Assembly: GCA_945913025.1 (NCBI GenBank)
Contig: CAMECJ010000003.1
Coordinates: 103,746 to 167,745 of the forward strand
Origin: an uncultured Elusimicrobia bacterium
Lineage (GTDB): Bacteria; Elusimicrobiota; Elusimicrobia; Elusimicrobiales; Elusimicrobiaceae
Reading direction: 5' to 3'
Length of the DNA stretch: 64,000 nucleotides
Shown here: positions 1-64,000 of the stretch, in pieces
Position numbering within the stretch: the stretch's first letter is position 1
Layout of the letters: each line of letters opens with the position of its first letter
The notes under the pieces: model-generated
What the model was told of the DNA's origin: nothing
Database searches by the model: none
What the model saw: the letters and a program-made list of their open reading frames with translations, nothing else
Program-made: the position numbers and the translations under genes

Positions 1-798
1 TTCAAACGTACCGGCCGATTCCGGCGCGAACAGTTTGTCTTTTTTATTGAATTTTTTATGCAGTGCTTCGTCCAAGCGCACAATTAAATGAGAAGACGCG
101 CGGTTTGCATTGTTGCCCAAGTGCGGCAGCGACGCGTGCGCCTGCTTTCCGGAAACGGTAAATTTCAGCCACAGAATGTTCTTCTCGGCGATTTCCACCA
201 TCGTTCCGTCCTCGTTTCCGCCGTCCGGCACAAGGAAAACGTCGTCTTTGCCGAAGGTTTTGGCGTGTTTTTTCAAAATCGCAGAGATGCCGAACGCGCT
301 TCCGATTTCTTCGTCCGCATTAAACAATAAAGCAAATGTGCACGGCGGGCGGACGCCGCAGTCCATCATCGCTTTGACGGCCAGCAGGCCCGACACCACG
401 CCTTGGTGGTTGTCCTCGGAACCGCGCCCGTAAATTTTATCCCCTTTTACCACCGCTTTGTGCGGATCGGTTTTCCACAGTCCCAAATCCCCGGGGGGCA
501 CCACGTCCAAATGCGCCATCACCCACAAGGTTTTCTTCTTGTTTTGGCCGTAGTATTTGGCGACGATGTTGGGGCGCACGCCGCCTTCGGCTTGGGGATC
601 TTTGACTTCAATAACGGAAATTTCGTCAAATTTCATCTGTTTCAGAACGGACATCAAATACGCGGCTTTCGCGCCTTCCCCCTTTCCGCCCTGTGTCGGG
701 GAAATTGCCGGAAGGGCAATCATATTGGTTTGCAAATCAATGACCGTTTGCTTATACGTATCAATTTTCTTAAATAATTCTTTTTCCGTGTTTTCCAT
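1..798 (-). CDS. M20 family metallohydrolase (ArgE/DapE-like), runs off the window start
   Basis: Hand translation from ATG at 798: MENTEKELFKKID...LWVMAHLDVVPPGD...IYGRGSEDNHQG, with M20 HxD and GRG-xxD motifs. Absent from the ORF track because it has no stop in the window. Confidence 0.85.
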   Translation of the reverse strand, partial: MENTEKELFKKIDTYKQTVIDLQTNMIALPAISPTQGGKGEGAKAAYLMSVLKQMKFDEISVIEVKDPQAEGGVRPNIVAKYYGQNKKKTLWVMAHLDVVPPGDLGLWKTDPHKAVVKGDKIYGRGSEDNHQGVVSGLLAVKAMMDCGVRPPCTFALLFNADEEIGSAFGISAILKKHAKTFGKDDVFLVPDGGNEDGTMVEIAEKNILWLKFTVSGKQAHASLPHLGNNANRASSHLIVRLDEALHKKFNKKDKLFAPESAGTFE

Positions 799-821
799 AT
801 TCTTCCTCCGTTCCAAAAACC

Positions 822-1571
822 TTATAAAGGGTTGGGTACGTCTATAAATTGGGTAAGTACGTTAAAACGCTTCGCCACCAGTTCCATCAGGGCCAGCACG
901 CCAGCCGTTTCCGAATTGTAATGCCCAAGCGCAATACAGTTGATATGCCCTTCGCGGCACCATTCCTGCGCGGGTTCGTCCAAAATTCCGGTAACGTATA
1001 AATCGGCCTTTTGGGCAATCGCCTGCGGCAGCAAATCGCCCGCGCCGCCGCTGACTACGGCCACCGAACCGATTTCTTTCGGGCCGTACGATAATACGGA
1101 CGCTTTCGTCCGGCAGAAGCTCTCCAACCGGCCGACCAGCTCGTCCAACGGGGCGTTTACCACGCCCGAAAATCCAATCGTCTGGCCGTGATATTCCCCA
1201 AACGGCTGTACGCGTTCAGCTTTCAGCGCGCGCATCAGGCAAGCATTATGCCCCACTACGGGGTGTTTATCAAGCGGCAAGTGATAAGCGGCCAGATTTA
1301 AATCGTTTTTTAAGAGGAAAGCCAACCGCTCGCGGAAAAGTCCCGTAATGGGCTGTTCTTTCCCCCACAAAAGGCCGTGATGTACGACGGCGAGGTCCGC
1401 CCCCGCCGCACGGGCTTTGCGAAAGAACTCCAGCGAAGCCGATACGCCAAACGCAATACTGCCCACGCGCGGAGTACCCGCCACCTGCAGGCCATTGCGG
1501 CTGGCGTCCGGAATACGGGCAATGTCCAAATACGTATCTAAAAAGTGAATAACGTCTTCGCAATTAACCAT
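822..1571 (-). CDS. Nif3-like dinuclear metal centre protein (YbgI family)
   Basis: NGLQV, VVHHG, AYHLPLDKHP and GHYNSE motifs. Confidence 0.9.
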   Translation of the reverse strand: MVNCEDVIHFLDTYLDIARIPDASRNGLQVAGTPRVGSIAFGVSASLEFFRKARAAGADLAVVHHGLLWGKEQPITGLFRERLAFLLKNDLNLAAYHLPLDKHPVVGHNACLMRALKAERVQPFGEYHGQTIGFSGVVNAPLDELVGRLESFCRTKASVLSYGPKEIGSVAVVSGGAGDLLPQAIAQKADLYVTGILDEPAQEWCREGHINCIALGHYNSETAGVLALMELVAKRFNVLTQFIDVPNPL

Positions 1572-1596
1572 AGATTTATGTTATCATTTTATAAGG

Positions 1597-3534
1597 ATGA
1601 AAAGAATTCTTTTTTTGCTGATTTTCCCCCTATTTTTGTCTATAAGCAATATTTGCGCCGCCATTCCCGCAGCGCTTTATCTGCCCGCTCAGGCACAACA
1701 GCTTGAAAAAGGCCCCGCCATTACCGTCCAATATCCGCACGAAAATATGACGGTGGCGCGCGGAGCCAAAAAGATTTTTATCTTCGGCCAAGTTACGCTT
1801 CCCCCGCCCGTAAAACTAGATATCAACGGCGAAGAAATCCCCGTCCGCCCAAACGGCGCTTTTCTGGCTTTTTTGCCCGTGCAGAGCGGCGCGTTTGAAT
1901 TTGTGCTGACGGCTTCCAACGGCAGTGAAATACTGCAAGCCGTCCGCCGGATTACAGTCCCGGGGGCGGACATTCAAGATTTTTCCGACAAAGCCGAATT
2001 CGATTCCGAAGAAATCTTCCCCCAAAAACCCGTGGAACTGGCGGCGGGAGACACCGTCAGCCTCTATGCGCGCGGCACCGCCGGCGCCTCCGTAACCGTT
2101 ACGCTTTCGGGGTTAAAAGACGGTAAGAATCTGCCGATGAAAGAGGACGTTTCGTCCCCCGGGTCGTACCGGACCCAATACGTTATTTCCCCAGACCAAA
2201 AACCCAAAACGGCGAAAATTACCTACCGGATGAAAGACGGCCCCGACGGTTCGTCCGCCAAAATTACCGCGCCGGAAAAGCTGAAAGTGCTTTCCGCCAA
2301 AGATCCTTTTACCCGCGCAACAATCATCAACGACGGCATAAAATTGCGTAAAATCCCCACCCCGCGCGAGAACTTATATCCGTTCTACCGTGCATACGGG
2401 AGCGTTCTCATCAATGGGAGAATGAACGGACAATACCGCATTGCGCTAAACGACAGGGAATCCGCGTGGCTCGAACAAACCAATTTTAAAACGGAATCCG
2501 CCCGAGATTATACGCCGAACCGGATTACGCAGCTGCGTATGAATACGGCGGATGATAAAACGCGGTTTGTTTTTCACGGGGAGCGGAAAATCCCCATCAG
2601 CGTACACGAATATAATGACCGCCTTGAATTGGCCTTGTATTACACGGACCAATTTGATGAAAATTTCAGTATGGACGCTACCAGCCCGCTGGTGGAAAAC
2701 ATTGTATGGTCCCAACCCGCCAAAGATACGCTGCTGTTTAAAATTTATTTCAAAAAAGGCGCCGCGCCGTGGGGGCATGCTTATGATTTTGAAGAAAACA
2801 ATCTGGTGTTGGATTTAATCCACACCCCCGTTTTAACGCCGACGCCCGACAAACCGCTTGCCGGCGCGCGGATTTTGATTGACGCGGGCCACAGCCCCCG
2901 CCGCCAGCCCCCGTACGACGGAGCCGTCGGCCCTACGGGATATTTGGAATACGAAGCCAATCTGGCCTTGGCCGAAGAATTAAAACCGCTTTTGGAACGG
3001 GAAGGCGCCACCGTGCTGATGACGCGCGAAGGCTCTAACCGCAAAAGCCTGCAGGAGCGGTACAAATACGCGCTCCAAGAAAATGCGCATATTTTTGTCA
3101 GCCTGCATTACAACGCTTTGCCGGAAACGGTCAATCCGCTCTCTCGCGCGCGCGGATTTTCGGTATATTATAATTATCCGCACAGTTTCCGGCTGGCCCA
3201 GTCTGTTTACGATGCCTTTACCAAACGGGTCAATTTGCCGGACAACGGAATGATCGCCAACGACGTGCTTTTTATCCCGCGTATTCCGCAAATGCCCAGT
3301 ATTTTAGTGGAAAACGCCTATATTATTCTGCCGGAACAGGAAGAAATGGCGCGCAGTAAAAAAGGCAGGGAGCCCTTGGTGCGCGCGTTATACGAAGGCA
3401 TTATGAATTTTTACGGAGCCGAGCCCCGCCCGTCTAAAAAAACCGCCAAACGCCGCGCATTTCGCAAACCGATGAAAAAAGCGATACTGCTGCCCGTTAA
3501 ATCGTCCGCAGAAAAAACCGCAAAACACAAATGA
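1597..3534 (+). CDS. N-acetylmuramoyl-L-alanine amidase (Amidase_3) with long N-terminal region
   Basis: Signal peptide; ILIDAGH, E...NL, FVSLHYNA and ILVENAY motifs. Confidence 0.9.
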   Translation: MKRILFLLIFPLFLSISNICAAIPAALYLPAQAQQLEKGPAITVQYPHENMTVARGAKKIFIFGQVTLPPPVKLDINGEEIPVRPNGAFLAFLPVQSGAFEFVLTASNGSEILQAVRRITVPGADIQDFSDKAEFDSEEIFPQKPVELAAGDTVSLYARGTAGASVTVTLSGLKDGKNLPMKEDVSSPGSYRTQYVISPDQKPKTAKITYRMKDGPDGSSAKITAPEKLKVLSAKDPFTRATIINDGIKLRKIPTPRENLYPFYRAYGSVLINGRMNGQYRIALNDRESAWLEQTNFKTESARDYTPNRITQLRMNTADDKTRFVFHGERKIPISVHEYNDRLELALYYTDQFDENFSMDATSPLVENIVWSQPAKDTLLFKIYFKKGAAPWGHAYDFEENNLVLDLIHTPVLTPTPDKPLAGARILIDAGHSPRRQPPYDGAVGPTGYLEYEANLALAEELKPLLEREGATVLMTREGSNRKSLQERYKYALQENAHIFVSLHYNALPETVNPLSRARGFSVYYNYPHSFRLAQSVYDAFTKRVNLPDNGMIANDVLFIPRIPQMPSILVENAYIILPEQEEMARSKKGREPLVRALYEGIMNFYGAEPRPSKKTAKRRAFRKPMKKAILLPVKSSAEKTAKHK

Positions 3535-3580
3535 AAAACACTCCGCAAAAAACGGAGCGTTTAGGTTACCCAAAAATTTT

Positions 3581-4189
3581 CTAAAAACGAATACCGGCGC
3601 GAACGGACGCTTCGGCTTCCCAACGGGAAGTCAAATACGAAATCCGGCCCAGTTCCGCACTCGTGTTATAAATACCGCGCAGTTCAAGCCCGACAAAACA
3701 CGCATCGGCCACGTCGGTTTCTATCCCAACGCCGAACGCAAAATAAGCGGATTTTTTGCTTTCTGTAAGTCCCACGGAATACTCTGCTTTCCGACGGTTT
3801 ACCCCTGCCGCCAAGATGCCGTAAGATCGGGTGGCCGTATCGCTGGCGGCCACAAATTTTGCCGCCGCCCCAAAGTGAAACACTGTATATTTGTCCACCA
3901 ACGGACGACCGCTGGTTGGGAAAAACCACGTTCCCTCCGGCCCGACGCCAAACCAAGGCGTCAAATAATACAGTGCGCGGGCGGATACGCCGCCTTGCAA
4001 ATTAAGCAACCGTTCGCCGTCGGTTTCTTGCAGGGGAGAATACGCTCCGGTCAGCCCCAGAGAAACCTCCCACGGGAAAATAACGGAAGGTTCTTGGGGA
4101 TAGTAACCGCTGCCGGCGGTATAAATTTGAGAGAACGCAAAGGCAGGAAAGGAAAACAATAGACAAACCAACAACGCAAATTTTTTCAT
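3581..4189 (-). CDS. Outer-membrane beta-barrel (porin/OmpA-like) protein
   Basis: Start moved to MKKFALLVC at 4189, which gives a signal peptide; alternating beta-strand pattern; C-terminal VRAGIRF. Confidence 0.7.
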   Translation of the reverse strand: MKKFALLVCLLFSFPAFAFSQIYTAGSGYYPQEPSVIFPWEVSLGLTGAYSPLQETDGERLLNLQGGVSARALYYLTPWFGVGPEGTWFFPTSGRPLVDKYTVFHFGAAAKFVAASDTATRSYGILAAGVNRRKAEYSVGLTESKKSAYFAFGVGIETDVADACFVGLELRGIYNTSAELGRISYLTSRWEAEASVRAGIRF

Positions 4190-4602
4190 ATTGTATATTG
4201 TAATAAGATGTCCGGCGGCGAATAAATACTGCAATAGGGTTAGAATAAAAAGATGACAAACGATAATGAAATTTTTATAACAAAAGTATCCTGACTTATT
4301 GAAGGAATTTGTTAGTAAAAAAATAAGCCTTAAACGCGGCTTATACACCATTTGATTCTGTTTTTGGAACCGTATGCGGAATACGGTGCGCTTTTGGGAT
4401 ACCAAAGGCATAAGAGAAGTCCAAAAACAGTCGTTTTTAGGCACGAAGCAAACGGACTAATTACCCGTTTGTTTCGTGCTGAGTGTTTCCCGCCGTATTT
4501 TATACGACGGGAAACCACGGCTGTTACTTTTTGGGTTACTTCTCTTAGCTCAAATATAACAGCCGTTTTTATTTGCCCGAAAACAGAACAAGGAGAAAAA
4601 AG

Positions 4603-5136
4603 ATGAAGAAATCGGGCTTTACACTAATTGAATTATTAGTGGTGGTACTCATTATCGGTATTTTGGCGGCAGTAGCATTGCCGCAGTATGAAAAGGCGGT
4701 GGCAAAAACGAAAATGTCTACCCTAATTCCAATGGTGCGGGGATTAAAAGACGGTATGGAGATGTACTACCTGTATAACGGAGCCTATTTACAAGAAGTG
4801 TCGCCTTCCGAAGAATACGCCTTTGATATAGACATGTTTTCCGGCTGTACGGCCTCCAATACATTAAGTTGGATTCGCTGTCCCGAAAAGTCTTTAGTAT
4901 TTGACCGCTTGGATTGCACCAAACAAACGGTAGCAGGCACAAACACAAAAGAACATGTGGCTTATTTGATGTGGCTGGACCATTCCGAAAAACCCGGAGA
5001 AATACGCTGTATTGCCGAAGAATCAAACCATACAGCCAATTCGGTATGCAAATCTATGGGAGGAACCGTGGTTTCCGGCGAAAGTTATTGTATGTCCGGG
5101 CAAGTAGGCAAAAGCGTAACAATTTATAAATTGTAA
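4603..5136 (+). CDS. Type IV pilin-like protein 1 (prepilin N-terminal methylation domain)
   Basis: AGGAG RBS; MKKSG|[24 protein letters not shown]; Cys-rich variable C-terminus. Confidence 0.9.
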   Translation: MKKSGFTLIELLVVVLIIGILAAVALPQYEKAVAKTKMSTLIPMVRGLKDGMEMYYLYNGAYLQEVSPSEEYAFDIDMFSGCTASNTLSWIRCPEKSLVFDRLDCTKQTVAGTNTKEHVAYLMWLDHSEKPGEIRCIAEESNHTANSVCKSMGGTVVSGESYCMSGQVGKSVTIYKL

Positions 5137-5270
5137 AGGAATTTAGATACGCCGCCCGGAACGCAACGCGCGTCATTTGCCGCTTCGGCTTTTCACTCTG
5201 CTCAAACAAAAACATCGCTCCGGCTTTCAAGTCCTGGACGCAAGCAAAGCAGTTTGCTTGCTTGGACATA

Positions 5271-5306
5271 AAAATTTAACCCTGCCGTAAAGGCAGGGTA
5301 AATTTT
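5271..5306. terminator. Bidirectional intrinsic terminator between pilin 1 and the CAT tRNA
   Basis: AAAATTTA-A-CCCTGCC/GTAAA/GGCAGGG-TAAATTTT. Confidence 0.75.
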
Positions 5307-5308
5307 AC

Positions 5309-5382
5309 TGCGCCCACCAGGACTTGAACCTGGAACCCACCGATTATGAGTCGGTTGCTCTAACCGATTGAGCTATAGGCGC
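5309..5382 (-). tRNA. tRNA with CAT anticodon, probably tRNA-Ile2 (lysidine); CCA not encoded
   Basis: Cloverleaf GCGCCTATAGCTCAATCGG...ACCGA-CTCATAA-TCGGT...TTCAAGTCC. C4/C5 in the acceptor stem resemble Ile2 rather than elongator Met. Confidence 0.85.
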
Positions 5383-5479
5383 TCAATCTTTTTTTATTAT
5401 AACAAAATTAGTGCACTGTGTGGAATGAAAAAGAAAAAGTTTCCCTTTTAAAAAAAATGTGCTAAAATATTTATGTTAA

Positions 5480-5553
5480 TCCGGGATGGTGTAATGGTAA
5501 CACGGATGCCTCTGGAGCATTAATTCTAGGTTCGAGTCCTAGTCCCGGAACCA
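5480..5553 (+). tRNA. tRNA-Gln(CTG)
   Basis: TCCGGGATGGTGTAATGG...GATGC-CTCTGGA-GCATT...GGTTCGAGTCC...CCA. Confidence 0.95.
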
Positions 5554-5559
5554 GATTTC

Positions 5560-5587
5560 AAACCGCCTTTTTTGGGGCGGTTTTTTT
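5560..5587 (+). terminator. Terminator after tRNA-Gln
   Basis: AAACCGCC...GGCGGTTT followed by a T run. Confidence 0.7.
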
Positions 5588-5641
5588 GTTCAGGGAAGCA
5601 GACCGACTGCTTGGTCTGCGGCTAGGACGAGAAAGCCGGAG

Positions 5642-5667
5642 CCCGTATTACGACCGTACGGGATGAC
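5642..5667 (+). repeat. Half copy of the GTCAT(T/C)CC palindromic element
   Basis: CCCGTATTACGACCGTACGGGATGAC, similar to 24388-24417 and 59843-59871. Confidence 0.6.
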
Positions 5668-5700
5668 GGCATAAAATCCCAGCTGCACCGGAAAAATTTT

Positions 5701-6312
5701 TTATTTCACCGCTGGCCTTAAAATGGATACCACCAACATCGCCTGCCGGTAATCGGTTTTTTCCTGCTCGGAAAGTTTTTCATTTTTTTCCAACAATTCA
5801 GCCGCCGTTTCCCCTTTTGCCGTCTTCATATCCGGATCGGCGCCTGCACGCAGCAGCGTTTTAATGACCGCGGCGGTATTATTCCGCGCAGCCAACGTAA
5901 GCGCCGTCTCTCCCTGCGCATCTGCCAAATTTACATGAGCACCGCCGGCAATTAGTTCTTCCGTTACCGCCGAAAACAAATTATATTTGGCTGCCCGCAT
6001 TAAAGCCGTTCGGCCTTGTTTGTCCGACAAATTTGCATCTGCTCCGGCGGCAAGCAACTGTTGTACGGCTTCAGCATTTTGCGCATGGCGCGCGGCGTAA
6101 AACAGCGCGGTGCGTCCGGTTTTATCACGTGCGTTGACATTATCGGCACGTTTGATAAGTTTCCGCGTTACCTTCAAATCCGCATGTTCCTCTAAAGAAC
6201 GCATCAAAAGCGTAGCGCCGCGCTCGTCCATATCCCGTCCGTGGTAACGGTAAAACGCTCCCGCACCCACCAAAACTAAAACAATCAAAACCCAAACCGT
6301 GTATTTCTTCAT
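5701..6312 (-). CDS. Ankyrin-repeat protein with N-terminal membrane anchor
   Basis: Repeated G-R-T-A-L-x-x-A and GAxVNxxD motifs. Confidence 0.9.
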   Translation of the reverse strand: MKKYTVWVLIVLVLVGAGAFYRYHGRDMDERGATLLMRSLEEHADLKVTRKLIKRADNVNARDKTGRTALFYAARHAQNAEAVQQLLAAGADANLSDKQGRTALMRAAKYNLFSAVTEELIAGGAHVNLADAQGETALTLAARNNTAAVIKTLLRAGADPDMKTAKGETAAELLEKNEKLSEQEKTDYRQAMLVVSILRPAVK

Positions 6313-6397
6313 ATTATTTTATTGTATCATTCTTATCCGCGCCTGCAAATGCCGCAATTTGGTAAAATATTGTTAATACTAATATTGAGGTTTTACG

Positions 6398-7918
6398 ATG
6401 TCTACTGAAAAAACACAACAACCGCAGCACAATAACGCGCTGAACGAAATCATCGCCCAGCGTTACGCCGAAGTGGAAGAAATCCGACAATTGGGAGTGG
6501 CCCCTTATCCCAACCGCTGCGAAAAACAAATTTCCTGTTTGGAAGCCAAAAATTCCGACGAAGGCGCCGAAGCCGTTACCGCCGGACGCTTGGTACAGCT
6601 GCGCTTAATGGGCAAGGCCGCGTTTGCGCACTTGCGCGATTTTTCCGGCCGCGTACAACTCTATATCGCCAAAGACCAGCTGGGCGAAGAACCTTACGCT
6701 TTCTTTAAAAAACACATAGCAGTGGGAGATTTCGTCTCTGCTGCCGGACATATATTCGTAACAAAAACGGGCGAAAAAACCATTAAAGTAACCAAACTGA
6801 CGCTGCTTTCCAAAGCGATCCGCCCCATGCCGGAAAAATACCACGGGTTACAAGACACCGAAGTCCGATTCAGAAAACGCCATTTAGATTTAATCGCCAA
6901 CGAAGAAGTAAAAGATATCTTCATCAAACGCGCCAAAATTATTTCCTCCATACGCCGCACGCTGGACGAAAAAGGTTTCTTGGAAGTGGAAACGCCGATT
7001 CTAAACCCGTCCTCCGGCGGTGCGATTGCACGTCCGTTTGAGACGTTTCACAACGCACTCAAAATGCCGCTTTTTATGCGTATTGCGCTTGAACTGCACC
7101 ACAAACGCTTAATTATCGGCGGAATGGACCGGATTTACGAAATCGGACATATGTTCCGTAACGAAGGTATCGATACTACCCACAACCCCGAATTTACCAT
7201 GATGGAACTGTACCAAGCGTACGGAGACGTCAACACAATGGCAGATTTGTTTGACGAAATTTTAGGAAACGCCGCAAAGGCTATCGGGGTGGAAAAGGTA
7301 AATTTCCGCGGTTACGAAGTGGATTTGCGCCCGCCGTACAAACGCCTCTATATTCCGCAAGCATGGCAGGAAAAATTCGGCCGCGATATCCACGAAGTGT
7401 TAAACGGCCGCCAGTTCAACCGCGCTAAACTGGAAGAAGTCGCCCGCGAACAAGGCGTTAAATTCAGTGCCGACGATTCCGACTCCGCCATTTTTGATGA
7501 ACTGTTCGAAGGCAAGCTGCTGGCTGATTACCACAATCCGGTCATTGCGCTTGATTATCCGACGGCCGTCAGCCCGTTCTCCAAAACCAAACCCAACGAT
7601 CCGGAACTGGTGGAACGCTTTGAAGTGTTCGTGAACGGACAGGAACTCGGCAATGCATACACCGAATTAAATGATCCTGCCGATCAGTTGGCCCGCCTGA
7701 AAGACCAAGCCGCCGCCAAAGCGGTTGCCAAAGGCGAGGACGCCGAAAACGCCGACATTTTGGACGCCGATTACATTGAAGCGATGGAAAGCGGTATGCC
7801 GCCGACGGGCGGAATGGGCATCGGCATTGACCGTATCATTATGATGCTGACCGGACAGGACTCTATCCGCGAAATTATCCTGTTCCCCACGCTTAAAAAA
7901 TTAGACGAAGAAAAATAA
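6398..7918 (+). CDS. lysS: Lysine--tRNA ligase (class II)
   Basis: RLMGKAAFAHL, FLEVETP, FRNEGID...HNPEFT and GMGIGIDR motifs. Confidence 0.98.
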   Translation: MSTEKTQQPQHNNALNEIIAQRYAEVEEIRQLGVAPYPNRCEKQISCLEAKNSDEGAEAVTAGRLVQLRLMGKAAFAHLRDFSGRVQLYIAKDQLGEEPYAFFKKHIAVGDFVSAAGHIFVTKTGEKTIKVTKLTLLSKAIRPMPEKYHGLQDTEVRFRKRHLDLIANEEVKDIFIKRAKIISSIRRTLDEKGFLEVETPILNPSSGGAIARPFETFHNALKMPLFMRIALELHHKRLIIGGMDRIYEIGHMFRNEGIDTTHNPEFTMMELYQAYGDVNTMADLFDEILGNAAKAIGVEKVNFRGYEVDLRPPYKRLYIPQAWQEKFGRDIHEVLNGRQFNRAKLEEVAREQGVKFSADDSDSAIFDELFEGKLLADYHNPVIALDYPTAVSPFSKTKPNDPELVERFEVFVNGQELGNAYTELNDPADQLARLKDQAAAKAVAKGEDAENADILDADYIEAMESGMPPTGGMGIGIDRIIMMLTGQDSIREIILFPTLKKLDEEK

Positions 7919-7929
7919 AATTTAGACGC

Positions 7930-7960
7930 AAAAAAGCCCCGCTTCACCGCGGGGCTTTTT
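7930..7960. terminator. Bidirectional terminator between lysS and pilin 2
   Basis: AAAAAA-GCCCCGC/TTCACC/GCGGGGC-TTTTT. Confidence 0.85.
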
Positions 7961-7975
7961 GATAAACAAGCTTGG

Positions 7976-8623
7976 TTAATCCGCATAGTAACACGCCGCG
8001 TATTGTCCTCCGCATACACAGATATTTCTGTAATCCGAAGTGTATTTTGTAAATCCTAGTTCTTTACAGGAAGTTCCCGTACAAGTACGATACCCTTTGG
8101 TGGAATGTATACCTAAATTAAAATCATATGATCCGCCGCCCTGCCAACGAGCCTCAACTTCGCTTTGCTTATCAGTTTGCGAGCATACAATATATCCGCT
8201 GTATCTAAAATTTTTGGAATCCTTTACGTCAATTGCCAATATTTCACTGGGATTCGTCATATACTCATGTCGGGCATCTGGATTTTCCAAACAATACGCG
8301 GCTACTGCCGTATTAATCGTTTTTAAGTTCGACCACGCTTCCGCCGTACGGCTTTTAAGCACCGCTTTTTGGTATTGCGGGAGAGCAACACTCGCCAAAA
8401 TACCGATAATTAAAACGACAACCAACAGTTCAATCAAGGTAAAACCGGTCTTACTAGGTCCTGCGCCAACGGCCCGTTGGGGACGGTAAAACGTAAAAAT
8501 ATCTCCGTTATCGTCACCCTGAAACCCTGCGGGCCGCCGTTTCAGGGGCCATCCGCACGACTGCATTTTATGAACAACTGGATTCTGAAATAAATTCAGA
8601 ATGACGGCAAATAAACTTTTCAT
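7976..8623 (-). CDS. Type IV pilin-like protein 2 with a 60-aa leader
   Basis: Start MKSLF at 8623 with AGGAG RBS; G|FTLIELL at aa 60; paralog of pilin 5 (AEAWxNLKTxN...YCLENP). Confidence 0.85.
   Translation of the reverse strand: MKSLFAVILNLFQNPVVHKMQSCGWPLKRRPAGFQGDDNGDIFTFYRPQRAVGAGPSKTGFTLIELLVVVLIIGILASVALPQYQKAVLKSRTAEAWSNLKTINTAVAAYCLENPDARHEYMTNPSEILAIDVKDSKNFRYSGYIVCSQTDKQSEVEARWQGGGSYDFNLGIHSTKGYRTCTGTSCKELGFTKYTSDYRNICVCGGQYAACYYAD
8513..8605 (-). repeat. 93-bp palindromic element inside the pilin 2 leader coding sequence
   Basis: Ends GTCATTCTGAATTTATTTCAGAATCC and CCCTGAAAC...GTTTCAGGGTGAC; 31 codons, in frame. Confidence 0.75.
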
Positions 8624-8644
8624 TTTATTTCTCCTGTCAAAAAA

Positions 8645-8735
8645 GTCATCCCGAAAGGTTTCCAAGCAAAATTTACCGCTTTTAACAAAATAAACCATAA
8701 TCGGAAGATCCCATACAGAAACACTACGGGATGAC
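8645..8735. repeat. MITE-like element with perfect 9-bp terminal inverted repeats
   Basis: GTCATCCCG at 8645 and CGGGATGAC ending at 8735. Confidence 0.7.
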
Positions 8736-8738
8736 CCC

Positions 8739-8765
8739 AGTTTATCAAAAAAAAAAACAATACAA
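8739..8765 (-). promoter_or_regulatory. Poly-T-spacer promoter of pilin 2 (T11, 15-bp spacer)
   Basis: Minus strand TTGTAT-TG-T11-GA-TAAACT; A run at 8747-8757. Confidence 0.6.
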
Positions 8766-8807
8766 GCCCTCCCAAAAAACTCCGCTCAAATAAAGTACAA
8801 TATACCT

Positions 8808-10028
8808 ATGAAATTTGAACGATTTATTGCCGTGCGCTACCTTACGCGCCGCCAAGGGCTGTTCGCCTTTATCACCACACTGATCGGCGTGGCGGGCGTC
8901 AGCGTGGGCGTAGCCGCGCTTATTACCACTTTATCCGTTATGAACGGCTTTCAAACCGATATTAAAGACAAAATCATCGGCGCGCAAAGCCATATCCTCG
9001 TTTTCGGGCAGATGAGCAAGAAAACGTATCCCGAAAAAATGAAACAAATTGAACAAATCCCCTTGGTGGAAGCCGCCGCGCCGCATATTTACGGGCAGGG
9101 AATCATCACGTATGCTGGGCAAAGCTTGGGGCTTGTCGTACGCGGGCTGGATCCGGAACAGGAAAAGAAAATCAACACGTTGGCGGACTCGCTGACGGCG
9201 GGAACTTTTAACCCCAAAGACTGGGCGCAAGATGCGCCGCCGCCGCTCGTCTTAGGCACGGAACTGGCCGCCAATATGGGAGCGGACATCGGCGATGACG
9301 TAGTGCTGATTTCCCCCCAATCCATTTCCACCTCGGCGGGGATGTTTCCTAAAATGAAAAAATTCCGCATAAGCGGACTCCTTCGTACCGGATATTATGA
9401 ATTTGATAATACCATTGCCTATACGCTTCTGCCGCATGCCAGCGATTTTTTAGGTCTTAAACAAGGCGTAACAGGAGTGGCTGTAAAACTGAAAGATATT
9501 AACAAAGCCGACGAAGCCGCACGGGATATCCAAAACGCCATTGGCTACGGGTATTCCGTACGTACGTTCGCACAGATGAACAGCACGTTATACGCCGCCT
9601 TAAAACTGGAAAAAACAATGATGTTTATTATTCTGTTCCTCATTATCGGCGTAGCGTCGCTGAACATTGCGGGAAACCTGATTTTGCTCGGTACCGAAAA
9701 ACTGCGCGATATCGGTATTCTGCGCGCCATCGGCGCAAGCCCGAAGCTTATCCGTAAAGTATTTTTGTGGGAAGCAATGGTTATTGCTACATTGGGTATC
9801 GTGCTGGGATTGCTGTTGGCGTGTTTATTGTGTTGGATTATCGCCACGTTTCAAATTGTGGAACTTCCCGGGGATATTTATTACTTAACTAAAGTGCCGG
9901 TACGTATGCTGTGGGGCGATGTGCTGGCCGTCGTGGGCGGGAGTTATTTAATCTGCTTTGCCGCGGGACTGTATCCGGCGGTAAAAGCGTCGCGCGTACA
10001 CCCCACGGACGCTATCCGCTACGGGTGA
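8808..10028 (+). CDS. lolE: Lipoprotein-releasing ABC transporter permease (LolC/LolE family)
   Basis: SVMNGF, MacB-like periplasmic domain, EIGILRAIGA-type and LPGDIYY motifs. Confidence 0.9.
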   Translation: MKFERFIAVRYLTRRQGLFAFITTLIGVAGVSVGVAALITTLSVMNGFQTDIKDKIIGAQSHILVFGQMSKKTYPEKMKQIEQIPLVEAAAPHIYGQGIITYAGQSLGLVVRGLDPEQEKKINTLADSLTAGTFNPKDWAQDAPPPLVLGTELAANMGADIGDDVVLISPQSISTSAGMFPKMKKFRISGLLRTGYYEFDNTIAYTLLPHASDFLGLKQGVTGVAVKLKDINKADEAARDIQNAIGYGYSVRTFAQMNSTLYAALKLEKTMMFIILFLIIGVASLNIAGNLILLGTEKLRDIGILRAIGASPKLIRKVFLWEAMVIATLGIVLGLLLACLLCWIIATFQIVELPGDIYYLTKVPVRMLWGDVLAVVGGSYLICFAAGLYPAVKASRVHPTDAIRYG

Positions 10029-10035
10029 GAATACT

Positions 10036-10701
10036 ATGATAGAACTTGTACACTTAACCAAAATTTACGGCCAAGGCCAAGAAAACCTGTGCGTGCTGGA
10101 AGACGTTTCGCTGACGATCAGACGCGGAACATTTACAGTGCTTTTAGGCCCCAGCGGTTCGGGCAAAAGCACGCTTTTAAACTTAATCGCCATGTTGGAC
10201 GCGCCCACCTCCGGCAAAATTCTCGTAGACGGAATTGACGTTACCGCCATTAAAAGCGAATCCGCGCGGTCGGATCTGCGTCTTAAAAAAATGGGATTTG
10301 TATTCCAGTTTGACGGCCTGCTGCCCGAATTTTCCCTCTTGGAAAATGTGGATATGCCCGCCCTGATGCGCGGAACCCCCAAGCCCGAAAAAGCGCGGGA
10401 ACTGTTGGAAAAATTCGGCTTAGGCAAAATGACAGACAAACTGCCGGCAGATTTATCCGGCGGGGAAAAACAGCGCGCCAGTATCGCACGCGCGTTACGC
10501 AACGAACCGCCGATCTTGCTGGCAGACGAGCCCACGGGCAACCTTGACGCAGCGCGCAAGATCCAAGTGTTTGAAGATTTTGCCCGTATGAGTAAAGAAC
10601 ACGGGCTGACCACCGTTATGGTCACACATGATATGCACGCCTCCGAATACGCAGACGACGTATTTCAACTTGAAAACCGCAAACTGGTAAAAATCAAATG
10701 A
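10036..10701 (+). CDS. lolD: Lipoprotein-releasing ABC transporter ATPase
   Basis: GPSGSGKS, LSGGEKQR and LLADEPTGNLD motifs; follows lolE. Confidence 0.9.
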   Translation: MIELVHLTKIYGQGQENLCVLEDVSLTIRRGTFTVLLGPSGSGKSTLLNLIAMLDAPTSGKILVDGIDVTAIKSESARSDLRLKKMGFVFQFDGLLPEFSLLENVDMPALMRGTPKPEKARELLEKFGLGKMTDKLPADLSGGEKQRASIARALRNEPPILLADEPTGNLDAARKIQVFEDFARMSKEHGLTTVMVTHDMHASEYADDVFQLENRKLVKIK

Positions 10702-11663
10702 AAAAAACGCTTTTGTTGGCGCTCCTGTTGGCGGGCGCCGCTTTAAATGCCCCTGCCCGCCAAGCGCAAAAACCGTTCTTTCCGGCCGACAACTCCGCTG
10801 ACCGATTGGATACTTACGATGAACTTTACCAAAAAGAACAACGCAAAACAGCCAAACGCCGTTTTAAACAGCTTCGCGCCGAGGTACGCGGCGGTTACGC
10901 CGAATCCGCCAGAGAACTGGCGTGGGCCTATTATCGCGGCGAAGGTGTAAAAAAGAACGATAAAAAAGCCTATAAATATATGCAAAAAGCCGCACAAGCG
11001 GGAGATGCGGGCGCCGCCGTTATGCAAGGGGTTATGCTGGCGCACGGCAAAGGAGTCCGCCAAAACCTGCCGCTGGCCTGCGCGATTTTTAAGGAGCTTG
11101 TCCAAAACGATAATCCCCACGCAATGTTCCAACTGTACCGGTTGGCAAGCGGCTGCTCCGTTTCTGACGAAGAACAACAACGAATGTTAGACACGTCCGC
11201 CCGACGCGGCGTTGCTCCCGCATTATATGAAACAAGCCTTTTGACCTCCAACGACCCCGAACAAGCCTTCCGGTATATGGAACAAGCCGCCCGCTTGGAA
11301 TACCGCCCCGCACAATATGCGCTGGCCCGAATGTTCGAGGCCGGAAACGGTACGGAAATAAACCCCGCCAAGGCATTTGATTATATGCTGCTGGCCGCCA
11401 AACAAAACCTTCAAGAAGCACAGTGGCAAACCGCCCAATGGTACGAAGCGGGATACGGCGTCAAAAAGAGTCTGCCGCTGTCGTTTCACTGGACAAGAAA
11501 CGCTGCCAAAAACGGTGTAAAAGAGGCGCAAAAAAGACTGGCGGAAATGTACCGTACCGGCTACGGCGTGCCCGTTAATGCGGGGCAAGCCCGCAAGTGG
11601 GAAAAGAAAGCCGCCGCAAATGAACAAACTGCCGTCCGCCAAACTAAGGAGGAATTTTATTAA
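10698..11663 (+). CDS. Sel1/TPR-repeat exported protein
   Basis: Signal peptide; multiple AQxxLAxMYxxGxG repeats. Confidence 0.88.
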   Translation: MKKTLLLALLLAGAALNAPARQAQKPFFPADNSADRLDTYDELYQKEQRKTAKRRFKQLRAEVRGGYAESARELAWAYYRGEGVKKNDKKAYKYMQKAAQAGDAGAAVMQGVMLAHGKGVRQNLPLACAIFKELVQNDNPHAMFQLYRLASGCSVSDEEQQRMLDTSARRGVAPALYETSLLTSNDPEQAFRYMEQAARLEYRPAQYALARMFEAGNGTEINPAKAFDYMLLAAKQNLQEAQWQTAQWYEAGYGVKKSLPLSFHWTRNAAKNGVKEAQKRLAEMYRTGYGVPVNAGQARKWEKKAAANEQTAVRQTKEEFY

Positions 11664-12265
11664 TGCAAACCTTTCATCCCGTTGCGGCGGGAATATTGCT
11701 TTTATTAGCCTCCGCAACAGTACTGGTGTTATACACACGCTTCCGTAATCCGTTCAAACAAATTCTCCGCCACGCCCAGGCGGGCGAAGCGGACGCACAG
11801 TACCGTTTGGGCGTACTGTATTACCAAGGCATACACGCGCCGAAAAATTACGAACAGGCGTTTTTTTGGTTTCAAAAATCCGCCGAAAACGGTAACGCCC
11901 GCGCCATGACGGCTTTGGCCGGACTTTATAATGCGGGGCAAGGCTGCCGCAAGAATGAAACCCAGGCCTTCCGCAGCTACCAAACCGCCGCCGACTGGGG
12001 CGATTTGGAGGCCCGAATCAATTTGGCCGTCTGTTACCTGCAAGGCATCGGCGTCAGTAAAAACGAATCCGCAGGATTTGAAATCATGAAAGCCGCCGCA
12101 GATGACCACAGCCCCCTTGCCCAATTTCTAACAGCAGATCTATATGAGCGCGGATTTGGGGTGGAAAAGAATGACACTTTGGCGTTAAAATACTATATTT
12201 TAGCGGCCAAGCAAGGAGAACCGCGTTCCAAGGAAAGAATTAAAAAATTAAAAGCAAAAAAATAA
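11663..12265 (+). CDS. Sel1-repeat membrane-anchored protein
   Basis: N-terminal TM helix; AQYRLGVLYYQG-type repeats. Confidence 0.88.
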   Translation: MQTFHPVAAGILLLLASATVLVLYTRFRNPFKQILRHAQAGEADAQYRLGVLYYQGIHAPKNYEQAFFWFQKSAENGNARAMTALAGLYNAGQGCRKNETQAFRSYQTAADWGDLEARINLAVCYLQGIGVSKNESAGFEIMKAAADDHSPLAQFLTADLYERGFGVEKNDTLALKYYILAAKQGEPRSKERIKKLKAKK

Positions 12266-12284
12266 ACGGTTACGGAATTGATTA

Positions 12285-12320
12285 TTTGTAACGCCCCGAT
12301 TTTACTCGGGGCGTTACAAA
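12285..12320. terminator. Bidirectional terminator
   Basis: TTTGTAACGCCCCGA...TCGGGGCGTTACAAA. Confidence 0.75.
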
Positions 12321-12334
12321 CCGTATATAACGTC

Positions 12335-15300
12335 TTAATACACTAAGGACGATGAGGGGGCAGTTTCATCAGGCAAGAGCTCGTTTGTATCCGTTTCTGT
12401 GGGTGTAGTTTCTTCGGGCCCCTGCGCATTCCCATCTGTTTTCATGGAAAGTATAAGTACTTTTTGAAAAAGATTCCAATTCTGATCCTGTTGCGCTTTC
12501 TCCTCCCATTGCATCTCAAACTCCCATATTTTAAGCTGCATCTCTTCTAGCGTGCTTGAAGAACGATATGCTTCTTCAATCCCTGCACGCCATTCGTTCA
12601 AAAGAGGGGAGATATTTATATGAAACTCTTTTGCCAGATTTTCTAACTCATTAATCTGTATTTGAGAATTCACCAGCACTGCTTCCCGTTTAAATTGATT
12701 ATAGCGGGCAGATACTTGCGGGTCATCTACGGCAATACCTTTTTTCTGGAGCGTTTTCAAATCCGACAAAACGGATTGATAAATCTGATTTATCGGATTG
12801 AAAAGCGTTGCGTGCTGCTGTTCATCATAACCCCTCTCATATAGAGCGGTTACCGTATAGTACCAATTTTGATTCACCACAGTAAACAAGTCATTAAAGT
12901 TGAGTTCGTTGATTTTCAACTCAATTTCTTGACTCAACTGCATGAGCTTGACATTAAAATCTTCCCACGCGGCCAGAATCAGGTTATACTTCTCCACAAG
13001 CTCACCTTTGCCACGATATATCTGATTCACTTTTTCTGTGCAAGAATTAATTAACTGAGTTATTTTCCTATTCTCACGCTCAAAATTTCCGGCTTTCATT
13101 TGCTGTTTTAAGAGCTTAAAAGTCTTTTCGTTGTCTTTACGGACTTTCTCTAATTCCTCTATAACCTGGGCATATAGCTGATCTACGTTATTTTCCGCTA
13201 CACTCTCTTGATATTTGCGCACCATACGGTTGATTCTCAACTGATTCGCCTCTATTGCCAAACGTGACACTACACCTTCATTTCTAAACGGCGGTTGGAC
13301 AATTCCTGTTTTCGAAAGAGAATTCTGCACGCCCAAAGCAAGAAAACCCAAGCTAGCCCCTTGAGCAGGAGGTTCCGCAGCGGCACTCACGTCACTCAGC
13401 ACGGATATATCAGACGGCACAATTCCTTGTTCTTCGAGAAATGCAAGATTCTTTTCTACAGAGTTTGCATCTTCTTCCAACAGTTTAGGATCATACGCGT
13501 CCCCGAATTGTTTCTTGGAGCGTTCTACTTCTTCACGAATATTCTCATCCACATATCCCTGGAAAGGTCCACTCAACAACATATCGGTTACATTCATTCC
13601 GCCAAAGAAGGTGGTATTTTCAACTAAACGGCCCGTCCAGCGCTGTGAGAGTTCATAGGGAAATCCCAACACCCCAGTCTGCCCCGTACGCGATAAATGC
13701 ACGCTCAACTGTTCCGGAACAGCACCCCAGTTTTCCGCGCTGAAACCAAGTCCTGTGGATACCGGTGAAAAGTCAGCCGGCACTTCTCCCATATTGCGCG
13801 TAATTGCCAAAGATACCCCTTCCGGAGATTTAGGCAGCACAATCACGGAACTGGTAGAAGCTGACGATGCTAACTTGGCGTCATAGGCGGCACGGCTAGC
13901 CGGGTTTTTTAACGCGGAGTAAGCATTATTTAATTGTTTTGTCCACTCTTCACTTCCCATTCTGTCCGGATGCGCTTCAAGTACCTTTTTCTTGTATGCC
14001 CGCTTGATTTCTTTTTGTGTGGCATTTCTGCTTATCCCCAACAATTCATAATAATCGGGTACGACCTCTTTACCTGCCGCTTTCAAGCCATCGCCCAATT
14101 GCATAAATTCTTGTTGATTAATACGCACCCAGCCCGAGTCGGTATATTTCCAATAATCAAAAACACCTTTTCCGGTCTCTTTTGCCGCATCTTTTTGAAA
14201 AGCGCGGGCCGTCGCCCCCAACACACGTTTTTCATCGTAGATTTGGCCGGCAAAAGTTTGATAGCCGAATAACGGTTTAAGGCCGGCGTTCCACCATGAA
14301 GAAAAGGGTCTTAACGGTTCAAAAGCAGTCACTTGAGACAAGCGTCGTCCATCCTGCATACGGGCATTACGCATTAAATAGCGCCAGTCATCCCAGCTGC
14401 GAATACCAAATCTTAATCTTTCGGCTTTTGCACCCGACAGCGTTGCGGTATAAAAATTAAATCCGGGGCGATGTGCGGATACCGTCCATTCTTCTACGGG
14501 AGCGAGCTCTTTGCCCCACCAGCGGCGGTTGCGGAAACTCCGCATAGAATTTATAGGAGACATAGCCAATTCTTCCGCTGTAGTATACGACGGCTTATTC
14601 CACCAAGTTCGGAGCCTGCCCCACCAGCCCTGATTGGAAGCAGAGGAGACACCTGGTGCAGCTGATAAAGAAGGCGTGCTGAAAGCCGCAGACGAAGCCG
14701 GCAGCGGAGCTAAACGCAGGGCATTGGCGGGCGCTGCACCGGCCCCCGCAGCATTCTCTGCGGCAGTGATGGGCTTTCTCACTTTTTCCATACGGGCGGC
14801 AGCTACTGTTATTCCGTTCTCAGGCAGAACACGAGACAGGTTGGCGTAGCGGCTCCCCTTTAAGATTTCAATACTAAAGCTGAGTGAACGCCGGCCTTTA
14901 TTGGCATTCAAGGCCGCACGGGTTGCTTTTGGCAGCGCCAACATAGCCCCCCGTGTTACACGGTAAGCTCTGGCCAACAAAACAAAGACTTCTGCGCCAA
15001 TAACCCAAATCAGCACTTCTGCCGCAAATGTTAAGATTCCCATATCTAAATCGTTTTTTGCTTTATGCGGATTTTTCCCGTTGTACAGACTCATTTCAAT
15101 CCACTCGCCATTTGATTTACGACCCGCTCCATAAATTGTCCTCGGGGTACGTTCGCCGGCACCCCAGCCGTTACCATTATATTTCCAAGCCTCCAGCAGC
15201 AAAGGCGAATTAAGCGGACGCAAACGGGGAATTTCATTATATGTATTTTTAATTGTACTCAAGCCGCTCTTCGTCCGTGTAATATCGTGGTACAAGACCG

Positions 15301-16876
15301 GATCCCAGTCCGGATGTTCCAGTTTCAAATCAGCATTGGCAATCCTGTTGTAGATTAGCGCCAGTTTATCAGACAGCATCTGCATTTGGCTGAGGTCCAA
15401 CCCGTACGTTTCATAATCGGCGCTGTTCAACGAAGCATAAATATCTACCGTACGGGCGGCAACGGACAGTTGGGTGCCAAGAGGAATCGTAACCACCCTG
15501 TGAAATAATGCTGGAGCAGTAGGCGCCAAACTGTTTTGCTTAACCTGCTCCATTGTTTTCTGCCGTTCCTCTTCGGGTTGCTGCTGTATAAAAGCGCTAA
15601 TGGATTCTAATGCAAAAATGCGCGTAGGCAAAGAATATGTGTCCGGATCAGTAAAAGACACCAATAAACGTACCGTCTCTATATCTGTTGGAAGAGACGC
15701 GACGAAAGAAAACTGAAGATGTTCGCGAATCGTTTGAAAAACAACATTTAAAGCGGTGGTATAGTTCTGCAAAAACTTAGTAGATTTAGGCCCCTCATCA
15801 AAAATACGAACAATGCTTTCTATTGTTTTTGGTTGGTACAGAATGGCCGCTGTTACAGCAAACTCCGTCCACAGCGACATCTTGGAATACGCACTACTAT
15901 TTTCCTTAGGGTCTTTAGCGTGCAGCTTGTCAATTTCCTGCACAAAGCTCTGCATTATTTGATTATACAGATCGGAAGAGAAATACTGAAAGATCTGCGC
16001 TTCTCCGTCAGCTATGCTCCACGTTGCATCCGTTCCTTCCGGCCCTCGTCTTGCCAACAAAGGATTTTCCTTTCCGATACGTTCGTAGTACTGATTCACC
16101 TTCAGCAACAAGATCCGCAAAGTACCGATAGTCTGCATTTCTTCGACGCTCATTGCCTCAATAGATTGCTTCTTATTTTCAAGCGATCTTAAGCGGAAAA
16201 TAGCACGCAACTGCAATTCAAGCAAATCCATTGTTTCAATTACATTTAATTGGCCAGAGTCCAACGTATTACCCATAACCTCAGCCACCACAATAGAAAA
16301 ATTCAATTTGTCAGGAGTTCCCGGAAGTGGATCCAAGTATAACATCAGGTTTTCCCACGATTCTTCCGCTTTCGTAATACGGGTAATAAACTCGTCGGTT
16401 TCTCGTTTTTCGTCCTCCTTCGTTTTCTGCATCATGTACCCTTCATATTTAGGATTAATGAAGCAGGTATCCGGCAGGTACTGGGACGGCACCGCATCTT
16501 TATCTAGAGTATGAAGATCCGGCAAGCACTGAGGAAGCTCTTTCAAGAGATCTTCCCTCTCTGCCAACGACAAGGAAGAAACTGAAGCAGAGGGAAGCCT
16601 ATGCAGTTCAATTAATATCGGATACAATTCAAACACATCTTTTGCGTTCGCATATTCTTCCTTTAAGCGCGCCAGCTGTTGCTTTGGATCCGCCCGCGAT
16701 TCACCTACGGTTTTTTGAACTCTGTCTGTAAGTTCATCCAAATCGGTACTCAAAATCGTCCAATCCGGATCGTGAATGGTAAATGTTTTTTGGGCTAACA
16801 AATCCGTAGGAGCGAGAATGGTAAATGTAAAAACCAGAGCCATTATACGGCTTAACCATGCCATAGAAAACCTCAT
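12335..16876 (-). CDS. 1513-aa hypothetical exported protein with internal J-domain (about aa 941-999)
   Basis: Long ORF; N-terminal signal-like segment; DYYELLGI...AHPDR...LNNAYSAL J-domain; exact start uncertain. Confidence 0.8.
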   Translation of the reverse strand: MRFSMAWLSRIMALVFTFTILAPTDLLAQKTFTIHDPDWTILSTDLDELTDRVQKTVGESRADPKQQLARLKEEYANAKDVFELYPILIELHRLPSASVSSLSLAEREDLLKELPQCLPDLHTLDKDAVPSQYLPDTCFINPKYEGYMMQKTKEDEKRETDEFITRITKAEESWENLMLYLDPLPGTPDKLNFSIVVAEVMGNTLDSGQLNVIETMDLLELQLRAIFRLRSLENKKQSIEAMSVEEMQTIGTLRILLLKVNQYYERIGKENPLLARRGPEGTDATWSIADGEAQIFQYFSSDLYNQIMQSFVQEIDKLHAKDPKENSSAYSKMSLWTEFAVTAAILYQPKTIESIVRIFDEGPKSTKFLQNYTTALNVVFQTIREHLQFSFVASLPTDIETVRLLVSFTDPDTYSLPTRIFALESISAFIQQQPEEERQKTMEQVKQNSLAPTAPALFHRVVTIPLGTQLSVAARTVDIYASLNSADYETYGLDLSQMQMLSDKLALIYNRIANADLKLEHPDWDPVLYHDITRTKSGLSTIKNTYNEIPRLRPLNSPLLLEAWKYNGNGWGAGERTPRTIYGAGRKSNGEWIEMSLYNGKNPHKAKNDLDMGILTFAAEVLIWVIGAEVFVLLARAYRVTRGAMLALPKATRAALNANKGRRSLSFSIEILKGSRYANLSRVLPENGITVAAARMEKVRKPITAAENAAGAGAAPANALRLAPLPASSAAFSTPSLSAAPGVSSASNQGWWGRLRTWWNKPSYTTAEELAMSPINSMRSFRNRRWWGKELAPVEEWTVSAHRPGFNFYTATLSGAKAERLRFGIRSWDDWRYLMRNARMQDGRRLSQVTAFEPLRPFSSWWNAGLKPLFGYQTFAGQIYDEKRVLGATARAFQKDAAKETGKGVFDYWKYTDSGWVRINQQEFMQLGDGLKAAGKEVVPDYYELLGISRNATQKEIKRAYKKKVLEAHPDRMGSEEWTKQLNNAYSALKNPASRAAYDAKLASSASTSSVIVLPKSPEGVSLAITRNMGEVPADFSPVSTGLGFSAENWGAVPEQLSVHLSRTGQTGVLGFPYELSQRWTGRLVENTTFFGGMNVTDMLLSGPFQGYVDENIREEVERSKKQFGDAYDPKLLEEDANSVEKNLAFLEEQGIVPSDISVLSDVSAAAEPPAQGASLGFLALGVQNSLSKTGIVQPPFRNEGVVSRLAIEANQLRINRMVRKYQESVAENNVDQLYAQVIEELEKVRKDNEKTFKLLKQQMKAGNFERENRKITQLINSCTEKVNQIYRGKGELVEKYNLILAAWEDFNVKLMQLSQEIELKINELNFNDLFTVVNQNWYYTVTALYERGYDEQQHATLFNPINQIYQSVLSDLKTLQKKGIAVDDPQVSARYNQFKREAVLVNSQIQINELENLAKEFHINISPLLNEWRAGIEEAYRSSSTLEEMQLKIWEFEMQWEEKAQQDQNWNLFQKVLILSMKTDGNAQGPEETTPTETDTNELLPDETAPSSSLVY

Positions 16877-16972
16877 AATATATATAAAAGTCTTTCTATT
16901 TATTATAGCTGTTTTTACACAATTTCCCAGGAGAAAAAAGCCCTATTTCCATATAGGCCGAAAGTCCTATAT

Positions 16973-17008
16973 AAAAAAGCCAAGGGTCCGGCAAAGCGGA
17001 CCCTTGGC
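16973..17008 (-). terminator. Terminator after the phoH-like gene
   Basis: GCCAAGGGTCCG...CGGACCCTTGGC with an adjacent A6 tract. Confidence 0.75.
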
Positions 17009-17024
17009 CTTCAAGCAAAAACAC

Positions 17025-18350
17025 CTATAACAACTTCGAAGCCAAATCCGCCAGACGGCTGCGTTCCGTTTTGGTAAACGTAATATGCCCGTAGGATTTT
17101 TGGCCTTTCAAGCGGTCTACTAAATAGGTAAGACCGTTGGATTCCACGTCCAAATACGGCGTATCGATTTGGTATGGGTCTCCGGTAACAACGACTTTCG
17201 TCCCCTCGCCCGCGCGCGTTAAAATCGTTTTCATTTCGTGCGGGGTAAGGTTCTGTGCGTCGTCTACAATGATGTATTGATTCGGCAGCGAGCGCCCGCG
17301 CATATGCGTAACGGAGGCAATTTCGATTTTGCCGCTGTCCAACAGATAATGCGCTTTTTCTTCGCCTTCTTCCGGATTTTTACGGTCGGCCAAAAACGCC
17401 AAGTTATCGTAAATAGCCCCCATCCACGCTTCCAGTTTTTCTTCTTTTGTACCGGGCAGGAAACCCAAGTCTTTACCCACGGGCACAATCGAACGGCACA
17501 CCACCAGGCGGCGGTACGCGCTTTCGTCCATAGTGCGCTGCAGGCCGGTAGCAAGCGTGATCAGCGTTTTACCCGTTCCGGCGGTACCGACCAGGGTAAC
17601 GATATCCAAGCTGTCGTCCAACAAAAGTTCCATGGCAAAGCGCTGTTCTTTGTTAAGCGGCTTAATCCCCCACGCGGCAGGCTCCTGCGCCGAAAGCGGA
17701 CGGAGTACAAATTCTCCGTTATTGGCAATGCGTCCGATAGCGGATTTTTTGCTGCCGTCGTTTGTTTTCAAAATAATAAATTGGTTAGGGAAATACAGTT
17801 TGGGATCCACGGGAAGCCGCTTATCGCGGTAGAACGCATCAATTTCGGCGGAGGATACTTCCAGTTCGCTCATACCGGTATAGAGTTCATCCACATTTAC
17901 TTTATCAGTCGTGTAATCCTGCGCCGAAAGCCCAAGTGCTTCAGCTTTCAAGCGCATATTGATGTCTTTCGTGACCACAAATACCGGCGCAGTGTTTTTT
18001 TTGTAAGAACCTTCTTTCTTGCTTAACGTATAGGCGATGTTTAAAATAGAGTTATCTGCCTTGTTAAACGACAAAGACGGCGGCAGAATATTCGGCCGGT
18101 CCAGCTCTATTTTAAGCGTACCGCCTTTAGGCAGTTTTACCCCTTCGTTCAGCCGCCCCTGTTCGCGCATTTCGTCGAGGGCGCGGGAAACCATACGGGC
18201 GTTCTTGCCGCGCGTATCGCTGGCACTTTTAAACGAATCTAATTCTTCAATAACGGCCATCGGGATAATAATGTCGTTATCCTCAAACGCGTGCAAACAA
18301 TTTACATCGTGCAGCAGGACGTTGGTGTCCAAGATAAATGTTTTTTTCAT
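17025..18350 (-). CDS. PhoH family protein with N-terminal PIN domain (PhoH2/YlaK-like)
   Basis: ILDTNVLLHD PIN motif; GTAGTGKT; RGRS; DDAQN. Confidence 0.92.
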   Translation of the reverse strand: MKKTFILDTNVLLHDVNCLHAFEDNDIIIPMAVIEELDSFKSASDTRGKNARMVSRALDEMREQGRLNEGVKLPKGGTLKIELDRPNILPPSLSFNKADNSILNIAYTLSKKEGSYKKNTAPVFVVTKDINMRLKAEALGLSAQDYTTDKVNVDELYTGMSELEVSSAEIDAFYRDKRLPVDPKLYFPNQFIILKTNDGSKKSAIGRIANNGEFVLRPLSAQEPAAWGIKPLNKEQRFAMELLLDDSLDIVTLVGTAGTGKTLITLATGLQRTMDESAYRRLVVCRSIVPVGKDLGFLPGTKEEKLEAWMGAIYDNLAFLADRKNPEEGEEKAHYLLDSGKIEIASVTHMRGRSLPNQYIIVDDAQNLTPHEMKTILTRAGEGTKVVVTGDPYQIDTPYLDVESNGLTYLVDRLKGQKSYGHITFTKTERSRLADLASKLL

Positions 18351-18482
18351 AGTCGCCTCTCTGTGCGCCGGACGGCGCCGTTACTATTAGTATAGGTCTG
18401 TTTCCGACGAAAATCAAGGGATTCCCCCGCCGAAGGACTCCGGCTTGTGCATATTTTAGCATTAATTGGTATAAATATATAT

Positions 18483-20843
18483 ATGAAATACCTTTGCATA
18501 CACGGACATTTTTACCAACCGCCGCGCGAAAACGCTTGGCTGGACGAAATTGAACTCCAAGAAAGCGCGGCGCCGTTTCACGACTGGAACGAACGCATCT
18601 GTGCGGAGTGTTATTCGCCCAATGCGTTGGCGCGCGTGCTCAACGACAAACAAGATTTAACCGAACTTACCAACAATTACGCCCGTATCAGCTTTAACTT
18701 CGGGCCTACGCTTCTTTCGTGGATGGAAAAGAAAGAGCCCGAAGTCTACCAGGCAGTTTTAGAGGCCGACCGCCTGAGCCGGCAGCGTTTCGGCGGACAC
18801 GGCAGCGCGATTGCCCAGGCATACAACCACATGATTTTACCGCTCGCCAACGCGCACGATAAAGAAACGCAAATCAAATGGGGTATCGCCGATTTCAAAA
18901 AACGTTTCGGCCGCGAGCCGGAAGCGTTATGGCTGGCCGAAACGGCCTGCAACACCGAAACGCTGTGCACGCTTGCCGATAACGGGATGAAGTTCGTCAT
19001 TTTAGCCCCAGGCCAGTGCGCGCGGGTGCGTAAAATCGGCGAAAATACGTGGAAAAACGTCGGCGCGGCAGTGGACCCCAAACGCGCGTACCAATGCAAT
19101 TTACCGAACGGGAAAAAAATCGCGCTGTTCTTTTATGACGGCCCGATTTCGCAGGGTATTGCGTTTGCCGACACGCTTTCCTCGGGTGAAAAATTCGCTT
19201 CGCGCCTATTAGGTACATACAATACCGGAGACGAACCGCAGTTAATGCACATCGCCACTGACGGCGAAACGTACGGACACCATCAAAAATTTGCCGATAT
19301 GGCGCTGGCGTACTGCCTTAAAAAAGTGGAAGAATCGCCGGACGTGGAACTGACCGTATACGGCGAATTTCTGGAAAAACATCCGCCGTTGTATGAAGCG
19401 CAAATCGTGGAAAATACGTCCTGGAGCTGCTTTCACGGCGTGGAACGGTGGCGGTCGGACTGCGGCTGCAATTCGGGCCGCGCGGGCTGGAACCAAAAAT
19501 GGCGCGGACCGCTGCGCGCCGCGCTCGACTTTATCCGCGATGAAATGATTAAAACGTTTGAAACGGTCGGGGGCGAATACTTTAAAGACCCGTGGGCCGC
19601 ACGCAACGATTACGTAGAATTAATGATGGACCGCAGCCTGGACGCGCAGCACCGCTTTTTCCTGCGCCACGCCACCGAAAAAGCGTGGGTGGACCGCACC
19701 ACGGCCTTAATGCTGCTGGAAATGCAGAAAAACGCGCTGTTTATGTACACCAGCTGCGGTTGGTTCTTCGACGAAGTAAGCGGGCTTGAAACGGTGCAGA
19801 TTATGCAGTACGCCGCGCGCGCGCTGGAACTCAACCGTGTGATTACGGGCACCGATTTGGAACCCGAATTTGTGGCAAAGCTCGCGCTGGCGCCCAGCAA
19901 CATTAAAGAAATCAAAAACGGGGCCACGGCATACGAACGCTACGTAAAACCGCAGGCGATGCCGATGGAAAAAATCGCGCTGATGCACATCGTTACCCTG
20001 CTGGCGGACGAAACGGTCAATCCGCACCGCGCATACGAATGCGAAGTGCTTTCGTACGAACCCAAAAAACTGACGGCGCAGGGTGTATCGCTCTGCTACG
20101 GTTCGATTACGCTTAAATCCACCGTAACACTGGCGGAAAAAAATATACCGTTTGCCGTGTTCCGGCGCGGGGCGGCGGAATTTGTGTGCGCCGCGGGCGA
20201 CAAAGGGGACCGCAACGCCCTTTTCGCGCGGATTGAAGAACTGTTCTCCACCGCCGATTACGAAGGACTGGCGGCGTTTCTTCGCGAAAATTTCGCCCAA
20301 CACTATCCGCTGATTTCCATGGTGCCCGACGTGCGCCGCAAAGTAACCGACGTTACCCTGCGCGCCATGGACGAACAGACGGATAAAGAGTTTACCCGCA
20401 TTTTTGAAACGCAATACCCAATCGTGCGCGGCCTGCAGTTAATCGGCGCGCCGATTCCCAAAACGTTCCTATCGGTAGCGGAGTTTGTGCTGTCGGCCGA
20501 TTTAAAGGCGGAATTTCGCGCCTCGGACATTAACATAAACGCACTGGAAGAGTTAATGGAGGACGTTAAAACGCTGGGGATTGACGTCTACGGCGGCGCG
20601 GTGAAAGACGCGGTAACCGAAAAACTGACGTTTTTGGCGTTTTCGTTTGCGCGCAAACCGCAGGATACGGCCGCCGCACTCAAGTTGGTGGAATTTTTAA
20701 ATTACGCCGACATCTTCGGCTTCAAGCCCGACACGGTCAAAGCACAGGAATTTGTGTTCTTCGGGCTGCGCGCATTAGGCGAAGATGCCAAGAAAAAAGA
20801 CATTCTGCGCGCGCTGGCGCGGAAACTGAAAATCGCGCTTTAA
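18483..20843 (+). CDS. Glycoside hydrolase family 57 / DUF3536 protein
   Basis: HGHFYQPPREN, WLAET, TDGETYGHH and MYTSCGWFFD motifs; start moved to MKYLC. Confidence 0.88.
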   Translation: MKYLCIHGHFYQPPRENAWLDEIELQESAAPFHDWNERICAECYSPNALARVLNDKQDLTELTNNYARISFNFGPTLLSWMEKKEPEVYQAVLEADRLSRQRFGGHGSAIAQAYNHMILPLANAHDKETQIKWGIADFKKRFGREPEALWLAETACNTETLCTLADNGMKFVILAPGQCARVRKIGENTWKNVGAAVDPKRAYQCNLPNGKKIALFFYDGPISQGIAFADTLSSGEKFASRLLGTYNTGDEPQLMHIATDGETYGHHQKFADMALAYCLKKVEESPDVELTVYGEFLEKHPPLYEAQIVENTSWSCFHGVERWRSDCGCNSGRAGWNQKWRGPLRAALDFIRDEMIKTFETVGGEYFKDPWAARNDYVELMMDRSLDAQHRFFLRHATEKAWVDRTTALMLLEMQKNALFMYTSCGWFFDEVSGLETVQIMQYAARALELNRVITGTDLEPEFVAKLALAPSNIKEIKNGATAYERYVKPQAMPMEKIALMHIVTLLADETVNPHRAYECEVLSYEPKKLTAQGVSLCYGSITLKSTVTLAEKNIPFAVFRRGAAEFVCAAGDKGDRNALFARIEELFSTADYEGLAAFLRENFAQHYPLISMVPDVRRKVTDVTLRAMDEQTDKEFTRIFETQYPIVRGLQLIGAPIPKTFLSVAEFVLSADLKAEFRASDININALEELMEDVKTLGIDVYGGAVKDAVTEKLTFLAFSFARKPQDTAAALKLVEFLNYADIFGFKPDTVKAQEFVFFGLRALGEDAKKKDILRALARKLKIAL

Positions 20844-20857
20844 CCGAATTCGTTCCG

Positions 20858-20898
20858 AAAAAAACTCCCGAAACGGAAAACCGCTTCGGGAGTTTTTT
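20858..20898. terminator. Bidirectional terminator
   Basis: AAAAAAACTCCCGAA...TTCGGGAGTTTTTT. Confidence 0.8.
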
Positions 20899-20909
20899 GC
20901 CCTTATAAC

Positions 20910-21764
20910 TTAATGCAACCCGCACTTACAAACGTGGTCTTTTTCAAAATTAGCCAGGCTTTCTTTTTCCTGCGGCTTGTATTCGCTGGTACGGCGGATA
21001 AGTTCGTCAAAATCAATCGTTTTGGACGGAAACATCGGGCCTTCCACACACGCAAAACGCACTTTTCCTTCTACTGTTACACGACAGCAGCCGCACATAC
21101 CGGTACCGTCAAGCATAATGGGGTTCAGGCTGGAAAACGGTTCCATGCCCAGTTTGTCCATTAAGCGCGAGGTAAATTTCATCATCGGAATCGGCCCGAT
21201 AATAAAACCGGCGGCGATTTTTTCGCCTTCGTCGTGCAGTTTTTGGATGGCGTCTGTCACCATTCCTTTCATGCCAAAAGAGCCGTCATCGGTGGTGCTG
21301 ACGGTTTTGTCGCACAAAGCAGACATTTCCGGTTCCAAGATGAGCAAATCTTTCGTGCGCGCGCCGAGTACCGCAATCACGCGGTTTCCGGCTTCTTTAA
21401 ACGCGCGGGCGATCGGGTACACTTCAGCAATACCCACGCCGCCGCCCACAACGGCCACCGTGCCGTAGTTTTTAATTTCCACGGGGGTGCCCAAGGGGCC
21501 GGCCACGTTCAAGAATTTTTCGCCTTGTTTGAACGAGTTAAACATTGCGGTCGATTTACCGATGGCCTGAATGATAACGGTAATGGTGCCTTTTTGCGCG
21601 TCCCAATCCACGAGCGTCACGGGTACGCGTTCGCCGCCTTCACGTCCGCGCAAAATAACAAACTGCCCCGCTTTGGCGGACTTGGCGATGAGGGGTTTAT
21701 AGATAACGAATTTCACCACCACACCGCTTAAATTTTCCTTTACTAAAATGGTATTTTCTTCCAT
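20910..21764 (-). CDS. nfnA: Ferredoxin-NADP reductase-like subunit (NfnA/SudB-like, FAD and 2Fe-2S)
   Basis: KAGQFVI, GPLG, GGGVG and DGTGMCGCCRV...CVEGP motifs; start MEEN at 21764. Confidence 0.82.
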   Translation of the reverse strand: MEENTILVKENLSGVVVKFVIYKPLIAKSAKAGQFVILRGREGGERVPVTLVDWDAQKGTITVIIQAIGKSTAMFNSFKQGEKFLNVAGPLGTPVEIKNYGTVAVVGGGVGIAEVYPIARAFKEAGNRVIAVLGARTKDLLILEPEMSALCDKTVSTTDDGSFGMKGMVTDAIQKLHDEGEKIAAGFIIGPIPMMKFTSRLMDKLGMEPFSSLNPIMLDGTGMCGCCRVTVEGKVRFACVEGPMFPSKTIDFDELIRRTSEYKPQEKESLANFEKDHVCKCGLH

Positions 21765-21765
21765 A

Positions 21766-23154
21766 TTATTTTCCCTCAAGATATTTGTTAATGCGTCCGG
21801 CGGCTTCAATACCGTCCTTCATCGCCAAAAGCACCGTCGCGCCGCCGCGGATAATATCTCCCCCCGCATACACACCCGCAAGCGTCGTTTTGCCTTCCGC
21901 GTTGAGTTCCAGCACGCCGCGCTCGGTGGTTTTCAGTTCGGGAGTCGTTTTGGCGATAATCGGGTTGGGCTTCTGTCCGATAGCCACGATAATGGTGTCT
22001 ACAGGCAGTACAAATTCCGATCCGGCGATTTCCACCGGCCGTCTGCGGCCTTTTTCGTCCGGCGCGCCGAGTTCGTTGCGCGTGCATTTCAGTCCCGCCA
22101 CGTGCCCCGTTTCGTCCACCACTACTTCTTTAGGCGTTACCAGATATTCAAACACTACGCCTTCTTCCTTTGCGTGTTCCACTTCCGCCGCGCGTGCGGG
22201 CATTTCGGCCGCGCTTCTGCGGTAGGCCACCGTTACGCTGTCCGGCCCCAAACGCATGGCGCATCGGGCCGCGTCCATTGCGCTGTTTCCGCCGCCCAAT
22301 ACTACAACGCGCTTACCGATACGGATCGGCGTATCCGTATCGGGGAATTTATAGGCTTGCATCAAATTCACGCGCGTTAAAAATTCGTTTGCACTGTATA
22401 CGCCCACGGCATTCTCCCCCGGGATGCCCGTCAGCGTAGGCAGGCCCGCGCCGGAACCGACGTATACGGCGTCAAATTCTTTCAACAAATCCGCAATTTT
22501 TTCCGTCGCGCCGACGAGTACGTCCGTACGGAATTTTACGCCCATCGATTTAACGGTTTCAATTTCGTGGTCAATCACTTCGCGCGGCAAGCGGAACGAA
22601 GGAATCCCGTAACGCAGTACGCCGCCGAACGCATGCAAGGCTTCAAACACGGTTACATCGTGGCCGGCACGCGCCAGTTCAGCCGCCGCCGCAATAGAGG
22701 ACGGACCGGAACCGATACAGGCCACTTTTTTGCCCGTGGGAGCGGCACAGACCGGCGTTTTGAGAAGCCCTTCTTTGCGGGCGGTGTCAGCGGTATAGCG
22801 TTCCAGCTGGCCAATGTTGACGGAACCGAAACGGTCTTTTAAAATGCAGTTGCCTTCGCAGTGTTTTTCCTGCGGGCAGACGCGGCCGCAAATGGCGGGA
22901 AGCAAACTGGTTTCCATAATTTTGCTGACGGCTTCGCCGACTTTATCTTCTTTTAACAGCGCGATAAACGCCGGAATCTGGACGCCTACGGGGCAGTTGG
23001 CCTGACAACGCGGATTTTTGCAATTTAAACAGCGGTCTGCTTCGGCCAGCGCTTCTTCTTTGGTAAAAATCTGGGCAACTTCTTCGAAGTTGCGTTTGCG
23101 CACGGCGGGATCCAACTGTTTGCCGTTATGACGCGGTGCGGACGGATTAGGCAT
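21766..23154 (-). CDS. nfnB: NADPH-dependent glutamate synthase small-subunit homolog (NfnB/SudA-like)
   Basis: RCLNC..P.C...CP, CGRVCPQE, GSGPS and GGGNSAMD motifs. Pairing with an nfnA-like gene suggests an electron-bifurcating transhydrogenase. Confidence 0.82.
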   Translation of the reverse strand: MPNPSAPRHNGKQLDPAVRKRNFEEVAQIFTKEEALAEADRCLNCKNPRCQANCPVGVQIPAFIALLKEDKVGEAVSKIMETSLLPAICGRVCPQEKHCEGNCILKDRFGSVNIGQLERYTADTARKEGLLKTPVCAAPTGKKVACIGSGPSSIAAAAELARAGHDVTVFEALHAFGGVLRYGIPSFRLPREVIDHEIETVKSMGVKFRTDVLVGATEKIADLLKEFDAVYVGSGAGLPTLTGIPGENAVGVYSANEFLTRVNLMQAYKFPDTDTPIRIGKRVVVLGGGNSAMDAARCAMRLGPDSVTVAYRRSAAEMPARAAEVEHAKEEGVVFEYLVTPKEVVVDETGHVAGLKCTRNELGAPDEKGRRRPVEIAGSEFVLPVDTIIVAIGQKPNPIIAKTTPELKTTERGVLELNAEGKTTLAGVYAGGDIIRGGATVLLAMKDGIEAAGRINKYLEGK

Positions 23155-23303
23155 AATACATTCTCCTTACAAACTAATTCAAAAATACGATGGGCAAAAA
23201 ATTATTTTGCCGTTATACTACCATAAATAGAGGGAATTTTCTTCCCGCTGTTTGTTGTACAATATATATATAACATTATAGCAAAGCAAAAGGAGGGGTA
23301 TAT

Positions 23304-23669
23304 ATGTGTCATAAATGTCATTGCGGCGGAGCGGGTCTTGCCGCTTTTGTTTTTGGTGTGTTGGCCGGCGCGGCCGCCGGAGCCGCTGTTGGGTTGCTTT
23401 TTGCGCCCGCAAAAGGGGAAACCACCCGCCGGAAACTAAAAAAATTAGCTTCCGACGCGTACGAGGACCAGAAAGAATTTATTCTGGAACACGCGGGCGA
23501 CTTAAAAGAAAAAGTGAAAGAACGCGCGGACGAAATGCGCGAAAAAATTTCCGAAAAAGCTTCGGACGTGCGCGAACGTCTGGCCGACGGAAAAGAAAAA
23601 GTAGCGAAAGAATTTGCCAAACGCAAAGAAGAATTTGCCGCCAAATTCAAAAAAGAAGAAGACAAATAA
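23304..23669 (+). CDS. YtxH domain-containing protein
   Basis: GAAVGLLFAPAKGETTR motif followed by a charged helical repeat. Confidence 0.9.
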   Translation: MCHKCHCGGAGLAAFVFGVLAGAAAGAAVGLLFAPAKGETTRRKLKKLASDAYEDQKEFILEHAGDLKEKVKERADEMREKISEKASDVRERLADGKEKVAKEFAKRKEEFAAKFKKEEDK

Positions 23670-23690
23670 ACGCTTTTTCAGGTTTTTTGC

Positions 23691-23719
23691 AAAAGGCTCC
23701 GTTACGCGGAGCCTTTTTT
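23691..23719. terminator. Bidirectional terminator between ytxH-like gene and pilin 3
   Basis: AAAAGGCTCCG...CGGAGCCTTTTTT. Confidence 0.8.
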
Positions 23720-23779
23720 ACGCAAAACCGTTATTATTTGACGTGAAGAAGCGTTCTCAAAATTATATTTCCCGCGTAC

Positions 23780-24295
23780 TTACAGTTTGGGAATTGCCAT
23801 CACTTTACCGCTGCCCGAACCGCCCAAAGATTTGCACAAATACACGCCAAGTTTACTGTTATACATTACCACACATTGATCGTCGTCCCAAGTAAAGATA
23901 CGCTGTACAACCACATGCGGCGAATAATAAAAATCAAGCCGCCAACCGCCGTCTTGTTGTAACACATAACGGATATTTTTACTCGGATAACTGACCTGCG
24001 TAAAATTTTCCCCTTTTTCGACGGTTCCGCCGGACGGCAGCGTCACGTCCAGCGAGTCCAAATCCGCAGTATAGGTTCCGTTGGCAATTTTATATACCTC
24101 TTCGGCGTTGACGATACTTTTCCCCACAAGAAGCCCCTCGGCCAACCGAGCTTTGGCTACCGCTTTTTGGTATTGCGGCAGCGCGACAGAAGACAAAATG
24201 CCAATAATCAAAACAACAACCAACAGCTCAATTAACGTAAAACCTTTTTTACTGGATTCCGTGTCCACGTCCGGAATGACATCATTTTTATACAT
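23780..24295 (-). CDS. Type IV pilin-like protein 3
   Basis: MYKNDVIPDVDTESSKKG|FTLIELL...LPQYQKAV. Confidence 0.9.
   Translation of the reverse strand: MYKNDVIPDVDTESSKKGFTLIELLVVVLIIGILSSVALPQYQKAVAKARLAEGLLVGKSIVNAEEVYKIANGTYTADLDSLDVTLPSGGTVEKGENFTQVSYPSKNIRYVLQQDGGWRLDFYYSPHVVVQRIFTWDDDQCVVMYNSKLGVYLCKSLGGSGSGKVMAIPKL
24251..24280 (-). repeat. 30-bp half element inside the pilin 3 leader
   Basis: GTCATTCCGGACGTGGACACGGAATCCAGT, read as VIPDVDTESS. Confidence 0.7.
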
Positions 24296-24339
24296 GGGAC
24301 AATACCCCCTTATTCCGGTTTGGCAGCGGCCCTTCTCAC

Positions 24340-24417
24340 GTCATTCCCGAATGTTGTAATCGGAAATCTTGTTGTTGCGTAACGGCGAGATTCCGTACTA
24401 CAACCTTACGGAATGAC
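24340..24417. repeat. 78-bp MITE-like element in the pilin 3 5' UTR
   Basis: TIRs GTCATTCC / GGAATGAC, each arm itself a hairpin. Confidence 0.8.
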
Positions 24418-24457
24418 GCTAGAGAACGATACAGCCGCCACACCTGGAATTATCCCC

Positions 24458-24483
24458 ATGTTATCAAAAAAAAAACGGGTCAA
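24458..24483 (-). promoter_or_regulatory. Poly-T-spacer promoter of pilin 3 (T10, 14-bp spacer)
   Basis: TTGACC-CG-T10-GA-TAACAT; A run at 24466-24475. Confidence 0.75.
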
Positions 24484-24701
24484 GGGGAGAGCCGCCCCGC
24501 CCTTACCCACCACGCTTATTTGATTACTTGAGCCACACTGTTTAGGACATGATGCCAATTACGGACAAGCGAGCCCCAAAAGCCTGTCTGCAAGACACGG
24601 GCCGCGGAGATTGTCCGCGTTCTTTTGACTAATGAAGCCACATTGTTTTAGAAATGACGCAAAGTTATGAACAGACCAGCAGAACGGCCCCGGAAACCCA
24701 C

Positions 24702-24736
24702 AAAAAAATCCGCCCCAGTAACGGAGCGGATTTTTT
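24702..24736 (-). terminator. Terminator after the GH3-like gene
   Basis: AAAAAAATCCGC...GCGGATTTTTT. Confidence 0.7.
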
Positions 24737-24752
24737 CACACTAATAAATCTT

Positions 24753-25700
24753 TTATTTTTCAAACGACTGGCCAGCCAACGCAAAGGCATCTTGTAACGC
24801 CATCGGCTCCGGCCCGGCGTTTACTTTGCTGATGAACATTTCGTGGTTGGACACGGCACGCGTAATTTCGTCAAACAAAAATCCTTTGTCGGTTTCGCGT
24901 TCCACGGCGTCGATAATGCTCTCGGCGTTTTTGGGGGCGAAAATATCCTCTATTCCGCAATGCAGCATTTTGACGGCGCCGGCTTCCTCGTAACGCAGGC
25001 GCGCTTTAAACAGCGGGAAACTGACTACGCAGCCTTTGTAATTAAGCCGTTTCTTCAAAAGACCTTTAATCATTTTGTCCGACAGCATCGCTTGGTTGTC
25101 GTTGTCAATGTTGGGGAACGTCATATCGGACGGCATAATACAGTCCGCACGGCGAAATACGTGTTTATAAGGCACAAATTCTGCGTCTTCCATTTGCGCC
25201 AGCGTCTTAAGCACCCCTGACACCCCGGGGAAATACTTTACGCAATTCAGCGCGCCGCCGTTGGAAAGCCCTGCAATAAAATCCCCCGCCAGCCGCGTAA
25301 CGGTCATCGGATCATCCCCAAACGCCGCGGACGAATACCCCAAATCCACCACGGGCGCAAGCACCCAGTCAAGCCCTGCCGCGCGCGCCATACGCGCCGT
25401 TAAGTTTCCCTTGCGGTAGGCCGCATCCTGCGGGACGGGAAAAGAATTTAAAGAAATATTGGAAGGGAGCACGGGCGCATCGGTAATAATCTCACTTAAA
25501 TCTTCACCGATATCCGCACAGAACAACAGGCGCCCGTACGGCGAAACATCATTCATCCGGCGCGTAAAGTCCAGCGTTTCCTGCGCCGTACCGCCGTATA
25601 CGCAAAAACCGCCTACGCCGCGCCGCGCCAAATTGGCGGCTTCCTCAAAACTGCTTTCGCCAAAACAAAAACGGGGAAAAACAATACGCGCTGGTTTCAT
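24753..25700 (-). CDS. Degenerate GH3 N-terminal (NagZ-like) domain protein
   Basis: GH3 scaffold (LAPVVDL, FGDDP..V, KYFPG) with altered catalytic motifs; start MKPAR. Confidence 0.7.
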   Translation of the reverse strand: MKPARIVFPRFCFGESSFEEAANLARRGVGGFCVYGGTAQETLDFTRRMNDVSPYGRLLFCADIGEDLSEIITDAPVLPSNISLNSFPVPQDAAYRKGNLTARMARAAGLDWVLAPVVDLGYSSAAFGDDPMTVTRLAGDFIAGLSNGGALNCVKYFPGVSGVLKTLAQMEDAEFVPYKHVFRRADCIMPSDMTFPNIDNDNQAMLSDKMIKGLLKKRLNYKGCVVSFPLFKARLRYEEAGAVKMLHCGIEDIFAPKNAESIIDAVERETDKGFLFDEITRAVSNHEMFISKVNAGPEPMALQDAFALAGQSFEK

Positions 25701-25735
25701 ACAAAAGACTCCTGACACGTGCAGACGCTAACATT

Positions 25736-26608
25736 TTACTCCAACACCGACGGGAAAAGCGCATCTTCCGTGGCGGAGGGCCCGATAAATACGCCTCCGG
25801 CCGCTTCACCGGAATTTTCCGCCGCAGGCTCAAGCGGCTCGTCCGGAAGAACTTCGGGGCGGCCCGGCGTTTTGAGCCATTGAATAACCGACGGGATTAA
25901 ATACTTGTCTAACATTTCGTGCGACGTTAAATCGTATGCAGTTAAAAAAGTAACACGGCCGTTGTCCTCGCCGGTAGATACATACGCCACATTACGAATG
26001 ACGCTGGCCTCTAAAAACATTTTTTTGTCCGCCGCACCTGCAGCAATAAGCACATTGCCTTCTTTATATACGCGTAAGGACGGAATAGTCAGCACGTCGC
26101 GCACATTGGCGGCGGGGCTGATGAGAGCCAGCATCGGCATCTCCGGTGCGAACGTCACGCTCTTGGCGGCCACATTGGCGCCTAAACCTGCGCCCAACAC
26201 GGCTATATCCGTATCCAAAACGCCTTTTTTCTTTAAAAAAGCAAGCGCGGCAAGCACATCGCGCGTCATTTTGTTAAACTCGTTATCCACCCCCTCTTTG
26301 GCAAAAGAGGACGCAGTTCCTTTACCTGTACTTTGGCCGTATCCGCGCAAATCCACAGCCAAATATCCGAACCCCGCATGTGCCAAAGCGTTTTTAAAAG
26401 ACGTAAACGCTTCTTTCGTTTTGCCTAAATCGTGCAACAACACAACGGTACGTTCTCCGTCCTGCGCAGGCATATAAAGTGCAGACAAAGCCCATCCGTC
26501 CTGCGTATCAAGCGTAACGGGTGTTTCTTTAATCTCCGCGCCGGTCAGCGGCAGGCACAACGCAAGCAAGGCCGCCGGCGCGAAGTTTTTTATAAAACGG
26601 CTAAACAT
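25736..26608 (-). CDS. Exported alpha/beta-hydrolase-fold protein
   Basis: Signal peptide; DLRGYGQS motif; nucleophile elbow reads GAGLG. Confidence 0.8.
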   Translation of the reverse strand: MFSRFIKNFAPAALLALCLPLTGAEIKETPVTLDTQDGWALSALYMPAQDGERTVVLLHDLGKTKEAFTSFKNALAHAGFGYLAVDLRGYGQSTGKGTASSFAKEGVDNEFNKMTRDVLAALAFLKKKGVLDTDIAVLGAGLGANVAAKSVTFAPEMPMLALISPAANVRDVLTIPSLRVYKEGNVLIAAGAADKKMFLEASVIRNVAYVSTGEDNGRVTFLTAYDLTSHEMLDKYLIPSVIQWLKTPGRPEVLPDEPLEPAAENSGEAAGGVFIGPSATEDALFPSVLE

Positions 26609-27067
26609 TTAACGGTCCAACACCTCTTCGGGTTTAAACCAAAGCGCAATTTCTTTTTCCGCGTCCTCCGGCGAACCGGAAGCGTGTACGCAGTTCTGCA
26701 TCACTTCGCCGATAAAGCGGCCAAAGCTGCCGCGAATTGTCCACGGAGCGGCTTTTTCCGGATTCGTACTGCCGATTTCCTGACGGATTTTGGCGATGGC
26801 GTTTTCTCCCTGAAACACAAACGCGTAAATTTTATGGTTGGGTACGTTGTTAAACTCACCCATCATATACTGGATAACTTCATCCAAAAACGGTTTGCCT
26901 TCCAAGTTTTTGTAGTGGGCGCGCGCCAATTCTTCCGTAAGCGAAACGACCTTGGCCCCGGTCATTTGCAGGCCGAGGTGATCCAACCGGTCCAAAATCA
27001 GACCGCTGATGCGCTTTTCAATGGCATCAGGTTTAATAAGAACAAGCGTTCTTTCCAGATATCTCAT
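26609..27067 (-). CDS. ndk: Nucleoside diphosphate kinase
   Basis: RTLVLIKPDA, GSTNP, TIRG and NCVHASGS motifs. Confidence 0.95.
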   Translation of the reverse strand: MRYLERTLVLIKPDAIEKRISGLILDRLDHLGLQMTGAKVVSLTEELARAHYKNLEGKPFLDEVIQYMMGEFNNVPNHKIYAFVFQGENAIAKIRQEIGSTNPEKAAPWTIRGSFGRFIGEVMQNCVHASGSPEDAEKEIALWFKPEEVLDR

Positions 27068-27174
27068 ACAGACATTATACCAATATCGGCAAAGCTGTCA
27101 ATCCTTTTACAGTTGCAAAGGGATATACTCCGCACGGGTGAATTTAAGTATAATAAAAGATAACGGAGATAACT

Positions 27175-28239
27175 ATGGCGGAAACAAAAAATATTAAATT
27201 TGGCGTCATCGGCGCCGGAAAAATCGGCACCTTTCACACACGTACACTGGCCAAAATGTCCGGCGTGACGCTCGTCGGCGTGTGCGACCCCGACGTCATG
27301 CGCGCCCAAAAACTGGCGTGGGAACACAACTGTACGCCCTACACCAAGCCGGAAGAACTGGCGGAACAGGTGGACGCCGTTATTGTGGCGGCACCCACGC
27401 AGCTGCACCACCAAATCGGTATGTTTTTTTTGGAACGCGGTATACATACGTTGGTAGAAAAGCCTATTGCCGTAACAATGCAGGAAGCGCGCGATTTAAT
27501 TAACGCCGCCAAACGCCACAGCCTCGTGCTGCAGGTGGGCCACGTGGAACGCTTTAACCCCGCCGTAGTGGAAGCCGTCAAATATATCCATAATCCCCGT
27601 TTTATTACCATCAACCGCCAAGGCCCGTACGACGCGCGTATGTCCAACATCAGCGTGGTATTGGACCTGATGATTCACGATTTGGATCTGCTCTATACCC
27701 TTATTCCCAGCGAAGTCGTGCACGTGGAAGCGGTGGGCCTAAGCGTATTTTCCCCGCACGAGGATATCGCCAACGTACGCCTGCATTTTGCAAACGGCGC
27801 CGTGGCCGACGTGACCGCCAGCCGCGCCAGTTTTGAACGCGCACGGTATATGCACCTGTTCCAGCCGGACGGATATGTTTCCGTAGATTTTATGAATGCG
27901 CGCGTAAAAACGTACCGCAAAGAAAAACCCGTCGTACAAAATATGAACGATTTGACGGTAACATACCCCAAAGTAGAAAAACAGCTGCCTATTACAGCCG
28001 AAATTTTGCACTTTATTGACTGCATTAAAACCGCCAAAACGCCCGCACCGAGCGGAGAAAAAGGCACCAAAGCGTTGGAACTGGCTTTACAGATTATGGA
28101 AAAAATGAACCGTTTTGACGTGCCCAAAACGGGCCACCTGCACACGCCCAAGACGTTGCAAACCATCAGTACCGTTGCACGCGCCGCGCAGACCGTGATC
28201 GACGAAACGCTCGGCCATTTAAAAGGAGACGATAAATAA
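27175..28239 (+). CDS. Gfo/Idh/MocA family oxidoreductase (GnnA-like candidate)
   Basis: GAGKIG, VEKPIA, QVGHVERFNPA and DLMIHDLD motifs; translationally coupled to lpxB. Confidence 0.85.
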   Translation: MAETKNIKFGVIGAGKIGTFHTRTLAKMSGVTLVGVCDPDVMRAQKLAWEHNCTPYTKPEELAEQVDAVIVAAPTQLHHQIGMFFLERGIHTLVEKPIAVTMQEARDLINAAKRHSLVLQVGHVERFNPAVVEAVKYIHNPRFITINRQGPYDARMSNISVVLDLMIHDLDLLYTLIPSEVVHVEAVGLSVFSPHEDIANVRLHFANGAVADVTASRASFERARYMHLFQPDGYVSVDFMNARVKTYRKEKPVVQNMNDLTVTYPKVEKQLPITAEILHFIDCIKTAKTPAPSGEKGTKALELALQIMEKMNRFDVPKTGHLHTPKTLQTISTVARAAQTVIDETLGHLKGDDK

Positions 28240-29393
28240 TGTCCACCGTTACGCCTATTGTAAAAAATATTTTAATCGTCGCCGGAGATGTGTCCGGGGA
28301 TTTGCACGCCGCAGGGCTTATCCGCGCCCTAAAAGAAGCCGATCCGGACGTACGCATTACCTCCGTCGGCGGGAAAAATATGCAGGCGGTAAGCGACGAG
28401 TTTCTCTTCGACCTCGCCGGCAAAGGGGCGCACGGATTTATTGAACCGCTTAAAAAAATGCCGATGTGGATCCGCCTGTTAAACCAACTCCGCGACTATA
28501 TGGAAACCAAAAATCCCGTCGCGCTGATTGTGGTGGATTTTTACGGATTTAATCATCAAGTGTTGGGAATGGCCAAGCACCGCAATATTCCCGCATACTA
28601 CTACGTTACGCCGCAGGTATGGGCCAGCCGCCAATACCGCGCCAAACGCTTAGCGGCACTTACAAAAAAAATGTTCGTCATTTACCCCTTTGAACCCGAA
28701 TTTCACCAAAAATTCGGCGGCAACGCCGTGTTTTTGGGCAATCCGCTGCTAGATATTATGCCGCTTCCGGCGGAAAAGAGTTACGACGTCTCCGACCATA
28801 AAAATCACGCGTGGAAACTGGGTATGCTGCCCGGAAGCCGGATGGGCGAAATCAAACGCCTGACGCCGGTGTTCTATCAAGCGTTTAAACAAACGCTTAA
28901 AGAATTTCCCAACACGCAGGCATATATGTTCCTGTTGCCGGACGCCGATGAACAAGTGTTTTTGGATTTAATAGGCGAAAAACCGCACGATAATTTTCAC
29001 TTGGTAAAGGATAAGAATTACGGGCTCCGTTCGCAAATGGATTTTTTACTGGCCTGCTCCGGCACCGCCACCCTGGAAAACGCGCTGTTGGGCGTGCCGA
29101 TGGTAGTGGCGTACAAGCTGTTCTGGCCGACGTACCAAATTGCCAAGATGGTAATTAAAGTGCCGTATATTTCGCTTGTGAATTTGCTCAGCCGCAAAGA
29201 AGTGGTTAAAGAGCTGATCCAACAAGACGCTTCCGCGCGCGCATTGGCTGCAGAAACGATGGCGATGTTCCAAAACCCGCAAAAACTGGCGGACATGCGC
29301 GAAGAACTGTTAAAACTGCGCGCCTCCCTTGGGAAGAGCGGAGTCGCTAAACGCGCCGCGCAGGAAATTTTAGATGATTTAAAGCAAAACTGA
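28239..29393 (+). CDS. lpxB: Lipid-A-disaccharide synthase
   Basis: AGDVSGDLH, PQVWASR, LPGSR and SGTATLE motifs. Confidence 0.95.
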   Translation: MSTVTPIVKNILIVAGDVSGDLHAAGLIRALKEADPDVRITSVGGKNMQAVSDEFLFDLAGKGAHGFIEPLKKMPMWIRLLNQLRDYMETKNPVALIVVDFYGFNHQVLGMAKHRNIPAYYYVTPQVWASRQYRAKRLAALTKKMFVIYPFEPEFHQKFGGNAVFLGNPLLDIMPLPAEKSYDVSDHKNHAWKLGMLPGSRMGEIKRLTPVFYQAFKQTLKEFPNTQAYMFLLPDADEQVFLDLIGEKPHDNFHLVKDKNYGLRSQMDFLLACSGTATLENALLGVPMVVAYKLFWPTYQIAKMVIKVPYISLVNLLSRKEVVKELIQQDASARALAAETMAMFQNPQKLADMREELLKLRASLGKSGVAKRAAQEILDDLKQN

Positions 29394-29396
29394 CCG

Positions 29397-30851
29397 ATGC
29401 CACAAGCCCCCGACTTGCAGACCTTGCTGCGTAAATTCAAGGAATATAGCCCGAACCAAGATACTTCTCTGATCGAGAAGGCCTATCGTTTCGCCGAAAA
29501 AGCACACGCCGCCCAAAAACGCGAAAGCGGCGAGCCGTATTTTACCCACTGCCAAAATGTAGCTAGTATTCTGATGGATTTTAATCTGGACGCGGACACC
29601 ATCTGCGCGGGGCTTCTGCACGACACGGTGGAAGATACTTCCGTTTCCTTAGAAGACTTACGGCGGGAATTTAACAACCAAATTGCCCACATGGTACAGG
29701 GCGTAACCAAAATCAGCGATTTAAAATTTTCCTCCACCGACGAAGAAACCGTGGAAAACTGGCGCAAAATGCTCATCGCTGTGGCGGAGGACGTGCGCGT
29801 TATTCTCATCAAGCTGGCGGACCGCACCCACAATATGCGCACTATGGAAGTAATGCCGCCCGAAAAACAAAAATTTAAAGCATACGAAACAATCTCGCTT
29901 TACGCGCCGCTGGCGCAGCGCCTCGGGATGTTTACCATTAAAACGGACCTGGAGGACTTGTCTTTCAAATACCTACACCCCCAAGAGTATGCGGACATCA
30001 AACAACAAGTGGAAGCCCGCACCGCTGACCGCCAAGCCGCGCTTGATAATTTTAAAAAACATTTGGAACCGGCTTTAACCGCCGGCAAAATGGAATACCG
30101 CATTTTGGCGCGCGCCAAAAACTACTATTCCATTTACCGTAAAATGCAAAAACACCACTGTACGTTTGCGGAAATACAGGATTCGCTGGGTGTACGCATC
30201 ATCACCAAAACCTTAGCCGACTGTTATAAAGCCCTAGGCCTTGTGCACAATGTATTCAAACCTATCGCCGGCACGTTTACCGACTACATCGCCACCCCCA
30301 AAGCCAATATGTACCAAAGTATCCACACCACGGTGCTGTCTCCTACCGGAGATATCATTGAAATCCAAATCCGCACCGAAGAAATGCACCGTACCTGCGA
30401 ATACGGTATCGCGGCGCACTGGCGGTACAAAATGGGCGGCGTGAAGCAGGACAAAAATTTTGATGAAAAAATCAACTGGATCCGCCGCTGGATTGAATGG
30501 CAGCAGGATTTAACCGCCCCGCGCGAATTTTTGGAAGGATTTAAAACAGACGTTAACCTGCAGCAGATTTTTGTGTTTACGCCGCGCGCGGACGTAAAAT
30601 CCCTGCCGGAAGGTTCCACGCCCATTGACTTTGCCTACGCCATTCATACCGACATCGGCGACCATTACGTGGGCGCAAAAGTAAACAACCGCATGGTACG
30701 CATGGACTACGCCTTTAAAACGGGCGACGTATGCGAAATCATTACCCGCAAAAACGGACAGCCCAAGCGCGACTGGTTAGAGTTCGCCAAAACAGCGGGC
30801 GCGCGCAGCCACATCAAACGTTTTTTACGCAGTAAAGGAATTGAATTATGA
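29397..30851 (+). CDS. rel: RelA/SpoT homolog: hydrolase + synthetase + TGS, no distal C-terminal domains
   Basis: RESGEPYFTH, LLHDTVED, KLADRTHN, YQSIHT, EIQIRT, AAHWRYK and TGS (DFAYAIHT) motifs; 484 aa. Confidence 0.92.
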   Translation: MPQAPDLQTLLRKFKEYSPNQDTSLIEKAYRFAEKAHAAQKRESGEPYFTHCQNVASILMDFNLDADTICAGLLHDTVEDTSVSLEDLRREFNNQIAHMVQGVTKISDLKFSSTDEETVENWRKMLIAVAEDVRVILIKLADRTHNMRTMEVMPPEKQKFKAYETISLYAPLAQRLGMFTIKTDLEDLSFKYLHPQEYADIKQQVEARTADRQAALDNFKKHLEPALTAGKMEYRILARAKNYYSIYRKMQKHHCTFAEIQDSLGVRIITKTLADCYKALGLVHNVFKPIAGTFTDYIATPKANMYQSIHTTVLSPTGDIIEIQIRTEEMHRTCEYGIAAHWRYKMGGVKQDKNFDEKINWIRRWIEWQQDLTAPREFLEGFKTDVNLQQIFVFTPRADVKSLPEGSTPIDFAYAIHTDIGDHYVGAKVNNRMVRMDYAFKTGDVCEIITRKNGQPKRDWLEFAKTAGARSHIKRFLRSKGIEL

Positions 30852-31150
30852 TTTGCCCCAAATGCCGTTTTGAGTGCGAAGAAACCGATAACTTCTGCCG
30901 CCGCTGCGGCAAGAGCCTGAAAGCCGGTACGGGGTTCTTGTACACCCATTCCGGCATTATTCTGCTGGCCGTCATCCTTGGGCCGTTTGCGCTGCCCGCC
31001 GTATGGGGGTCCAAACTCATCGGTACGGCCGCCAAGTGGATTTATACCGCGGTTCTGCTGGTTATCGGCTTCTATTTAGCCGTCGCCTGCTGGCACGCCT
31101 ACCTGCTCGCCGCCCAAGCCGCACAGGCTTTTTTGGGAGCGGGACTGTAA
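30848..31150 (+). CDS. Zinc-ribbon membrane protein
   Basis: CPKC...FCRRCG followed by two TM helices. Confidence 0.75.
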   Translation: MICPKCRFECEETDNFCRRCGKSLKAGTGFLYTHSGIILLAVILGPFALPAVWGSKLIGTAAKWIYTAVLLVIGFYLAVACWHAYLLAAQAAQAFLGAGL

Positions 31151-31222
31151 GTTTTTCCCGCCGCATTACTCCATATTTAGTACAATATAGAGTACCCTTT
31201 TGAAACCAATAAGGAGAAATAA

Positions 31223-32608
31223 ATGACAGACAGTGAAGTGAAACACAACGTGACCAAGCACGGCCATCCGAAAGCATTGTATATGCTGTTTATGGTCGAA
31301 ATGTGGGAACGTTTTAACTACTATGGTATGAGAGCTCTTCTGTCGCTCTTCATGATCAGCACCGTAATTGGATTCACGAAAGCGACGTCCAGCAAAATCT
31401 ACGGTATGTTTACGGCCTTGGTCTACCTGACCCCCGTACTCGGCGGTTATCTGGCTGACCGTTTCATCGGCAAACGCCATTCCATTACTATCGGCGCCCT
31501 TTTAATGGCCGCCGGTCAGTTTGCGTTGGCCTCTTACGAAATCATTAACCCGATTTTAGCCTTGGGCACCGGTCTTACGCTCATCATTATCGGCAACGGT
31601 TTCTTTAAACCCAATATTTCCGCCATCGTCGGTGAACTCTACGAGCCCAACGACCCCAGAAGAGATTCCGGTTTTACCATCTTCTATATGGGCATTAACT
31701 TGGGCGCGTTCTTTGCGCCGTTTATCTGCGGATTCTTGGGCGAACCGCAAGACCCGTCCAATATCTTGGAAGCCTACAAATGGAAATACGGCTTTATGGC
31801 CGCCGGCGCGGGGATGATTATCGGCCTTGTGTGGTATTTGGTTTCCCAAAATAAATACTTGGGCCACATCGGCCTGCATCCCGTAACCAAAAACAAACAG
31901 GATGAAGACCCCGAAGAAAGAGCCAAAGCCGAAGCCGCCAATAAGCCGCTTACGCAGGAAGAATGGGATAAAATTAAAGCGATTTTCACTTTCGTTTTCT
32001 TTGCCGTATTCTTCTTTGCCTTCTTTGAACAGGCGGGTACTTCGCTAAACTTCTTTGCCAAAGAAGCCACCAACCTGCACCCCGTACTGCCGTTTATCGG
32101 CGAAATCACGCTGAAAGCTTCTTACTTTCAGGCGGTCAATCCGATTTTCGTGCTGCTATTTGCGCCGATTTTTGCCAAAATGTGGATTAAAATGGGTTCC
32201 AAAGATCCGTCTATTCCGAGCAAATTCGGCTGGGGTTTGTTCCTGCAAGGGTTGGGATTCGCCGCTATTGCGGTGGGTGCGGCCTTGTATCAGGCGAACG
32301 GCCCTGTCAGCGCGATTTGGCTGATTTTAGTCTATATGTTCTGCACGATGGGCGAACTGTGCTTGTCCCCCGTCGGCTTATCAATGGTAACAAAATTGGC
32401 CCCGCTGAAATTTATGTCCCTGTTTATGGGCGTATGGCTGACCGCCAGCTTCTTCGGCAACCTGCTTGCCGGATGGCTTGCCAGCTACTACGAATCGTGG
32501 AGTCTTACCACGCTGTTCTCCGTTCCGGCGGTATGTTCTATTTTGTTCGGCGTAATTATGTGGATTATGACGGGCAAAATCAAACGCTGGATGCACGGCA
32601 TACACTAA
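31223..32608 (+). CDS. POT/PTR family peptide:H+ symporter
   Basis: EMWERFNYYGM, GNGFFKPN, FYMGINLG and GELCLSPVG motifs. Confidence 0.95.
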   Translation: MTDSEVKHNVTKHGHPKALYMLFMVEMWERFNYYGMRALLSLFMISTVIGFTKATSSKIYGMFTALVYLTPVLGGYLADRFIGKRHSITIGALLMAAGQFALASYEIINPILALGTGLTLIIIGNGFFKPNISAIVGELYEPNDPRRDSGFTIFYMGINLGAFFAPFICGFLGEPQDPSNILEAYKWKYGFMAAGAGMIIGLVWYLVSQNKYLGHIGLHPVTKNKQDEDPEERAKAEAANKPLTQEEWDKIKAIFTFVFFAVFFFAFFEQAGTSLNFFAKEATNLHPVLPFIGEITLKASYFQAVNPIFVLLFAPIFAKMWIKMGSKDPSIPSKFGWGLFLQGLGFAAIAVGAALYQANGPVSAIWLILVYMFCTMGELCLSPVGLSMVTKLAPLKFMSLFMGVWLTASFFGNLLAGWLASYYESWSLTTLFSVPAVCSILFGVIMWIMTGKIKRWMHGIH

Positions 32609-32623
32609 GTTTTACAGACACAC

Positions 32624-32655
32624 AAAAAACCCCGCTCAAAAGAGCGGGGTTTTTT
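32624..32655. terminator. Bidirectional terminator between the POT transporter and pilin 4
   Basis: AAAAAACCCCGCTC/AAAA/GAGCGGGGTTTTTT. Confidence 0.85.
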
Positions 32656-32668
32656 ATTATTTTCCACA

Positions 32669-33145
32669 TCAATACATGGGATAATACAAAGTGCTTACAG
32701 CCGGGTCTTTGGGGCCGTAGGAACGGCACAGTTTTTCGCCCGCCGGAGTTAGTGGATTACACATAATTTTATCGTACAAAGGAGTATTTGGGGAAAGCCA
32801 GCCGTTAATTTGGTAATCGTTGGTTAAACGTTGGCAATCAAAATGAAAAGAGGGATCCGTACCTGACTGGTGAATATAAATGTGGAAATTTTTAGTGTAT
32901 AGGTGCTGGCCGGACGCGCCGACGGAAGAGATATCCAACTCATCAAAACTTTCCGCGTACCGCCCATTAGCCATATAATATACTTTTTGCGCGTTCATGA
33001 ATGCCCGTACAAGTGTTACCGCCTCCGACGCGCGGGATTTCTCCACCGCCAGCGTATACTGTGGCAGCGCAACAGCCGCTAAAATACCGATAATTAAAAC
33101 GACTACTAACAGCTCGATAAGCGTAAATCCGCGTTTTTTATGCAT
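32669..33145 (-). CDS. Type IV pilin-like protein 4
   Basis: MHKKRG|[24 protein letters not shown]. Confidence 0.92.
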   Translation of the reverse strand: MHKKRGFTLIELLVVVLIIGILAAVALPQYTLAVEKSRASEAVTLVRAFMNAQKVYYMANGRYAESFDELDISSVGASGQHLYTKNFHIYIHQSGTDPSFHFDCQRLTNDYQINGWLSPNTPLYDKIMCNPLTPAGEKLCRSYGPKDPAVSTLYYPMY

Positions 33146-33181
33146 GGGATATATCCCCCCTCTTATACAGGAATTATCCCC

Positions 33182-33209
33182 ATGTTATCAAAAAAAAAAA
33201 ACGGGTCAA
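33182..33209 (-). promoter_or_regulatory. Poly-T-spacer promoter of pilin 4 (T12, 16-bp spacer)
   Basis: TTGACC-CG-T12-GA-TAACAT; A run at 33190-33201. Confidence 0.8.
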
Positions 33210-33256
33210 GGCTTTCTTCTTACTTTTTGAGTCGCCAAAAAGTAAGCAAAAAACTC

Positions 33257-33374
33257 GCAGGCCGCACCCATAAAATCCAGTTCCGCACGGCGCATTTTAC
33301 AACTCGCCTATGGCTCGGACAAATAAAATGCTTTCTCCGTACGGAACGGATTTTATAGACAGGTTAAGGCCTGC
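33257..33374. repeat. Long imperfect palindrome with central AACTCGC..GCTC..ACA core
   Basis: Arms 33270-33299 and 33324-33356; outer GCAGGCC/GGCCTGC. Confidence 0.65.
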
Positions 33375-33401
33375 CAAACAACAAAGATAGATAAGCGGAA
33401 A

Positions 33402-33428
33402 ATTCCCGACTATACCCTCGGGAATGAC
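33402..33428 (+). repeat. ATTCCC...GGGAATGAC half element
   Basis: ATTCCCGA-CTATACCC-TCGGGAATGAC. Confidence 0.7.
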
Positions 33429-33600
33429 GGCAAACAGAAAATGCTGTGCAGATTAGAATAACATTACGAAAGATTATATGATTTTTCAAAACCGTTTTTA
33501 GTTGGCAGGATGTAGTTGCCCGTATAGGCGTGGCCGTAGCCACGTCAAGGACAAGGCTCGCACAAGATAACAGAATTTGGCAAATTGTTGGCCCTTAAAA

Positions 33601-33638
33601 GCAACGAAACGCAAAGAATTTTTCTTTGCGTTTCGTGC
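33601..33638 (-). terminator. Long hairpin, likely terminator after pcrA
   Basis: GCAACGAAACGCAAAGAA/TT/TTTCTTTGCGTTTCGTGC-type stem. Confidence 0.6.
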
Positions 33639-33668
33639 GTATGACAAAAAGTTACCAACAACCGTCCC

Positions 33669-36173
33669 TTATAATATCTCAAGCGGGGCGAATTTCAGCA
33701 TAAACGTCCGCCTCACTCCGTTGCCAAACACTACCGTAATTTTGGCACTGTCGCCGGATCCGGCTATCTGCACGATTTTGCCCTGCCCGAATACGCCGTG
33801 CTTCACCATACCGCCCACGGCCACGCCGTCGGCGTTTTTTTCGGCCGGAGCGGAATTTTGCGGTTTGGATGCGGAAGAACCCGCTCCGGAGGACGCATAT
33901 CCGCCGGAACGCGGCGAAGACGAAGGCCGGTTAAACGACGGCCGCGCATACAGCGAACCCAAGCCGGATGAACCGTACGACGAGGACGTATAATCCAAAT
34001 CATCATCCTCAATTTCGTAGCCGTCTTGGTCGTATTTTTTCTGAAAGCGGCTCTTGCTGGCGTACCCTTCAAAAGTTTGGTAGCGGTTGTTGCCGCCGAA
34101 ATTATTTTTGCCGCGGGAATATCCGCCGCCGTAGTTTCCGCCGCGGTACGGGCCCGAAGCACCCGCCCCGTACAGGCCGTATTTGGACTGGTAGTCGGTA
34201 TAGCGCGGCTGGGAAGATTCGCGCACTTCGTTTTCGTCCAACAGTCCGCTTTCAAACAAAAAGCGCGAAGGCAGATTATTCTGCAGCTGACCGAATTTGC
34301 GGCGGGCCTGCGAATACGTCAAATACAGCCGCTTGCGCGCGCGCGTCATCGCCACGTAGCAGAGGCGGCGTTCTTCTTCCAGTTCGTCCTCGTTGTCGCG
34401 CGAAATGGGAAATAAATTTTCTTCAAGGCCGGTAACGAACACATCGTCAAACTCCAGCCCTTTGGCCAGGTGCACCGTCATCAGCGTGACGGCTCCGCCT
34501 TCGCCCGCATTGGAATCGTCCTCGCCGGACAGAAGCGAAATTTCCTGTAAGAAATCGGCCACGGACGGCTCTTTTTCGCCTTTTTTACAACGGTCCTCGT
34601 ATTCTTTTACGGCGTTGATAAGCGCGTCCAAGTTCTGCAGGCGGGATTCAGCCTCGGGATCTTTTTCCATTTCGGCTTTGACCGCGTCCATATAGCCGGA
34701 TTCCACCAAAATTTTATGGAAGATATCCGCCGGATCCGTCAGCAGCATATCGCCGCGCCAGTTTTCAAACAACCGCACCAGTTTGACGGCCGCCTTGCAC
34801 GCTATGGAACTGAGTCCGGGCACATACGCGGCTTTTTTAAGGGCGTCGTACAAAGACAGATGATTCTCTTCCGCATACGCCGTCAAGCGGTCCTGTGCCA
34901 CTTTGCCAAGGCCGCGCGAAGGCGTGTTGATAATACGCAAGAGGCTTACGTTATCGGCCGGATTAACAAGCATACGCGCGTAGCACATAATGTCTTTAAT
35001 TTCCTTACGGTCGTAGAAGCGCACGGTACCGACTAAGCGGTACGGAATTTGGTAACGGCGGAAGGTTTCTTCGAAATTACGGCTCTGCGCGTTGGTGCGG
35101 TAGAAAACGGCGATATCTTTTAAGCTTGCGCCTTCCTCGTCCACCAAGTTTTTGATGTTTTGGCTGACCCAGCGGGCTTCTTCGCCCTCGGAATGGGCTT
35201 CGCGCACGATGATCGGGTCGCCGGATTCCTTATCGGTAAACAAACTTTTTTCTTTGCGTTTTTTATTCTTGGTAATCAGTTTGTTGGATGCATCCAAAAT
35301 CACTTTGGTGGAGCGGTAATTCTGCTCGAGCGTAATGGTTTTGGTGTCTTGGAAATCTTTTTCAAACTCCAGAATGTTGCGGATGTTCGCACCGCGCCAC
35401 GAGTAAATGCTCTGGTCCGGGTCGCCCACCACGCACAGCTTGCGGTTTTTGGCGGCCAACATTTTGGTAATTAAGTATTGGGTATGGTTGGTGTCCTGAT
35501 ACTCGTCCACCAGAATATACTGGAAAAATTCCTGGTAGTAGGAACGGATATCTTCGTGGTCGCGCAGCAAAACGACGGTTTTTACCAAAAGATCTCCGAA
35601 ATCGAGCGCGCCCGCCTCTTTGAGTTTCTGCTCGTAACGACGGTACACTTCGGCGATGCAGATTTTGAAATCCAGCCCGCTGGCCGTCGCGCTTTGCATT
35701 AACGTATCGGGCGAAACCATATCGTCCTTGGCGCGGGAAATCTGGCTGACGATTTGGCTGATTTCTTTTTTGGGATCCTTAATGCCCATTTGTTCCAAAA
35801 TCAGGCTGACCACTTTCTTTTGGTCCGAATCGTCGTAAATGGCGAAATCGCGCGAGAGGCCCAGCGCGCCCGCGTGCTGCCTGAGAATACGCACGCCGAA
35901 CGAGTGGAACGTGTGAATCCATACGCGGCTGCCCGCACCGGCCACAAGCGCTTCCACGCGTTCGCGCATTTCCTGTGCGGCTTTGTTGGTAAACGTAACG
36001 GCCAAAATACGGGACGGATTACACCCGTCCGCAATCAGCTTGGCAATTTTTGTCGTCAGCGTTTTGGTTTTGCCCGTTCCGGCGCCGGCCACGATAAGGC
36101 ACGGGCCGTCGTTATAATTGACGGCTTCCAACTGCTGGGGATTTAACGAGTTTAGAGAGTCTTGTAAAGTCAT
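33669..36173 (-). CDS. pcrA: ATP-dependent DNA helicase PcrA/UvrD
   Basis: AGAGTGKT, DEYQDTN, VVGDPDQSIY, EEERRLCYVA and C-terminal HGVFGQG motifs; start MTLQD at 36173. Confidence 0.95.
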   Translation of the reverse strand: MTLQDSLNSLNPQQLEAVNYNDGPCLIVAGAGTGKTKTLTTKIAKLIADGCNPSRILAVTFTNKAAQEMRERVEALVAGAGSRVWIHTFHSFGVRILRQHAGALGLSRDFAIYDDSDQKKVVSLILEQMGIKDPKKEISQIVSQISRAKDDMVSPDTLMQSATASGLDFKICIAEVYRRYEQKLKEAGALDFGDLLVKTVVLLRDHEDIRSYYQEFFQYILVDEYQDTNHTQYLITKMLAAKNRKLCVVGDPDQSIYSWRGANIRNILEFEKDFQDTKTITLEQNYRSTKVILDASNKLITKNKKRKEKSLFTDKESGDPIIVREAHSEGEEARWVSQNIKNLVDEEGASLKDIAVFYRTNAQSRNFEETFRRYQIPYRLVGTVRFYDRKEIKDIMCYARMLVNPADNVSLLRIINTPSRGLGKVAQDRLTAYAEENHLSLYDALKKAAYVPGLSSIACKAAVKLVRLFENWRGDMLLTDPADIFHKILVESGYMDAVKAEMEKDPEAESRLQNLDALINAVKEYEDRCKKGEKEPSVADFLQEISLLSGEDDSNAGEGGAVTLMTVHLAKGLEFDDVFVTGLEENLFPISRDNEDELEEERRLCYVAMTRARKRLYLTYSQARRKFGQLQNNLPSRFLFESGLLDENEVRESSQPRYTDYQSKYGLYGAGASGPYRGGNYGGGYSRGKNNFGGNNRYQTFEGYASKSRFQKKYDQDGYEIEDDDLDYTSSSYGSSGLGSLYARPSFNRPSSSPRSGGYASSGAGSSASKPQNSAPAEKNADGVAVGGMVKHGVFGQGKIVQIAGSGDSAKITVVFGNGVRRTFMLKFAPLEIL

Positions 36174-36203
36174 CCTGCTTCCTGTCGGGCGGCAGCCCAA
36201 AAA

Positions 36204-37424
36204 TCATTTCAGTTTTAGTTGCACAAACGTCTCGATATGATCGCTGTGCGGAAAGAAATCAAACGCTTCCGCGTGCAGAATTTCGTAATGCTGCGTCAGA
36301 ATTTTGAGATCGTTTGCCAGCGTGACGGGATTGCACGAAATGTACAGTACATTTTCCACGCCCGATTCGGCCACCGCCTTGGCCGCGCGCGGGTGCATAC
36401 CGCCGCGGGGCGGGTCCAGAATAATCAGCGCGTCTTTGCGTTCAATGGGCTGTTCTTTGACGAAATCTTCCACTCTGGCGCAGAAAAACTGCACGTTGGA
36501 AACGCCGTTTAATTTGGCGTTTTCAATGCCATTGTAAATGGCGGGGGCCACGCTTTCCACGCATACGCTTTTTTCGCACAAGTCCGCGCAGGAAAGCGAA
36601 AAACTGCCCGCGCCGCCGTATAAATCGTAAATGCGTTTGGGGGCGATTTTCTTAACAATTCCCCGCACGCGGGAGTACATTTTTTGCGCCGTTTTGGTGT
36701 TGGTTTGGAAAAACGACTGCGGGGAAAGTTTAAATGTCACCTCGCGCACCGTTTTGCCCGCTTCGTCCGTCAACATAATTTTTTCAAAAATATGGTCTTT
36801 GCCTTTCAGCACGCGCAGAGACTCCGGCGCGGCCGTATCGGCCAGCCCGTTGTTGACGGCTGCCATAATGTTAGCGTTCGGCAATACGCTCTCCACGGCT
36901 TCTACAAAGGTTTTTTCGTTGAAATCGTCCGTCACGAACAGGACCACGATTTCTTCCCCCGTGTTTTTGCCTTCGCGCAGCATCAGGTGGCGCAAAACGC
37001 CGGTATGTTTGCGCTGGTCGTAATATTCCAAATTTTCCTGTTTCGCCCACGCGCGAAGCGCGGTTAAAAGAGGGACGAGTTTTTCGTTAAACAGCGCGCA
37101 CTCTTCGATATCCACCGCGCGGTCCCAACGGCCTTTGAGCTTGAATCCGAGCGTCTGCTCAAACTCCAGCGGGCGGGTTTTGTTGGCGGGGTCCTTTTTA
37201 TCGTAATCGTCGCGCCATTTGACTTGGTGACAAAACCCGAGTTCCACTTTATTGCGGAAATTTTTGGGTTCGTCCGTCACCGTAACGGGGATCTCTTCCG
37301 TCCAGAAATCTTGTAAAATTTCCTGAAGTTTGGCGCGTTTTTTGGCCACCTGTTCTTCGTAAGGCAGGTTTAAAAGCGAGCAGCCGCCGCAGACGCCGAA
37401 ATGTTTACAAGTAATGTTAGGCAT
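36204..37424 (-). CDS. rlmD: 23S rRNA m5U methyltransferase (RlmD/RumA family)
   Basis: CKHFGVCGGC, SFFQTN, DLYGGAG, DPPR, YISCNP and DFFPHS motifs. Confidence 0.9.
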   Translation of the reverse strand: MPNITCKHFGVCGGCSLLNLPYEEQVAKKRAKLQEILQDFWTEEIPVTVTDEPKNFRNKVELGFCHQVKWRDDYDKKDPANKTRPLEFEQTLGFKLKGRWDRAVDIEECALFNEKLVPLLTALRAWAKQENLEYYDQRKHTGVLRHLMLREGKNTGEEIVVLFVTDDFNEKTFVEAVESVLPNANIMAAVNNGLADTAAPESLRVLKGKDHIFEKIMLTDEAGKTVREVTFKLSPQSFFQTNTKTAQKMYSRVRGIVKKIAPKRIYDLYGGAGSFSLSCADLCEKSVCVESVAPAIYNGIENAKLNGVSNVQFFCARVEDFVKEQPIERKDALIILDPPRGGMHPRAAKAVAESGVENVLYISCNPVTLANDLKILTQHYEILHAEAFDFFPHSDHIETFVQLKLK

Positions 37425-38490
37425 TGATTTTAAACAGGCAAACGTCGCCGTCTCTCACAATATAATCTTTGCCTTCGGAGCGGATAAGGCCGTGTTCTTT
37501 TAAGGACTTTTCCGAACCGTATTTGACGAGGTCGTCAAACGTGTACACGTCGGCGCGGATGAATTTCTTTTCAAAATCGCTGTGGATTTTGCCCGCCGCC
37601 TGCGGCGCGGAACAACCCACGGGAATCAGCCAGCTGCGGACCTCCACCTCTTCCCCCGCCGTAAAATACGTGCACAGGTTTAAGAGTTTCATGCCTTCGC
37701 GCACCACTTTTTCAAGGCCGGTGTAGTCGTTGCCGGTTTCGGCCAAAAACGCGTGTTTTTCTTCTTCGGAAAATTCGGCGATGTCGGCTTCGAATTTGAC
37801 GCACAGTTCCACAAAACCCGCGCCGTTTTCTTTGGCGAACGCGGCCACTTTTTCGGCATTGGCGGCGTTGCGGGTTTCGGAATTGTTGCCCACGTACAGG
37901 ACGGGTTTGGCCGTCAAAAACTGGTATTCTTTTAACTCTTCCGGCTCAAGCCCCAACGAACTGACGGGTTTTCCGTTTTCCAGCGCGGCTTTGATTTCTT
38001 TCATGCGTTCCCATGCGGCTACGGCTTCTTTCTTGCCGCTTTTTGCGTTGGATCCCAAACGGTCGCAAATTTTGGTTGCGCTTTCCAAATCGGCCAGCAT
38101 CAGTTCGGTATTGATGATATCAATATCGCGCAAGGGGTCGACGGAGTTCATCACGTGGGTAACGTTGTCGTCGTCAAACAGACGCACGACGTGGATAATG
38201 GCGTCCACCTCGCGGATGTTGGCTAAAAATTTGTTTCCGAGTCCCTCGCCTTGGCTCGCGCCTTTGACGATGCCCGCGATATCCACAAATTTAATGAAAG
38301 CGGCTGTTTTCTTGGGCGGTTTAAACATTTCAAACAGCTTATCCAACCGTTTGTCCGGTATGGGCACAATGCCCACGTTGGGTTCAATGGTGCAGAACGG
38401 ATAGTTGCTGGCTTCCGCACCCGCGCAGGTAAGCGCGTTAAAAAGGGTAGATTTGCCCACGTTGGGCAGGCCGACAATACCAATTTCCAT
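37417..38490 (-). CDS. ychF: Redox-regulated ATPase YchF
   Basis: GLPNVGKST, NYPFCTIEPN, DIAG and GKIHSDF motifs. Confidence 0.97.
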   Translation of the reverse strand: MEIGIVGLPNVGKSTLFNALTCAGAEASNYPFCTIEPNVGIVPIPDKRLDKLFEMFKPPKKTAAFIKFVDIAGIVKGASQGEGLGNKFLANIREVDAIIHVVRLFDDDNVTHVMNSVDPLRDIDIINTELMLADLESATKICDRLGSNAKSGKKEAVAAWERMKEIKAALENGKPVSSLGLEPEELKEYQFLTAKPVLYVGNNSETRNAANAEKVAAFAKENGAGFVELCVKFEADIAEFSEEEKHAFLAETGNDYTGLEKVVREGMKLLNLCTYFTAGEEVEVRSWLIPVGCSAPQAAGKIHSDFEKKFIRADVYTFDDLVKYGSEKSLKEHGLIRSEGKDYIVRDGDVCLFKINA

Positions 38491-38557
38491 AGTGTACAAC
38501 TCCTTTGGGGATGATGATAAAACGGATGATTACTTATATTTTAGCATTTTAGACGGT

Positions 38558-38586
38558 AAAAAGCCCCGCCTAAAAAGGCGGGGCTT
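38558..38586 (-). terminator. Terminator after the protease gene
   Basis: AAAAAGCCCCGCC...GGCGGGGCTT. Confidence 0.75.
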
Positions 38587-38606
38587 GTACACAAACAGTC
38601 ATATAT

Positions 38607-39734
38607 CTATTTATTGGGTTCCCTTACAGGTACCGATCCCTCCAATATCGGGGATAAACATAATTTTTGAGGATATTCTTTCCCCATTGCCCGCCTTAAA
38701 AATGCTTCAAACGGAACAGAATACAAAGGCGTTTGCATATAACCTTTGTCAGCCCCGCTTGTATTGCTGACCACAAAACGGTTCATAATAATCGGCGAGC
38801 CGGATATCCCCTTCGGCCCGTCACTGCTCCATTGCAATTCGTGGGAACCACGGTCTTTTAGGCCCTGAAAACGGTATGCATACGGCTTTGGGAAAACTCT
38901 TTCTTTCCTGCTGGACCCAGTTCCAAAAAAATATCCGTAACCCGTGTGCCCGTCATAATGAAAAGTCCCTTCCGGCGGCGTAACGAAGAAGGTATACTCA
39001 TTGAGCTTTTGGCCGAAAAATTTCTTACGCGCCGTTTCCAGCCGCACAATACGCTTCTCCGTATCCTGAAGGATATCGCTGCCGTACACGGTAGACATGG
39101 CGGCTAAAGCATCGTCTCCTAAAGTTTCCCTTGTCTGCCGCAACATACTACGCGCCTGTTTATACGAAGGATCATTTTCGTCCAAACGAATTAAAGCAAT
39201 ATCTTCCGCAAAAGAGTACCCTATCCGCGGGGAAGATCCGTCAGAAGAATATCCCTGCCGGTAGAAGTAAAGGTCAGCGTTGGCTGGATTGTTCTCTTCC
39301 GCAGGGGAAAATGCCACCTCAAACCCTTTAGCCTTATGCTTCGCACTGGAACCGCTGCCTGTCGTCAAGGTAATTTCTTCCACATCGGCATGCACACGGT
39401 GATCCTGCGTACCTAGCGGCTCCAAACAATGCGCGGCCGTAATCATCCAATACTTAGTGATTCGAAATGCCGTACAAAAACCGGCTCCGCCTTTTTTTCC
39501 GGTCGGAAATATGGAAATAGGAACCACGTTTATGGGAATGTTTGTACCCACATAAGCATATGTAGGACGATATAATTCATCCAACGGATTAGGGAAAGAG
39601 CCCGCAGCAGGCGCGCCGGATTGGCTTTTTACCGGAACTGTTACAGCAACGACTTGCTTAGCCTGTACAGCTTTAGCGGCCATAAACAAACAAGCGAAAC
39701 CAACCGCCAAGCGTAAAAAAGATATGCTTTTCAT
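38607..39734 (-). CDS. Exported trypsin-like (S1) serine protease
   Basis: Start MKSISF with AAGGAG RBS; catalytic triad motifs TAAHC, EDIALIRL and GISGSP. Confidence 0.82.
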   Translation of the reverse strand: MKSISFLRLAVGFACLFMAAKAVQAKQVVAVTVPVKSQSGAPAAGSFPNPLDELYRPTYAYVGTNIPINVVPISIFPTGKKGGAGFCTAFRITKYWMITAAHCLEPLGTQDHRVHADVEEITLTTGSGSSAKHKAKGFEVAFSPAEENNPANADLYFYRQGYSSDGSSPRIGYSFAEDIALIRLDENDPSYKQARSMLRQTRETLGDDALAAMSTVYGSDILQDTEKRIVRLETARKKFFGQKLNEYTFFVTPPEGTFHYDGHTGYGYFFGTGSSRKERVFPKPYAYRFQGLKDRGSHELQWSSDGPKGISGSPIIMNRFVVSNTSGADKGYMQTPLYSVPFEAFLRRAMGKEYPQKLCLSPILEGSVPVREPNK

Positions 39735-39976
39735 AATAGTCTCCTTTAAGGGGAATAACCCTCTGTTCGCAGCGAACTCAAGGCTTTCTGTAGTTTTCAA
39801 TCCATTTGCCCCGTATATTGCCAAACAAACCAGGCTTTCAGGCTGCTTTCTGCTAGTAACAGCTTTCCCGACAACGACAACCCCTTTTGGGTAGTATAAC
39901 AATAATAGTCAAAAATTACAACTTTTTAATCCCCCGTTACCAACAACCGTGATTTTATGATAAAATAAATATATAA

Positions 39977-40050
39977 GTCCCGTTCGTCTAGTGGTCCAGG
40001 ACGCCGCCCTCTCAAGGCGGAGATCACGAGTTCGAATCTCGTACGGGACG
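39977..40050 (+). tRNA. tRNA-Glu(CTC); CCA not encoded
   Basis: GTCCCGTTCGTCTAGTGG...CCGCC-CTCTCAA-GGCGG...GAGTTCGAATCTC. Confidence 0.95.
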
Positions 40051-40096
40051 TTTTTTTATATCTCCGTCCGGCCAACGGACGGAAAAAGGGGGTTGT

Positions 40097-41149
40097 ATGG
40101 AATTAACGACGTTGCAGACGGTATTATTATCGTCGCTGATTGTGGTAGTGCTGTTTTTGCCGCTGACCGTCCACAAAGTGGAAGAAAACTTGGAAGCGTT
40201 CCTGTTTTTGTGCGGAGCGTTTGCCGTAACCGTATCGAAAATGTGGAGCGGGCACTTAGTGCTGACCGCGTTGGAAGACCCGATTAAAATCACGCTGGCC
40301 GTGCTTATCGCGGGGCTTTTGTTCCGCAAATTTAACAAAAACATCCAGCATTTGACGCATTGGGCCGTCAAAAAACTCGGCTTACGCTGGACGCTCTTTT
40401 TAATCGTTTTCCTGCTGGGAATTACCTCCAGCTTAATTACGGCCATTATCGCCGCGCTTATTTTGGCCGAAGTGGCCGTCATGCTGCCGTTGGAACGCAA
40501 AGGGCGCATTAAACTCATCACGTTTTCATGTTTCTCCATCGGTATGGGCGCGGTGCTGACCTCTATCGGCGAGCCGCTGGGTACCGTGGTACTCTCCAAA
40601 CTGGCGGGCGAACCGCACAATGCCGATTTCTTCTTTTTAATTGACCACTTGGGTTGGTATGTACTCGGCGGTATTTTGTTTATGTCCGGTATGGCCAGCT
40701 CCTTGCGCGAAAGCACAATCTCCCACGCCCCCGGCGTTAAAGAAGGGGCGGACGAACACTCCGTAAAAAGCATTGTGGTTCGTGCGGCTAAAGTGTATTT
40801 ATTCGTTATGGCCCTTGTGTTCTTGGGCGACGGTTTAAAACCGCTGGCGATGCAGACCATTTCGCACCTGTCGGCCAACTGGCTGTACTGGATTAATATG
40901 TTGTCCGCCGTTTTGGACAACGCTACGCTGGCCGCTATTGAGGTAACGCCGGACATCAGTACCCGCACGCTGACGTTCCTCTTAATGAGCTTGATTGTTT
41001 CCGGCGGGATGCTTATCCCGGGCAACATTCCCAATATTATCTGCGCCAGCAAACTGGGGATTAAAAGCAAAGAATGGGCCAAAGCCGCTTTCGGCTTGGG
41101 GTTGGCAATTATGATTGCGTATTTCGTCATCTTAAGCGCAGTCCTTTAA
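40097..41149 (+). CDS. DUF1646-like multi-pass membrane protein (putative transporter)
   Basis: About 10 TM helices; VEENLEAFL, IGEPL, LDNATL and LIPGNIPNII motifs. Confidence 0.75.
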   Translation: MELTTLQTVLLSSLIVVVLFLPLTVHKVEENLEAFLFLCGAFAVTVSKMWSGHLVLTALEDPIKITLAVLIAGLLFRKFNKNIQHLTHWAVKKLGLRWTLFLIVFLLGITSSLITAIIAALILAEVAVMLPLERKGRIKLITFSCFSIGMGAVLTSIGEPLGTVVLSKLAGEPHNADFFFLIDHLGWYVLGGILFMSGMASSLRESTISHAPGVKEGADEHSVKSIVVRAAKVYLFVMALVFLGDGLKPLAMQTISHLSANWLYWINMLSAVLDNATLAAIEVTPDISTRTLTFLLMSLIVSGGMLIPGNIPNIICASKLGIKSKEWAKAAFGLGLAIMIAYFVILSAVL

Positions 41150-41169
41150 ACAGAGATGCTCTTTTTACG

Positions 41170-41204
41170 AAATCCGCCTTTCCGTTTCGGAAGGCGGATT
41201 TTTT
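41170..41204 (+). terminator. Terminator
   Basis: AAATCCGCCTT...AAGGCGGATTTTTT. Confidence 0.75.
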
Positions 41205-41282
41205 CTACTCCATTTTTTCCATACAGGAAAAACGCCGAATTTTATATAATTTGAATATATATTTTGACAGGGGAGAAATTGA

Positions 41283-43838
41283 ATGAAAATCCATTCCTTT
41301 AATGTACAACCCAACCTGCCCGAGAACATCAAGTTTTTGGAAGAGTTGGCCAATGACATGTGGTTTACTTGGAATTGGCAGGCTATTCTGCTTTTTGTAA
41401 TGGTTGACTCCAAACTGTGGACCGCCGCCAAACGCAACCCGAAATGGTTTTTGGGCTGCGTGCCGCAAAAACGCTTTGAAGAACTCAGCAAAGACGAAAC
41501 CTTCGTCAACAATTTAAACCAAGTCAAAGAAGCCTACTACAACTATAAAAAGAATCCGCATACGTGGTATCAAGAGAACCGCCGCGAAAACGGCAACCTG
41601 CTTACGGCGTATTTCTCTATGGAATACGGTATCGGCGAAGGACTGCCGATTTACTCCGGCGGCCTCGGTATGCTCGCGGGCGATCACATTAAATCCGCCA
41701 GCGACCTTGGTATGCCGATCATCGGTGTGGGTCTTTTTTACAAACAGGGCTACGTACAGCAGGTACTTAACCGCGAAGGTTGGCAAAACGAAGAATATCC
41801 GGATAACGACTGGGCCCATATGCCCGTTACCCGCGTGACCGACGCACAGGGCAACGAAATTACCATAGACATCCCGCTCGGAGCGGAAACCGTCAAAGCC
41901 TGTATCTGGCGCGTACCCGTAGGGCGCACCTCGCTTTATCTGTTAGATACCAACTTACAGGAAAATACCCCTGCCCAGCGCGCCATTACCGAAAAACTTT
42001 ACGGCGGCGACCGCGAAAACCGCATCCGCCAAGAAGTGGTTTTGGGCATCGGCGGCGTAAAAGCCCTGCAGGCAATGGGCATTAAACCCACCGTTTTCCA
42101 CATCAACGAAGGGCACAGCGCATTTTTACTGTTCCAGCGCATTATTGACATTATGAACGAAAAACACCTTTCGTTCGCGGAAGCGCGCGAAATTGTATGG
42201 GCTTCCTCCGTATTTACCACGCATACGCCCGTCATCGCCGGAAACGAACATTTTGATCCCGCCCTCGTACGCAAATATATGCAAAGCTATGCGGATCAAA
42301 TGCATATTTCTTGGGATGAATTTTTGGCGCTCGGCAAAGAAACGCCCGCATCGGCCACTTATTGTATGACGGTCGTCGCGCTGCGTTTGTCCGCCTTCTG
42401 CAACGGCGTGGCCAAACTGCACGGGCTCGTCAGCCGCGAAATGTGGCACAACCTCTGGCCGAATTTGCCCGTCAGCGAAGTGCCGATAACCAGCATTACT
42501 AACGGCATTCACAGCGCGTCGTGGATTTCGCACGAACTCAACGACCTGTACCGCAAGTATCTCTTTAACGGCGACCAGCGCGGCGAAATTGATCCTTCCG
42601 ATGAACACGCCTGGAGCAAAATGGACATGATTCCCAACGAAGAATTGTGGAAAATACACTCCGTACGTAAAAATAAACTGATTGATTTGGTACAAAACCG
42701 CTTAAAACGCCAACTGACCCGCCAGGGCTTTGATTTGATGACCGTCAAGAAAAACAGCAAAGTGCTCCGCCCCGACGTATTGACGATCGGTTTTGCACGC
42801 CGCTTTGCCACGTACAAACGCGCGACGCTGCTCTTTAAAGATTTAAACCGCCTCGACAAAATCGTCAACAATCCGGCGCGCCCCGTGCAATTTGTATTTG
42901 CAGGTAAAGCGCATCCGGCCGATACGGCGGGTAAAGAATTTATTAAACTTATTGTGGGCCTTACACAGAACGATCCGCGCTTTAAAGGCAAAATCGTATT
43001 TGTGGAAGACTACAATATGAATACCGCCCGTTATATGGTACAGGGCGTGGACGTGTGGCTCAACAACCCGCTTCGCCCGATGGAAGCCAGCGGCACCAGC
43101 GGTATGAAAGCGGCTTTAAACGGCGCGCTCGCGCTCTCCGTGCTCGACGGTTGGTGGGACGAAGTCGGTCCGTGTGATTTCGGCTGGTCTATCGGCGGGC
43201 CGGAAAACTATAAATCCGCTGAAGAGCGCGATGCGGTGGAATCCGAGTCCCTGTACAGCATTATTGAACAGGAAATCGCTCCCGCTTACTACGAAAAAGA
43301 CGCCAACGGCATTTCCGCAGCGTGGCTTAACTTGATGAAAGAATCCGTCAAACACATTGCGCCCGTATTCAACACCAACCGTATGGTAAAAGAATACTAC
43401 GAACGCTTTTACATTCCTGCCCACAATTACGGCATGATTTTACAGGAAGAAGGCAAAGCGCAGGCTGTCGCTCAATGGAGAAGTAAAATTGCCGAAAATT
43501 GGTACCGCGTCAGCGTGACCGATACTACCCCCCAGCCCGAAAAAGCGATTTTAATGGGCGACAAGGTAAATTTCAAAGCGCGCGTACAACTGGGCAATTT
43601 GGCGCCGGAGGACATTCAGGTAGAACTGTGTGTCGGCCGCCGCGGTACGCTCGGCGGCATTGTAAAAGAAGAAGCCATTGATATGAACTGCACCGGCAAA
43701 GACGGCGATGCATACACGTATGAAGTGTCTATGTCGCCGCTTAACAGCGGACGGCAGGACTATGCGATGCGTATTCTGCCCGCCAACAATAATATTCCCA
43801 ATGTGCTGACGCCGCTGTTCATCCGCTGGGAAGAATAA
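41283..43838 (+). CDS. glgP: Alpha-glucan (glycogen) phosphorylase
   Basis: YFSMEYG, YSGGLG, HINEGH, RRFATYKR and EASGTSGMK motifs. Confidence 0.97.
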   Translation: MKIHSFNVQPNLPENIKFLEELANDMWFTWNWQAILLFVMVDSKLWTAAKRNPKWFLGCVPQKRFEELSKDETFVNNLNQVKEAYYNYKKNPHTWYQENRRENGNLLTAYFSMEYGIGEGLPIYSGGLGMLAGDHIKSASDLGMPIIGVGLFYKQGYVQQVLNREGWQNEEYPDNDWAHMPVTRVTDAQGNEITIDIPLGAETVKACIWRVPVGRTSLYLLDTNLQENTPAQRAITEKLYGGDRENRIRQEVVLGIGGVKALQAMGIKPTVFHINEGHSAFLLFQRIIDIMNEKHLSFAEAREIVWASSVFTTHTPVIAGNEHFDPALVRKYMQSYADQMHISWDEFLALGKETPASATYCMTVVALRLSAFCNGVAKLHGLVSREMWHNLWPNLPVSEVPITSITNGIHSASWISHELNDLYRKYLFNGDQRGEIDPSDEHAWSKMDMIPNEELWKIHSVRKNKLIDLVQNRLKRQLTRQGFDLMTVKKNSKVLRPDVLTIGFARRFATYKRATLLFKDLNRLDKIVNNPARPVQFVFAGKAHPADTAGKEFIKLIVGLTQNDPRFKGKIVFVEDYNMNTARYMVQGVDVWLNNPLRPMEASGTSGMKAALNGALALSVLDGWWDEVGPCDFGWSIGGPENYKSAEERDAVESESLYSIIEQEIAPAYYEKDANGISAAWLNLMKESVKHIAPVFNTNRMVKEYYERFYIPAHNYGMILQEEGKAQAVAQWRSKIAENWYRVSVTDTTPQPEKAILMGDKVNFKARVQLGNLAPEDIQVELCVGRRGTLGGIVKEEAIDMNCTGKDGDAYTYEVSMSPLNSGRQDYAMRILPANNNIPNVLTPLFIRWEE

Positions 43839-43843
43839 TCTTC

Positions 43844-43869
43844 GTCCTTTTCTGGAAACAGAAAAGGAC
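43844..43869 (+). terminator. Hairpin after glgP
   Basis: GTCCTTTTCTG/GAAA/CAGAAAAGGAC. Confidence 0.6.
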
Positions 43870-43893
43870 CAAAAGATTTGCAGCCGTAAAACA

Positions 43894-43977
43894 AAAATGA
43901 ACAGCCGGAAGGGTATTTTTTAAACTCGCTACGCTCAAACATAAAAAATACATTTACCTTCCGGCTTTGTTCATTTT
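43894..43977. repeat. Long imperfect palindrome with AAACTCGCTACGCTCAAACA core
   Basis: Arms AAAATGAACAGCCGGAAGG...CCTTCCGGCTTTGTTCATTTT. Confidence 0.7.
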
Positions 43978-44342
43978 AAAACGTTCTAATGGCTGCATTA
44001 AACAGCAGAACGGCTTTCTAAACGTTTTAATGATTGCCGTAAACGGCCTTTAGTGTCGTCATTGCGCTACACAAAAACTTCTGACAATTTAACGAAGCAA
44101 ATTATATTATTGTACGTTTTTGTGTGTAGTTTGCGGTTTTGCCCGAGTGCCGTGTACGGCACAACTGAAAAATAAGCGAAGTAAATTTTAAGTATTTGAG
44201 CAATTCCGAGGAAATCTTTATTTTCTTGAAGCCGCCGCGTACTGAAAGACAGCCGCTTGCGGCGCGGTACGCAAGGTAAACAAAAAATAAAAAGTTACCG
44301 GAATTTAACAAATCGTATCATACCAACACAACTAAAAACATT

Positions 44343-44801
44343 ATGCTGAATATCGTACTCGTAAACCCCGAAATCCCCTTTAACACCGGCAACATCGGGC
44401 GTTCCTGCGTTGCCACCGGCACGCGGCTGCACTTGGTCGGTAAACTGGGTTTTAAAATTGCCTCCAAAGAAATCCGCCGTTCGGGCCTTGATTATTGGCC
44501 CAATTTGGATTACCGCCGCCACGAAACGTGGGAAGATTTTTTAAACGATGAAAATCCGGCTCAAGAAAATATGTTTTTTCTTTCTACCAAAGGAACGCAG
44601 GCGTATTGGGACGCGCAAATTCCGGACGGAGCATACCTCATTTTCGGAGCCGAATCGTGCGGCCTGCCTAAAGACTTTTACGAACGCTATAAAAGCCGCC
44701 TTTTTACCATTCCGATGAGCGGCCCCGTGCGCTCACTCAACTTATCTTCTTCGGCCGCGATTGTTCTTTTCGAAGCGATCCGTCAAAACCGCGCAAAATA
44801 A
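44343..44801 (+). CDS. trmL: tRNA (cytidine/uridine-34-2'-O)-methyltransferase
   Basis: PEIPFNTGNIGR, RSGLDYW, FGAES and RSLNLS motifs. Confidence 0.93.
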   Translation: MLNIVLVNPEIPFNTGNIGRSCVATGTRLHLVGKLGFKIASKEIRRSGLDYWPNLDYRRHETWEDFLNDENPAQENMFFLSTKGTQAYWDAQIPDGAYLIFGAESCGLPKDFYERYKSRLFTIPMSGPVRSLNLSSSAAIVLFEAIRQNRAK

Positions 44802-44849
44802 ATAGCTGATAACCAATATCTTACGGCACAGCGGGATTCACGAGATATC

Positions 44850-44884
44850 AAAGAAGCCCCAACTCAACATTGGGGCTTCTTTTT
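44850..44884. terminator. Bidirectional terminator between trmL and pilin 5
   Basis: AAAGAAGCCCCAA...TTGGGGCTTCTTTTT. Confidence 0.8.
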
Positions 44885-44919
44885 CGGAACAATAAAAACT
44901 AATCCATTCGGTAATAAGT

Positions 44920-45441
44920 CTAAGCTCCGCAAGAAGAACTGCCACAAGACGAACCACCCCCGCTTCCCTCGGCATAACAAGTTGATACACCGCAATTTGC
45001 GCCACGAATGCAGATGTTTGAATCCGAAGTGGAAAGGGCAAAACCGATTTTCTCACAGCCCAACCCGCCACTACAAGACCGGCGGCCGGTTTTGGCGTTT
45101 AACCATAAGTCCAAAGCACTGGGTTGCAAACGAGCGCCAAAAACAATCGGATGAAGTGAATTATTGCAGTTTACCTCTCCCCAATAACGCAGATTTTTAG
45201 ATTCTTTTACCTCAACAGCTAACGCGGAGGAGAGCTCGGCGGCGTCGTTGCCATAGAACGACCCGCTGGGGTTTTCTAAACAATACGCATTGGCAGCCAT
45301 ATTCAGCGTTTTCAAATTCGGCCACGCTTCCGCCGCACGGCTTCTCAGTAATGCTTTTTGGTACTGCGGCAACGCTACCGATGACAATATGCCAATAATA
45401 AGCACAACAACCAATAATTCAATCAAGGTAAAACCTTTCAT
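44920..45441 (-). CDS. Type IV pilin-like protein 5
   Basis: MKG|FTLIELL start at 45441; paralog of pilin 2; Gly/Ser/Cys tail. Confidence 0.88.
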   Translation of the reverse strand: MKGFTLIELLVVVLIIGILSSVALPQYQKALLRSRAAEAWPNLKTLNMAANAYCLENPSGSFYGNDAAELSSALAVEVKESKNLRYWGEVNCNNSLHPIVFGARLQPSALDLWLNAKTGRRSCSGGLGCEKIGFALSTSDSNICIRGANCGVSTCYAEGSGGGSSCGSSSCGA

Positions 45442-45557
45442 ATCATTTCTCTTATCGAAAAAAGTTACCCTACAGTGTTTCAGCTCAAGAGCTGCCTTTT
45501 TTGACAAAATAAACCATCAAAGGGTGATTCCACACAGAAACACCACGAGATACCCCT

Positions 45558-45583
45558 ATCGTATCAAAAAAACAACGGGTCAA
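45558..45583 (-). promoter_or_regulatory. Promoter of pilin 5 with interrupted tract (TTG-T7, 14-bp spacer)
   Basis: TTGACC-CG-TTGTTTTTTT-GA-TACGAT. Confidence 0.7.
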
Positions 45584-45613
45584 GGCCCAGAGGCAGGGGG
45601 GCGCATTAAGGGG

Positions 45614-45641
45614 TTGACCCGTTTTTTTTTTTTGATACCAT
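45614..45641 (+). promoter_or_regulatory. Poly-T-spacer promoter of pilin 6 (T12, 16-bp spacer)
   Basis: TTGACC-CG-T12-GA-TACCAT; T run at 45622-45633. Confidence 0.8.
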
Positions 45642-45677
45642 AGGAATAATTCCTGTATAAGAGGGGGGATATATCCC

Positions 45678-46157
45678 ATGCATAAAAAACGCGGATTTAC
45701 GCTTATAGAGCTGTTGGTAGTCGTTTTAATTATTGGTATTTTAGCGGCTGTTGCGCTGCCGCAGTATCAGAAGGCGGTTGCCAAGGCACGATTTTCCGAA
45801 TATATTCAACAGGCATCAGCCCTTCGTCGTGCGCAGGAAGTATATTTTATGGAAAATGGCACATACGCTAATAATTTGGATGATTTGGATATGGATATCT
45901 TGGGCAAATGTGCAATGCAGAGTGATAAATCTATTATGACCTGTCCGTATGCGTGGGTAGACAATATTGTTGGTAGTTCAGTTACTTCGCAGACCAGCTC
46001 TGTACTATATAAATTTTCTGTAGGCGGCTTGCAAAATGCAATGCTTTCTCCAGATGTGCAGGTAGTCTTTTATTTCGCAAATTCTGATCGGCCTAATCAA
46101 ATCGTTTGTAGTCCGTATTCAAGCCTTGGTAAGAATTTATGCAGTTCTTTCCAATAA
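45678..46157 (+). CDS. Type IV pilin-like protein 6
   Basis: MHKKRG|FTLIELL; first 30 aa identical to pilin 4. Confidence 0.92.
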
Positions 46158-46203
46158 ATATCCCTAAATGTACCCGCAGAATTTTTTCTTTTTCGTTTAA
46201 ACT

Positions 46204-46542
46204 TCATGCGGCGGCCGCGGCCAAAAGCGCCGCAAAAAACGCCACAATCGCTCCGCCAAAAAAGATAAGCAGCAAGATAGGTATCAGCGCAGCGAATACC
46301 GTCAGCCAGCCGCATACTCCCGCCCACAAAGCAGTTTTGCGCGCTTCTTCCGTGCGTCCTTCCAGTTTTAAGTCCTGCGTGCGCAGCGACAAAATCAGCG
46401 CGGCCAGCGCCAGCGGAATCGTCCAAAACCCCGTGAAGCAAGATAAAATTACCGCCGTTACCGCCAACGTAAAGTGTTCGTTTATGCCCGCTTTTGGACA
46501 GGCAAGACAGCTGTCCTGCGTGTTTTTGTTTTCATTCTCCAT
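46204..46542 (-). CDS. CD225/dispanin-like small membrane protein
   Basis: EHFTLAV..VILSCF..FW.IPLALAA...S...A.K.A.W pattern; start MENEN. Confidence 0.6.
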   Translation of the reverse strand: MENENKNTQDSCLACPKAGINEHFTLAVTAVILSCFTGFWTIPLALAALILSLRTQDLKLEGRTEEARKTALWAGVCGWLTVFAALIPILLLIFFGGAIVAFFAALLAAAAA

Positions 46543-46650
46543 AAACCCCCCTTTCCGGTTGGCAGCTGAACCGGCGCGTTGGGCGCGCTCTGCCCTAGCC
46601 AAACGGTTTCATATTATATAAAATATACCTTACACAGGGAGCTATTTTAT

Positions 46651-46932
46651 ATGGAAATAACAAAAAAAGACGTAGAAGTGGCGGCCAAACTCGCCAAAAT
46701 GCGGGTAAGTGAACAGGAAACCGCCGTGTATGAGGCCCAACTGGAGGCTCTTTTTAATTGGGTAAAAGAATTGTCCTCCGTCAATACGGACGGCGTAGAG
46801 CTTTCCAATGTCAATTTATCCGCGCACGTGCGCGCCGACGAACCGGTAACTGACGAAAAACGCGCCGCCCTGCTGCGCGCTGATTTTAACGCCAGTTTAG
46901 ACGACTGCGCCAAAGTAAAGAAGGTACTCTGA
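46651..46932 (+). CDS. gatC: Asp/Glu-tRNA amidotransferase subunit C
   Basis: AAKLAKM, RADE and KVKKVL motifs; directly precedes gatA. Confidence 0.88.
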   Translation: MEITKKDVEVAAKLAKMRVSEQETAVYEAQLEALFNWVKELSSVNTDGVELSNVNLSAHVRADEPVTDEKRAALLRADFNASLDDCAKVKKVL

Positions 46933-48347
46933 TGATGACCGTAGAGCAAATTGTACACGCTTTTAAATCCGGCGAAAAATCCGCCGAAGAAATTACCCGC
47001 GGCTGTTTGGCCGTAATCGCCGAGAAAAATCCGGAAATTAACGCTTTTGTGGAAGTGTTTGAAGCGGACGCGCTGTCGCGCGCCAAAGAATTAGACGAAA
47101 AACGCGCGCGCGGCGAAGAGCTGGGCGCTTTGGCGGGCGTACCCGTGGCGATTAAAGACAATATCCTTTACAAAGGGCACAAAGCCACCTGCTGTTCCAA
47201 AATGTTGGAAAACTATGTAGCTTCCTATACGTCTACCGTGGTGGAAAAACTGCTGGCCGCGGGCGCGGTGATTATCGGCCGCACCAATATGGACGAATTT
47301 GCTATGGGCAGCACCAACCAAACCTCCGTGTACGGCCCCGTTAAAAATCCGGTGAATACCGAATGTGTCCCGGGGGGCTCTTCGGGCGGAAGTGCGGCGG
47401 CTGTGGCAGCGGGTATGGTTCCCGTTTCTCTGGGTACCGACACGGGCGGATCCGTCCGTCAGCCTGCCGGATTCTGCGGCGTTGTGGGCATTAAACCCGG
47501 GTACGGGCGCATTTCCCGCTACGGGGTAATTGCGTTTGCGTCCAGCGCGGACCAAGTGGGTGTAATCGCCGGAAACGTAAAAGACGCGGCCACCGTTTTG
47601 GAAGTGCTGGCGGGGAGAGACGCGCACGATTCCACCTCGCTTGAATCTCCCGTGCCGGCGTATGCGTCGCTGCTTGCCAAAGATTTAAAAGGCGTTAAAA
47701 TCGGCTTGCCGAAAGGTTTTTTGGATGGCCTTGGCGACGACATTAAACAAAGAGTAACTGAAGCCGCCCGCGCGCTTGAAAAGCAGGGCGCGCAGCTGGT
47801 GGACGTGGACGTTCCGCATGCCAAATACGCGGCCCCGTGCTACTATATTATTACGAGCGCGGAGGCCAGCTCCAACTTGGGCCGCTACGACGGGATTCGT
47901 TACGGTTATGCCGACAAGTCCGCTACAGATTTAAACGCCTATTATGAAGAATCCCGCGCGCCGTTCGGACTGGAGGTTAAGAAACGTATTATTATCGGTA
48001 CGTTCGCGCTGACTTCCAAAAATTATGAAGAATGTTTTTTAAAAGCGATGAAAGTGCGCGAACTGATCCGCGAAGATTTTAAAAAAGCGTTCGAACAGGT
48101 AGACGTGCTGTTAACGCCTACATCGCCCACGACGGCCTTTAAATTGGGACATCACGATGAAGATCCGCTGGCGCTGTATCTGGCGGATTTGTATACGTGC
48201 CAGGGGAATATCGGCGGTTTGGCGGGGATCAGCGTGCCGTTCGGAAAGGATAAAAACGGGCTGCCCGTCGGCGTGCAGTTTTACGGGCCGATTCTGCAGG
48301 AAGAAAAAATCTTAAACGCGGCGTATCACTTAGAGCAAAACGTATGA
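46932..48347 (+). CDS. gatA: Asp/Glu-tRNA amidotransferase subunit A
   Basis: AIKDNI, GRTNMDEFAMGS, GGSSGGS, GTDTGGSVRQP and KKRIIIG motifs. Confidence 0.97.
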   Translation: MMTVEQIVHAFKSGEKSAEEITRGCLAVIAEKNPEINAFVEVFEADALSRAKELDEKRARGEELGALAGVPVAIKDNILYKGHKATCCSKMLENYVASYTSTVVEKLLAAGAVIIGRTNMDEFAMGSTNQTSVYGPVKNPVNTECVPGGSSGGSAAAVAAGMVPVSLGTDTGGSVRQPAGFCGVVGIKPGYGRISRYGVIAFASSADQVGVIAGNVKDAATVLEVLAGRDAHDSTSLESPVPAYASLLAKDLKGVKIGLPKGFLDGLGDDIKQRVTEAARALEKQGAQLVDVDVPHAKYAAPCYYIITSAEASSNLGRYDGIRYGYADKSATDLNAYYEESRAPFGLEVKKRIIIGTFALTSKNYEECFLKAMKVRELIREDFKKAFEQVDVLLTPTSPTTAFKLGHHDEDPLALYLADLYTCQGNIGGLAGISVPFGKDKNGLPVGVQFYGPILQEEKILNAAYHLEQNV

Positions 48348-48793
48348 TCGTTTCCGAATTTTCGTGCGGCGGCGTGATTTTGGATGGGCGCAAAGTATTG
48401 CTCGTTCAAGTCAAGAATATGAAGGGAAAGAAAATCTGGACCTTTCCCAAAGGCCATATTGAAGCGGGGGAAACGCCCCGTCAGGCCGCGCTGCGCGAAG
48501 TATTGGAAGAAACGGGATATAAAGCCGTTATCGTGCGGCCGATGATTCGCGTAAAATACGCGTTTACGTTCCAGGGAAATTACATTAAAAAGATGGTGCA
48601 GTGGTATCTGATGAAAAAACTGGGGCGGATTGGCAAGCACGACGCGTCGGAAATTTTGGCGATACGCTGGGTGTCTTTATTAAAAGCGCGCGAATTGGTG
48701 CAGTATCCGAGCGATATCCGTCTGGTGGATATGTTGTTGGCGTCCTTACACATCGAGCCAGCCGAAGAACCCGAAACAGATGGGACGGAATAA
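48344..48793 (+). CDS. NUDIX hydrolase
   Basis: FPKGHIEAGETPRQAALREVLEETG Nudix box. Confidence 0.92.
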   Translation: MIVSEFSCGGVILDGRKVLLVQVKNMKGKKIWTFPKGHIEAGETPRQAALREVLEETGYKAVIVRPMIRVKYAFTFQGNYIKKMVQWYLMKKLGRIGKHDASEILAIRWVSLLKARELVQYPSDIRLVDMLLASLHIEPAEEPETDGTE

Positions 48794-48818
48794 CAACTGA
48801 TGTTAACTGACGTTTTAC

Positions 48819-48854
48819 GCACAAGGAACGAAAAGATTTTTTCGTTCCTTGTGT
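48819..48854. terminator. Long hairpin between NUDIX and pilin 7
   Basis: CACAAGGAACGAAAA/GATT/TTTTCGTTCCTTGTG. Confidence 0.65.
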
Positions 48855-48934
48855 CTTTTAAGGATAAACAATTTTCCAAAATCTGCCGTCTTGCGCGTAC
48901 CTTGGGGCTTACGTAATTTTTTGATAAAAACAAA

Positions 48935-49396
48935 TTAATTGAACCTCATTACATAAGATTCACCGGATAATTCAAACCCGATATTCTCACACAGTTTTTG
49001 GTTGTCGGCCAGCTCTGTACCCGAAGCGGGAATACAAGTCATTTCCGTTAAGTCTCCGTTGGTATTGGTTGCGTCAAGCGCATATTCGCCGCTTTTGCGG
49101 GAAAGCGTAATGACTACCGATGTTGCACTCCCGCTTTTTACCGTGGGATCAGAAAAATAAACGGATTTTGTAAAATCCCCCGTTATCTTTTCCGCCGCCG
49201 AATAAGACGGATAACTGTTGCCGTTTATAATATAGCGCGTGTTTACAAAATCGCTCGCGGCGCGCAAATTGTTTATCCCCTCCAGCGCGCGGCCGCGTTC
49301 CATAGAGATGTAATACTTTGGCAGCACAATCGTCACAAGCACCCCTACCAATACCATTACAATTAACAATTCAATGAGCGTAAATCCCTTTTTCAT
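48935..49396 (-). CDS. Type IV pilin-like protein 7 (divergent subtype, no poly-T promoter)
   Basis: MKKG|FTLIELLIVMVLVGVLVTIVLPKY; GGAGG RBS. Confidence 0.88.
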   Translation of the reverse strand: MKKGFTLIELLIVMVLVGVLVTIVLPKYYISMERGRALEGINNLRAASDFVNTRYIINGNSYPSYSAAEKITGDFTKSVYFSDPTVKSGSATSVVITLSRKSGEYALDATNTNGDLTEMTCIPASGTELADNQKLCENIGFELSGESYVMRFN

Positions 49397-49497
49397 AAGT
49401 CCTCCCGAAAGATACTTTATTATATAAATTTGACGGGTATTTTAACAGAGAACACTTTTTTTCCGGCACAATGCGCTTTATTTTATAGAATATCCGT

Positions 49498-50691
49498 ATG
49501 AACGCCAAAAAACTGTTTTGGATTCTGTTTCTGCTAAACCTGCTTAATTATATCGACAGACAGGTACTCTATTCTGTTTTTCCGCTTTTACATCAAGATT
49601 TAAAGCTGACGGACCTGCAGCTCGGCTCCCTGGCCTCCGCCTTTATGCTGGTATATATGTGCTGTGCGCCGATCATCGGCTTTTGGGCGGACCGCGCGCC
49701 ACGGCAAAAATTAGTTTCCGCCAGCGCCTTCGTCTGGAGCACCGCCACCTTGTTATGCGCCGCCGCCGGGAACTACGCAGGGCTGTTGGCGGCGCGCAGT
49801 TTTATCGGTGTGGGGGAAGCGGGATTTACTACCATCGCCCAGCCTTTTTTGGCGGAACAATATCCCACCCAAAAACGTGCCACCGTGTTGGCGATCTTCG
49901 GGCTCGCGCTTCCATTGGGCAGCGCGCTGGGATATCTGCTTGGCGGCATGGCCGGGCAGCACTGGGGGTGGCAAGCCGCTTTTCTGTTGGCGGGGGCGCC
50001 GGGTGTTGTGCTCGCTTTTTTGGCAGCAACACAGCTGCAGGATTCCGCTCGCCGTCATATCCCTGCCGCAAACCGTCCGGCATGGCGCGATTACCGCGCT
50101 CTGCTGACCGACAAACCGTTTTTATGGATATGCCTCGCCCATGCCATGATTACGTTTGTACAGGGCGGGTTTTCGGCCTGGATGCCGACGTATTTTCACC
50201 GTTATTTTGACTTTACCGTCGCCCAGGCGGGTACCGTATTTGGGGCGATTGTCGTGATTTGCGGGGCGGCGGGCACATTTTTGGGCGGGAAACTGGCGGA
50301 CCGGCTGCTTTCCCAAACACCGAAAGCATATTTTATCACTATTTTTGCGGGGATTTTACTTATGCTCCCCTGCGCCGCGGCCGCTTTGTACGCGCCGAAC
50401 GGTACGCTGGGCATTATTTTTATCGGCCTGGCGGTATTATGTATTTTCCTGCCGATGGGCCCTGTAGCGGCCGCCCTGGTGGCATTAAGCAAACCGTCCG
50501 TGCGTTCCATGGCGTTTGCGTTCAACATTTTTATCATTCACGCACTAGGAGATGCTTTATCCCCTATACTCATCGGGCGCGCCTCGGACGCATGGGGCCT
50601 GAAAACCGCACTGCTGCTAGCCTGCGCCGCCTTACTGCCGGGGTTATTGTTTACCGCGCTGTCCGCAAACAAGCAACGCGCCAAACATTAA
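49498..50691 (+). CDS. MFS transporter (spinster-like)
   Basis: LNYIDRQ, WADR.PR and GVGEA motifs; about 12 TM helices. Confidence 0.9.
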
Positions 50692-51182
50692 TTTTGCGAC
50701 CAGCACCGGCAGGAGCCGCTACAAGCACTTCGTCCTTCACCGCCAAACAAACCCTTACACAGATCAGAATTTTTGTAATTATATGCCGCATAAGCACAGC
50801 AAGCTGCTTTTTGAGTGGAAAAGCGTATCTCGTAAAAAATGTTTACGTAAAAATCCCAGCACCCCACCCTGTCTGGCGGAGTATCGAGCTTATCATAGTT
50901 TAAAGAACACGATCCCGTTTTCAAAAGAACACTTTGTGTTTTGTCTTGGGTGGTATTGGCAAAACTGATATCCAATTCATCTAAATTCATTGCATAAGCG
51001 CCGTTGGCCATATAATACCGCTGCTGCGCATCAGACAAGTTGCGCGCGGTAGTAACAATCTGCATAAAGCGCGATTTCTTCACTGCTTTTTCGTATTGTG
51101 GCAGAGCTACAGCCGACAAAATACCAATAATTAAAACGACAACTAACAGCTCTATAAGCGTAAACCCGCATTTTTGATTCAT
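50688..51182 (-). CDS. Type IV pilin-like protein 8
   Basis: MNQKCG|FTLIELL...LPQYEKAV; stop overlaps the MFS stop by 4 bp. Confidence 0.9.
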
Positions 51183-51236
51183 AAGATTATCCCTTAAACC
51201 GATATCACAAAATAAATGTTAATTGGAATTATTCTT

Positions 51237-51264
51237 AATATATCAAAAAAAAAAAACGGGTCAA
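51237..51264 (-). promoter_or_regulatory. Poly-T-spacer promoter of pilin 8 (T12, 16-bp spacer)
   Basis: TTGACC-CG-T12-GA-TATATT; A run at 51245-51256. Confidence 0.78.
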
Positions 51265-51292
51265 GATTCCTCACCTGCGCCCCAAAAAAGTA

Positions 51293-51326
51293 ACAACGGA
51301 TAAGAAATTTCTTTCTTATCCGTTGT
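51293..51326 (-). terminator. Long hairpin, likely terminator after the oxidoreductase operon
   Basis: ACAACGGATAAGAAA/TTTC/TTTCTTATCCGTTGT. Confidence 0.65.
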
Positions 51327-51353
51327 ACGCAAAACAACAATTAAGTACCGCCG

Positions 51354-51890
51354 TTATTTCACAGCGTCAAAGCCCGCTTGGAGCGCTTTTTTATTCAGCT
51401 CCAACATCTCCGGTTTCGCGCGTTTATACACTTTCTTCATCGCGTCGGCCACGCTCTCTAACGTTACCGCACCCGTCAGCTTAATAAACGCACCCAACGC
51501 CACCAAGTTGGCGATGCGGTCCATCCCCACCCCTTCGGCAATCTGGTTGCACGGCACGCACACGACCTTAATATCCGTACGCGTCGGGCGGGAGTTAATC
51601 AGAGAACTGTTAATAATCATAAGCCCTCCTTTTTTAAGAAGCGGCTCAAATTTAGGCAGAGACGGCTCGTTCATCACGATAACCGTATCGGGCGCGGACA
51701 CGATCGGCGTATACACTTCGCCGTCCGTCACCACGACCGAGCAGTTGGCCGTACCGCCGCGCATTTCGGGGCCGTAGGAAGGAAGCCAGCTGGCGTTCTT
51801 TTTGTCTTCCACGCCCGCCTGCGCGAGCAAAATACCCGCGGAAATAACACCCTGTCCGCCGAATCCGGCGATTCTGATACCTTGGTACAT
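51354..51890 (-). CDS. 2-oxoacid:ferredoxin oxidoreductase gamma subunit
   Basis: AGFGGQG and SYGPEMRGGTA motifs. Confidence 0.92.
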   Translation of the reverse strand: MYQGIRIAGFGGQGVISAGILLAQAGVEDKKNASWLPSYGPEMRGGTANCSVVVTDGEVYTPIVSAPDTVIVMNEPSLPKFEPLLKKGGLMIINSSLINSRPTRTDIKVVCVPCNQIAEGVGMDRIANLVALGAFIKLTGAVTLESVADAMKKVYKRAKPEMLELNKKALQAGFDAVK

Positions 51891-52633
51891 TAGTTAGCCC
51901 CCTCGTCTTTAAATACGCCCAGCGGATATTGCGGCATCATTTTGGTGCGCACAAACTCCAGGGACTGGGGTACGCTGGCGTGCCAGTTGGTCGGACACTG
52001 GGATAAAACTTCCACCATCGAAAACCCAACGCCTTTGACCTGGTTTTCAAACGCTTTTTTAATGGCTTTTTTGGCCTTCATCACGTTTTGGGGCGTATCT
52101 ACGGCTACGCGTTCCAGGTATTTGGCGCCGGTAATCTGTGCGAGCATTTCGCACATGTTAATCGGCCAGCCCTGCAGTTCGGGGTCGCGCCCTTTGGGGG
52201 CGGTGGTAGCTACCTGGCCGACGAGCGTCGTCGGCGCCATTTGGCCGCCGGTCATTCCGTAAATGGCATTATTGATAAAAATGACGGTAATGTTTTCGCT
52301 GCGCACGGCGGCGTGTACAATTTCCGCCATACCGATAGAAGCCAAGTCGCCGTCGCCCTGATAGGAAAACACAACCGCTTCGGGCTTGGATCGTTTAATA
52401 CCCGTGGCAATGGCCGGCCCGCGCCCGTGCGCGCCCTGTACCGTGTCGCACGTAAAATAATCGTCGGCAAAAACCGCGCAGCCCACCGGAGCCACGCCGA
52501 TTACGCGGTCTGCAATGTTGAGTTCGTCAAATGCTTCGCCCATCAAACGGTGTACAATGCCGTGTCCGCAGCCAGGGCAGTAGTGCATAGGCTTATCGGT
52601 CATACTCTGCGGTTTTTTAGCAAGAATAGTCAT
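51890..52633 (-). CDS. 2-oxoacid:ferredoxin oxidoreductase beta subunit (TPP-binding)
   Basis: YCPGCGHG, HGR and GDGD...NNAIYGMTGGQ motifs. Confidence 0.93.
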   Translation of the reverse strand: MTILAKKPQSMTDKPMHYCPGCGHGIVHRLMGEAFDELNIADRVIGVAPVGCAVFADDYFTCDTVQGAHGRGPAIATGIKRSKPEAVVFSYQGDGDLASIGMAEIVHAAVRSENITVIFINNAIYGMTGGQMAPTTLVGQVATTAPKGRDPELQGWPINMCEMLAQITGAKYLERVAVDTPQNVMKAKKAIKKAFENQVKGVGFSMVEVLSQCPTNWHASVPQSLEFVRTKMMPQYPLGVFKDEGAN

Positions 52634-52637
52634 AAAT

Positions 52638-53801
52638 TTATTTTCCTCCTTTCAAATCGCCCTGCATCCCGAGCGATTCGTCGCGCTTGCAGTCGTAGGA
52701 AAAACCGGCGGCGTGTTCCTGAAGGTCAAACAACCCTTCTTTGCCTCCGTTCAAACAGGAGCGCACGGCGGTAAGAATCGTGTTGCCGTCCGGCTGGCCG
52801 CCGGCGGGGTAAGCGTTCAAATAGACGGGGGTTTTGCCGTTGACCGCCAGTTTTACGTCCTGCACCAACTGCCCCAAGCTTTGTTCCACGCACAGCACGG
52901 CTTTGGCTTTGGACGCCAACTCCGCCAAGCGTTTGGACGGGAACGGCCACAGCGTAATTGGGCGGAATAACCCGACTTTTAAGCCCTCTTCTTTGGCTTT
53001 GTTGACCGCTTCCAAGCACGCGCGGGAGGACAACCCGTAAGCCGCCAAAAGGACGTCGCAGTCCTCGGCGTCGCGTTCTTCCCAGCGGGCTTCGGTTTTT
53101 TCGATTAAACCGTAGCGTTTGGCGCGTTCCACCACATCGGCGATTAAGTCGTCGCCTTTGTAGGAAAACACTTTGCTTTTCGCGCGTCCGTTTTTGCGGA
53201 TATCCACAGCCCAGCCGAATTTACCCAACTTGTTGGGGTCAACCGGATCAAAATTAAAAGACATACTTTCCATCATCTGGCCCAAAATGCCGTCGGCCAA
53301 AATCATACAGGGCATACGGTATTTTTCGGCCAGTTCAAAACCGAGCTTGGGGAAATTGCCCAGCTCTTCCACCGAGTTCGGCGCCAGCACGATAACGCGG
53401 TAATCCCCGTTTCCGCCGCCGCGCGTGGCTTGGAAATAATCGCCCTGCGCTCCCGCAATACTGCCCAGACCGGGCCCGCCGCGCATCACGTTTACGATTA
53501 AGCACGGCAAATCCGCGCTGGCCAAATAAGTAATACCTTCCTGCTTTAAGCTGATACCCGGGGAGGAGGAGGACGTCATGCTGCGCGTGCCGGTAGCCGC
53601 CGCACCGTAGACCATATTGATGGCGGCCACTTCGCTTTCAGCCTGCACAAACGCGCCGCCGTTATCGGCCATATAGGCAGACATATATTCCGGCACTTCG
53701 TTCTGCGGCGTGATGGGATAACCGGCAAAAAAGCGCGCTCCGGCGCGGATGGCGCCTTCGGCAAGCGCTTCGTTGCCTTTTCTTAATGTTTTTTCGGTCA
53801 T
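52638..53801 (-). CDS. 2-oxoacid:ferredoxin oxidoreductase alpha subunit (VorB-like)
   Basis: GYPITPQNE, QAESE, SSSPG and RGGPGLG motifs. Confidence 0.93.
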   Translation of the reverse strand: MTEKTLRKGNEALAEGAIRAGARFFAGYPITPQNEVPEYMSAYMADNGGAFVQAESEVAAINMVYGAAATGTRSMTSSSSPGISLKQEGITYLASADLPCLIVNVMRGGPGLGSIAGAQGDYFQATRGGGNGDYRVIVLAPNSVEELGNFPKLGFELAEKYRMPCMILADGILGQMMESMSFNFDPVDPNKLGKFGWAVDIRKNGRAKSKVFSYKGDDLIADVVERAKRYGLIEKTEARWEERDAEDCDVLLAAYGLSSRACLEAVNKAKEEGLKVGLFRPITLWPFPSKRLAELASKAKAVLCVEQSLGQLVQDVKLAVNGKTPVYLNAYPAGGQPDGNTILTAVRSCLNGGKEGLFDLQEHAAGFSYDCKRDESLGMQGDLKGGK

Positions 53802-53822
53802 AATATAAAATCCTTAAAACTG

Positions 53823-54029
53823 TTATTCTTTAATTACCGTAATGGCAATATCGGGGCACATCATATAACACATCGTGCAGCCGATGCAATTTTCAGGGTG
53901 TTCCATTTCAGCGGGGAAATATCCTTTTTTGCTGATGGTTTTGGATTTGCCCAAACATTTCTTCGGGCAAGCGCTGACGCACAAATAGCAGGCCTTACAC
54001 CTGTTGGCGTCCACTTCAATTCTTGGCAT
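53823..54029 (-). CDS. 2x[4Fe-4S] ferredoxin (delta subunit)
   Basis: Start MPRIEV at 54029; CKACYLCVSACP and CIGCTMCYMMCP. Confidence 0.92.
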   Translation of the reverse strand: MPRIEVDANRCKACYLCVSACPKKCLGKSKTISKKGYFPAEMEHPENCIGCTMCYMMCPDIAITVIKE

Positions 54030-54197
54030 AATTCTCCTATCGGGTCCGGGGACACAAACCGGTAAACCCATACATAAAGTATATGTCTTTTGCGGGCGGG
54101 TACGCAATAAAAAATACGACGTTTTGCCGCGGAAAAAACTCCTGCGAAAAAATTTTGTTGCCCGCACAAAATAAATTTGATATTATATACGAGTAAT

Positions 54198-54269
54198 GCC
54201 GAGGTAGCTCAGTGGTAGAGCACTGGTCTGAAAAACCAGGTGTCGACAGTTCGATCCTGTCCCTCGGCA
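54198..54269 (+). tRNA. tRNA-Phe(GAA); CCA not encoded
   Basis: GCCGAGGTAGCTCAGTGG...CTGGT-CTGAAAA-ACCAG...GTTCGATCC. Confidence 0.95.
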
Positions 54270-54388
54270 TTTCGTTTTTTATATTTTTAAGTCCCCGTGC
54301 TTTTTGCCCGGGGATTTGTGAAGCAAGAACGGGCAGAAAGTATTTTTCTGCCCGTTCTGCGAACTGTAGAAATTAACAACAGCCGTTT

Positions 54389-55561
54389 TTACCTCACCTG
54401 CACCAAGGCAAAGTGAAGATACTCCGTCTCCGGCATCCCAATCAACACAGGGTGGTCTTTGGCCTGCCCGCGCAGTTCTACAAGCACCGCTTCCCGCCCT
54501 GCCTTGCTCACGCCCTGGCGGATAATGTCCACAAACAGTTCGCGCGACACGTGGTGCGAACAGGTGGAAAACGCCAAATAACCGCCGGATTTCAGCCCTT
54601 CCAGCGCCATTTTGACAAGCTTTACGTAAAGCCCCACGGCCTGAGGCAAAGCCTTGCGGCTTTTGACGAAAGCGGGCGGGTCCAATAGCACGATATCGGG
54701 CTGGTCGGGCAGTTCGCCTTTTTTCATGGCGGACAGGAGACGTTCCGCATCGTCGCGGTGGAAAACGGCCACGTCGCTCACGCCGTTAAGTTCCGCGTTC
54801 TTCTTGGCATACTCCACCGCCGCGGCGGAAGAATCACAGCCCCATACCTGGCTCGCGCCCGCCAAAGCGGCGGTCAAGCCGAAAGAACCAATGTAAGAGT
54901 ACAAATCCAGCACCAGTTTTTCTTTAAAATAGGGTTTTAAAAATTCGCGGTTTTCGCGCTGGTCAAAATAGAAACCGGTTTTCTGGCCGCCGCGCAAGGG
55001 AACCAGATATTTCACGCCGTTTTCTTCAATTTCCACTTCTTCCGGAACCTCGCCGATAATTTCGGGCGTGCTGGTAAGTCCTTCCAGTGCGCGGAAGGCG
55101 CTGTCGTTTTTATAATAAATACCCTTGGGCTTAAAAATTTTTTGGACAGCTTTGGTAATTTCGGGTTTTAACTTTTCCATACCCGCAGTCAGCACGTCGA
55201 TAACAAGCACGTCGCCGTAACGGTCAATAACCAGCCCGGGCAAATGATCGGCTTCGCCGTAGCACATACGCCCGTATTTACGCACGCCGATTTCTTTGCG
55301 GCGCGTATAGGCTTCGTCCAAGTGTTCAAACACGAAATCGTCCGAAAGCTCTCCTTCGCCCTTTAAAATCAAGCGCACTGCAATTAAACTGTGCGGATTG
55401 AAGCAGCCAATGCCAACCTGTTTGCCTTCGTGGTTTACCACGCGCACCAGGGTTCCGGGTTCAATGGAGGTGTCCAGTCCGTCAATTTCGTTGGAAAACA
55501 CCCACCAGTGCCCCGCCTGTAAACGTCTTTCTTCTTTTGCTTTTAATTTAATTTCCGTCAT
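54389..55561 (-). CDS. rlmI: Class I SAM-dependent rRNA methyltransferase (RlmI-like)
   Basis: GHWWVFSNE, DHLPGLVIDRY, GQKTGFYFDQR, LDPPAF and STCS motifs. Confidence 0.85.
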   Translation of the reverse strand: MTEIKLKAKEERRLQAGHWWVFSNEIDGLDTSIEPGTLVRVVNHEGKQVGIGCFNPHSLIAVRLILKGEGELSDDFVFEHLDEAYTRRKEIGVRKYGRMCYGEADHLPGLVIDRYGDVLVIDVLTAGMEKLKPEITKAVQKIFKPKGIYYKNDSAFRALEGLTSTPEIIGEVPEEVEIEENGVKYLVPLRGGQKTGFYFDQRENREFLKPYFKEKLVLDLYSYIGSFGLTAALAGASQVWGCDSSAAAVEYAKKNAELNGVSDVAVFHRDDAERLLSAMKKGELPDQPDIVLLDPPAFVKSRKALPQAVGLYVKLVKMALEGLKSGGYLAFSTCSHHVSRELFVDIIRQGVSKAGREAVLVELRGQAKDHPVLIGMPETEYLHFALVQVR

Positions 55562-55564
55562 AAA

Positions 55565-56143
55565 TTATCTGTTCAATTCTTCCACTTCCGTAAACGGAAT
55601 TTTGGCCGCGCAAAGAGGGCATTCTTTGGCGGAAAAAGTTTGCATCGGGTACGACAACAGCGCGCGAAGCGGAACAGTCAGGGGCAAATATCCCATAGAG
55701 CGGTCCACAATCACGCCCACACCGATGACGTTCCCGCCCAACTTGCCCACCAGTTCGATGGCTTGGTTGATTTTGCGGCCGGAAACAGCTACATCATCCA
55801 CAATCAGTACATTTTCGCCAGCTTTAATATTAAAGCTGTGTTTTAAAATCATCTGGCCGTTATCGTCTTTAGAGGCGAAAATCGCGCGCACGCCGCGCAC
55901 GCGGGCTACTTCCTGCGCCAGAATGGAATCCGAAGGCGTAAGCGCCATTACCACGTCGGCCGGTTTGGTAAATTTTTCCGACAGCGCACCCGCAATTTTT
56001 TGGGCCAAATTGGGATGCTGCATCAAAAGCGTGGTTTGAATATACGTCTGGCTGTGAAAGCCGGAGGGCATTACAAAATGTCCTTCTAAAATGGCCCCGT
56101 GTTCTTGCAGGAGGCACAGCACGTCCATATTATTTCTTGGCAT
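55565..56143 (-). CDS. pyrE: Orotate phosphoribosyltransferase-like protein
   Basis: GHFVMPSGFHS, VLIVDDV and C-terminal CPLC motifs; PRPP loop divergent. Confidence 0.7.
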   Translation of the reverse strand: MPRNNMDVLCLLQEHGAILEGHFVMPSGFHSQTYIQTTLLMQHPNLAQKIAGALSEKFTKPADVVMALTPSDSILAQEVARVRGVRAIFASKDDNGQMILKHSFNIKAGENVLIVDDVAVSGRKINQAIELVGKLGGNVIGVGVIVDRSMGYLPLTVPLRALLSYPMQTFSAKECPLCAAKIPFTEVEELNR

Positions 56144-58424
56144 TGAAATCTCCTTGAATAAATTCCTGTCCCGTCTTAAAATCTGTTTGCAGTCCTTTTG
56201 TTTGGGCGGCACGGATGGTTTCGCCCGTTTTTTTGGCGCGCAGCATTTCCAATTTGGGTTTTAACATCGATGACGACACCCGAAACGACAGCGCGGGATT
56301 ACCGGACTCATCCGTCAGGTTCTCCGCCAGCGCGCCGGAGCGCGACGTATTGGAAAACATCGTTCCTATTATGATATCAAAATTTTCGCTTACCCAATCG
56401 GTCCACCCACTCACGACAGCCGAAATGGTCGGCCCTACGACGTATGCGTTATTGATCTGCATCCGTCCGTTGGCGAAATGTCCGGAGACGGCCATTTCGG
56501 TAAACGGAACGTCTTTAAGCACTTTGCCCACCTTAAAGCTGCCCGCCCGTTCCATACGGTGCATAATGATAAACGGTTGGAAAGTTACATTCAGCGCACG
56601 CTGTTCTTCAGCCAGTTTTTCCATCTGGTGAATGACCCCCTGTTCCAAACGTGCCTCCAATGTTCCCGTCAGGCGTTTCATTCCGGCGCGCAGGCCCGTA
56701 AAATCAAACTCTGCGTTGAAGCGGTTTCCCGACAGCACTTGACTGGAAAACGTATCAGCCGACAAAGTTCCCGCAAAATTGGGCATAAACGCAGGCAGGC
56801 GGTCCCTGAAATTACGCAGCCAAGCCAAATCGCCCTCCACGGGCGCCTTAAATTTTCCGCCGCCTTTAACCAGAGGAACGATAACATCCACAAAATCGCG
56901 CACCACCCCGATAAAAGCCATCGGGTCCAAATGTTTGAGATAAAGGGACGTGCGGATGCGGCGGTGCGGACTCTTTAAATTATTTACGGACAAACTCATT
57001 TTAAACGGAATCCCGTTCAAATCCGCAGATGCAATATATGCATACAAGTTGCCTTTGCGCCAGCTGGCATTAAATTTGAGCTTGTCAAATACAGACTTTG
57101 ACACCGTTACCTTTCCGTCCGTGGCGGCTGCGTATAAATCGGCGAAATCTTTTTTCGCTTGAAACTCGCCCGTTATATTTTCGGCTTTAAACCCGTACAA
57201 ATAACCGGAGGCGTCTTTTAGCTGTGCGGTAAACAACGGCAGCGCGTATTTGCCGTCCGCGCGCGTTACGCGGCCGGAAACGGACGCCTGCCCCGTCAGT
57301 TGATACTTGCCGACGGGCGCATAATAGCGGTTTTTCCCCGCCAAATTAAAATAATTGGAAGAAACATTCAAATCCGCCGTATACGCGGGAGACGAAAAAT
57401 CCAGTGTACCGCGCGCGTCCAGTTTTACGTCGGCCGCCGATATCCCCGCCTGATTAATGCGCACCAAACGGTAATTTTTATCGATCATTCCTTTGGCCGT
57501 CACTTCGGATTTGGGAACCGAAAATTCTACGCCCGTCATTTGAAATAAAGACAAATCTTTCGACTCAAAAGCCGGCACGGAAACGCGCGCGTTGAAATAA
57601 GGCGTGCGTAAGTTATCCAAATCAAGCAATACGGAAAGCGGCTTACGGAACAGGAACACCTGCGCGCGCAGGCTGCGTATGGCAAAATCGTTCCAGTTAA
57701 ATCCCGCAAAATTCACATGACCGGAGCCTTTAATTTCCATATCGGAGATATTATCCCCCCACTTATTACGCAATACCATATCGGCCGTAAAACGGGAAAG
57801 CTCATCAAACCGAAGCCGCTCAAAATGCAAATTAAGCTCATACACGGCGTGCGTAACACCGGAGGCAAGATCTTTATAACTGATGACGCCGTTTTTTATC
57901 GTCCAGTCCTCCACGCTTACGGTAAAGGTTTTCCCCGTTGTTTCGCTGATATAAACGGACCGTCCTTTGGAGGGTCTAATCTGCGGGATATTATATGCTC
58001 CGTTGACGCCGCGCACGATGCTAAAACGCGGAGCATGCAGCGATACTTCGTCAATAACCAGTTGTTGGTCCAATAGAGGAAGCAATTTAAAACGCAGGGT
58101 TACCGAATCGGCTGACAAAAGTGCTTGTCCGGCCATTCCTTCGGTATCCAGCACAGTAAACCCTTTCAGCTCTACTGTATTTATAAATTTAAGGTCTAAA
58201 GAGGAAATAGCGACAGGACGATCTAACCGTTTCTGCAACTCATCCGTAATCAGTTCGCTGATGCGCTGCGCATTAAACGCTTTTAAAAACACCAGCCACG
58301 CGGCCGAACCGATAAGCAGCAGCAGCATAACGGTAAACAACGAAGTGCGCAGCGTTAAAAAAAAGCATGATTTGATAAACCGCCACACCCACCACAAGAA
58401 GGTTCGTTTTTTCTTTTTAACCAT
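56130..58424 (-). CDS. AsmA-like outer-membrane assembly protein
   Basis: N-terminal TM helix; LLPLL...IDEVSL..P AsmA-like motif; beta-rich body. Confidence 0.7.
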   Translation of the reverse strand: MVKKKKRTFLWWVWRFIKSCFFLTLRTSLFTVMLLLLIGSAAWLVFLKAFNAQRISELITDELQKRLDRPVAISSLDLKFINTVELKGFTVLDTEGMAGQALLSADSVTLRFKLLPLLDQQLVIDEVSLHAPRFSIVRGVNGAYNIPQIRPSKGRSVYISETTGKTFTVSVEDWTIKNGVISYKDLASGVTHAVYELNLHFERLRFDELSRFTADMVLRNKWGDNISDMEIKGSGHVNFAGFNWNDFAIRSLRAQVFLFRKPLSVLLDLDNLRTPYFNARVSVPAFESKDLSLFQMTGVEFSVPKSEVTAKGMIDKNYRLVRINQAGISAADVKLDARGTLDFSSPAYTADLNVSSNYFNLAGKNRYYAPVGKYQLTGQASVSGRVTRADGKYALPLFTAQLKDASGYLYGFKAENITGEFQAKKDFADLYAAATDGKVTVSKSVFDKLKFNASWRKGNLYAYIASADLNGIPFKMSLSVNNLKSPHRRIRTSLYLKHLDPMAFIGVVRDFVDVIVPLVKGGGKFKAPVEGDLAWLRNFRDRLPAFMPNFAGTLSADTFSSQVLSGNRFNAEFDFTGLRAGMKRLTGTLEARLEQGVIHQMEKLAEEQRALNVTFQPFIIMHRMERAGSFKVGKVLKDVPFTEMAVSGHFANGRMQINNAYVVGPTISAVVSGWTDWVSENFDIIIGTMFSNTSRSGALAENLTDESGNPALSFRVSSSMLKPKLEMLRAKKTGETIRAAQTKGLQTDFKTGQEFIQGDFNAKK

Positions 58425-58427
58425 AAC

Positions 58428-59114
58428 TTATCCCGCGTTTATAATATGGTTTATTATATAGTTTACTAAAATTCGCCACACATTGACGGTTCCCCAAAAC
58501 ACGCGTGCGGACGCGCGGGAAAGAGATACTGTTTCCGGAAACAGCCCTTTTAGCAGCAGAGCGAGTACAATTAAGTTGCAAAGCACAATCATAATAACGG
58601 AAAATACCTTCCCGCCCGCCAGTTTTAAATCGGGCTGGTCCGCTTCAAAAAGCGTTTTGAATGTTTGGATAAAGTGAAAAGAGGTAAAAAAACCCATTAA
58701 AAATAAAAAAACCTGGCGGTACGGCGTCAAATCCGCAAACAAATCCCCGATGACGTATGCCAAGACCGTTAAAATCACATACCCGGGTACAAAATATGGG
58801 GCAAGCACTATAAACGCGTTGCAGCGGTCCATTTTTACATATCCGCTGTCCTCCCGCACAGAAACGTCTTTAATGCGGCATCCGCACCACAGCGCAGCCA
58901 TAGCGTGCGTCATTTCGTGCATAAAAACATACGGACGGGAAAAATTATAATACCCGTAATGAATCCCGGCGTAAATAAGCGCACCCGTAATAAAACTGAC
59001 GGCCGCCCTGACATACCCTAATACGGCCAGCAAAATGCGCCCCGTTTCCACAAGAGTAAAAAACAAGGTGGGAAGCAAAACCAGCGCAAAAAGAAATTTT
59101 AAAGATTTCATCAA
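58428..59114 (-). CDS. Membrane protein with M50-like zinc peptidase motif
   Basis: HEMTH in a TM context; LAPYF motif. Confidence 0.65.
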   Translation of the reverse strand: MMKSLKFLFALVLLPTLFFTLVETGRILLAVLGYVRAAVSFITGALIYAGIHYGYYNFSRPYVFMHEMTHAMAALWCGCRIKDVSVREDSGYVKMDRCNAFIVLAPYFVPGYVILTVLAYVIGDLFADLTPYRQVFLFLMGFFTSFHFIQTFKTLFEADQPDLKLAGGKVFSVIMIVLCNLIVLALLLKGLFPETVSLSRASARVFWGTVNVWRILVNYIINHIINAG

Positions 59115-59809
59115 AATTTTTCCGTCCAGGCAGGGGTTTGGTATTGGGACGCGGCCAATTCCCGCGCGCTTTGCAGCCAGTTTTCATCCGCTCCGGACGG
59201 GCGTAAATCCGCCGCCAAAAACGTACGTACCGCTTCCGTAACGGCCCTTTTATAGAGCGGATTTGTCCGCGCGCAAGGCAGCTGCAAAGACCCCTGATAC
59301 AGCACACATTCGCCGAAGCGGCGCAAAGCGCCGCCCAGAATTTTATGTCCGTCCGCGGCGAGCAGGTCGTTCTCTACGGGGTTTACGAAACAAGCGTTGG
59401 CGGAATGGTTGACGCTAGGCGCATAAGCGGAAGCGGGGATCGTTTTATCAAACGCGCAGACGGTTTGCCCCGCCCGCGCCAGCTGCGCCAAAATACACCC
59501 GTGCAAACTGCGGTAAATTTCCGCCGGACGGCTTTTAGACGGAAATACGAGTGAAAAGGTTAAATCATCCGTATGAAACACCACGCCGCCGCCCGTCGGA
59601 CGGCGCACGCGCGGGCCGACAAAATGCTGCGTTGCAAGCGCGCGGTCCACTTCGCTTAAAAACTGGGCATAGCCGAACGTGACGGCGGGGCCGTCCGTCC
59701 AGCGGTAAAAGCGCAGGGTAACGGCGGACGGACGCAGGCGGACGGTTTGTTCGTCAAACGCCATCTGTTCAAACACATTTAAAGGCGGAGTGGAAATAAG
59801 CAGAGTCAT
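59111..59809 (-). CDS. Lipoate-protein ligase family protein (LplA/LipM-like)
   Basis: VRRPTGGGVVFH, CF..P...D and KILGGA motifs; next to the gcv genes. Confidence 0.88.
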   Translation of the reverse strand: MTLLISTPPLNVFEQMAFDEQTVRLRPSAVTLRFYRWTDGPAVTFGYAQFLSEVDRALATQHFVGPRVRRPTGGGVVFHTDDLTFSLVFPSKSRPAEIYRSLHGCILAQLARAGQTVCAFDKTIPASAYAPSVNHSANACFVNPVENDLLAADGHKILGGALRRFGECVLYQGSLQLPCARTNPLYKRAVTEAVRTFLAADLRPSGADENWLQSARELAASQYQTPAWTEKF

Positions 59810-59842
59810 ATTTTCAGCGAAAAAACCAGTTTAACACGACGA

Positions 59843-59871
59843 GATTCCGTATTACAACCCTACGGAATGAC
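59843..59871 (+). repeat. Half copy of the GTCATTCC element
   Basis: GATTCCGTATTACAACCCTACGGAATGAC; 2 mismatches to the right arm of 24340-24417. Confidence 0.8.
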
Positions 59872-59879
59872 ACTACAAC

Positions 59880-60119
59880 AAACAGACTAACTTTGTGCCA
59901 TTTCGGCTGATTTCCCAAATTTAAGCACACTTACTAACATAATAGACAGTTGCCTGATTTGCCGGATTTTAATTTATTTCTTTGGGCTAGTTGCCGCAAA
60001 GAAACAGACTATCTTTACGCTAATTCGGCTGATTTCCCAAATTTGAGCACACTTACTAACATAATAGACAGTTGCCTGATTTGCCGGATTTTAATTTATT
60101 TCTTTGGGCTAGTTGCCGC
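59880..60119. repeat. Tandem direct duplication with 122-bp period
   Basis: Copies at 59880-59997 and 60002-60119; core 59902-59997 differs by one base. Confidence 0.9.
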
Positions 60120-60223
60120 GCCGCGCAGTTGAACACTGCGTAAGAGGCAAGGGACAAAGAAAGAAACAAAATCCGGCAAATGGTTGGCGTATCAAAACCG
60201 AAACTTACTAACAGTCATTATTT

Positions 60224-61672
60224 CTACCACTTTAAGTTTGGCTGTCGGGCCGCCGACACCTCATCAATCCTCCCCACGCATTGCGTATGAGGCGAACCCT
60301 TTACCTTCTCCGGCTCCGTCTGGATTTCGTCGTAAATTTTTTCCAGCGCAGTTATAAACGCGTCAAGCATATCTTTGCTTTCGGTTTCCGTCGGCTCCAC
60401 CATCATGGCTTCGGGCACGATAAGTGGGAAGTAAATGGTCGGCGCGTAAAAGCCGTAGTCCAACAGCCGTTTGGCCACATCGGACGTATGCACGCCGTTC
60501 ATTTCGGCCGGATTAATGGAAAGCACGCATTCGTGCATACATACGCGGTCGAAAAACGCGTTAAACTTGCCTTTCAAACGCGCACGGACGTAGTTGGCGT
60601 TCAGCACCGCGTTTTCGGCAATGCGTTTGAGCGTTTCGCCGTCAAACTGGCGCAAATAGCAGTACCCGCGCAGGACAACGGCCATATTGCCGTAAAACGC
60701 TTTCATTTTACCCAAACTTTGGGGCATTTCGCCGGACAGGGTATACTTGCCGTCTTTCAGTTCCGCCATCGGTTTGGGCAGAAACGGCGCCACGTGCGCG
60801 GCCGCACCCACAGGGCCGGAACCGGGGCCCCCGCCGCCGTGCGGAGCGGCGAATGTTTTGTGCAGGTTTAAATGCATTACGTCCACGCCAAAGTCCGCCG
60901 GCTTGGCCAGGCCGATAAGCGCGTTAAAATTGGCTCCATCCATGTATAAAAGAGCCCCTGCTTTATGCACCATATCGGCAATTTCGCAGATGTCCTTTTC
61001 AAAAAGCCCCACCGTATTGGGAACCGTCAGCATAACAGCCGCAGTGCGTTCGGACAGCGCGTTTTGAAGCGCCTCTTTATCCACACAACCGTCGGCGGCG
61101 GACTTAATGTTCACCACCGTGTAACCCGCCATGTTGGCCGTAGCCGGATTGGTGCCGTGCGCCGTATCGGGCACGATGACTTCGGTGCGGGCAAAATCTT
61201 TATGCGCGTCGTGATACGCGCGGACGGTTAAAATACCCGTCAGCTCTCCGTGCGCGCCTGCGGCGGGCTGAAGCGTAAACGCGGCAAGACCCGTAATTTT
61301 TTTTAGCAGTTCCTGCATTTCGTACACGGCCTGAAGCGTACCCTGCACGGCTTCTTCGGGCGCAAACGGGTGTGCGGCGCAAAACGGTTCCAAGGCAGAC
61401 AGGGTATCGTACGCTTTGGGGTTGTATTTCATCGTGCAGGAGCCGAGCGGATAAAATTCGCCGTCCAGGCAATAGTTAAGCTGCGACAGGCGCGTAAAGT
61501 GGCGCACCGTGTCAAACTCGCTCATTTCCGGCAGACGCGGCTCGTCCGCACGCAAATAAAAAGCAGGCAGATAATCTTCCGCCTTTTTTTGCGTTTTTAC
61601 AAATTGCACGCCGCGGCGGCCCGCGCGGGATTTTTCAATAGATAACTCGCTGTGTTTCAAAATTTCTTCCAT
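60224..61672 (-). CDS. gcvPB: Glycine dehydrogenase subunit 2
   Basis: YPLGSCTMKYNP, AGAHGE, HGTNPA and NLHKTF.PHGGGGPG motifs. Confidence 0.96.
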   Translation of the reverse strand: MEEILKHSELSIEKSRAGRRGVQFVKTQKKAEDYLPAFYLRADEPRLPEMSEFDTVRHFTRLSQLNYCLDGEFYPLGSCTMKYNPKAYDTLSALEPFCAAHPFAPEEAVQGTLQAVYEMQELLKKITGLAAFTLQPAAGAHGELTGILTVRAYHDAHKDFARTEVIVPDTAHGTNPATANMAGYTVVNIKSAADGCVDKEALQNALSERTAAVMLTVPNTVGLFEKDICEIADMVHKAGALLYMDGANFNALIGLAKPADFGVDVMHLNLHKTFAAPHGGGGPGSGPVGAAAHVAPFLPKPMAELKDGKYTLSGEMPQSLGKMKAFYGNMAVVLRGYCYLRQFDGETLKRIAENAVLNANYVRARLKGKFNAFFDRVCMHECVLSINPAEMNGVHTSDVAKRLLDYGFYAPTIYFPLIVPEAMMVEPTETESKDMLDAFITALEKIYDEIQTEPEKVKGSPHTQCVGRIDEVSAARQPNLKW

Positions 61673-61673
61673 A

Positions 61674-63002
61674 TTAAATCCCCCTCAACGCGTCCGCGTA
61701 CGCTTGCAAATCTTCCGTCGTTTTGGTTTCCGTGGCGCACACCAAAAGGCAGTTTTCCATTCCTTTAAAATCTTTGCCAAGCGCATAACCGGCGCCAAAA
61801 CCTTTTTGCGCCAATTTGTCTACAACCGTCTGCGCCGGAACCGGGCACTCGACAACAAATTCATTAAAGAAAGGAGCCGTAAATTTCACTTTAAACCCGG
61901 GCACGGCGGCGATTAATTCCGCCAGTTTATGTGCGCGTTCCAAGTTTAAGAGTGCGGCTTCTTTAAGGCCTTTGGGGCCGAGGAGCGTCAAATAAATAAC
62001 CGCGTTCAGCGCGCACAACGCTTCGTTGGAACAAATGTTGGACGACGCTTTTTCGCGGCGGATATGCTGTTCACGCGCCTGAAGCGTCAATACGAATGCG
62101 CGTTTGCCGTCGTGATCTTTGGCAATTCCCACAATGCGCCCCGGCAGCTGGCGCATATACGCTTTTTTGGCCGTCATGATTCCAAGACCCGGGCCGCCGA
62201 AATTCACGGCGTTTCCCAACGGCTGGCCTTCGGCCACGGCAAAATCCGCACCGTACGAGCCGGGCGTTTGCACCACGCTTAACGAAAGCGGATTCACCAA
62301 AGCAACAAGCAGCGCGCCCGCTTCGTGCACGAGGGAGGAAACGGCATTAGCGTCTTCCAGGGAGCCAAAAAAGTTTGGGTTCGCAAGGACAAAACAAGAG
62401 GTCTTTTCCGACAGTTTTTCTTTGAGCGCGTTCATATCCAGCGCGCCGTCCGCGCCGAAAGGAATTTCGCACAGGTGCACGCCTTCAAAATGGCGCAGAT
62501 ATGTTTTTAACACTTCTTTATAATGCGGGTGAAGCGCGGCGGGGATTAACACTTCTTTGCGGCTGTTTACGCGCATACAGGCCAAAACGGATTCGGCGAG
62601 AGCGGTCGCACCGTCGTAATGGGAGGCGGTGGCCACGTCCATATCAAACAGCGCGCAGATACAGCTCTGAAATTCGTAAATCGTTTGCAGGGTGCCCTGG
62701 CTGGCTTCGGCCTGATACGGCGTATAAGCGGTTAAAAATTCCCCGCGCGACGATAACGCATGTACCGCCGCTGGAATAAAATGTTCGTACATCCCCGCGC
62801 CGATAAAATTTTTAAGCGGTTTATTTTTGGCCGCCAGCTCGTGCAGGCGTACGGAAAGTTCCTGTTCCGTCAAAGCTTTGGGCAAGTCCAAAGCGGGGTA
62901 TAAAAGGTTCTGCGGAATTTGGGAAAGCAGTTCCCGCACGGACGAAACGCCGGCTGCCGCCAGCATTTCTTTTTGGTCTTCGGGAGTATTGGGGGTAAAC
63001 AT
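61674..63002 (-). CDS. gcvPA: Glycine dehydrogenase subunit 1
   Basis: YTPYQAEASQG, SHYDGA and REQHIRREKASSNICSN motifs. Confidence 0.96.
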   Translation of the reverse strand: MFTPNTPEDQKEMLAAAGVSSVRELLSQIPQNLLYPALDLPKALTEQELSVRLHELAAKNKPLKNFIGAGMYEHFIPAAVHALSSRGEFLTAYTPYQAEASQGTLQTIYEFQSCICALFDMDVATASHYDGATALAESVLACMRVNSRKEVLIPAALHPHYKEVLKTYLRHFEGVHLCEIPFGADGALDMNALKEKLSEKTSCFVLANPNFFGSLEDANAVSSLVHEAGALLVALVNPLSLSVVQTPGSYGADFAVAEGQPLGNAVNFGGPGLGIMTAKKAYMRQLPGRIVGIAKDHDGKRAFVLTLQAREQHIRREKASSNICSNEALCALNAVIYLTLLGPKGLKEAALLNLERAHKLAELIAAVPGFKVKFTAPFFNEFVVECPVPAQTVVDKLAQKGFGAGYALGKDFKGMENCLLVCATETKTTEDLQAYADALRGI

Positions 63003-63065
63003 AGTAAAAAATCCTCATCGTAAAAGAAAATCCCCCGCCCGCAAGCGGGGGACGAATCAAACGCA

Positions 63066-63446
63066 CTATTTTTGAATGGTGGCTTTGTAAGCGGACAGGT
63101 CGAGCAGGTTTTCGTACTCGGCGGGAGCCGTCATTTTGATTTTAAACAGCCAGCCGTTGCCGTGCGGTTCGCGGTTTACAAGAGCAGGGTCCGCATTTAA
63201 GGCTTCGTTTACTTCCACGATTTCGCCGCTGACGGGCGCGTAAATTTCGGACGCGGATTTGACGGATTCAATCACGCAGCAGTTCTGGCCCGCAGTTACC
63301 TGCTGGCCGACTTTGGGCAGGTCCACAAACACAATGTCGCTGATTTCTTCCTGCGCGTGGTTGCTGATGCCCACGGTGGCGATGTCGCCTTCCGTATGGG
63401 CCCATTCATGAGTTTTGGCAAAACGGCTGGTTTCTTCGGTATGCAT
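63066..63446 (-). CDS. gcvH: Glycine cleavage system H protein
   Basis: GISNHAQ and ESVKSASEIYAPVSG lipoyl motif. Confidence 0.96.
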   Translation of the reverse strand: MHTEETSRFAKTHEWAHTEGDIATVGISNHAQEEISDIVFVDLPKVGQQVTAGQNCCVIESVKSASEIYAPVSGEIVEVNEALNADPALVNREPHGNGWLFKIKMTAPAEYENLLDLSAYKATIQK

Positions 63447-63470
63447 AGTTTTATTCTCCTTAAATTTTAA

Positions 63471-64000
63471 TTATACGCGGTTTTTGTAAAAGGGCGTTTT
63501 GACCACTTCGGCCTTGGCCCGTTTGCCGTGTATTTCAATTTCCACTTCGCTCCCCACGGGCACGTCCGCCGGAATATATCCCACGGCAATGCCCTTAAAA
63601 AGCGGCGAATACGTCCCGCTGGTGAGTACCCCGATTTCCTTCCCGCCGGAATAGACTTTACATTCCGCGCGGGGCACGCCGGGCGATTTTAAAACAAAGG
63701 CCGTCAGTTTTTGTTTCAGCCCCTGTTCTTTCTGCGCCGCAAGCGCAGCCTTTCCTACAAAATTTTCTTTGGCGAGCTTTACCACCCACCCGCAATTCGC
63801 CTCGTACGGCGTGCGGGTTTGGTCCGCGTCCGCACCGTTTAAAAGGTACCCGGCTTCCAGGCGCAGTACGTCGCGCGCGCCGAGACCGCAAGGCTTTACG
63901 CCTAAATGTAAAAGAGCGTCCCACAGGCCGCCGATTTTTCCGGCCGGAAGCATAATTTCCACGCCGTCTTCCCCGGTATATCCCGTGCGGGTAACGTACC
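63471..64000 (-). CDS. gcvT: Glycine cleavage aminomethyltransferase T, 5' part outside the window
   Basis: RTGYTGEDG, GLGARDVLRLEAG and TSGTYSP motifs. Confidence 0.93.
   Translation of the reverse strand, partial: YVTRTGYTGEDGVEIMLPAGKIGGLWDALLHLGVKPCGLGARDVLRLEAGYLLNGADADQTRTPYEANCGWVVKLAKENFVGKAALAAQKEQGLKQKLTAFVLKSPGVPRAECKVYSGGKEIGVLTSGTYSPLFKGIAVGYIPADVPVGSEVEIEIHGKRAKAEVVKTPFYKNRV

What the first reader, a model, noticed from the sequence alone, without database searches (positions are those of the whole stretch)
8739..51264. Candidate phase-variation system: poly-T tract in the -35/-10 spacer of six dispersed pilin promoters
Seen: six of eight pilin-like genes have the same upstream module on their coding strand, TTGACC-CG-(T)n-GA-TAnnnT. 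The loci are 24458-24483 (T10), 33182-33209 (T12), 45558-45583 (TTGTTTTTTT), 45614-45641 (T12), 51237-51264 (T12) and a variant TTGTAT-TG-T11-GA-TAAACT at 8739-8765. The spacer is n+4, i.e. 14, 16, 14, 16, 16 and 15 bp. By eye I found no other A/T run of 10 or more in the window. Established: sigma70 prefers 17+/-1 bp spacers, and spacer homopolymers drive ON/OFF switching in Mycoplasma hyorhinis vlp (poly-A) and Neisseria porA/fetA (poly-G/C). Elusimicrobium is known to carry dozens of pilE-like genes, but I know of no described control mechanism for them. Inference: slipped-strand mispairing switches each pilin independently (T13 optimal, T12 weak or ON, T10-11 OFF), giving combinatorial surface variation without a recombinase or silent cassettes.
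Basis: partly seen in the sequence, partly recalled or inferred. Interest (0 to 1): 0.92.

Follow-up and report, generated by a model that had tools for sequence, protein, structure and literature searches.

The report
Slippery poly-T spacers in pilin promoters
About 77 pilus-subunit and exported-protein genes of this uncultured gut Elusimicrobia bacterium share one strong promoter whose gap between the two recognition boxes is mostly a run of 10-13 T. The run changes length between near-identical strains, so each gene probably has its own mutational expression switch of a known kind, present here on an unusually large scale.

Summary
All five A/T runs of 10 or more in the window, plus one interrupted run, lie inside cTTGACC-CG-T(n)-GA-TAnnnT on the coding strand of prepilin genes.

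Genome-wide (1.76 Mb) there are 77 such modules: T12 x48, T11 x22, T10 x5, T13 x2. Only 4 A/T runs of length 9 exist. 73 modules precede 73 of 102 prepilin genes.

The module reads as a sigma70-type promoter: -35 box, TGn extended -10, -10 box, GGG discriminator and a conserved A at the expected start.

- The modal -35/-10 spacing is 16 bp in four linker/tract combinations across species (linker 1+T13, 2+T12, 3+T11, 4+T10). Spacing is therefore selected, and T12 (not T13) is the likely working state.
- Tract length differs between strains at 9 of 11 orthologous loci. Control A/T runs of 6-8 almost never differ.

Slipped-strand variation of promoter strength is therefore likely.

This is a new member of a known kind (Mycoplasma vlp, Neisseria porA/opc, Bordetella fim). 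This scan has already found and followed up the same design in at least seven other Elusimicrobia genomes. No paper describing it was found.

The parts
8739..8765 (-). Promoter module TTGTAT-TG-T11-GA-TAAACT (15-bp spacer)
   Evidence: Three other strains carry T12 here, and it is the only indel in 7220 aligned bases with 3 mismatches.
7976..8698 (-). Prepilin-type gene with a long leader, driven by the 8739 module
   Evidence: Pfam N_methyl E=1.3e-07 at residues 83-106.
24458..24483 (-). Promoter module TTGACC-CG-T10-GA-TAACAT (14-bp spacer)
   Evidence: Other strains carry T10, T12 and T10.
23780..24295 (-). Prepilin-type gene
   Evidence: Pfam N_methyl E=2.7e-08.
33182..33209 (-). Promoter module TTGACC-CG-T12-GA-TAACAT (16-bp spacer, TG before the -10)
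   Evidence: Other strains carry T12 x3 and T10 x4.
32669..33145 (-). Prepilin-type gene
   Evidence: Pfam N_methyl E=3.8e-10, with weak ComP_DUS and Pilin_GH matches.
45558..45583 (-). Promoter module with an interrupted tract TTGTTTTTTT (14-bp spacer), back to back with the next module
   Evidence: It is the only interrupted tract before a pilin gene in the genome.
44920..45435 (-). Prepilin-type gene (start MKGFTL)
   Evidence: Pfam N_methyl E=5.5e-05.
45614..45641 (+). Promoter module TTGACC-CG-T12-GA-TACCAT (16-bp spacer, TG before the -10)
45678..46157 (+). Prepilin-type gene
   Evidence: Pfam N_methyl E=4.4e-10.
51237..51264 (-). Promoter module TTGACC-CG-T12-GA-TATATT (16-bp spacer)
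50688..51182 (-). Prepilin-type gene
   Evidence: Pfam N_methyl E=9.5e-09.
4573..5136 (+). Prepilin-type gene without the module; it has a long conserved structured leader instead
   Evidence: Pfam N_methyl; upstream sequences compared.
48935..49396 (-). Prepilin-type gene without the module, for comparison
   Evidence: Prepilin motif scan; upstream sequence.

Best explanation
Each module is a strong sigma70-type promoter: -35 TTGACC, a 16-bp spacer made mostly of a pure T run, a TGn extended -10, a -10 TAnnnT, a GGG discriminator, and a start at a conserved A 7 nt downstream. It drives a single pilin-like or exported-protein gene. A pure T10-T13 run slips during replication, so each promoter gains or loses a T at high frequency. 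This moves the -35/-10 spacing away from, or back to, the selected 16 bp. The result is a heritable, reversible, gene-by-gene change in transcription. It is likely a dial from full to low expression, and possibly ON/OFF. In this genome T12 is the working state, and T11, T10 and T13 are down-shifted states. Shown: the architecture, its specificity for pilin and exported-protein genes, the conserved 16-bp mode, and strain-level length polymorphism far above control homopolymers. Inferred: the slippage mechanism, the effect on transcription, and any benefit from combinatorial pilus or surface variation.
For: (1) Logo of 77 modules: G before the tract in 76/77, GATA in 77/77, T at +8 in 77/77, TTGAC in at least 64/77, GGG after the -10, and A at +15 in 68/77. 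The promoter scan marks a 16-nt spacer with TG before the -10.
(2) Homopolymer lengths in the genome are bimodal, and the long class consists almost entirely of these modules.
(3) 73 of 77 modules precede prepilin genes. The others checked precede exported proteins with no Pfam match.
(4) Compensation across species keeps the mode at 16 bp: G128 TTGACT-G-T13; G000 and G097 with a 2-nt linker plus T12; G064 and G199 TTGACA-TCG-T11; G154 with a 4-nt linker plus T10. Within G000 the single 3-nt-linker module carries T11.
(5) Strain comparison on gut-metagenome contigs with 98.5-99.96% identical flanks: 9 of 11 orthologous loci differ in tract length. In 208 kb of pairwise alignment, 16 of 24 module tracts differ, against 0/392 A/T runs of 6, 4/81 of 7 (a single locus) and 0/18 of 8. 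At 8747 the tract is the only indel in 7.2 kb with 3 mismatches. The T10/T12 alleles recur in independent assemblies.
(6) The share of loci at the mode is highest for the shortest tracts, as slippage predicts: about 90% for T10 in G154, 80-87% for T11 in G064 and G199, and 62% for T12 in G000. The T13-mode genome G128 is about 61%, no lower than T12.
(7) Tracts are pure: 77 pure versus 1 interrupted before pilin genes.
(8) MutS and MutL are present, so this is local and not global hypermutation.
Against: There are no transcription start or expression data. The TGn extended -10 may make the promoters tolerant of 14-17-bp spacers, in which case length changes would have little effect. In G000 the non-tract candidate promoters peak at 17 bp, not 16, so which length is 'ON' is inferred only from conservation. 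A few modules have 17-19-bp spacers (a 4-nt linker plus T11-T13), which do not fit a strict 16-bp rule. About 60% of promoters sit at the mode, which could equally reflect mutation-selection balance around a constitutive optimum. Strain comparisons are not independent events.
Confidence: 0.6

Rival explanations
1. The T run is a fixed structural part of a constitutive, high-output family promoter. It would act as a rigid, overwound spacer or a T-rich '-16 region' feeding into TGn, as in Campylobacter sigma70 promoters. Length polymorphism would be unavoidable, mildly harmful mutational noise with little regulatory consequence.
For: The mode is sharply conserved at 16 bp across species. Most loci sit at the mode. 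The extended -10 TG is invariant. Off-mode states are strain-specific and scattered, as expected for recent mutations away from a ground state. Lineages with shorter T10 tracts and longer linkers exist, so mutability is not maximised everywhere.
Against: If only spacing or AT-richness mattered, mixed sequence would serve and would be stable. Instead a pure run of at least 10 T is kept at some 77 loci in this genome and up to about 119 per genome, in most of the genus and part of a sister genus. 38% of loci in G000 and more than half in G099 are off-mode, a heavy load if deleterious. If spacing is selected, length changes must affect output, and that already amounts to heritable expression variation.
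Confidence: 0.27
2. The module is conserved only by descent and gene conversion within a recently expanded, recombining gene family (promoter + UTR + first 30 codons as a constant cassette), or it is the binding site of an unknown regulator. The T run itself would have no role in spacing.
For: One strain carries the same pilin behind a different upstream flank. A GGG..C motif upstream of the -35 forms a partial palindrome with GACCC.
Against: The module is conserved across most of the genus and part of a sister genus, while flanks, UTR classes and coding regions differ. The linker/tract compensation that keeps 16 bp is not explained by descent or conversion alone.
Confidence: 0.08
3. The length differences are sequencing or assembly errors at long homopolymers.
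For: Long homopolymers are error-prone. G000 differs by one T from three other assemblies at several loci.
Against: The same alleles recur in independent short-read assemblies from different samples: T10 at 33190 in four, T10 at 24466 in two plus G000, and T12 at 8747 in three. Shorter homopolymers agree in all but one locus across 208 kb. Two-base differences are common.
Confidence: 0.03

Closest known systems
Mycoplasma hyorhinis vlp genes (poly-A in the -35/-10 spacer of each paralogue; own knowledge: Yogev et al. 1991, Citti and Wise 1995)
   Same: A multigene family of surface proteins. Each paralogue has its own A/T homopolymer in the promoter spacer, so each can vary independently. No recombinase or silent cassettes are involved.
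   Different: There, a handful of lipoprotein genes are clustered at one locus and switching is demonstrated experimentally. Here, 77 or more dispersed loci encode type IV pilin-like genes in a diderm gut bacterium of another phylum. The promoter has an extended -10, and switching is not demonstrated.
Neisseria meningitidis porA, opc and fetA promoter tracts (poly-G/C in or next to the spacer; own knowledge)
   Same: Homopolymer length sets the -35/-10 spacing and gives graded high, intermediate or no expression of surface proteins.
   Different: Those are G/C tracts at single genes with measured expression classes. Here the tracts are poly-T, used across a whole family, and the effect is inferred only.
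Bordetella pertussis fim2/fim3 (poly-C in fimbrial subunit promoters; own knowledge: Willems et al. 1990)
   Same: Filament-subunit genes at separate loci are individually varied through a promoter homopolymer.
   Different: There the tract lies between an activator (BvgA) site and the -10. Here it lies between a consensus -35 and an extended -10, with no activator known.
Helicobacter pylori sabA poly-T tract ('rheostat'; own knowledge: Aberg et al. 2014) and the T-rich -16 region of Campylobacter jejuni sigma70 promoters (own knowledge: Wosten 1998, Petersen 2003)
   Same: A poly-T stretch near or in the promoter tunes output in steps. A T run leading into TGnTAnnnT resembles the Campylobacter promoter layout.
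   Different: In sabA the tract lies upstream of the -35. In Campylobacter the T-rich region is not a pure hypermutable run and the -35 is weak, whereas here the -35 is near consensus.

Membership tests
Promoter-spacer homopolymer phase variation (contingency locus) | A pure homopolymer of about 9 nt or more lies between the -35 and -10 elements | tested here: met
   77 modules carry T10-T13 between TTGACC-CG and GA-TAnnnT. The promoter scan gives a 16-nt spacer.
Promoter-spacer homopolymer phase variation (contingency locus) | Tract length varies between close relatives far more often than other sequence does | tested here: met
   9 of 11 orthologous loci are polymorphic. 16 of 24 pairwise tracts differ, against 4 of 491 control A/T runs of 6-8.
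Promoter-spacer homopolymer phase variation (contingency locus) | Length heterogeneity within one population or clone, with reversible switching | not testable with these tools
Both gains and losses are seen between strains, which is compatible with reversibility.
Promoter-spacer homopolymer phase variation (contingency locus) | Tract length changes transcription of the downstream gene | not testable with these tools
   Indirect only: a 16-bp modal spacing is kept through four linker/tract combinations.
Promoter-spacer homopolymer phase variation (contingency locus) | The targets are surface or exported structures | tested here: met
   73 of 77 modules precede prepilin genes. The others checked encode proteins with N-terminal hydrophobic, signal-like segments.
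Sigma70 extended -10 promoter | TTGACA-like -35, TGn at -15/-14, and TAnnnT at -10 | tested here: met
   Logo; 'TG_before_second = yes'.
Sigma70 extended -10 promoter | Transcription starts about 7 nt downstream of the -10 | not testable with these tools
   Only a conserved A at that position (68/77).
Type IV pilin / pseudopilin family | N-terminal prepilin cleavage/methylation motif plus the processing and assembly machinery in the genome | tested here: met
   Pfam N_methyl in 7 of the 8 window ORFs submitted; the eighth, 46139-46621, is not a pilin. The genome has a prepilin peptidase and four T2SSE ATPases.
Intrinsic terminator (T run after a hairpin) | A G+C-rich stem-loop directly followed by the T run | tested here: not met
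   No terminator-like site is called at the modules. About 10 nt of the -35 box separate any upstream stem from the run, and the run faces the downstream gene.

The most novel reading that the evidence does not exclude
Gut Elusimicrobiaceae may carry the largest promoter-located contingency repertoire known. Some 77 to about 119 individually switchable promoters per 1.4-1.8 Mb genome, about 5% of all genes, would let a clonal population display an enormous combinatorial set of pilus or pseudopilus subunits and exported proteins. This could serve against phages or host immunity. Tract length and linker would co-evolve to hold a 16-bp 'on' spacing.
Probability: 0.35. Interest if true: 0.8.

Novelty: new member of a known kind. 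Interest (0 to 1): 0.58.

Why it matters
If the tracts do switch expression, these small-genome gut commensals devote about one gene in twenty to stochastic, gene-by-gene surface variation, achieved with nothing more than a slippery promoter spacer. That would address an open question, namely why Elusimicrobia carry dozens to a hundred pilin-like genes, and it makes the question directly testable from existing metagenomes and metatranscriptomes. It also gives a clean natural experiment on promoter spacing: linker length and tract length compensate each other across species. In addition, it cautions that homopolymer calls at these sites in MAGs carry biological information.

Tried and rejected
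No read pile-ups or RNA data could be used. Read laying was not tried, because it takes only ids from that tool.
- The first relatives search used an exact T10 pattern and was too narrow. It was replaced by variable-length patterns.
- Five exact-protein look-ups found no contigs.
- Rfam found only tRNAs in the window, so no known RNA family explains the conserved 5' UTRs.
- The terminator reading was rejected.
- The assembly-error reading was rejected on replicated alleles and clean control homopolymers.
- Genome-wide spacer histograms were dominated by codon periodicity and were redone on intergenic DNA.
- Contig breaks at modules in fragmented MAGs were considered as a sign of heterogeneity. 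They start at the upstream edge of the repeated cassette, so they are explained by repeats.
- Literature searches for Elusimicrobia with pilin, phase variation or type IV pili found nothing on this system. The E. minutum genome paper is not held.
Full report
OBSERVATION. The window holds exactly five A/T runs of 10 or more: 8747-8757 (T11), 24466-24475 (T10), 33190-33201 (T12), 45622-45633 (T12) and 51245-51256 (T12). The next longest runs are 8. Each run lies, on the coding strand of the adjacent gene, in TTGACC-CG-Tn-GA-TAnnnT; at 8739-8765 the -35 box is TTGTAT-TG. A sixth copy at 45558-45583 has the interrupted tract TTGTTTTTTT. The downstream ORFs carry the Pfam N_methyl prepilin motif. 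Two further prepilin genes in the window (4573-5136 and 48935-49396) lack the module.

GENOME-WIDE PICTURE. The window is C3:103746-167745 of a 1.76-Mb, 27-contig assembly.
- Homopolymer lengths are bimodal. A/T runs fall to 131 at length 8 and 4 at length 9, then rise to 5, 22, 48 and 2 at lengths 10, 11, 12 and 13.
- All runs of 10 or more belong to the module, giving 77 copies.
- 73 modules lie within 700 nt upstream of one of 102 prepilin motifs. Fisher p is about 1e-96 against roughly 1600 genes.
- The others I checked precede exported proteins of 713 and 382 aa with no Pfam match.
- Only one pilin promoter has an interrupted tract.

ANATOMY. The logo of the 77 copies reads rGGsC-TTGACC-CG-T(10-13)-GA-TAnnnT-rGGG-wTA.
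- G before the tract is present in 76/77, GATA in 77/77, and the last T of the -10 in 77/77.
- The last T of the run plus the invariant G form TGn, an extended -10 element. The promoter scan independently reports a 16-nt spacer with TG before the second hexamer.
- A GGG discriminator follows the -10, and an A conserved in 68/77 lies 7 nt downstream of it. The start site there is my inference.
- No terminator-like hairpin abuts the run.
- The genome encodes a prepilin peptidase and four T2SSE-type ATPases. It also encodes MutS and MutL, so any instability is local and not global.

IS SPACING SELECTED? This is the main new result. In related species the tract has a different modal length, but the linker between the -35 hexamer and the tract compensates.
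- G128: TTGACT-G-T13.
- G000 and G097: 2-nt linker plus T12.
- G064 and G199: TTGACA-TCG-T11.
- G154: TTGCnn-AATG-T10 and TTGACT-TCCG-T10.
- All of these give 16 bp. Within G000 the single 3-nt-linker module carries T11.

So TTGAC is a genuine -35 box and 16 bp is the selected spacing. T12, not T13, is therefore the most likely working state in this genome. Two caveats apply. Candidate promoters without a tract peak at 17 bp in G000 intergenic DNA (24 at 17 versus 6 at 16). A few modules have 17-19-bp spacers, made of a 4-nt linker with T11-T13. A long T tract is overwound relative to mixed DNA (established knowledge). That could reconcile 16 with a generic 17-bp optimum, but this is inference.

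IS THE TRACT HYPERVARIABLE? Using exact-protein look-ups of neighbouring housekeeping genes, I retrieved gut-metagenome contigs of the same species with 98.5-99.96% identical flanks. Tract lengths in G000 versus the other strains were:
- 8747: T11 versus 12, 12, 12.
- 24466: T10 versus 10, 12, 10.
- 33190: T12 versus 12, 12, 12, 10, 10, 10, 10.
- C4:92653: T12 versus 11, 12.
- C4:87236: T12 versus mostly 13, with a 4-nt linker.
- C4:82623: T11 versus 12, 12, 12.
- C2:107659: T12 versus 12.
- C2:111820: T13 versus 11, 11, 11.
- C2:186002: T12 versus 12.
- C2:192294: T10 versus 12, 12, 12, 11, 12.
- C2:198020: T11 versus 12, 12.
Nine of eleven loci are polymorphic.

In 208 kb of pairwise alignment (0.66% mismatches), 16 of 24 module tracts differ in length. 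By contrast, 0 of 392 A/T runs of 6, 4 of 81 of 7 (one inherited locus) and 0 of 18 of 8 differ. Around 8747 the tract is the only indel in 7220 bases that carry 3 mismatches. The same alleles recur in independent assemblies from different samples, which argues against assembly error. The share of loci at the modal length is highest for the shortest tracts: about 90% for T10 in G154, 80-87% for T11 in G064 and G199, and 62% for T12 in G000. G099 is split 43% and 41% between 16 and 15 bp. The T10-to-T12 trend is what slippage predicts. The T13-mode genome G128 is about 61%, no lower than T12.

DISTRIBUTION. G-T(10-13)-GATA occurs in 57 of 77 sampled genomes of the genus and 7 of 30 of a sister genus. 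It is essentially absent from the other families of the order, with single hits in 2 of 80 genomes of family f2 and none in the 2 of f3. The reversed-pattern control is about zero, and there are up to about 119 copies per genome. An exact-pattern scan of species genomes hit only uncultured Elusimicrobiales and Candidatus Avelusimicrobium gut MAGs, plus a few contigs in a bin labelled Muribaculaceae that are probably mis-binned.

INTERPRETATION. The architecture is that of classical promoter-spacer contingency loci: a pure, slippage-prone homopolymer sets a spacing that is under selection, upstream of surface-structure genes, one tract per gene. The mutability and the selection on spacing are shown. 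The effect on transcription, reversibility within a population, and any adaptive value are inferred. The extended -10 may soften the effect into a dial. The main rival is a constitutive family promoter whose T run is structural, with length changes as mutational noise. I give the switching/dial model 0.6 and the structural model 0.27.

COMPARISON AND NOVELTY. The closest known system is the M. hyorhinis vlp family, followed by Neisseria porA/opc, Bordetella fim2/fim3 and H. pylori sabA (own knowledge). The new aspects are the phylum, the scale (about 5% of genes), the poly-T plus extended -10 design, and the linker/tract compensation. Searches of the held literature found no description of this in Elusimicrobia. 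This scan has already reported and followed up the same design in at least seven other Elusimicrobia genomes, with similar verdicts. My analysis was done before reading those notes. It agrees with them and adds the four-combination compensation and the homopolymer control.

Noticed in passing
window 4358-4566, plus about 9 other loci in the genome (e.g. C1:162071, C2:156049, C4:23985, C9:5234, C10:20964): About ten prepilin genes that lack the poly-T module share a different conserved leader of about 200 nt. It has recurring blocks (CCAAAAACAGTCG..., CACGGCTGTT, CGGCCGTTTTT) ahead of the ribosome-binding site. No Rfam family matches it. It could be an undescribed cis-regulatory RNA for a second class of pilin genes.
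   Followed up: partly
window 8600-8735, 45440-45555, and about 35 modules genome-wide: Most modules are followed by one of a few conserved 5' UTR classes. The commonest begins GGGTTATTCCGTAGGGTTTCTGT.CGGGATCTCCCGATT and contains a hairpin-forming palindrome. Related palindromic pieces appear translated inside long pilin leader peptides.
   Followed up: no
window 32656-33045 versus L039, L042, L043 and L047: In several strains the variable C-terminal part of this pilin gene is replaced by an unrelated allele, while the flanks stay about 99% identical. In L037 the identical pilin sits behind a different upstream flank. This suggests recombination at the constant promoter/N-terminus cassette.
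   Followed up: partly
G000:C4:87236 and strains L056, L057, L059, L062 and L063: A strain allele of the -35 linker (TTGACT-TTCG instead of TTGACC-CG) is combined with T13, giving a 19-bp spacer. G000 itself has four modules with 4-nt linkers and T11-T12 (17-18 bp). These do not fit the 16-bp rule.
   Followed up: partly
G000 contigs C13, C16, C18-C24, C26 and C27: These small contigs have 38-42% G+C against 46-51% for the large ones and carry no modules. They may be contamination or mobile elements in the bin.
   Followed up: no
G000:C1:27289, C2:32521 and C8:94031: The same promoter module also drives non-pilin genes for exported proteins (713, 175 and 382 aa). The 713- and 382-aa proteins were scanned and have no Pfam match; the 175- and 382-aa proteins are paralogues.
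   Followed up: partly
L088, L124 and L140 (a bin titled Muribaculaceae bacterium): Contigs carrying the exact Elusimicrobia module sit in a bin labelled Muribaculaceae. This is probably mis-binning.
   Followed up: no
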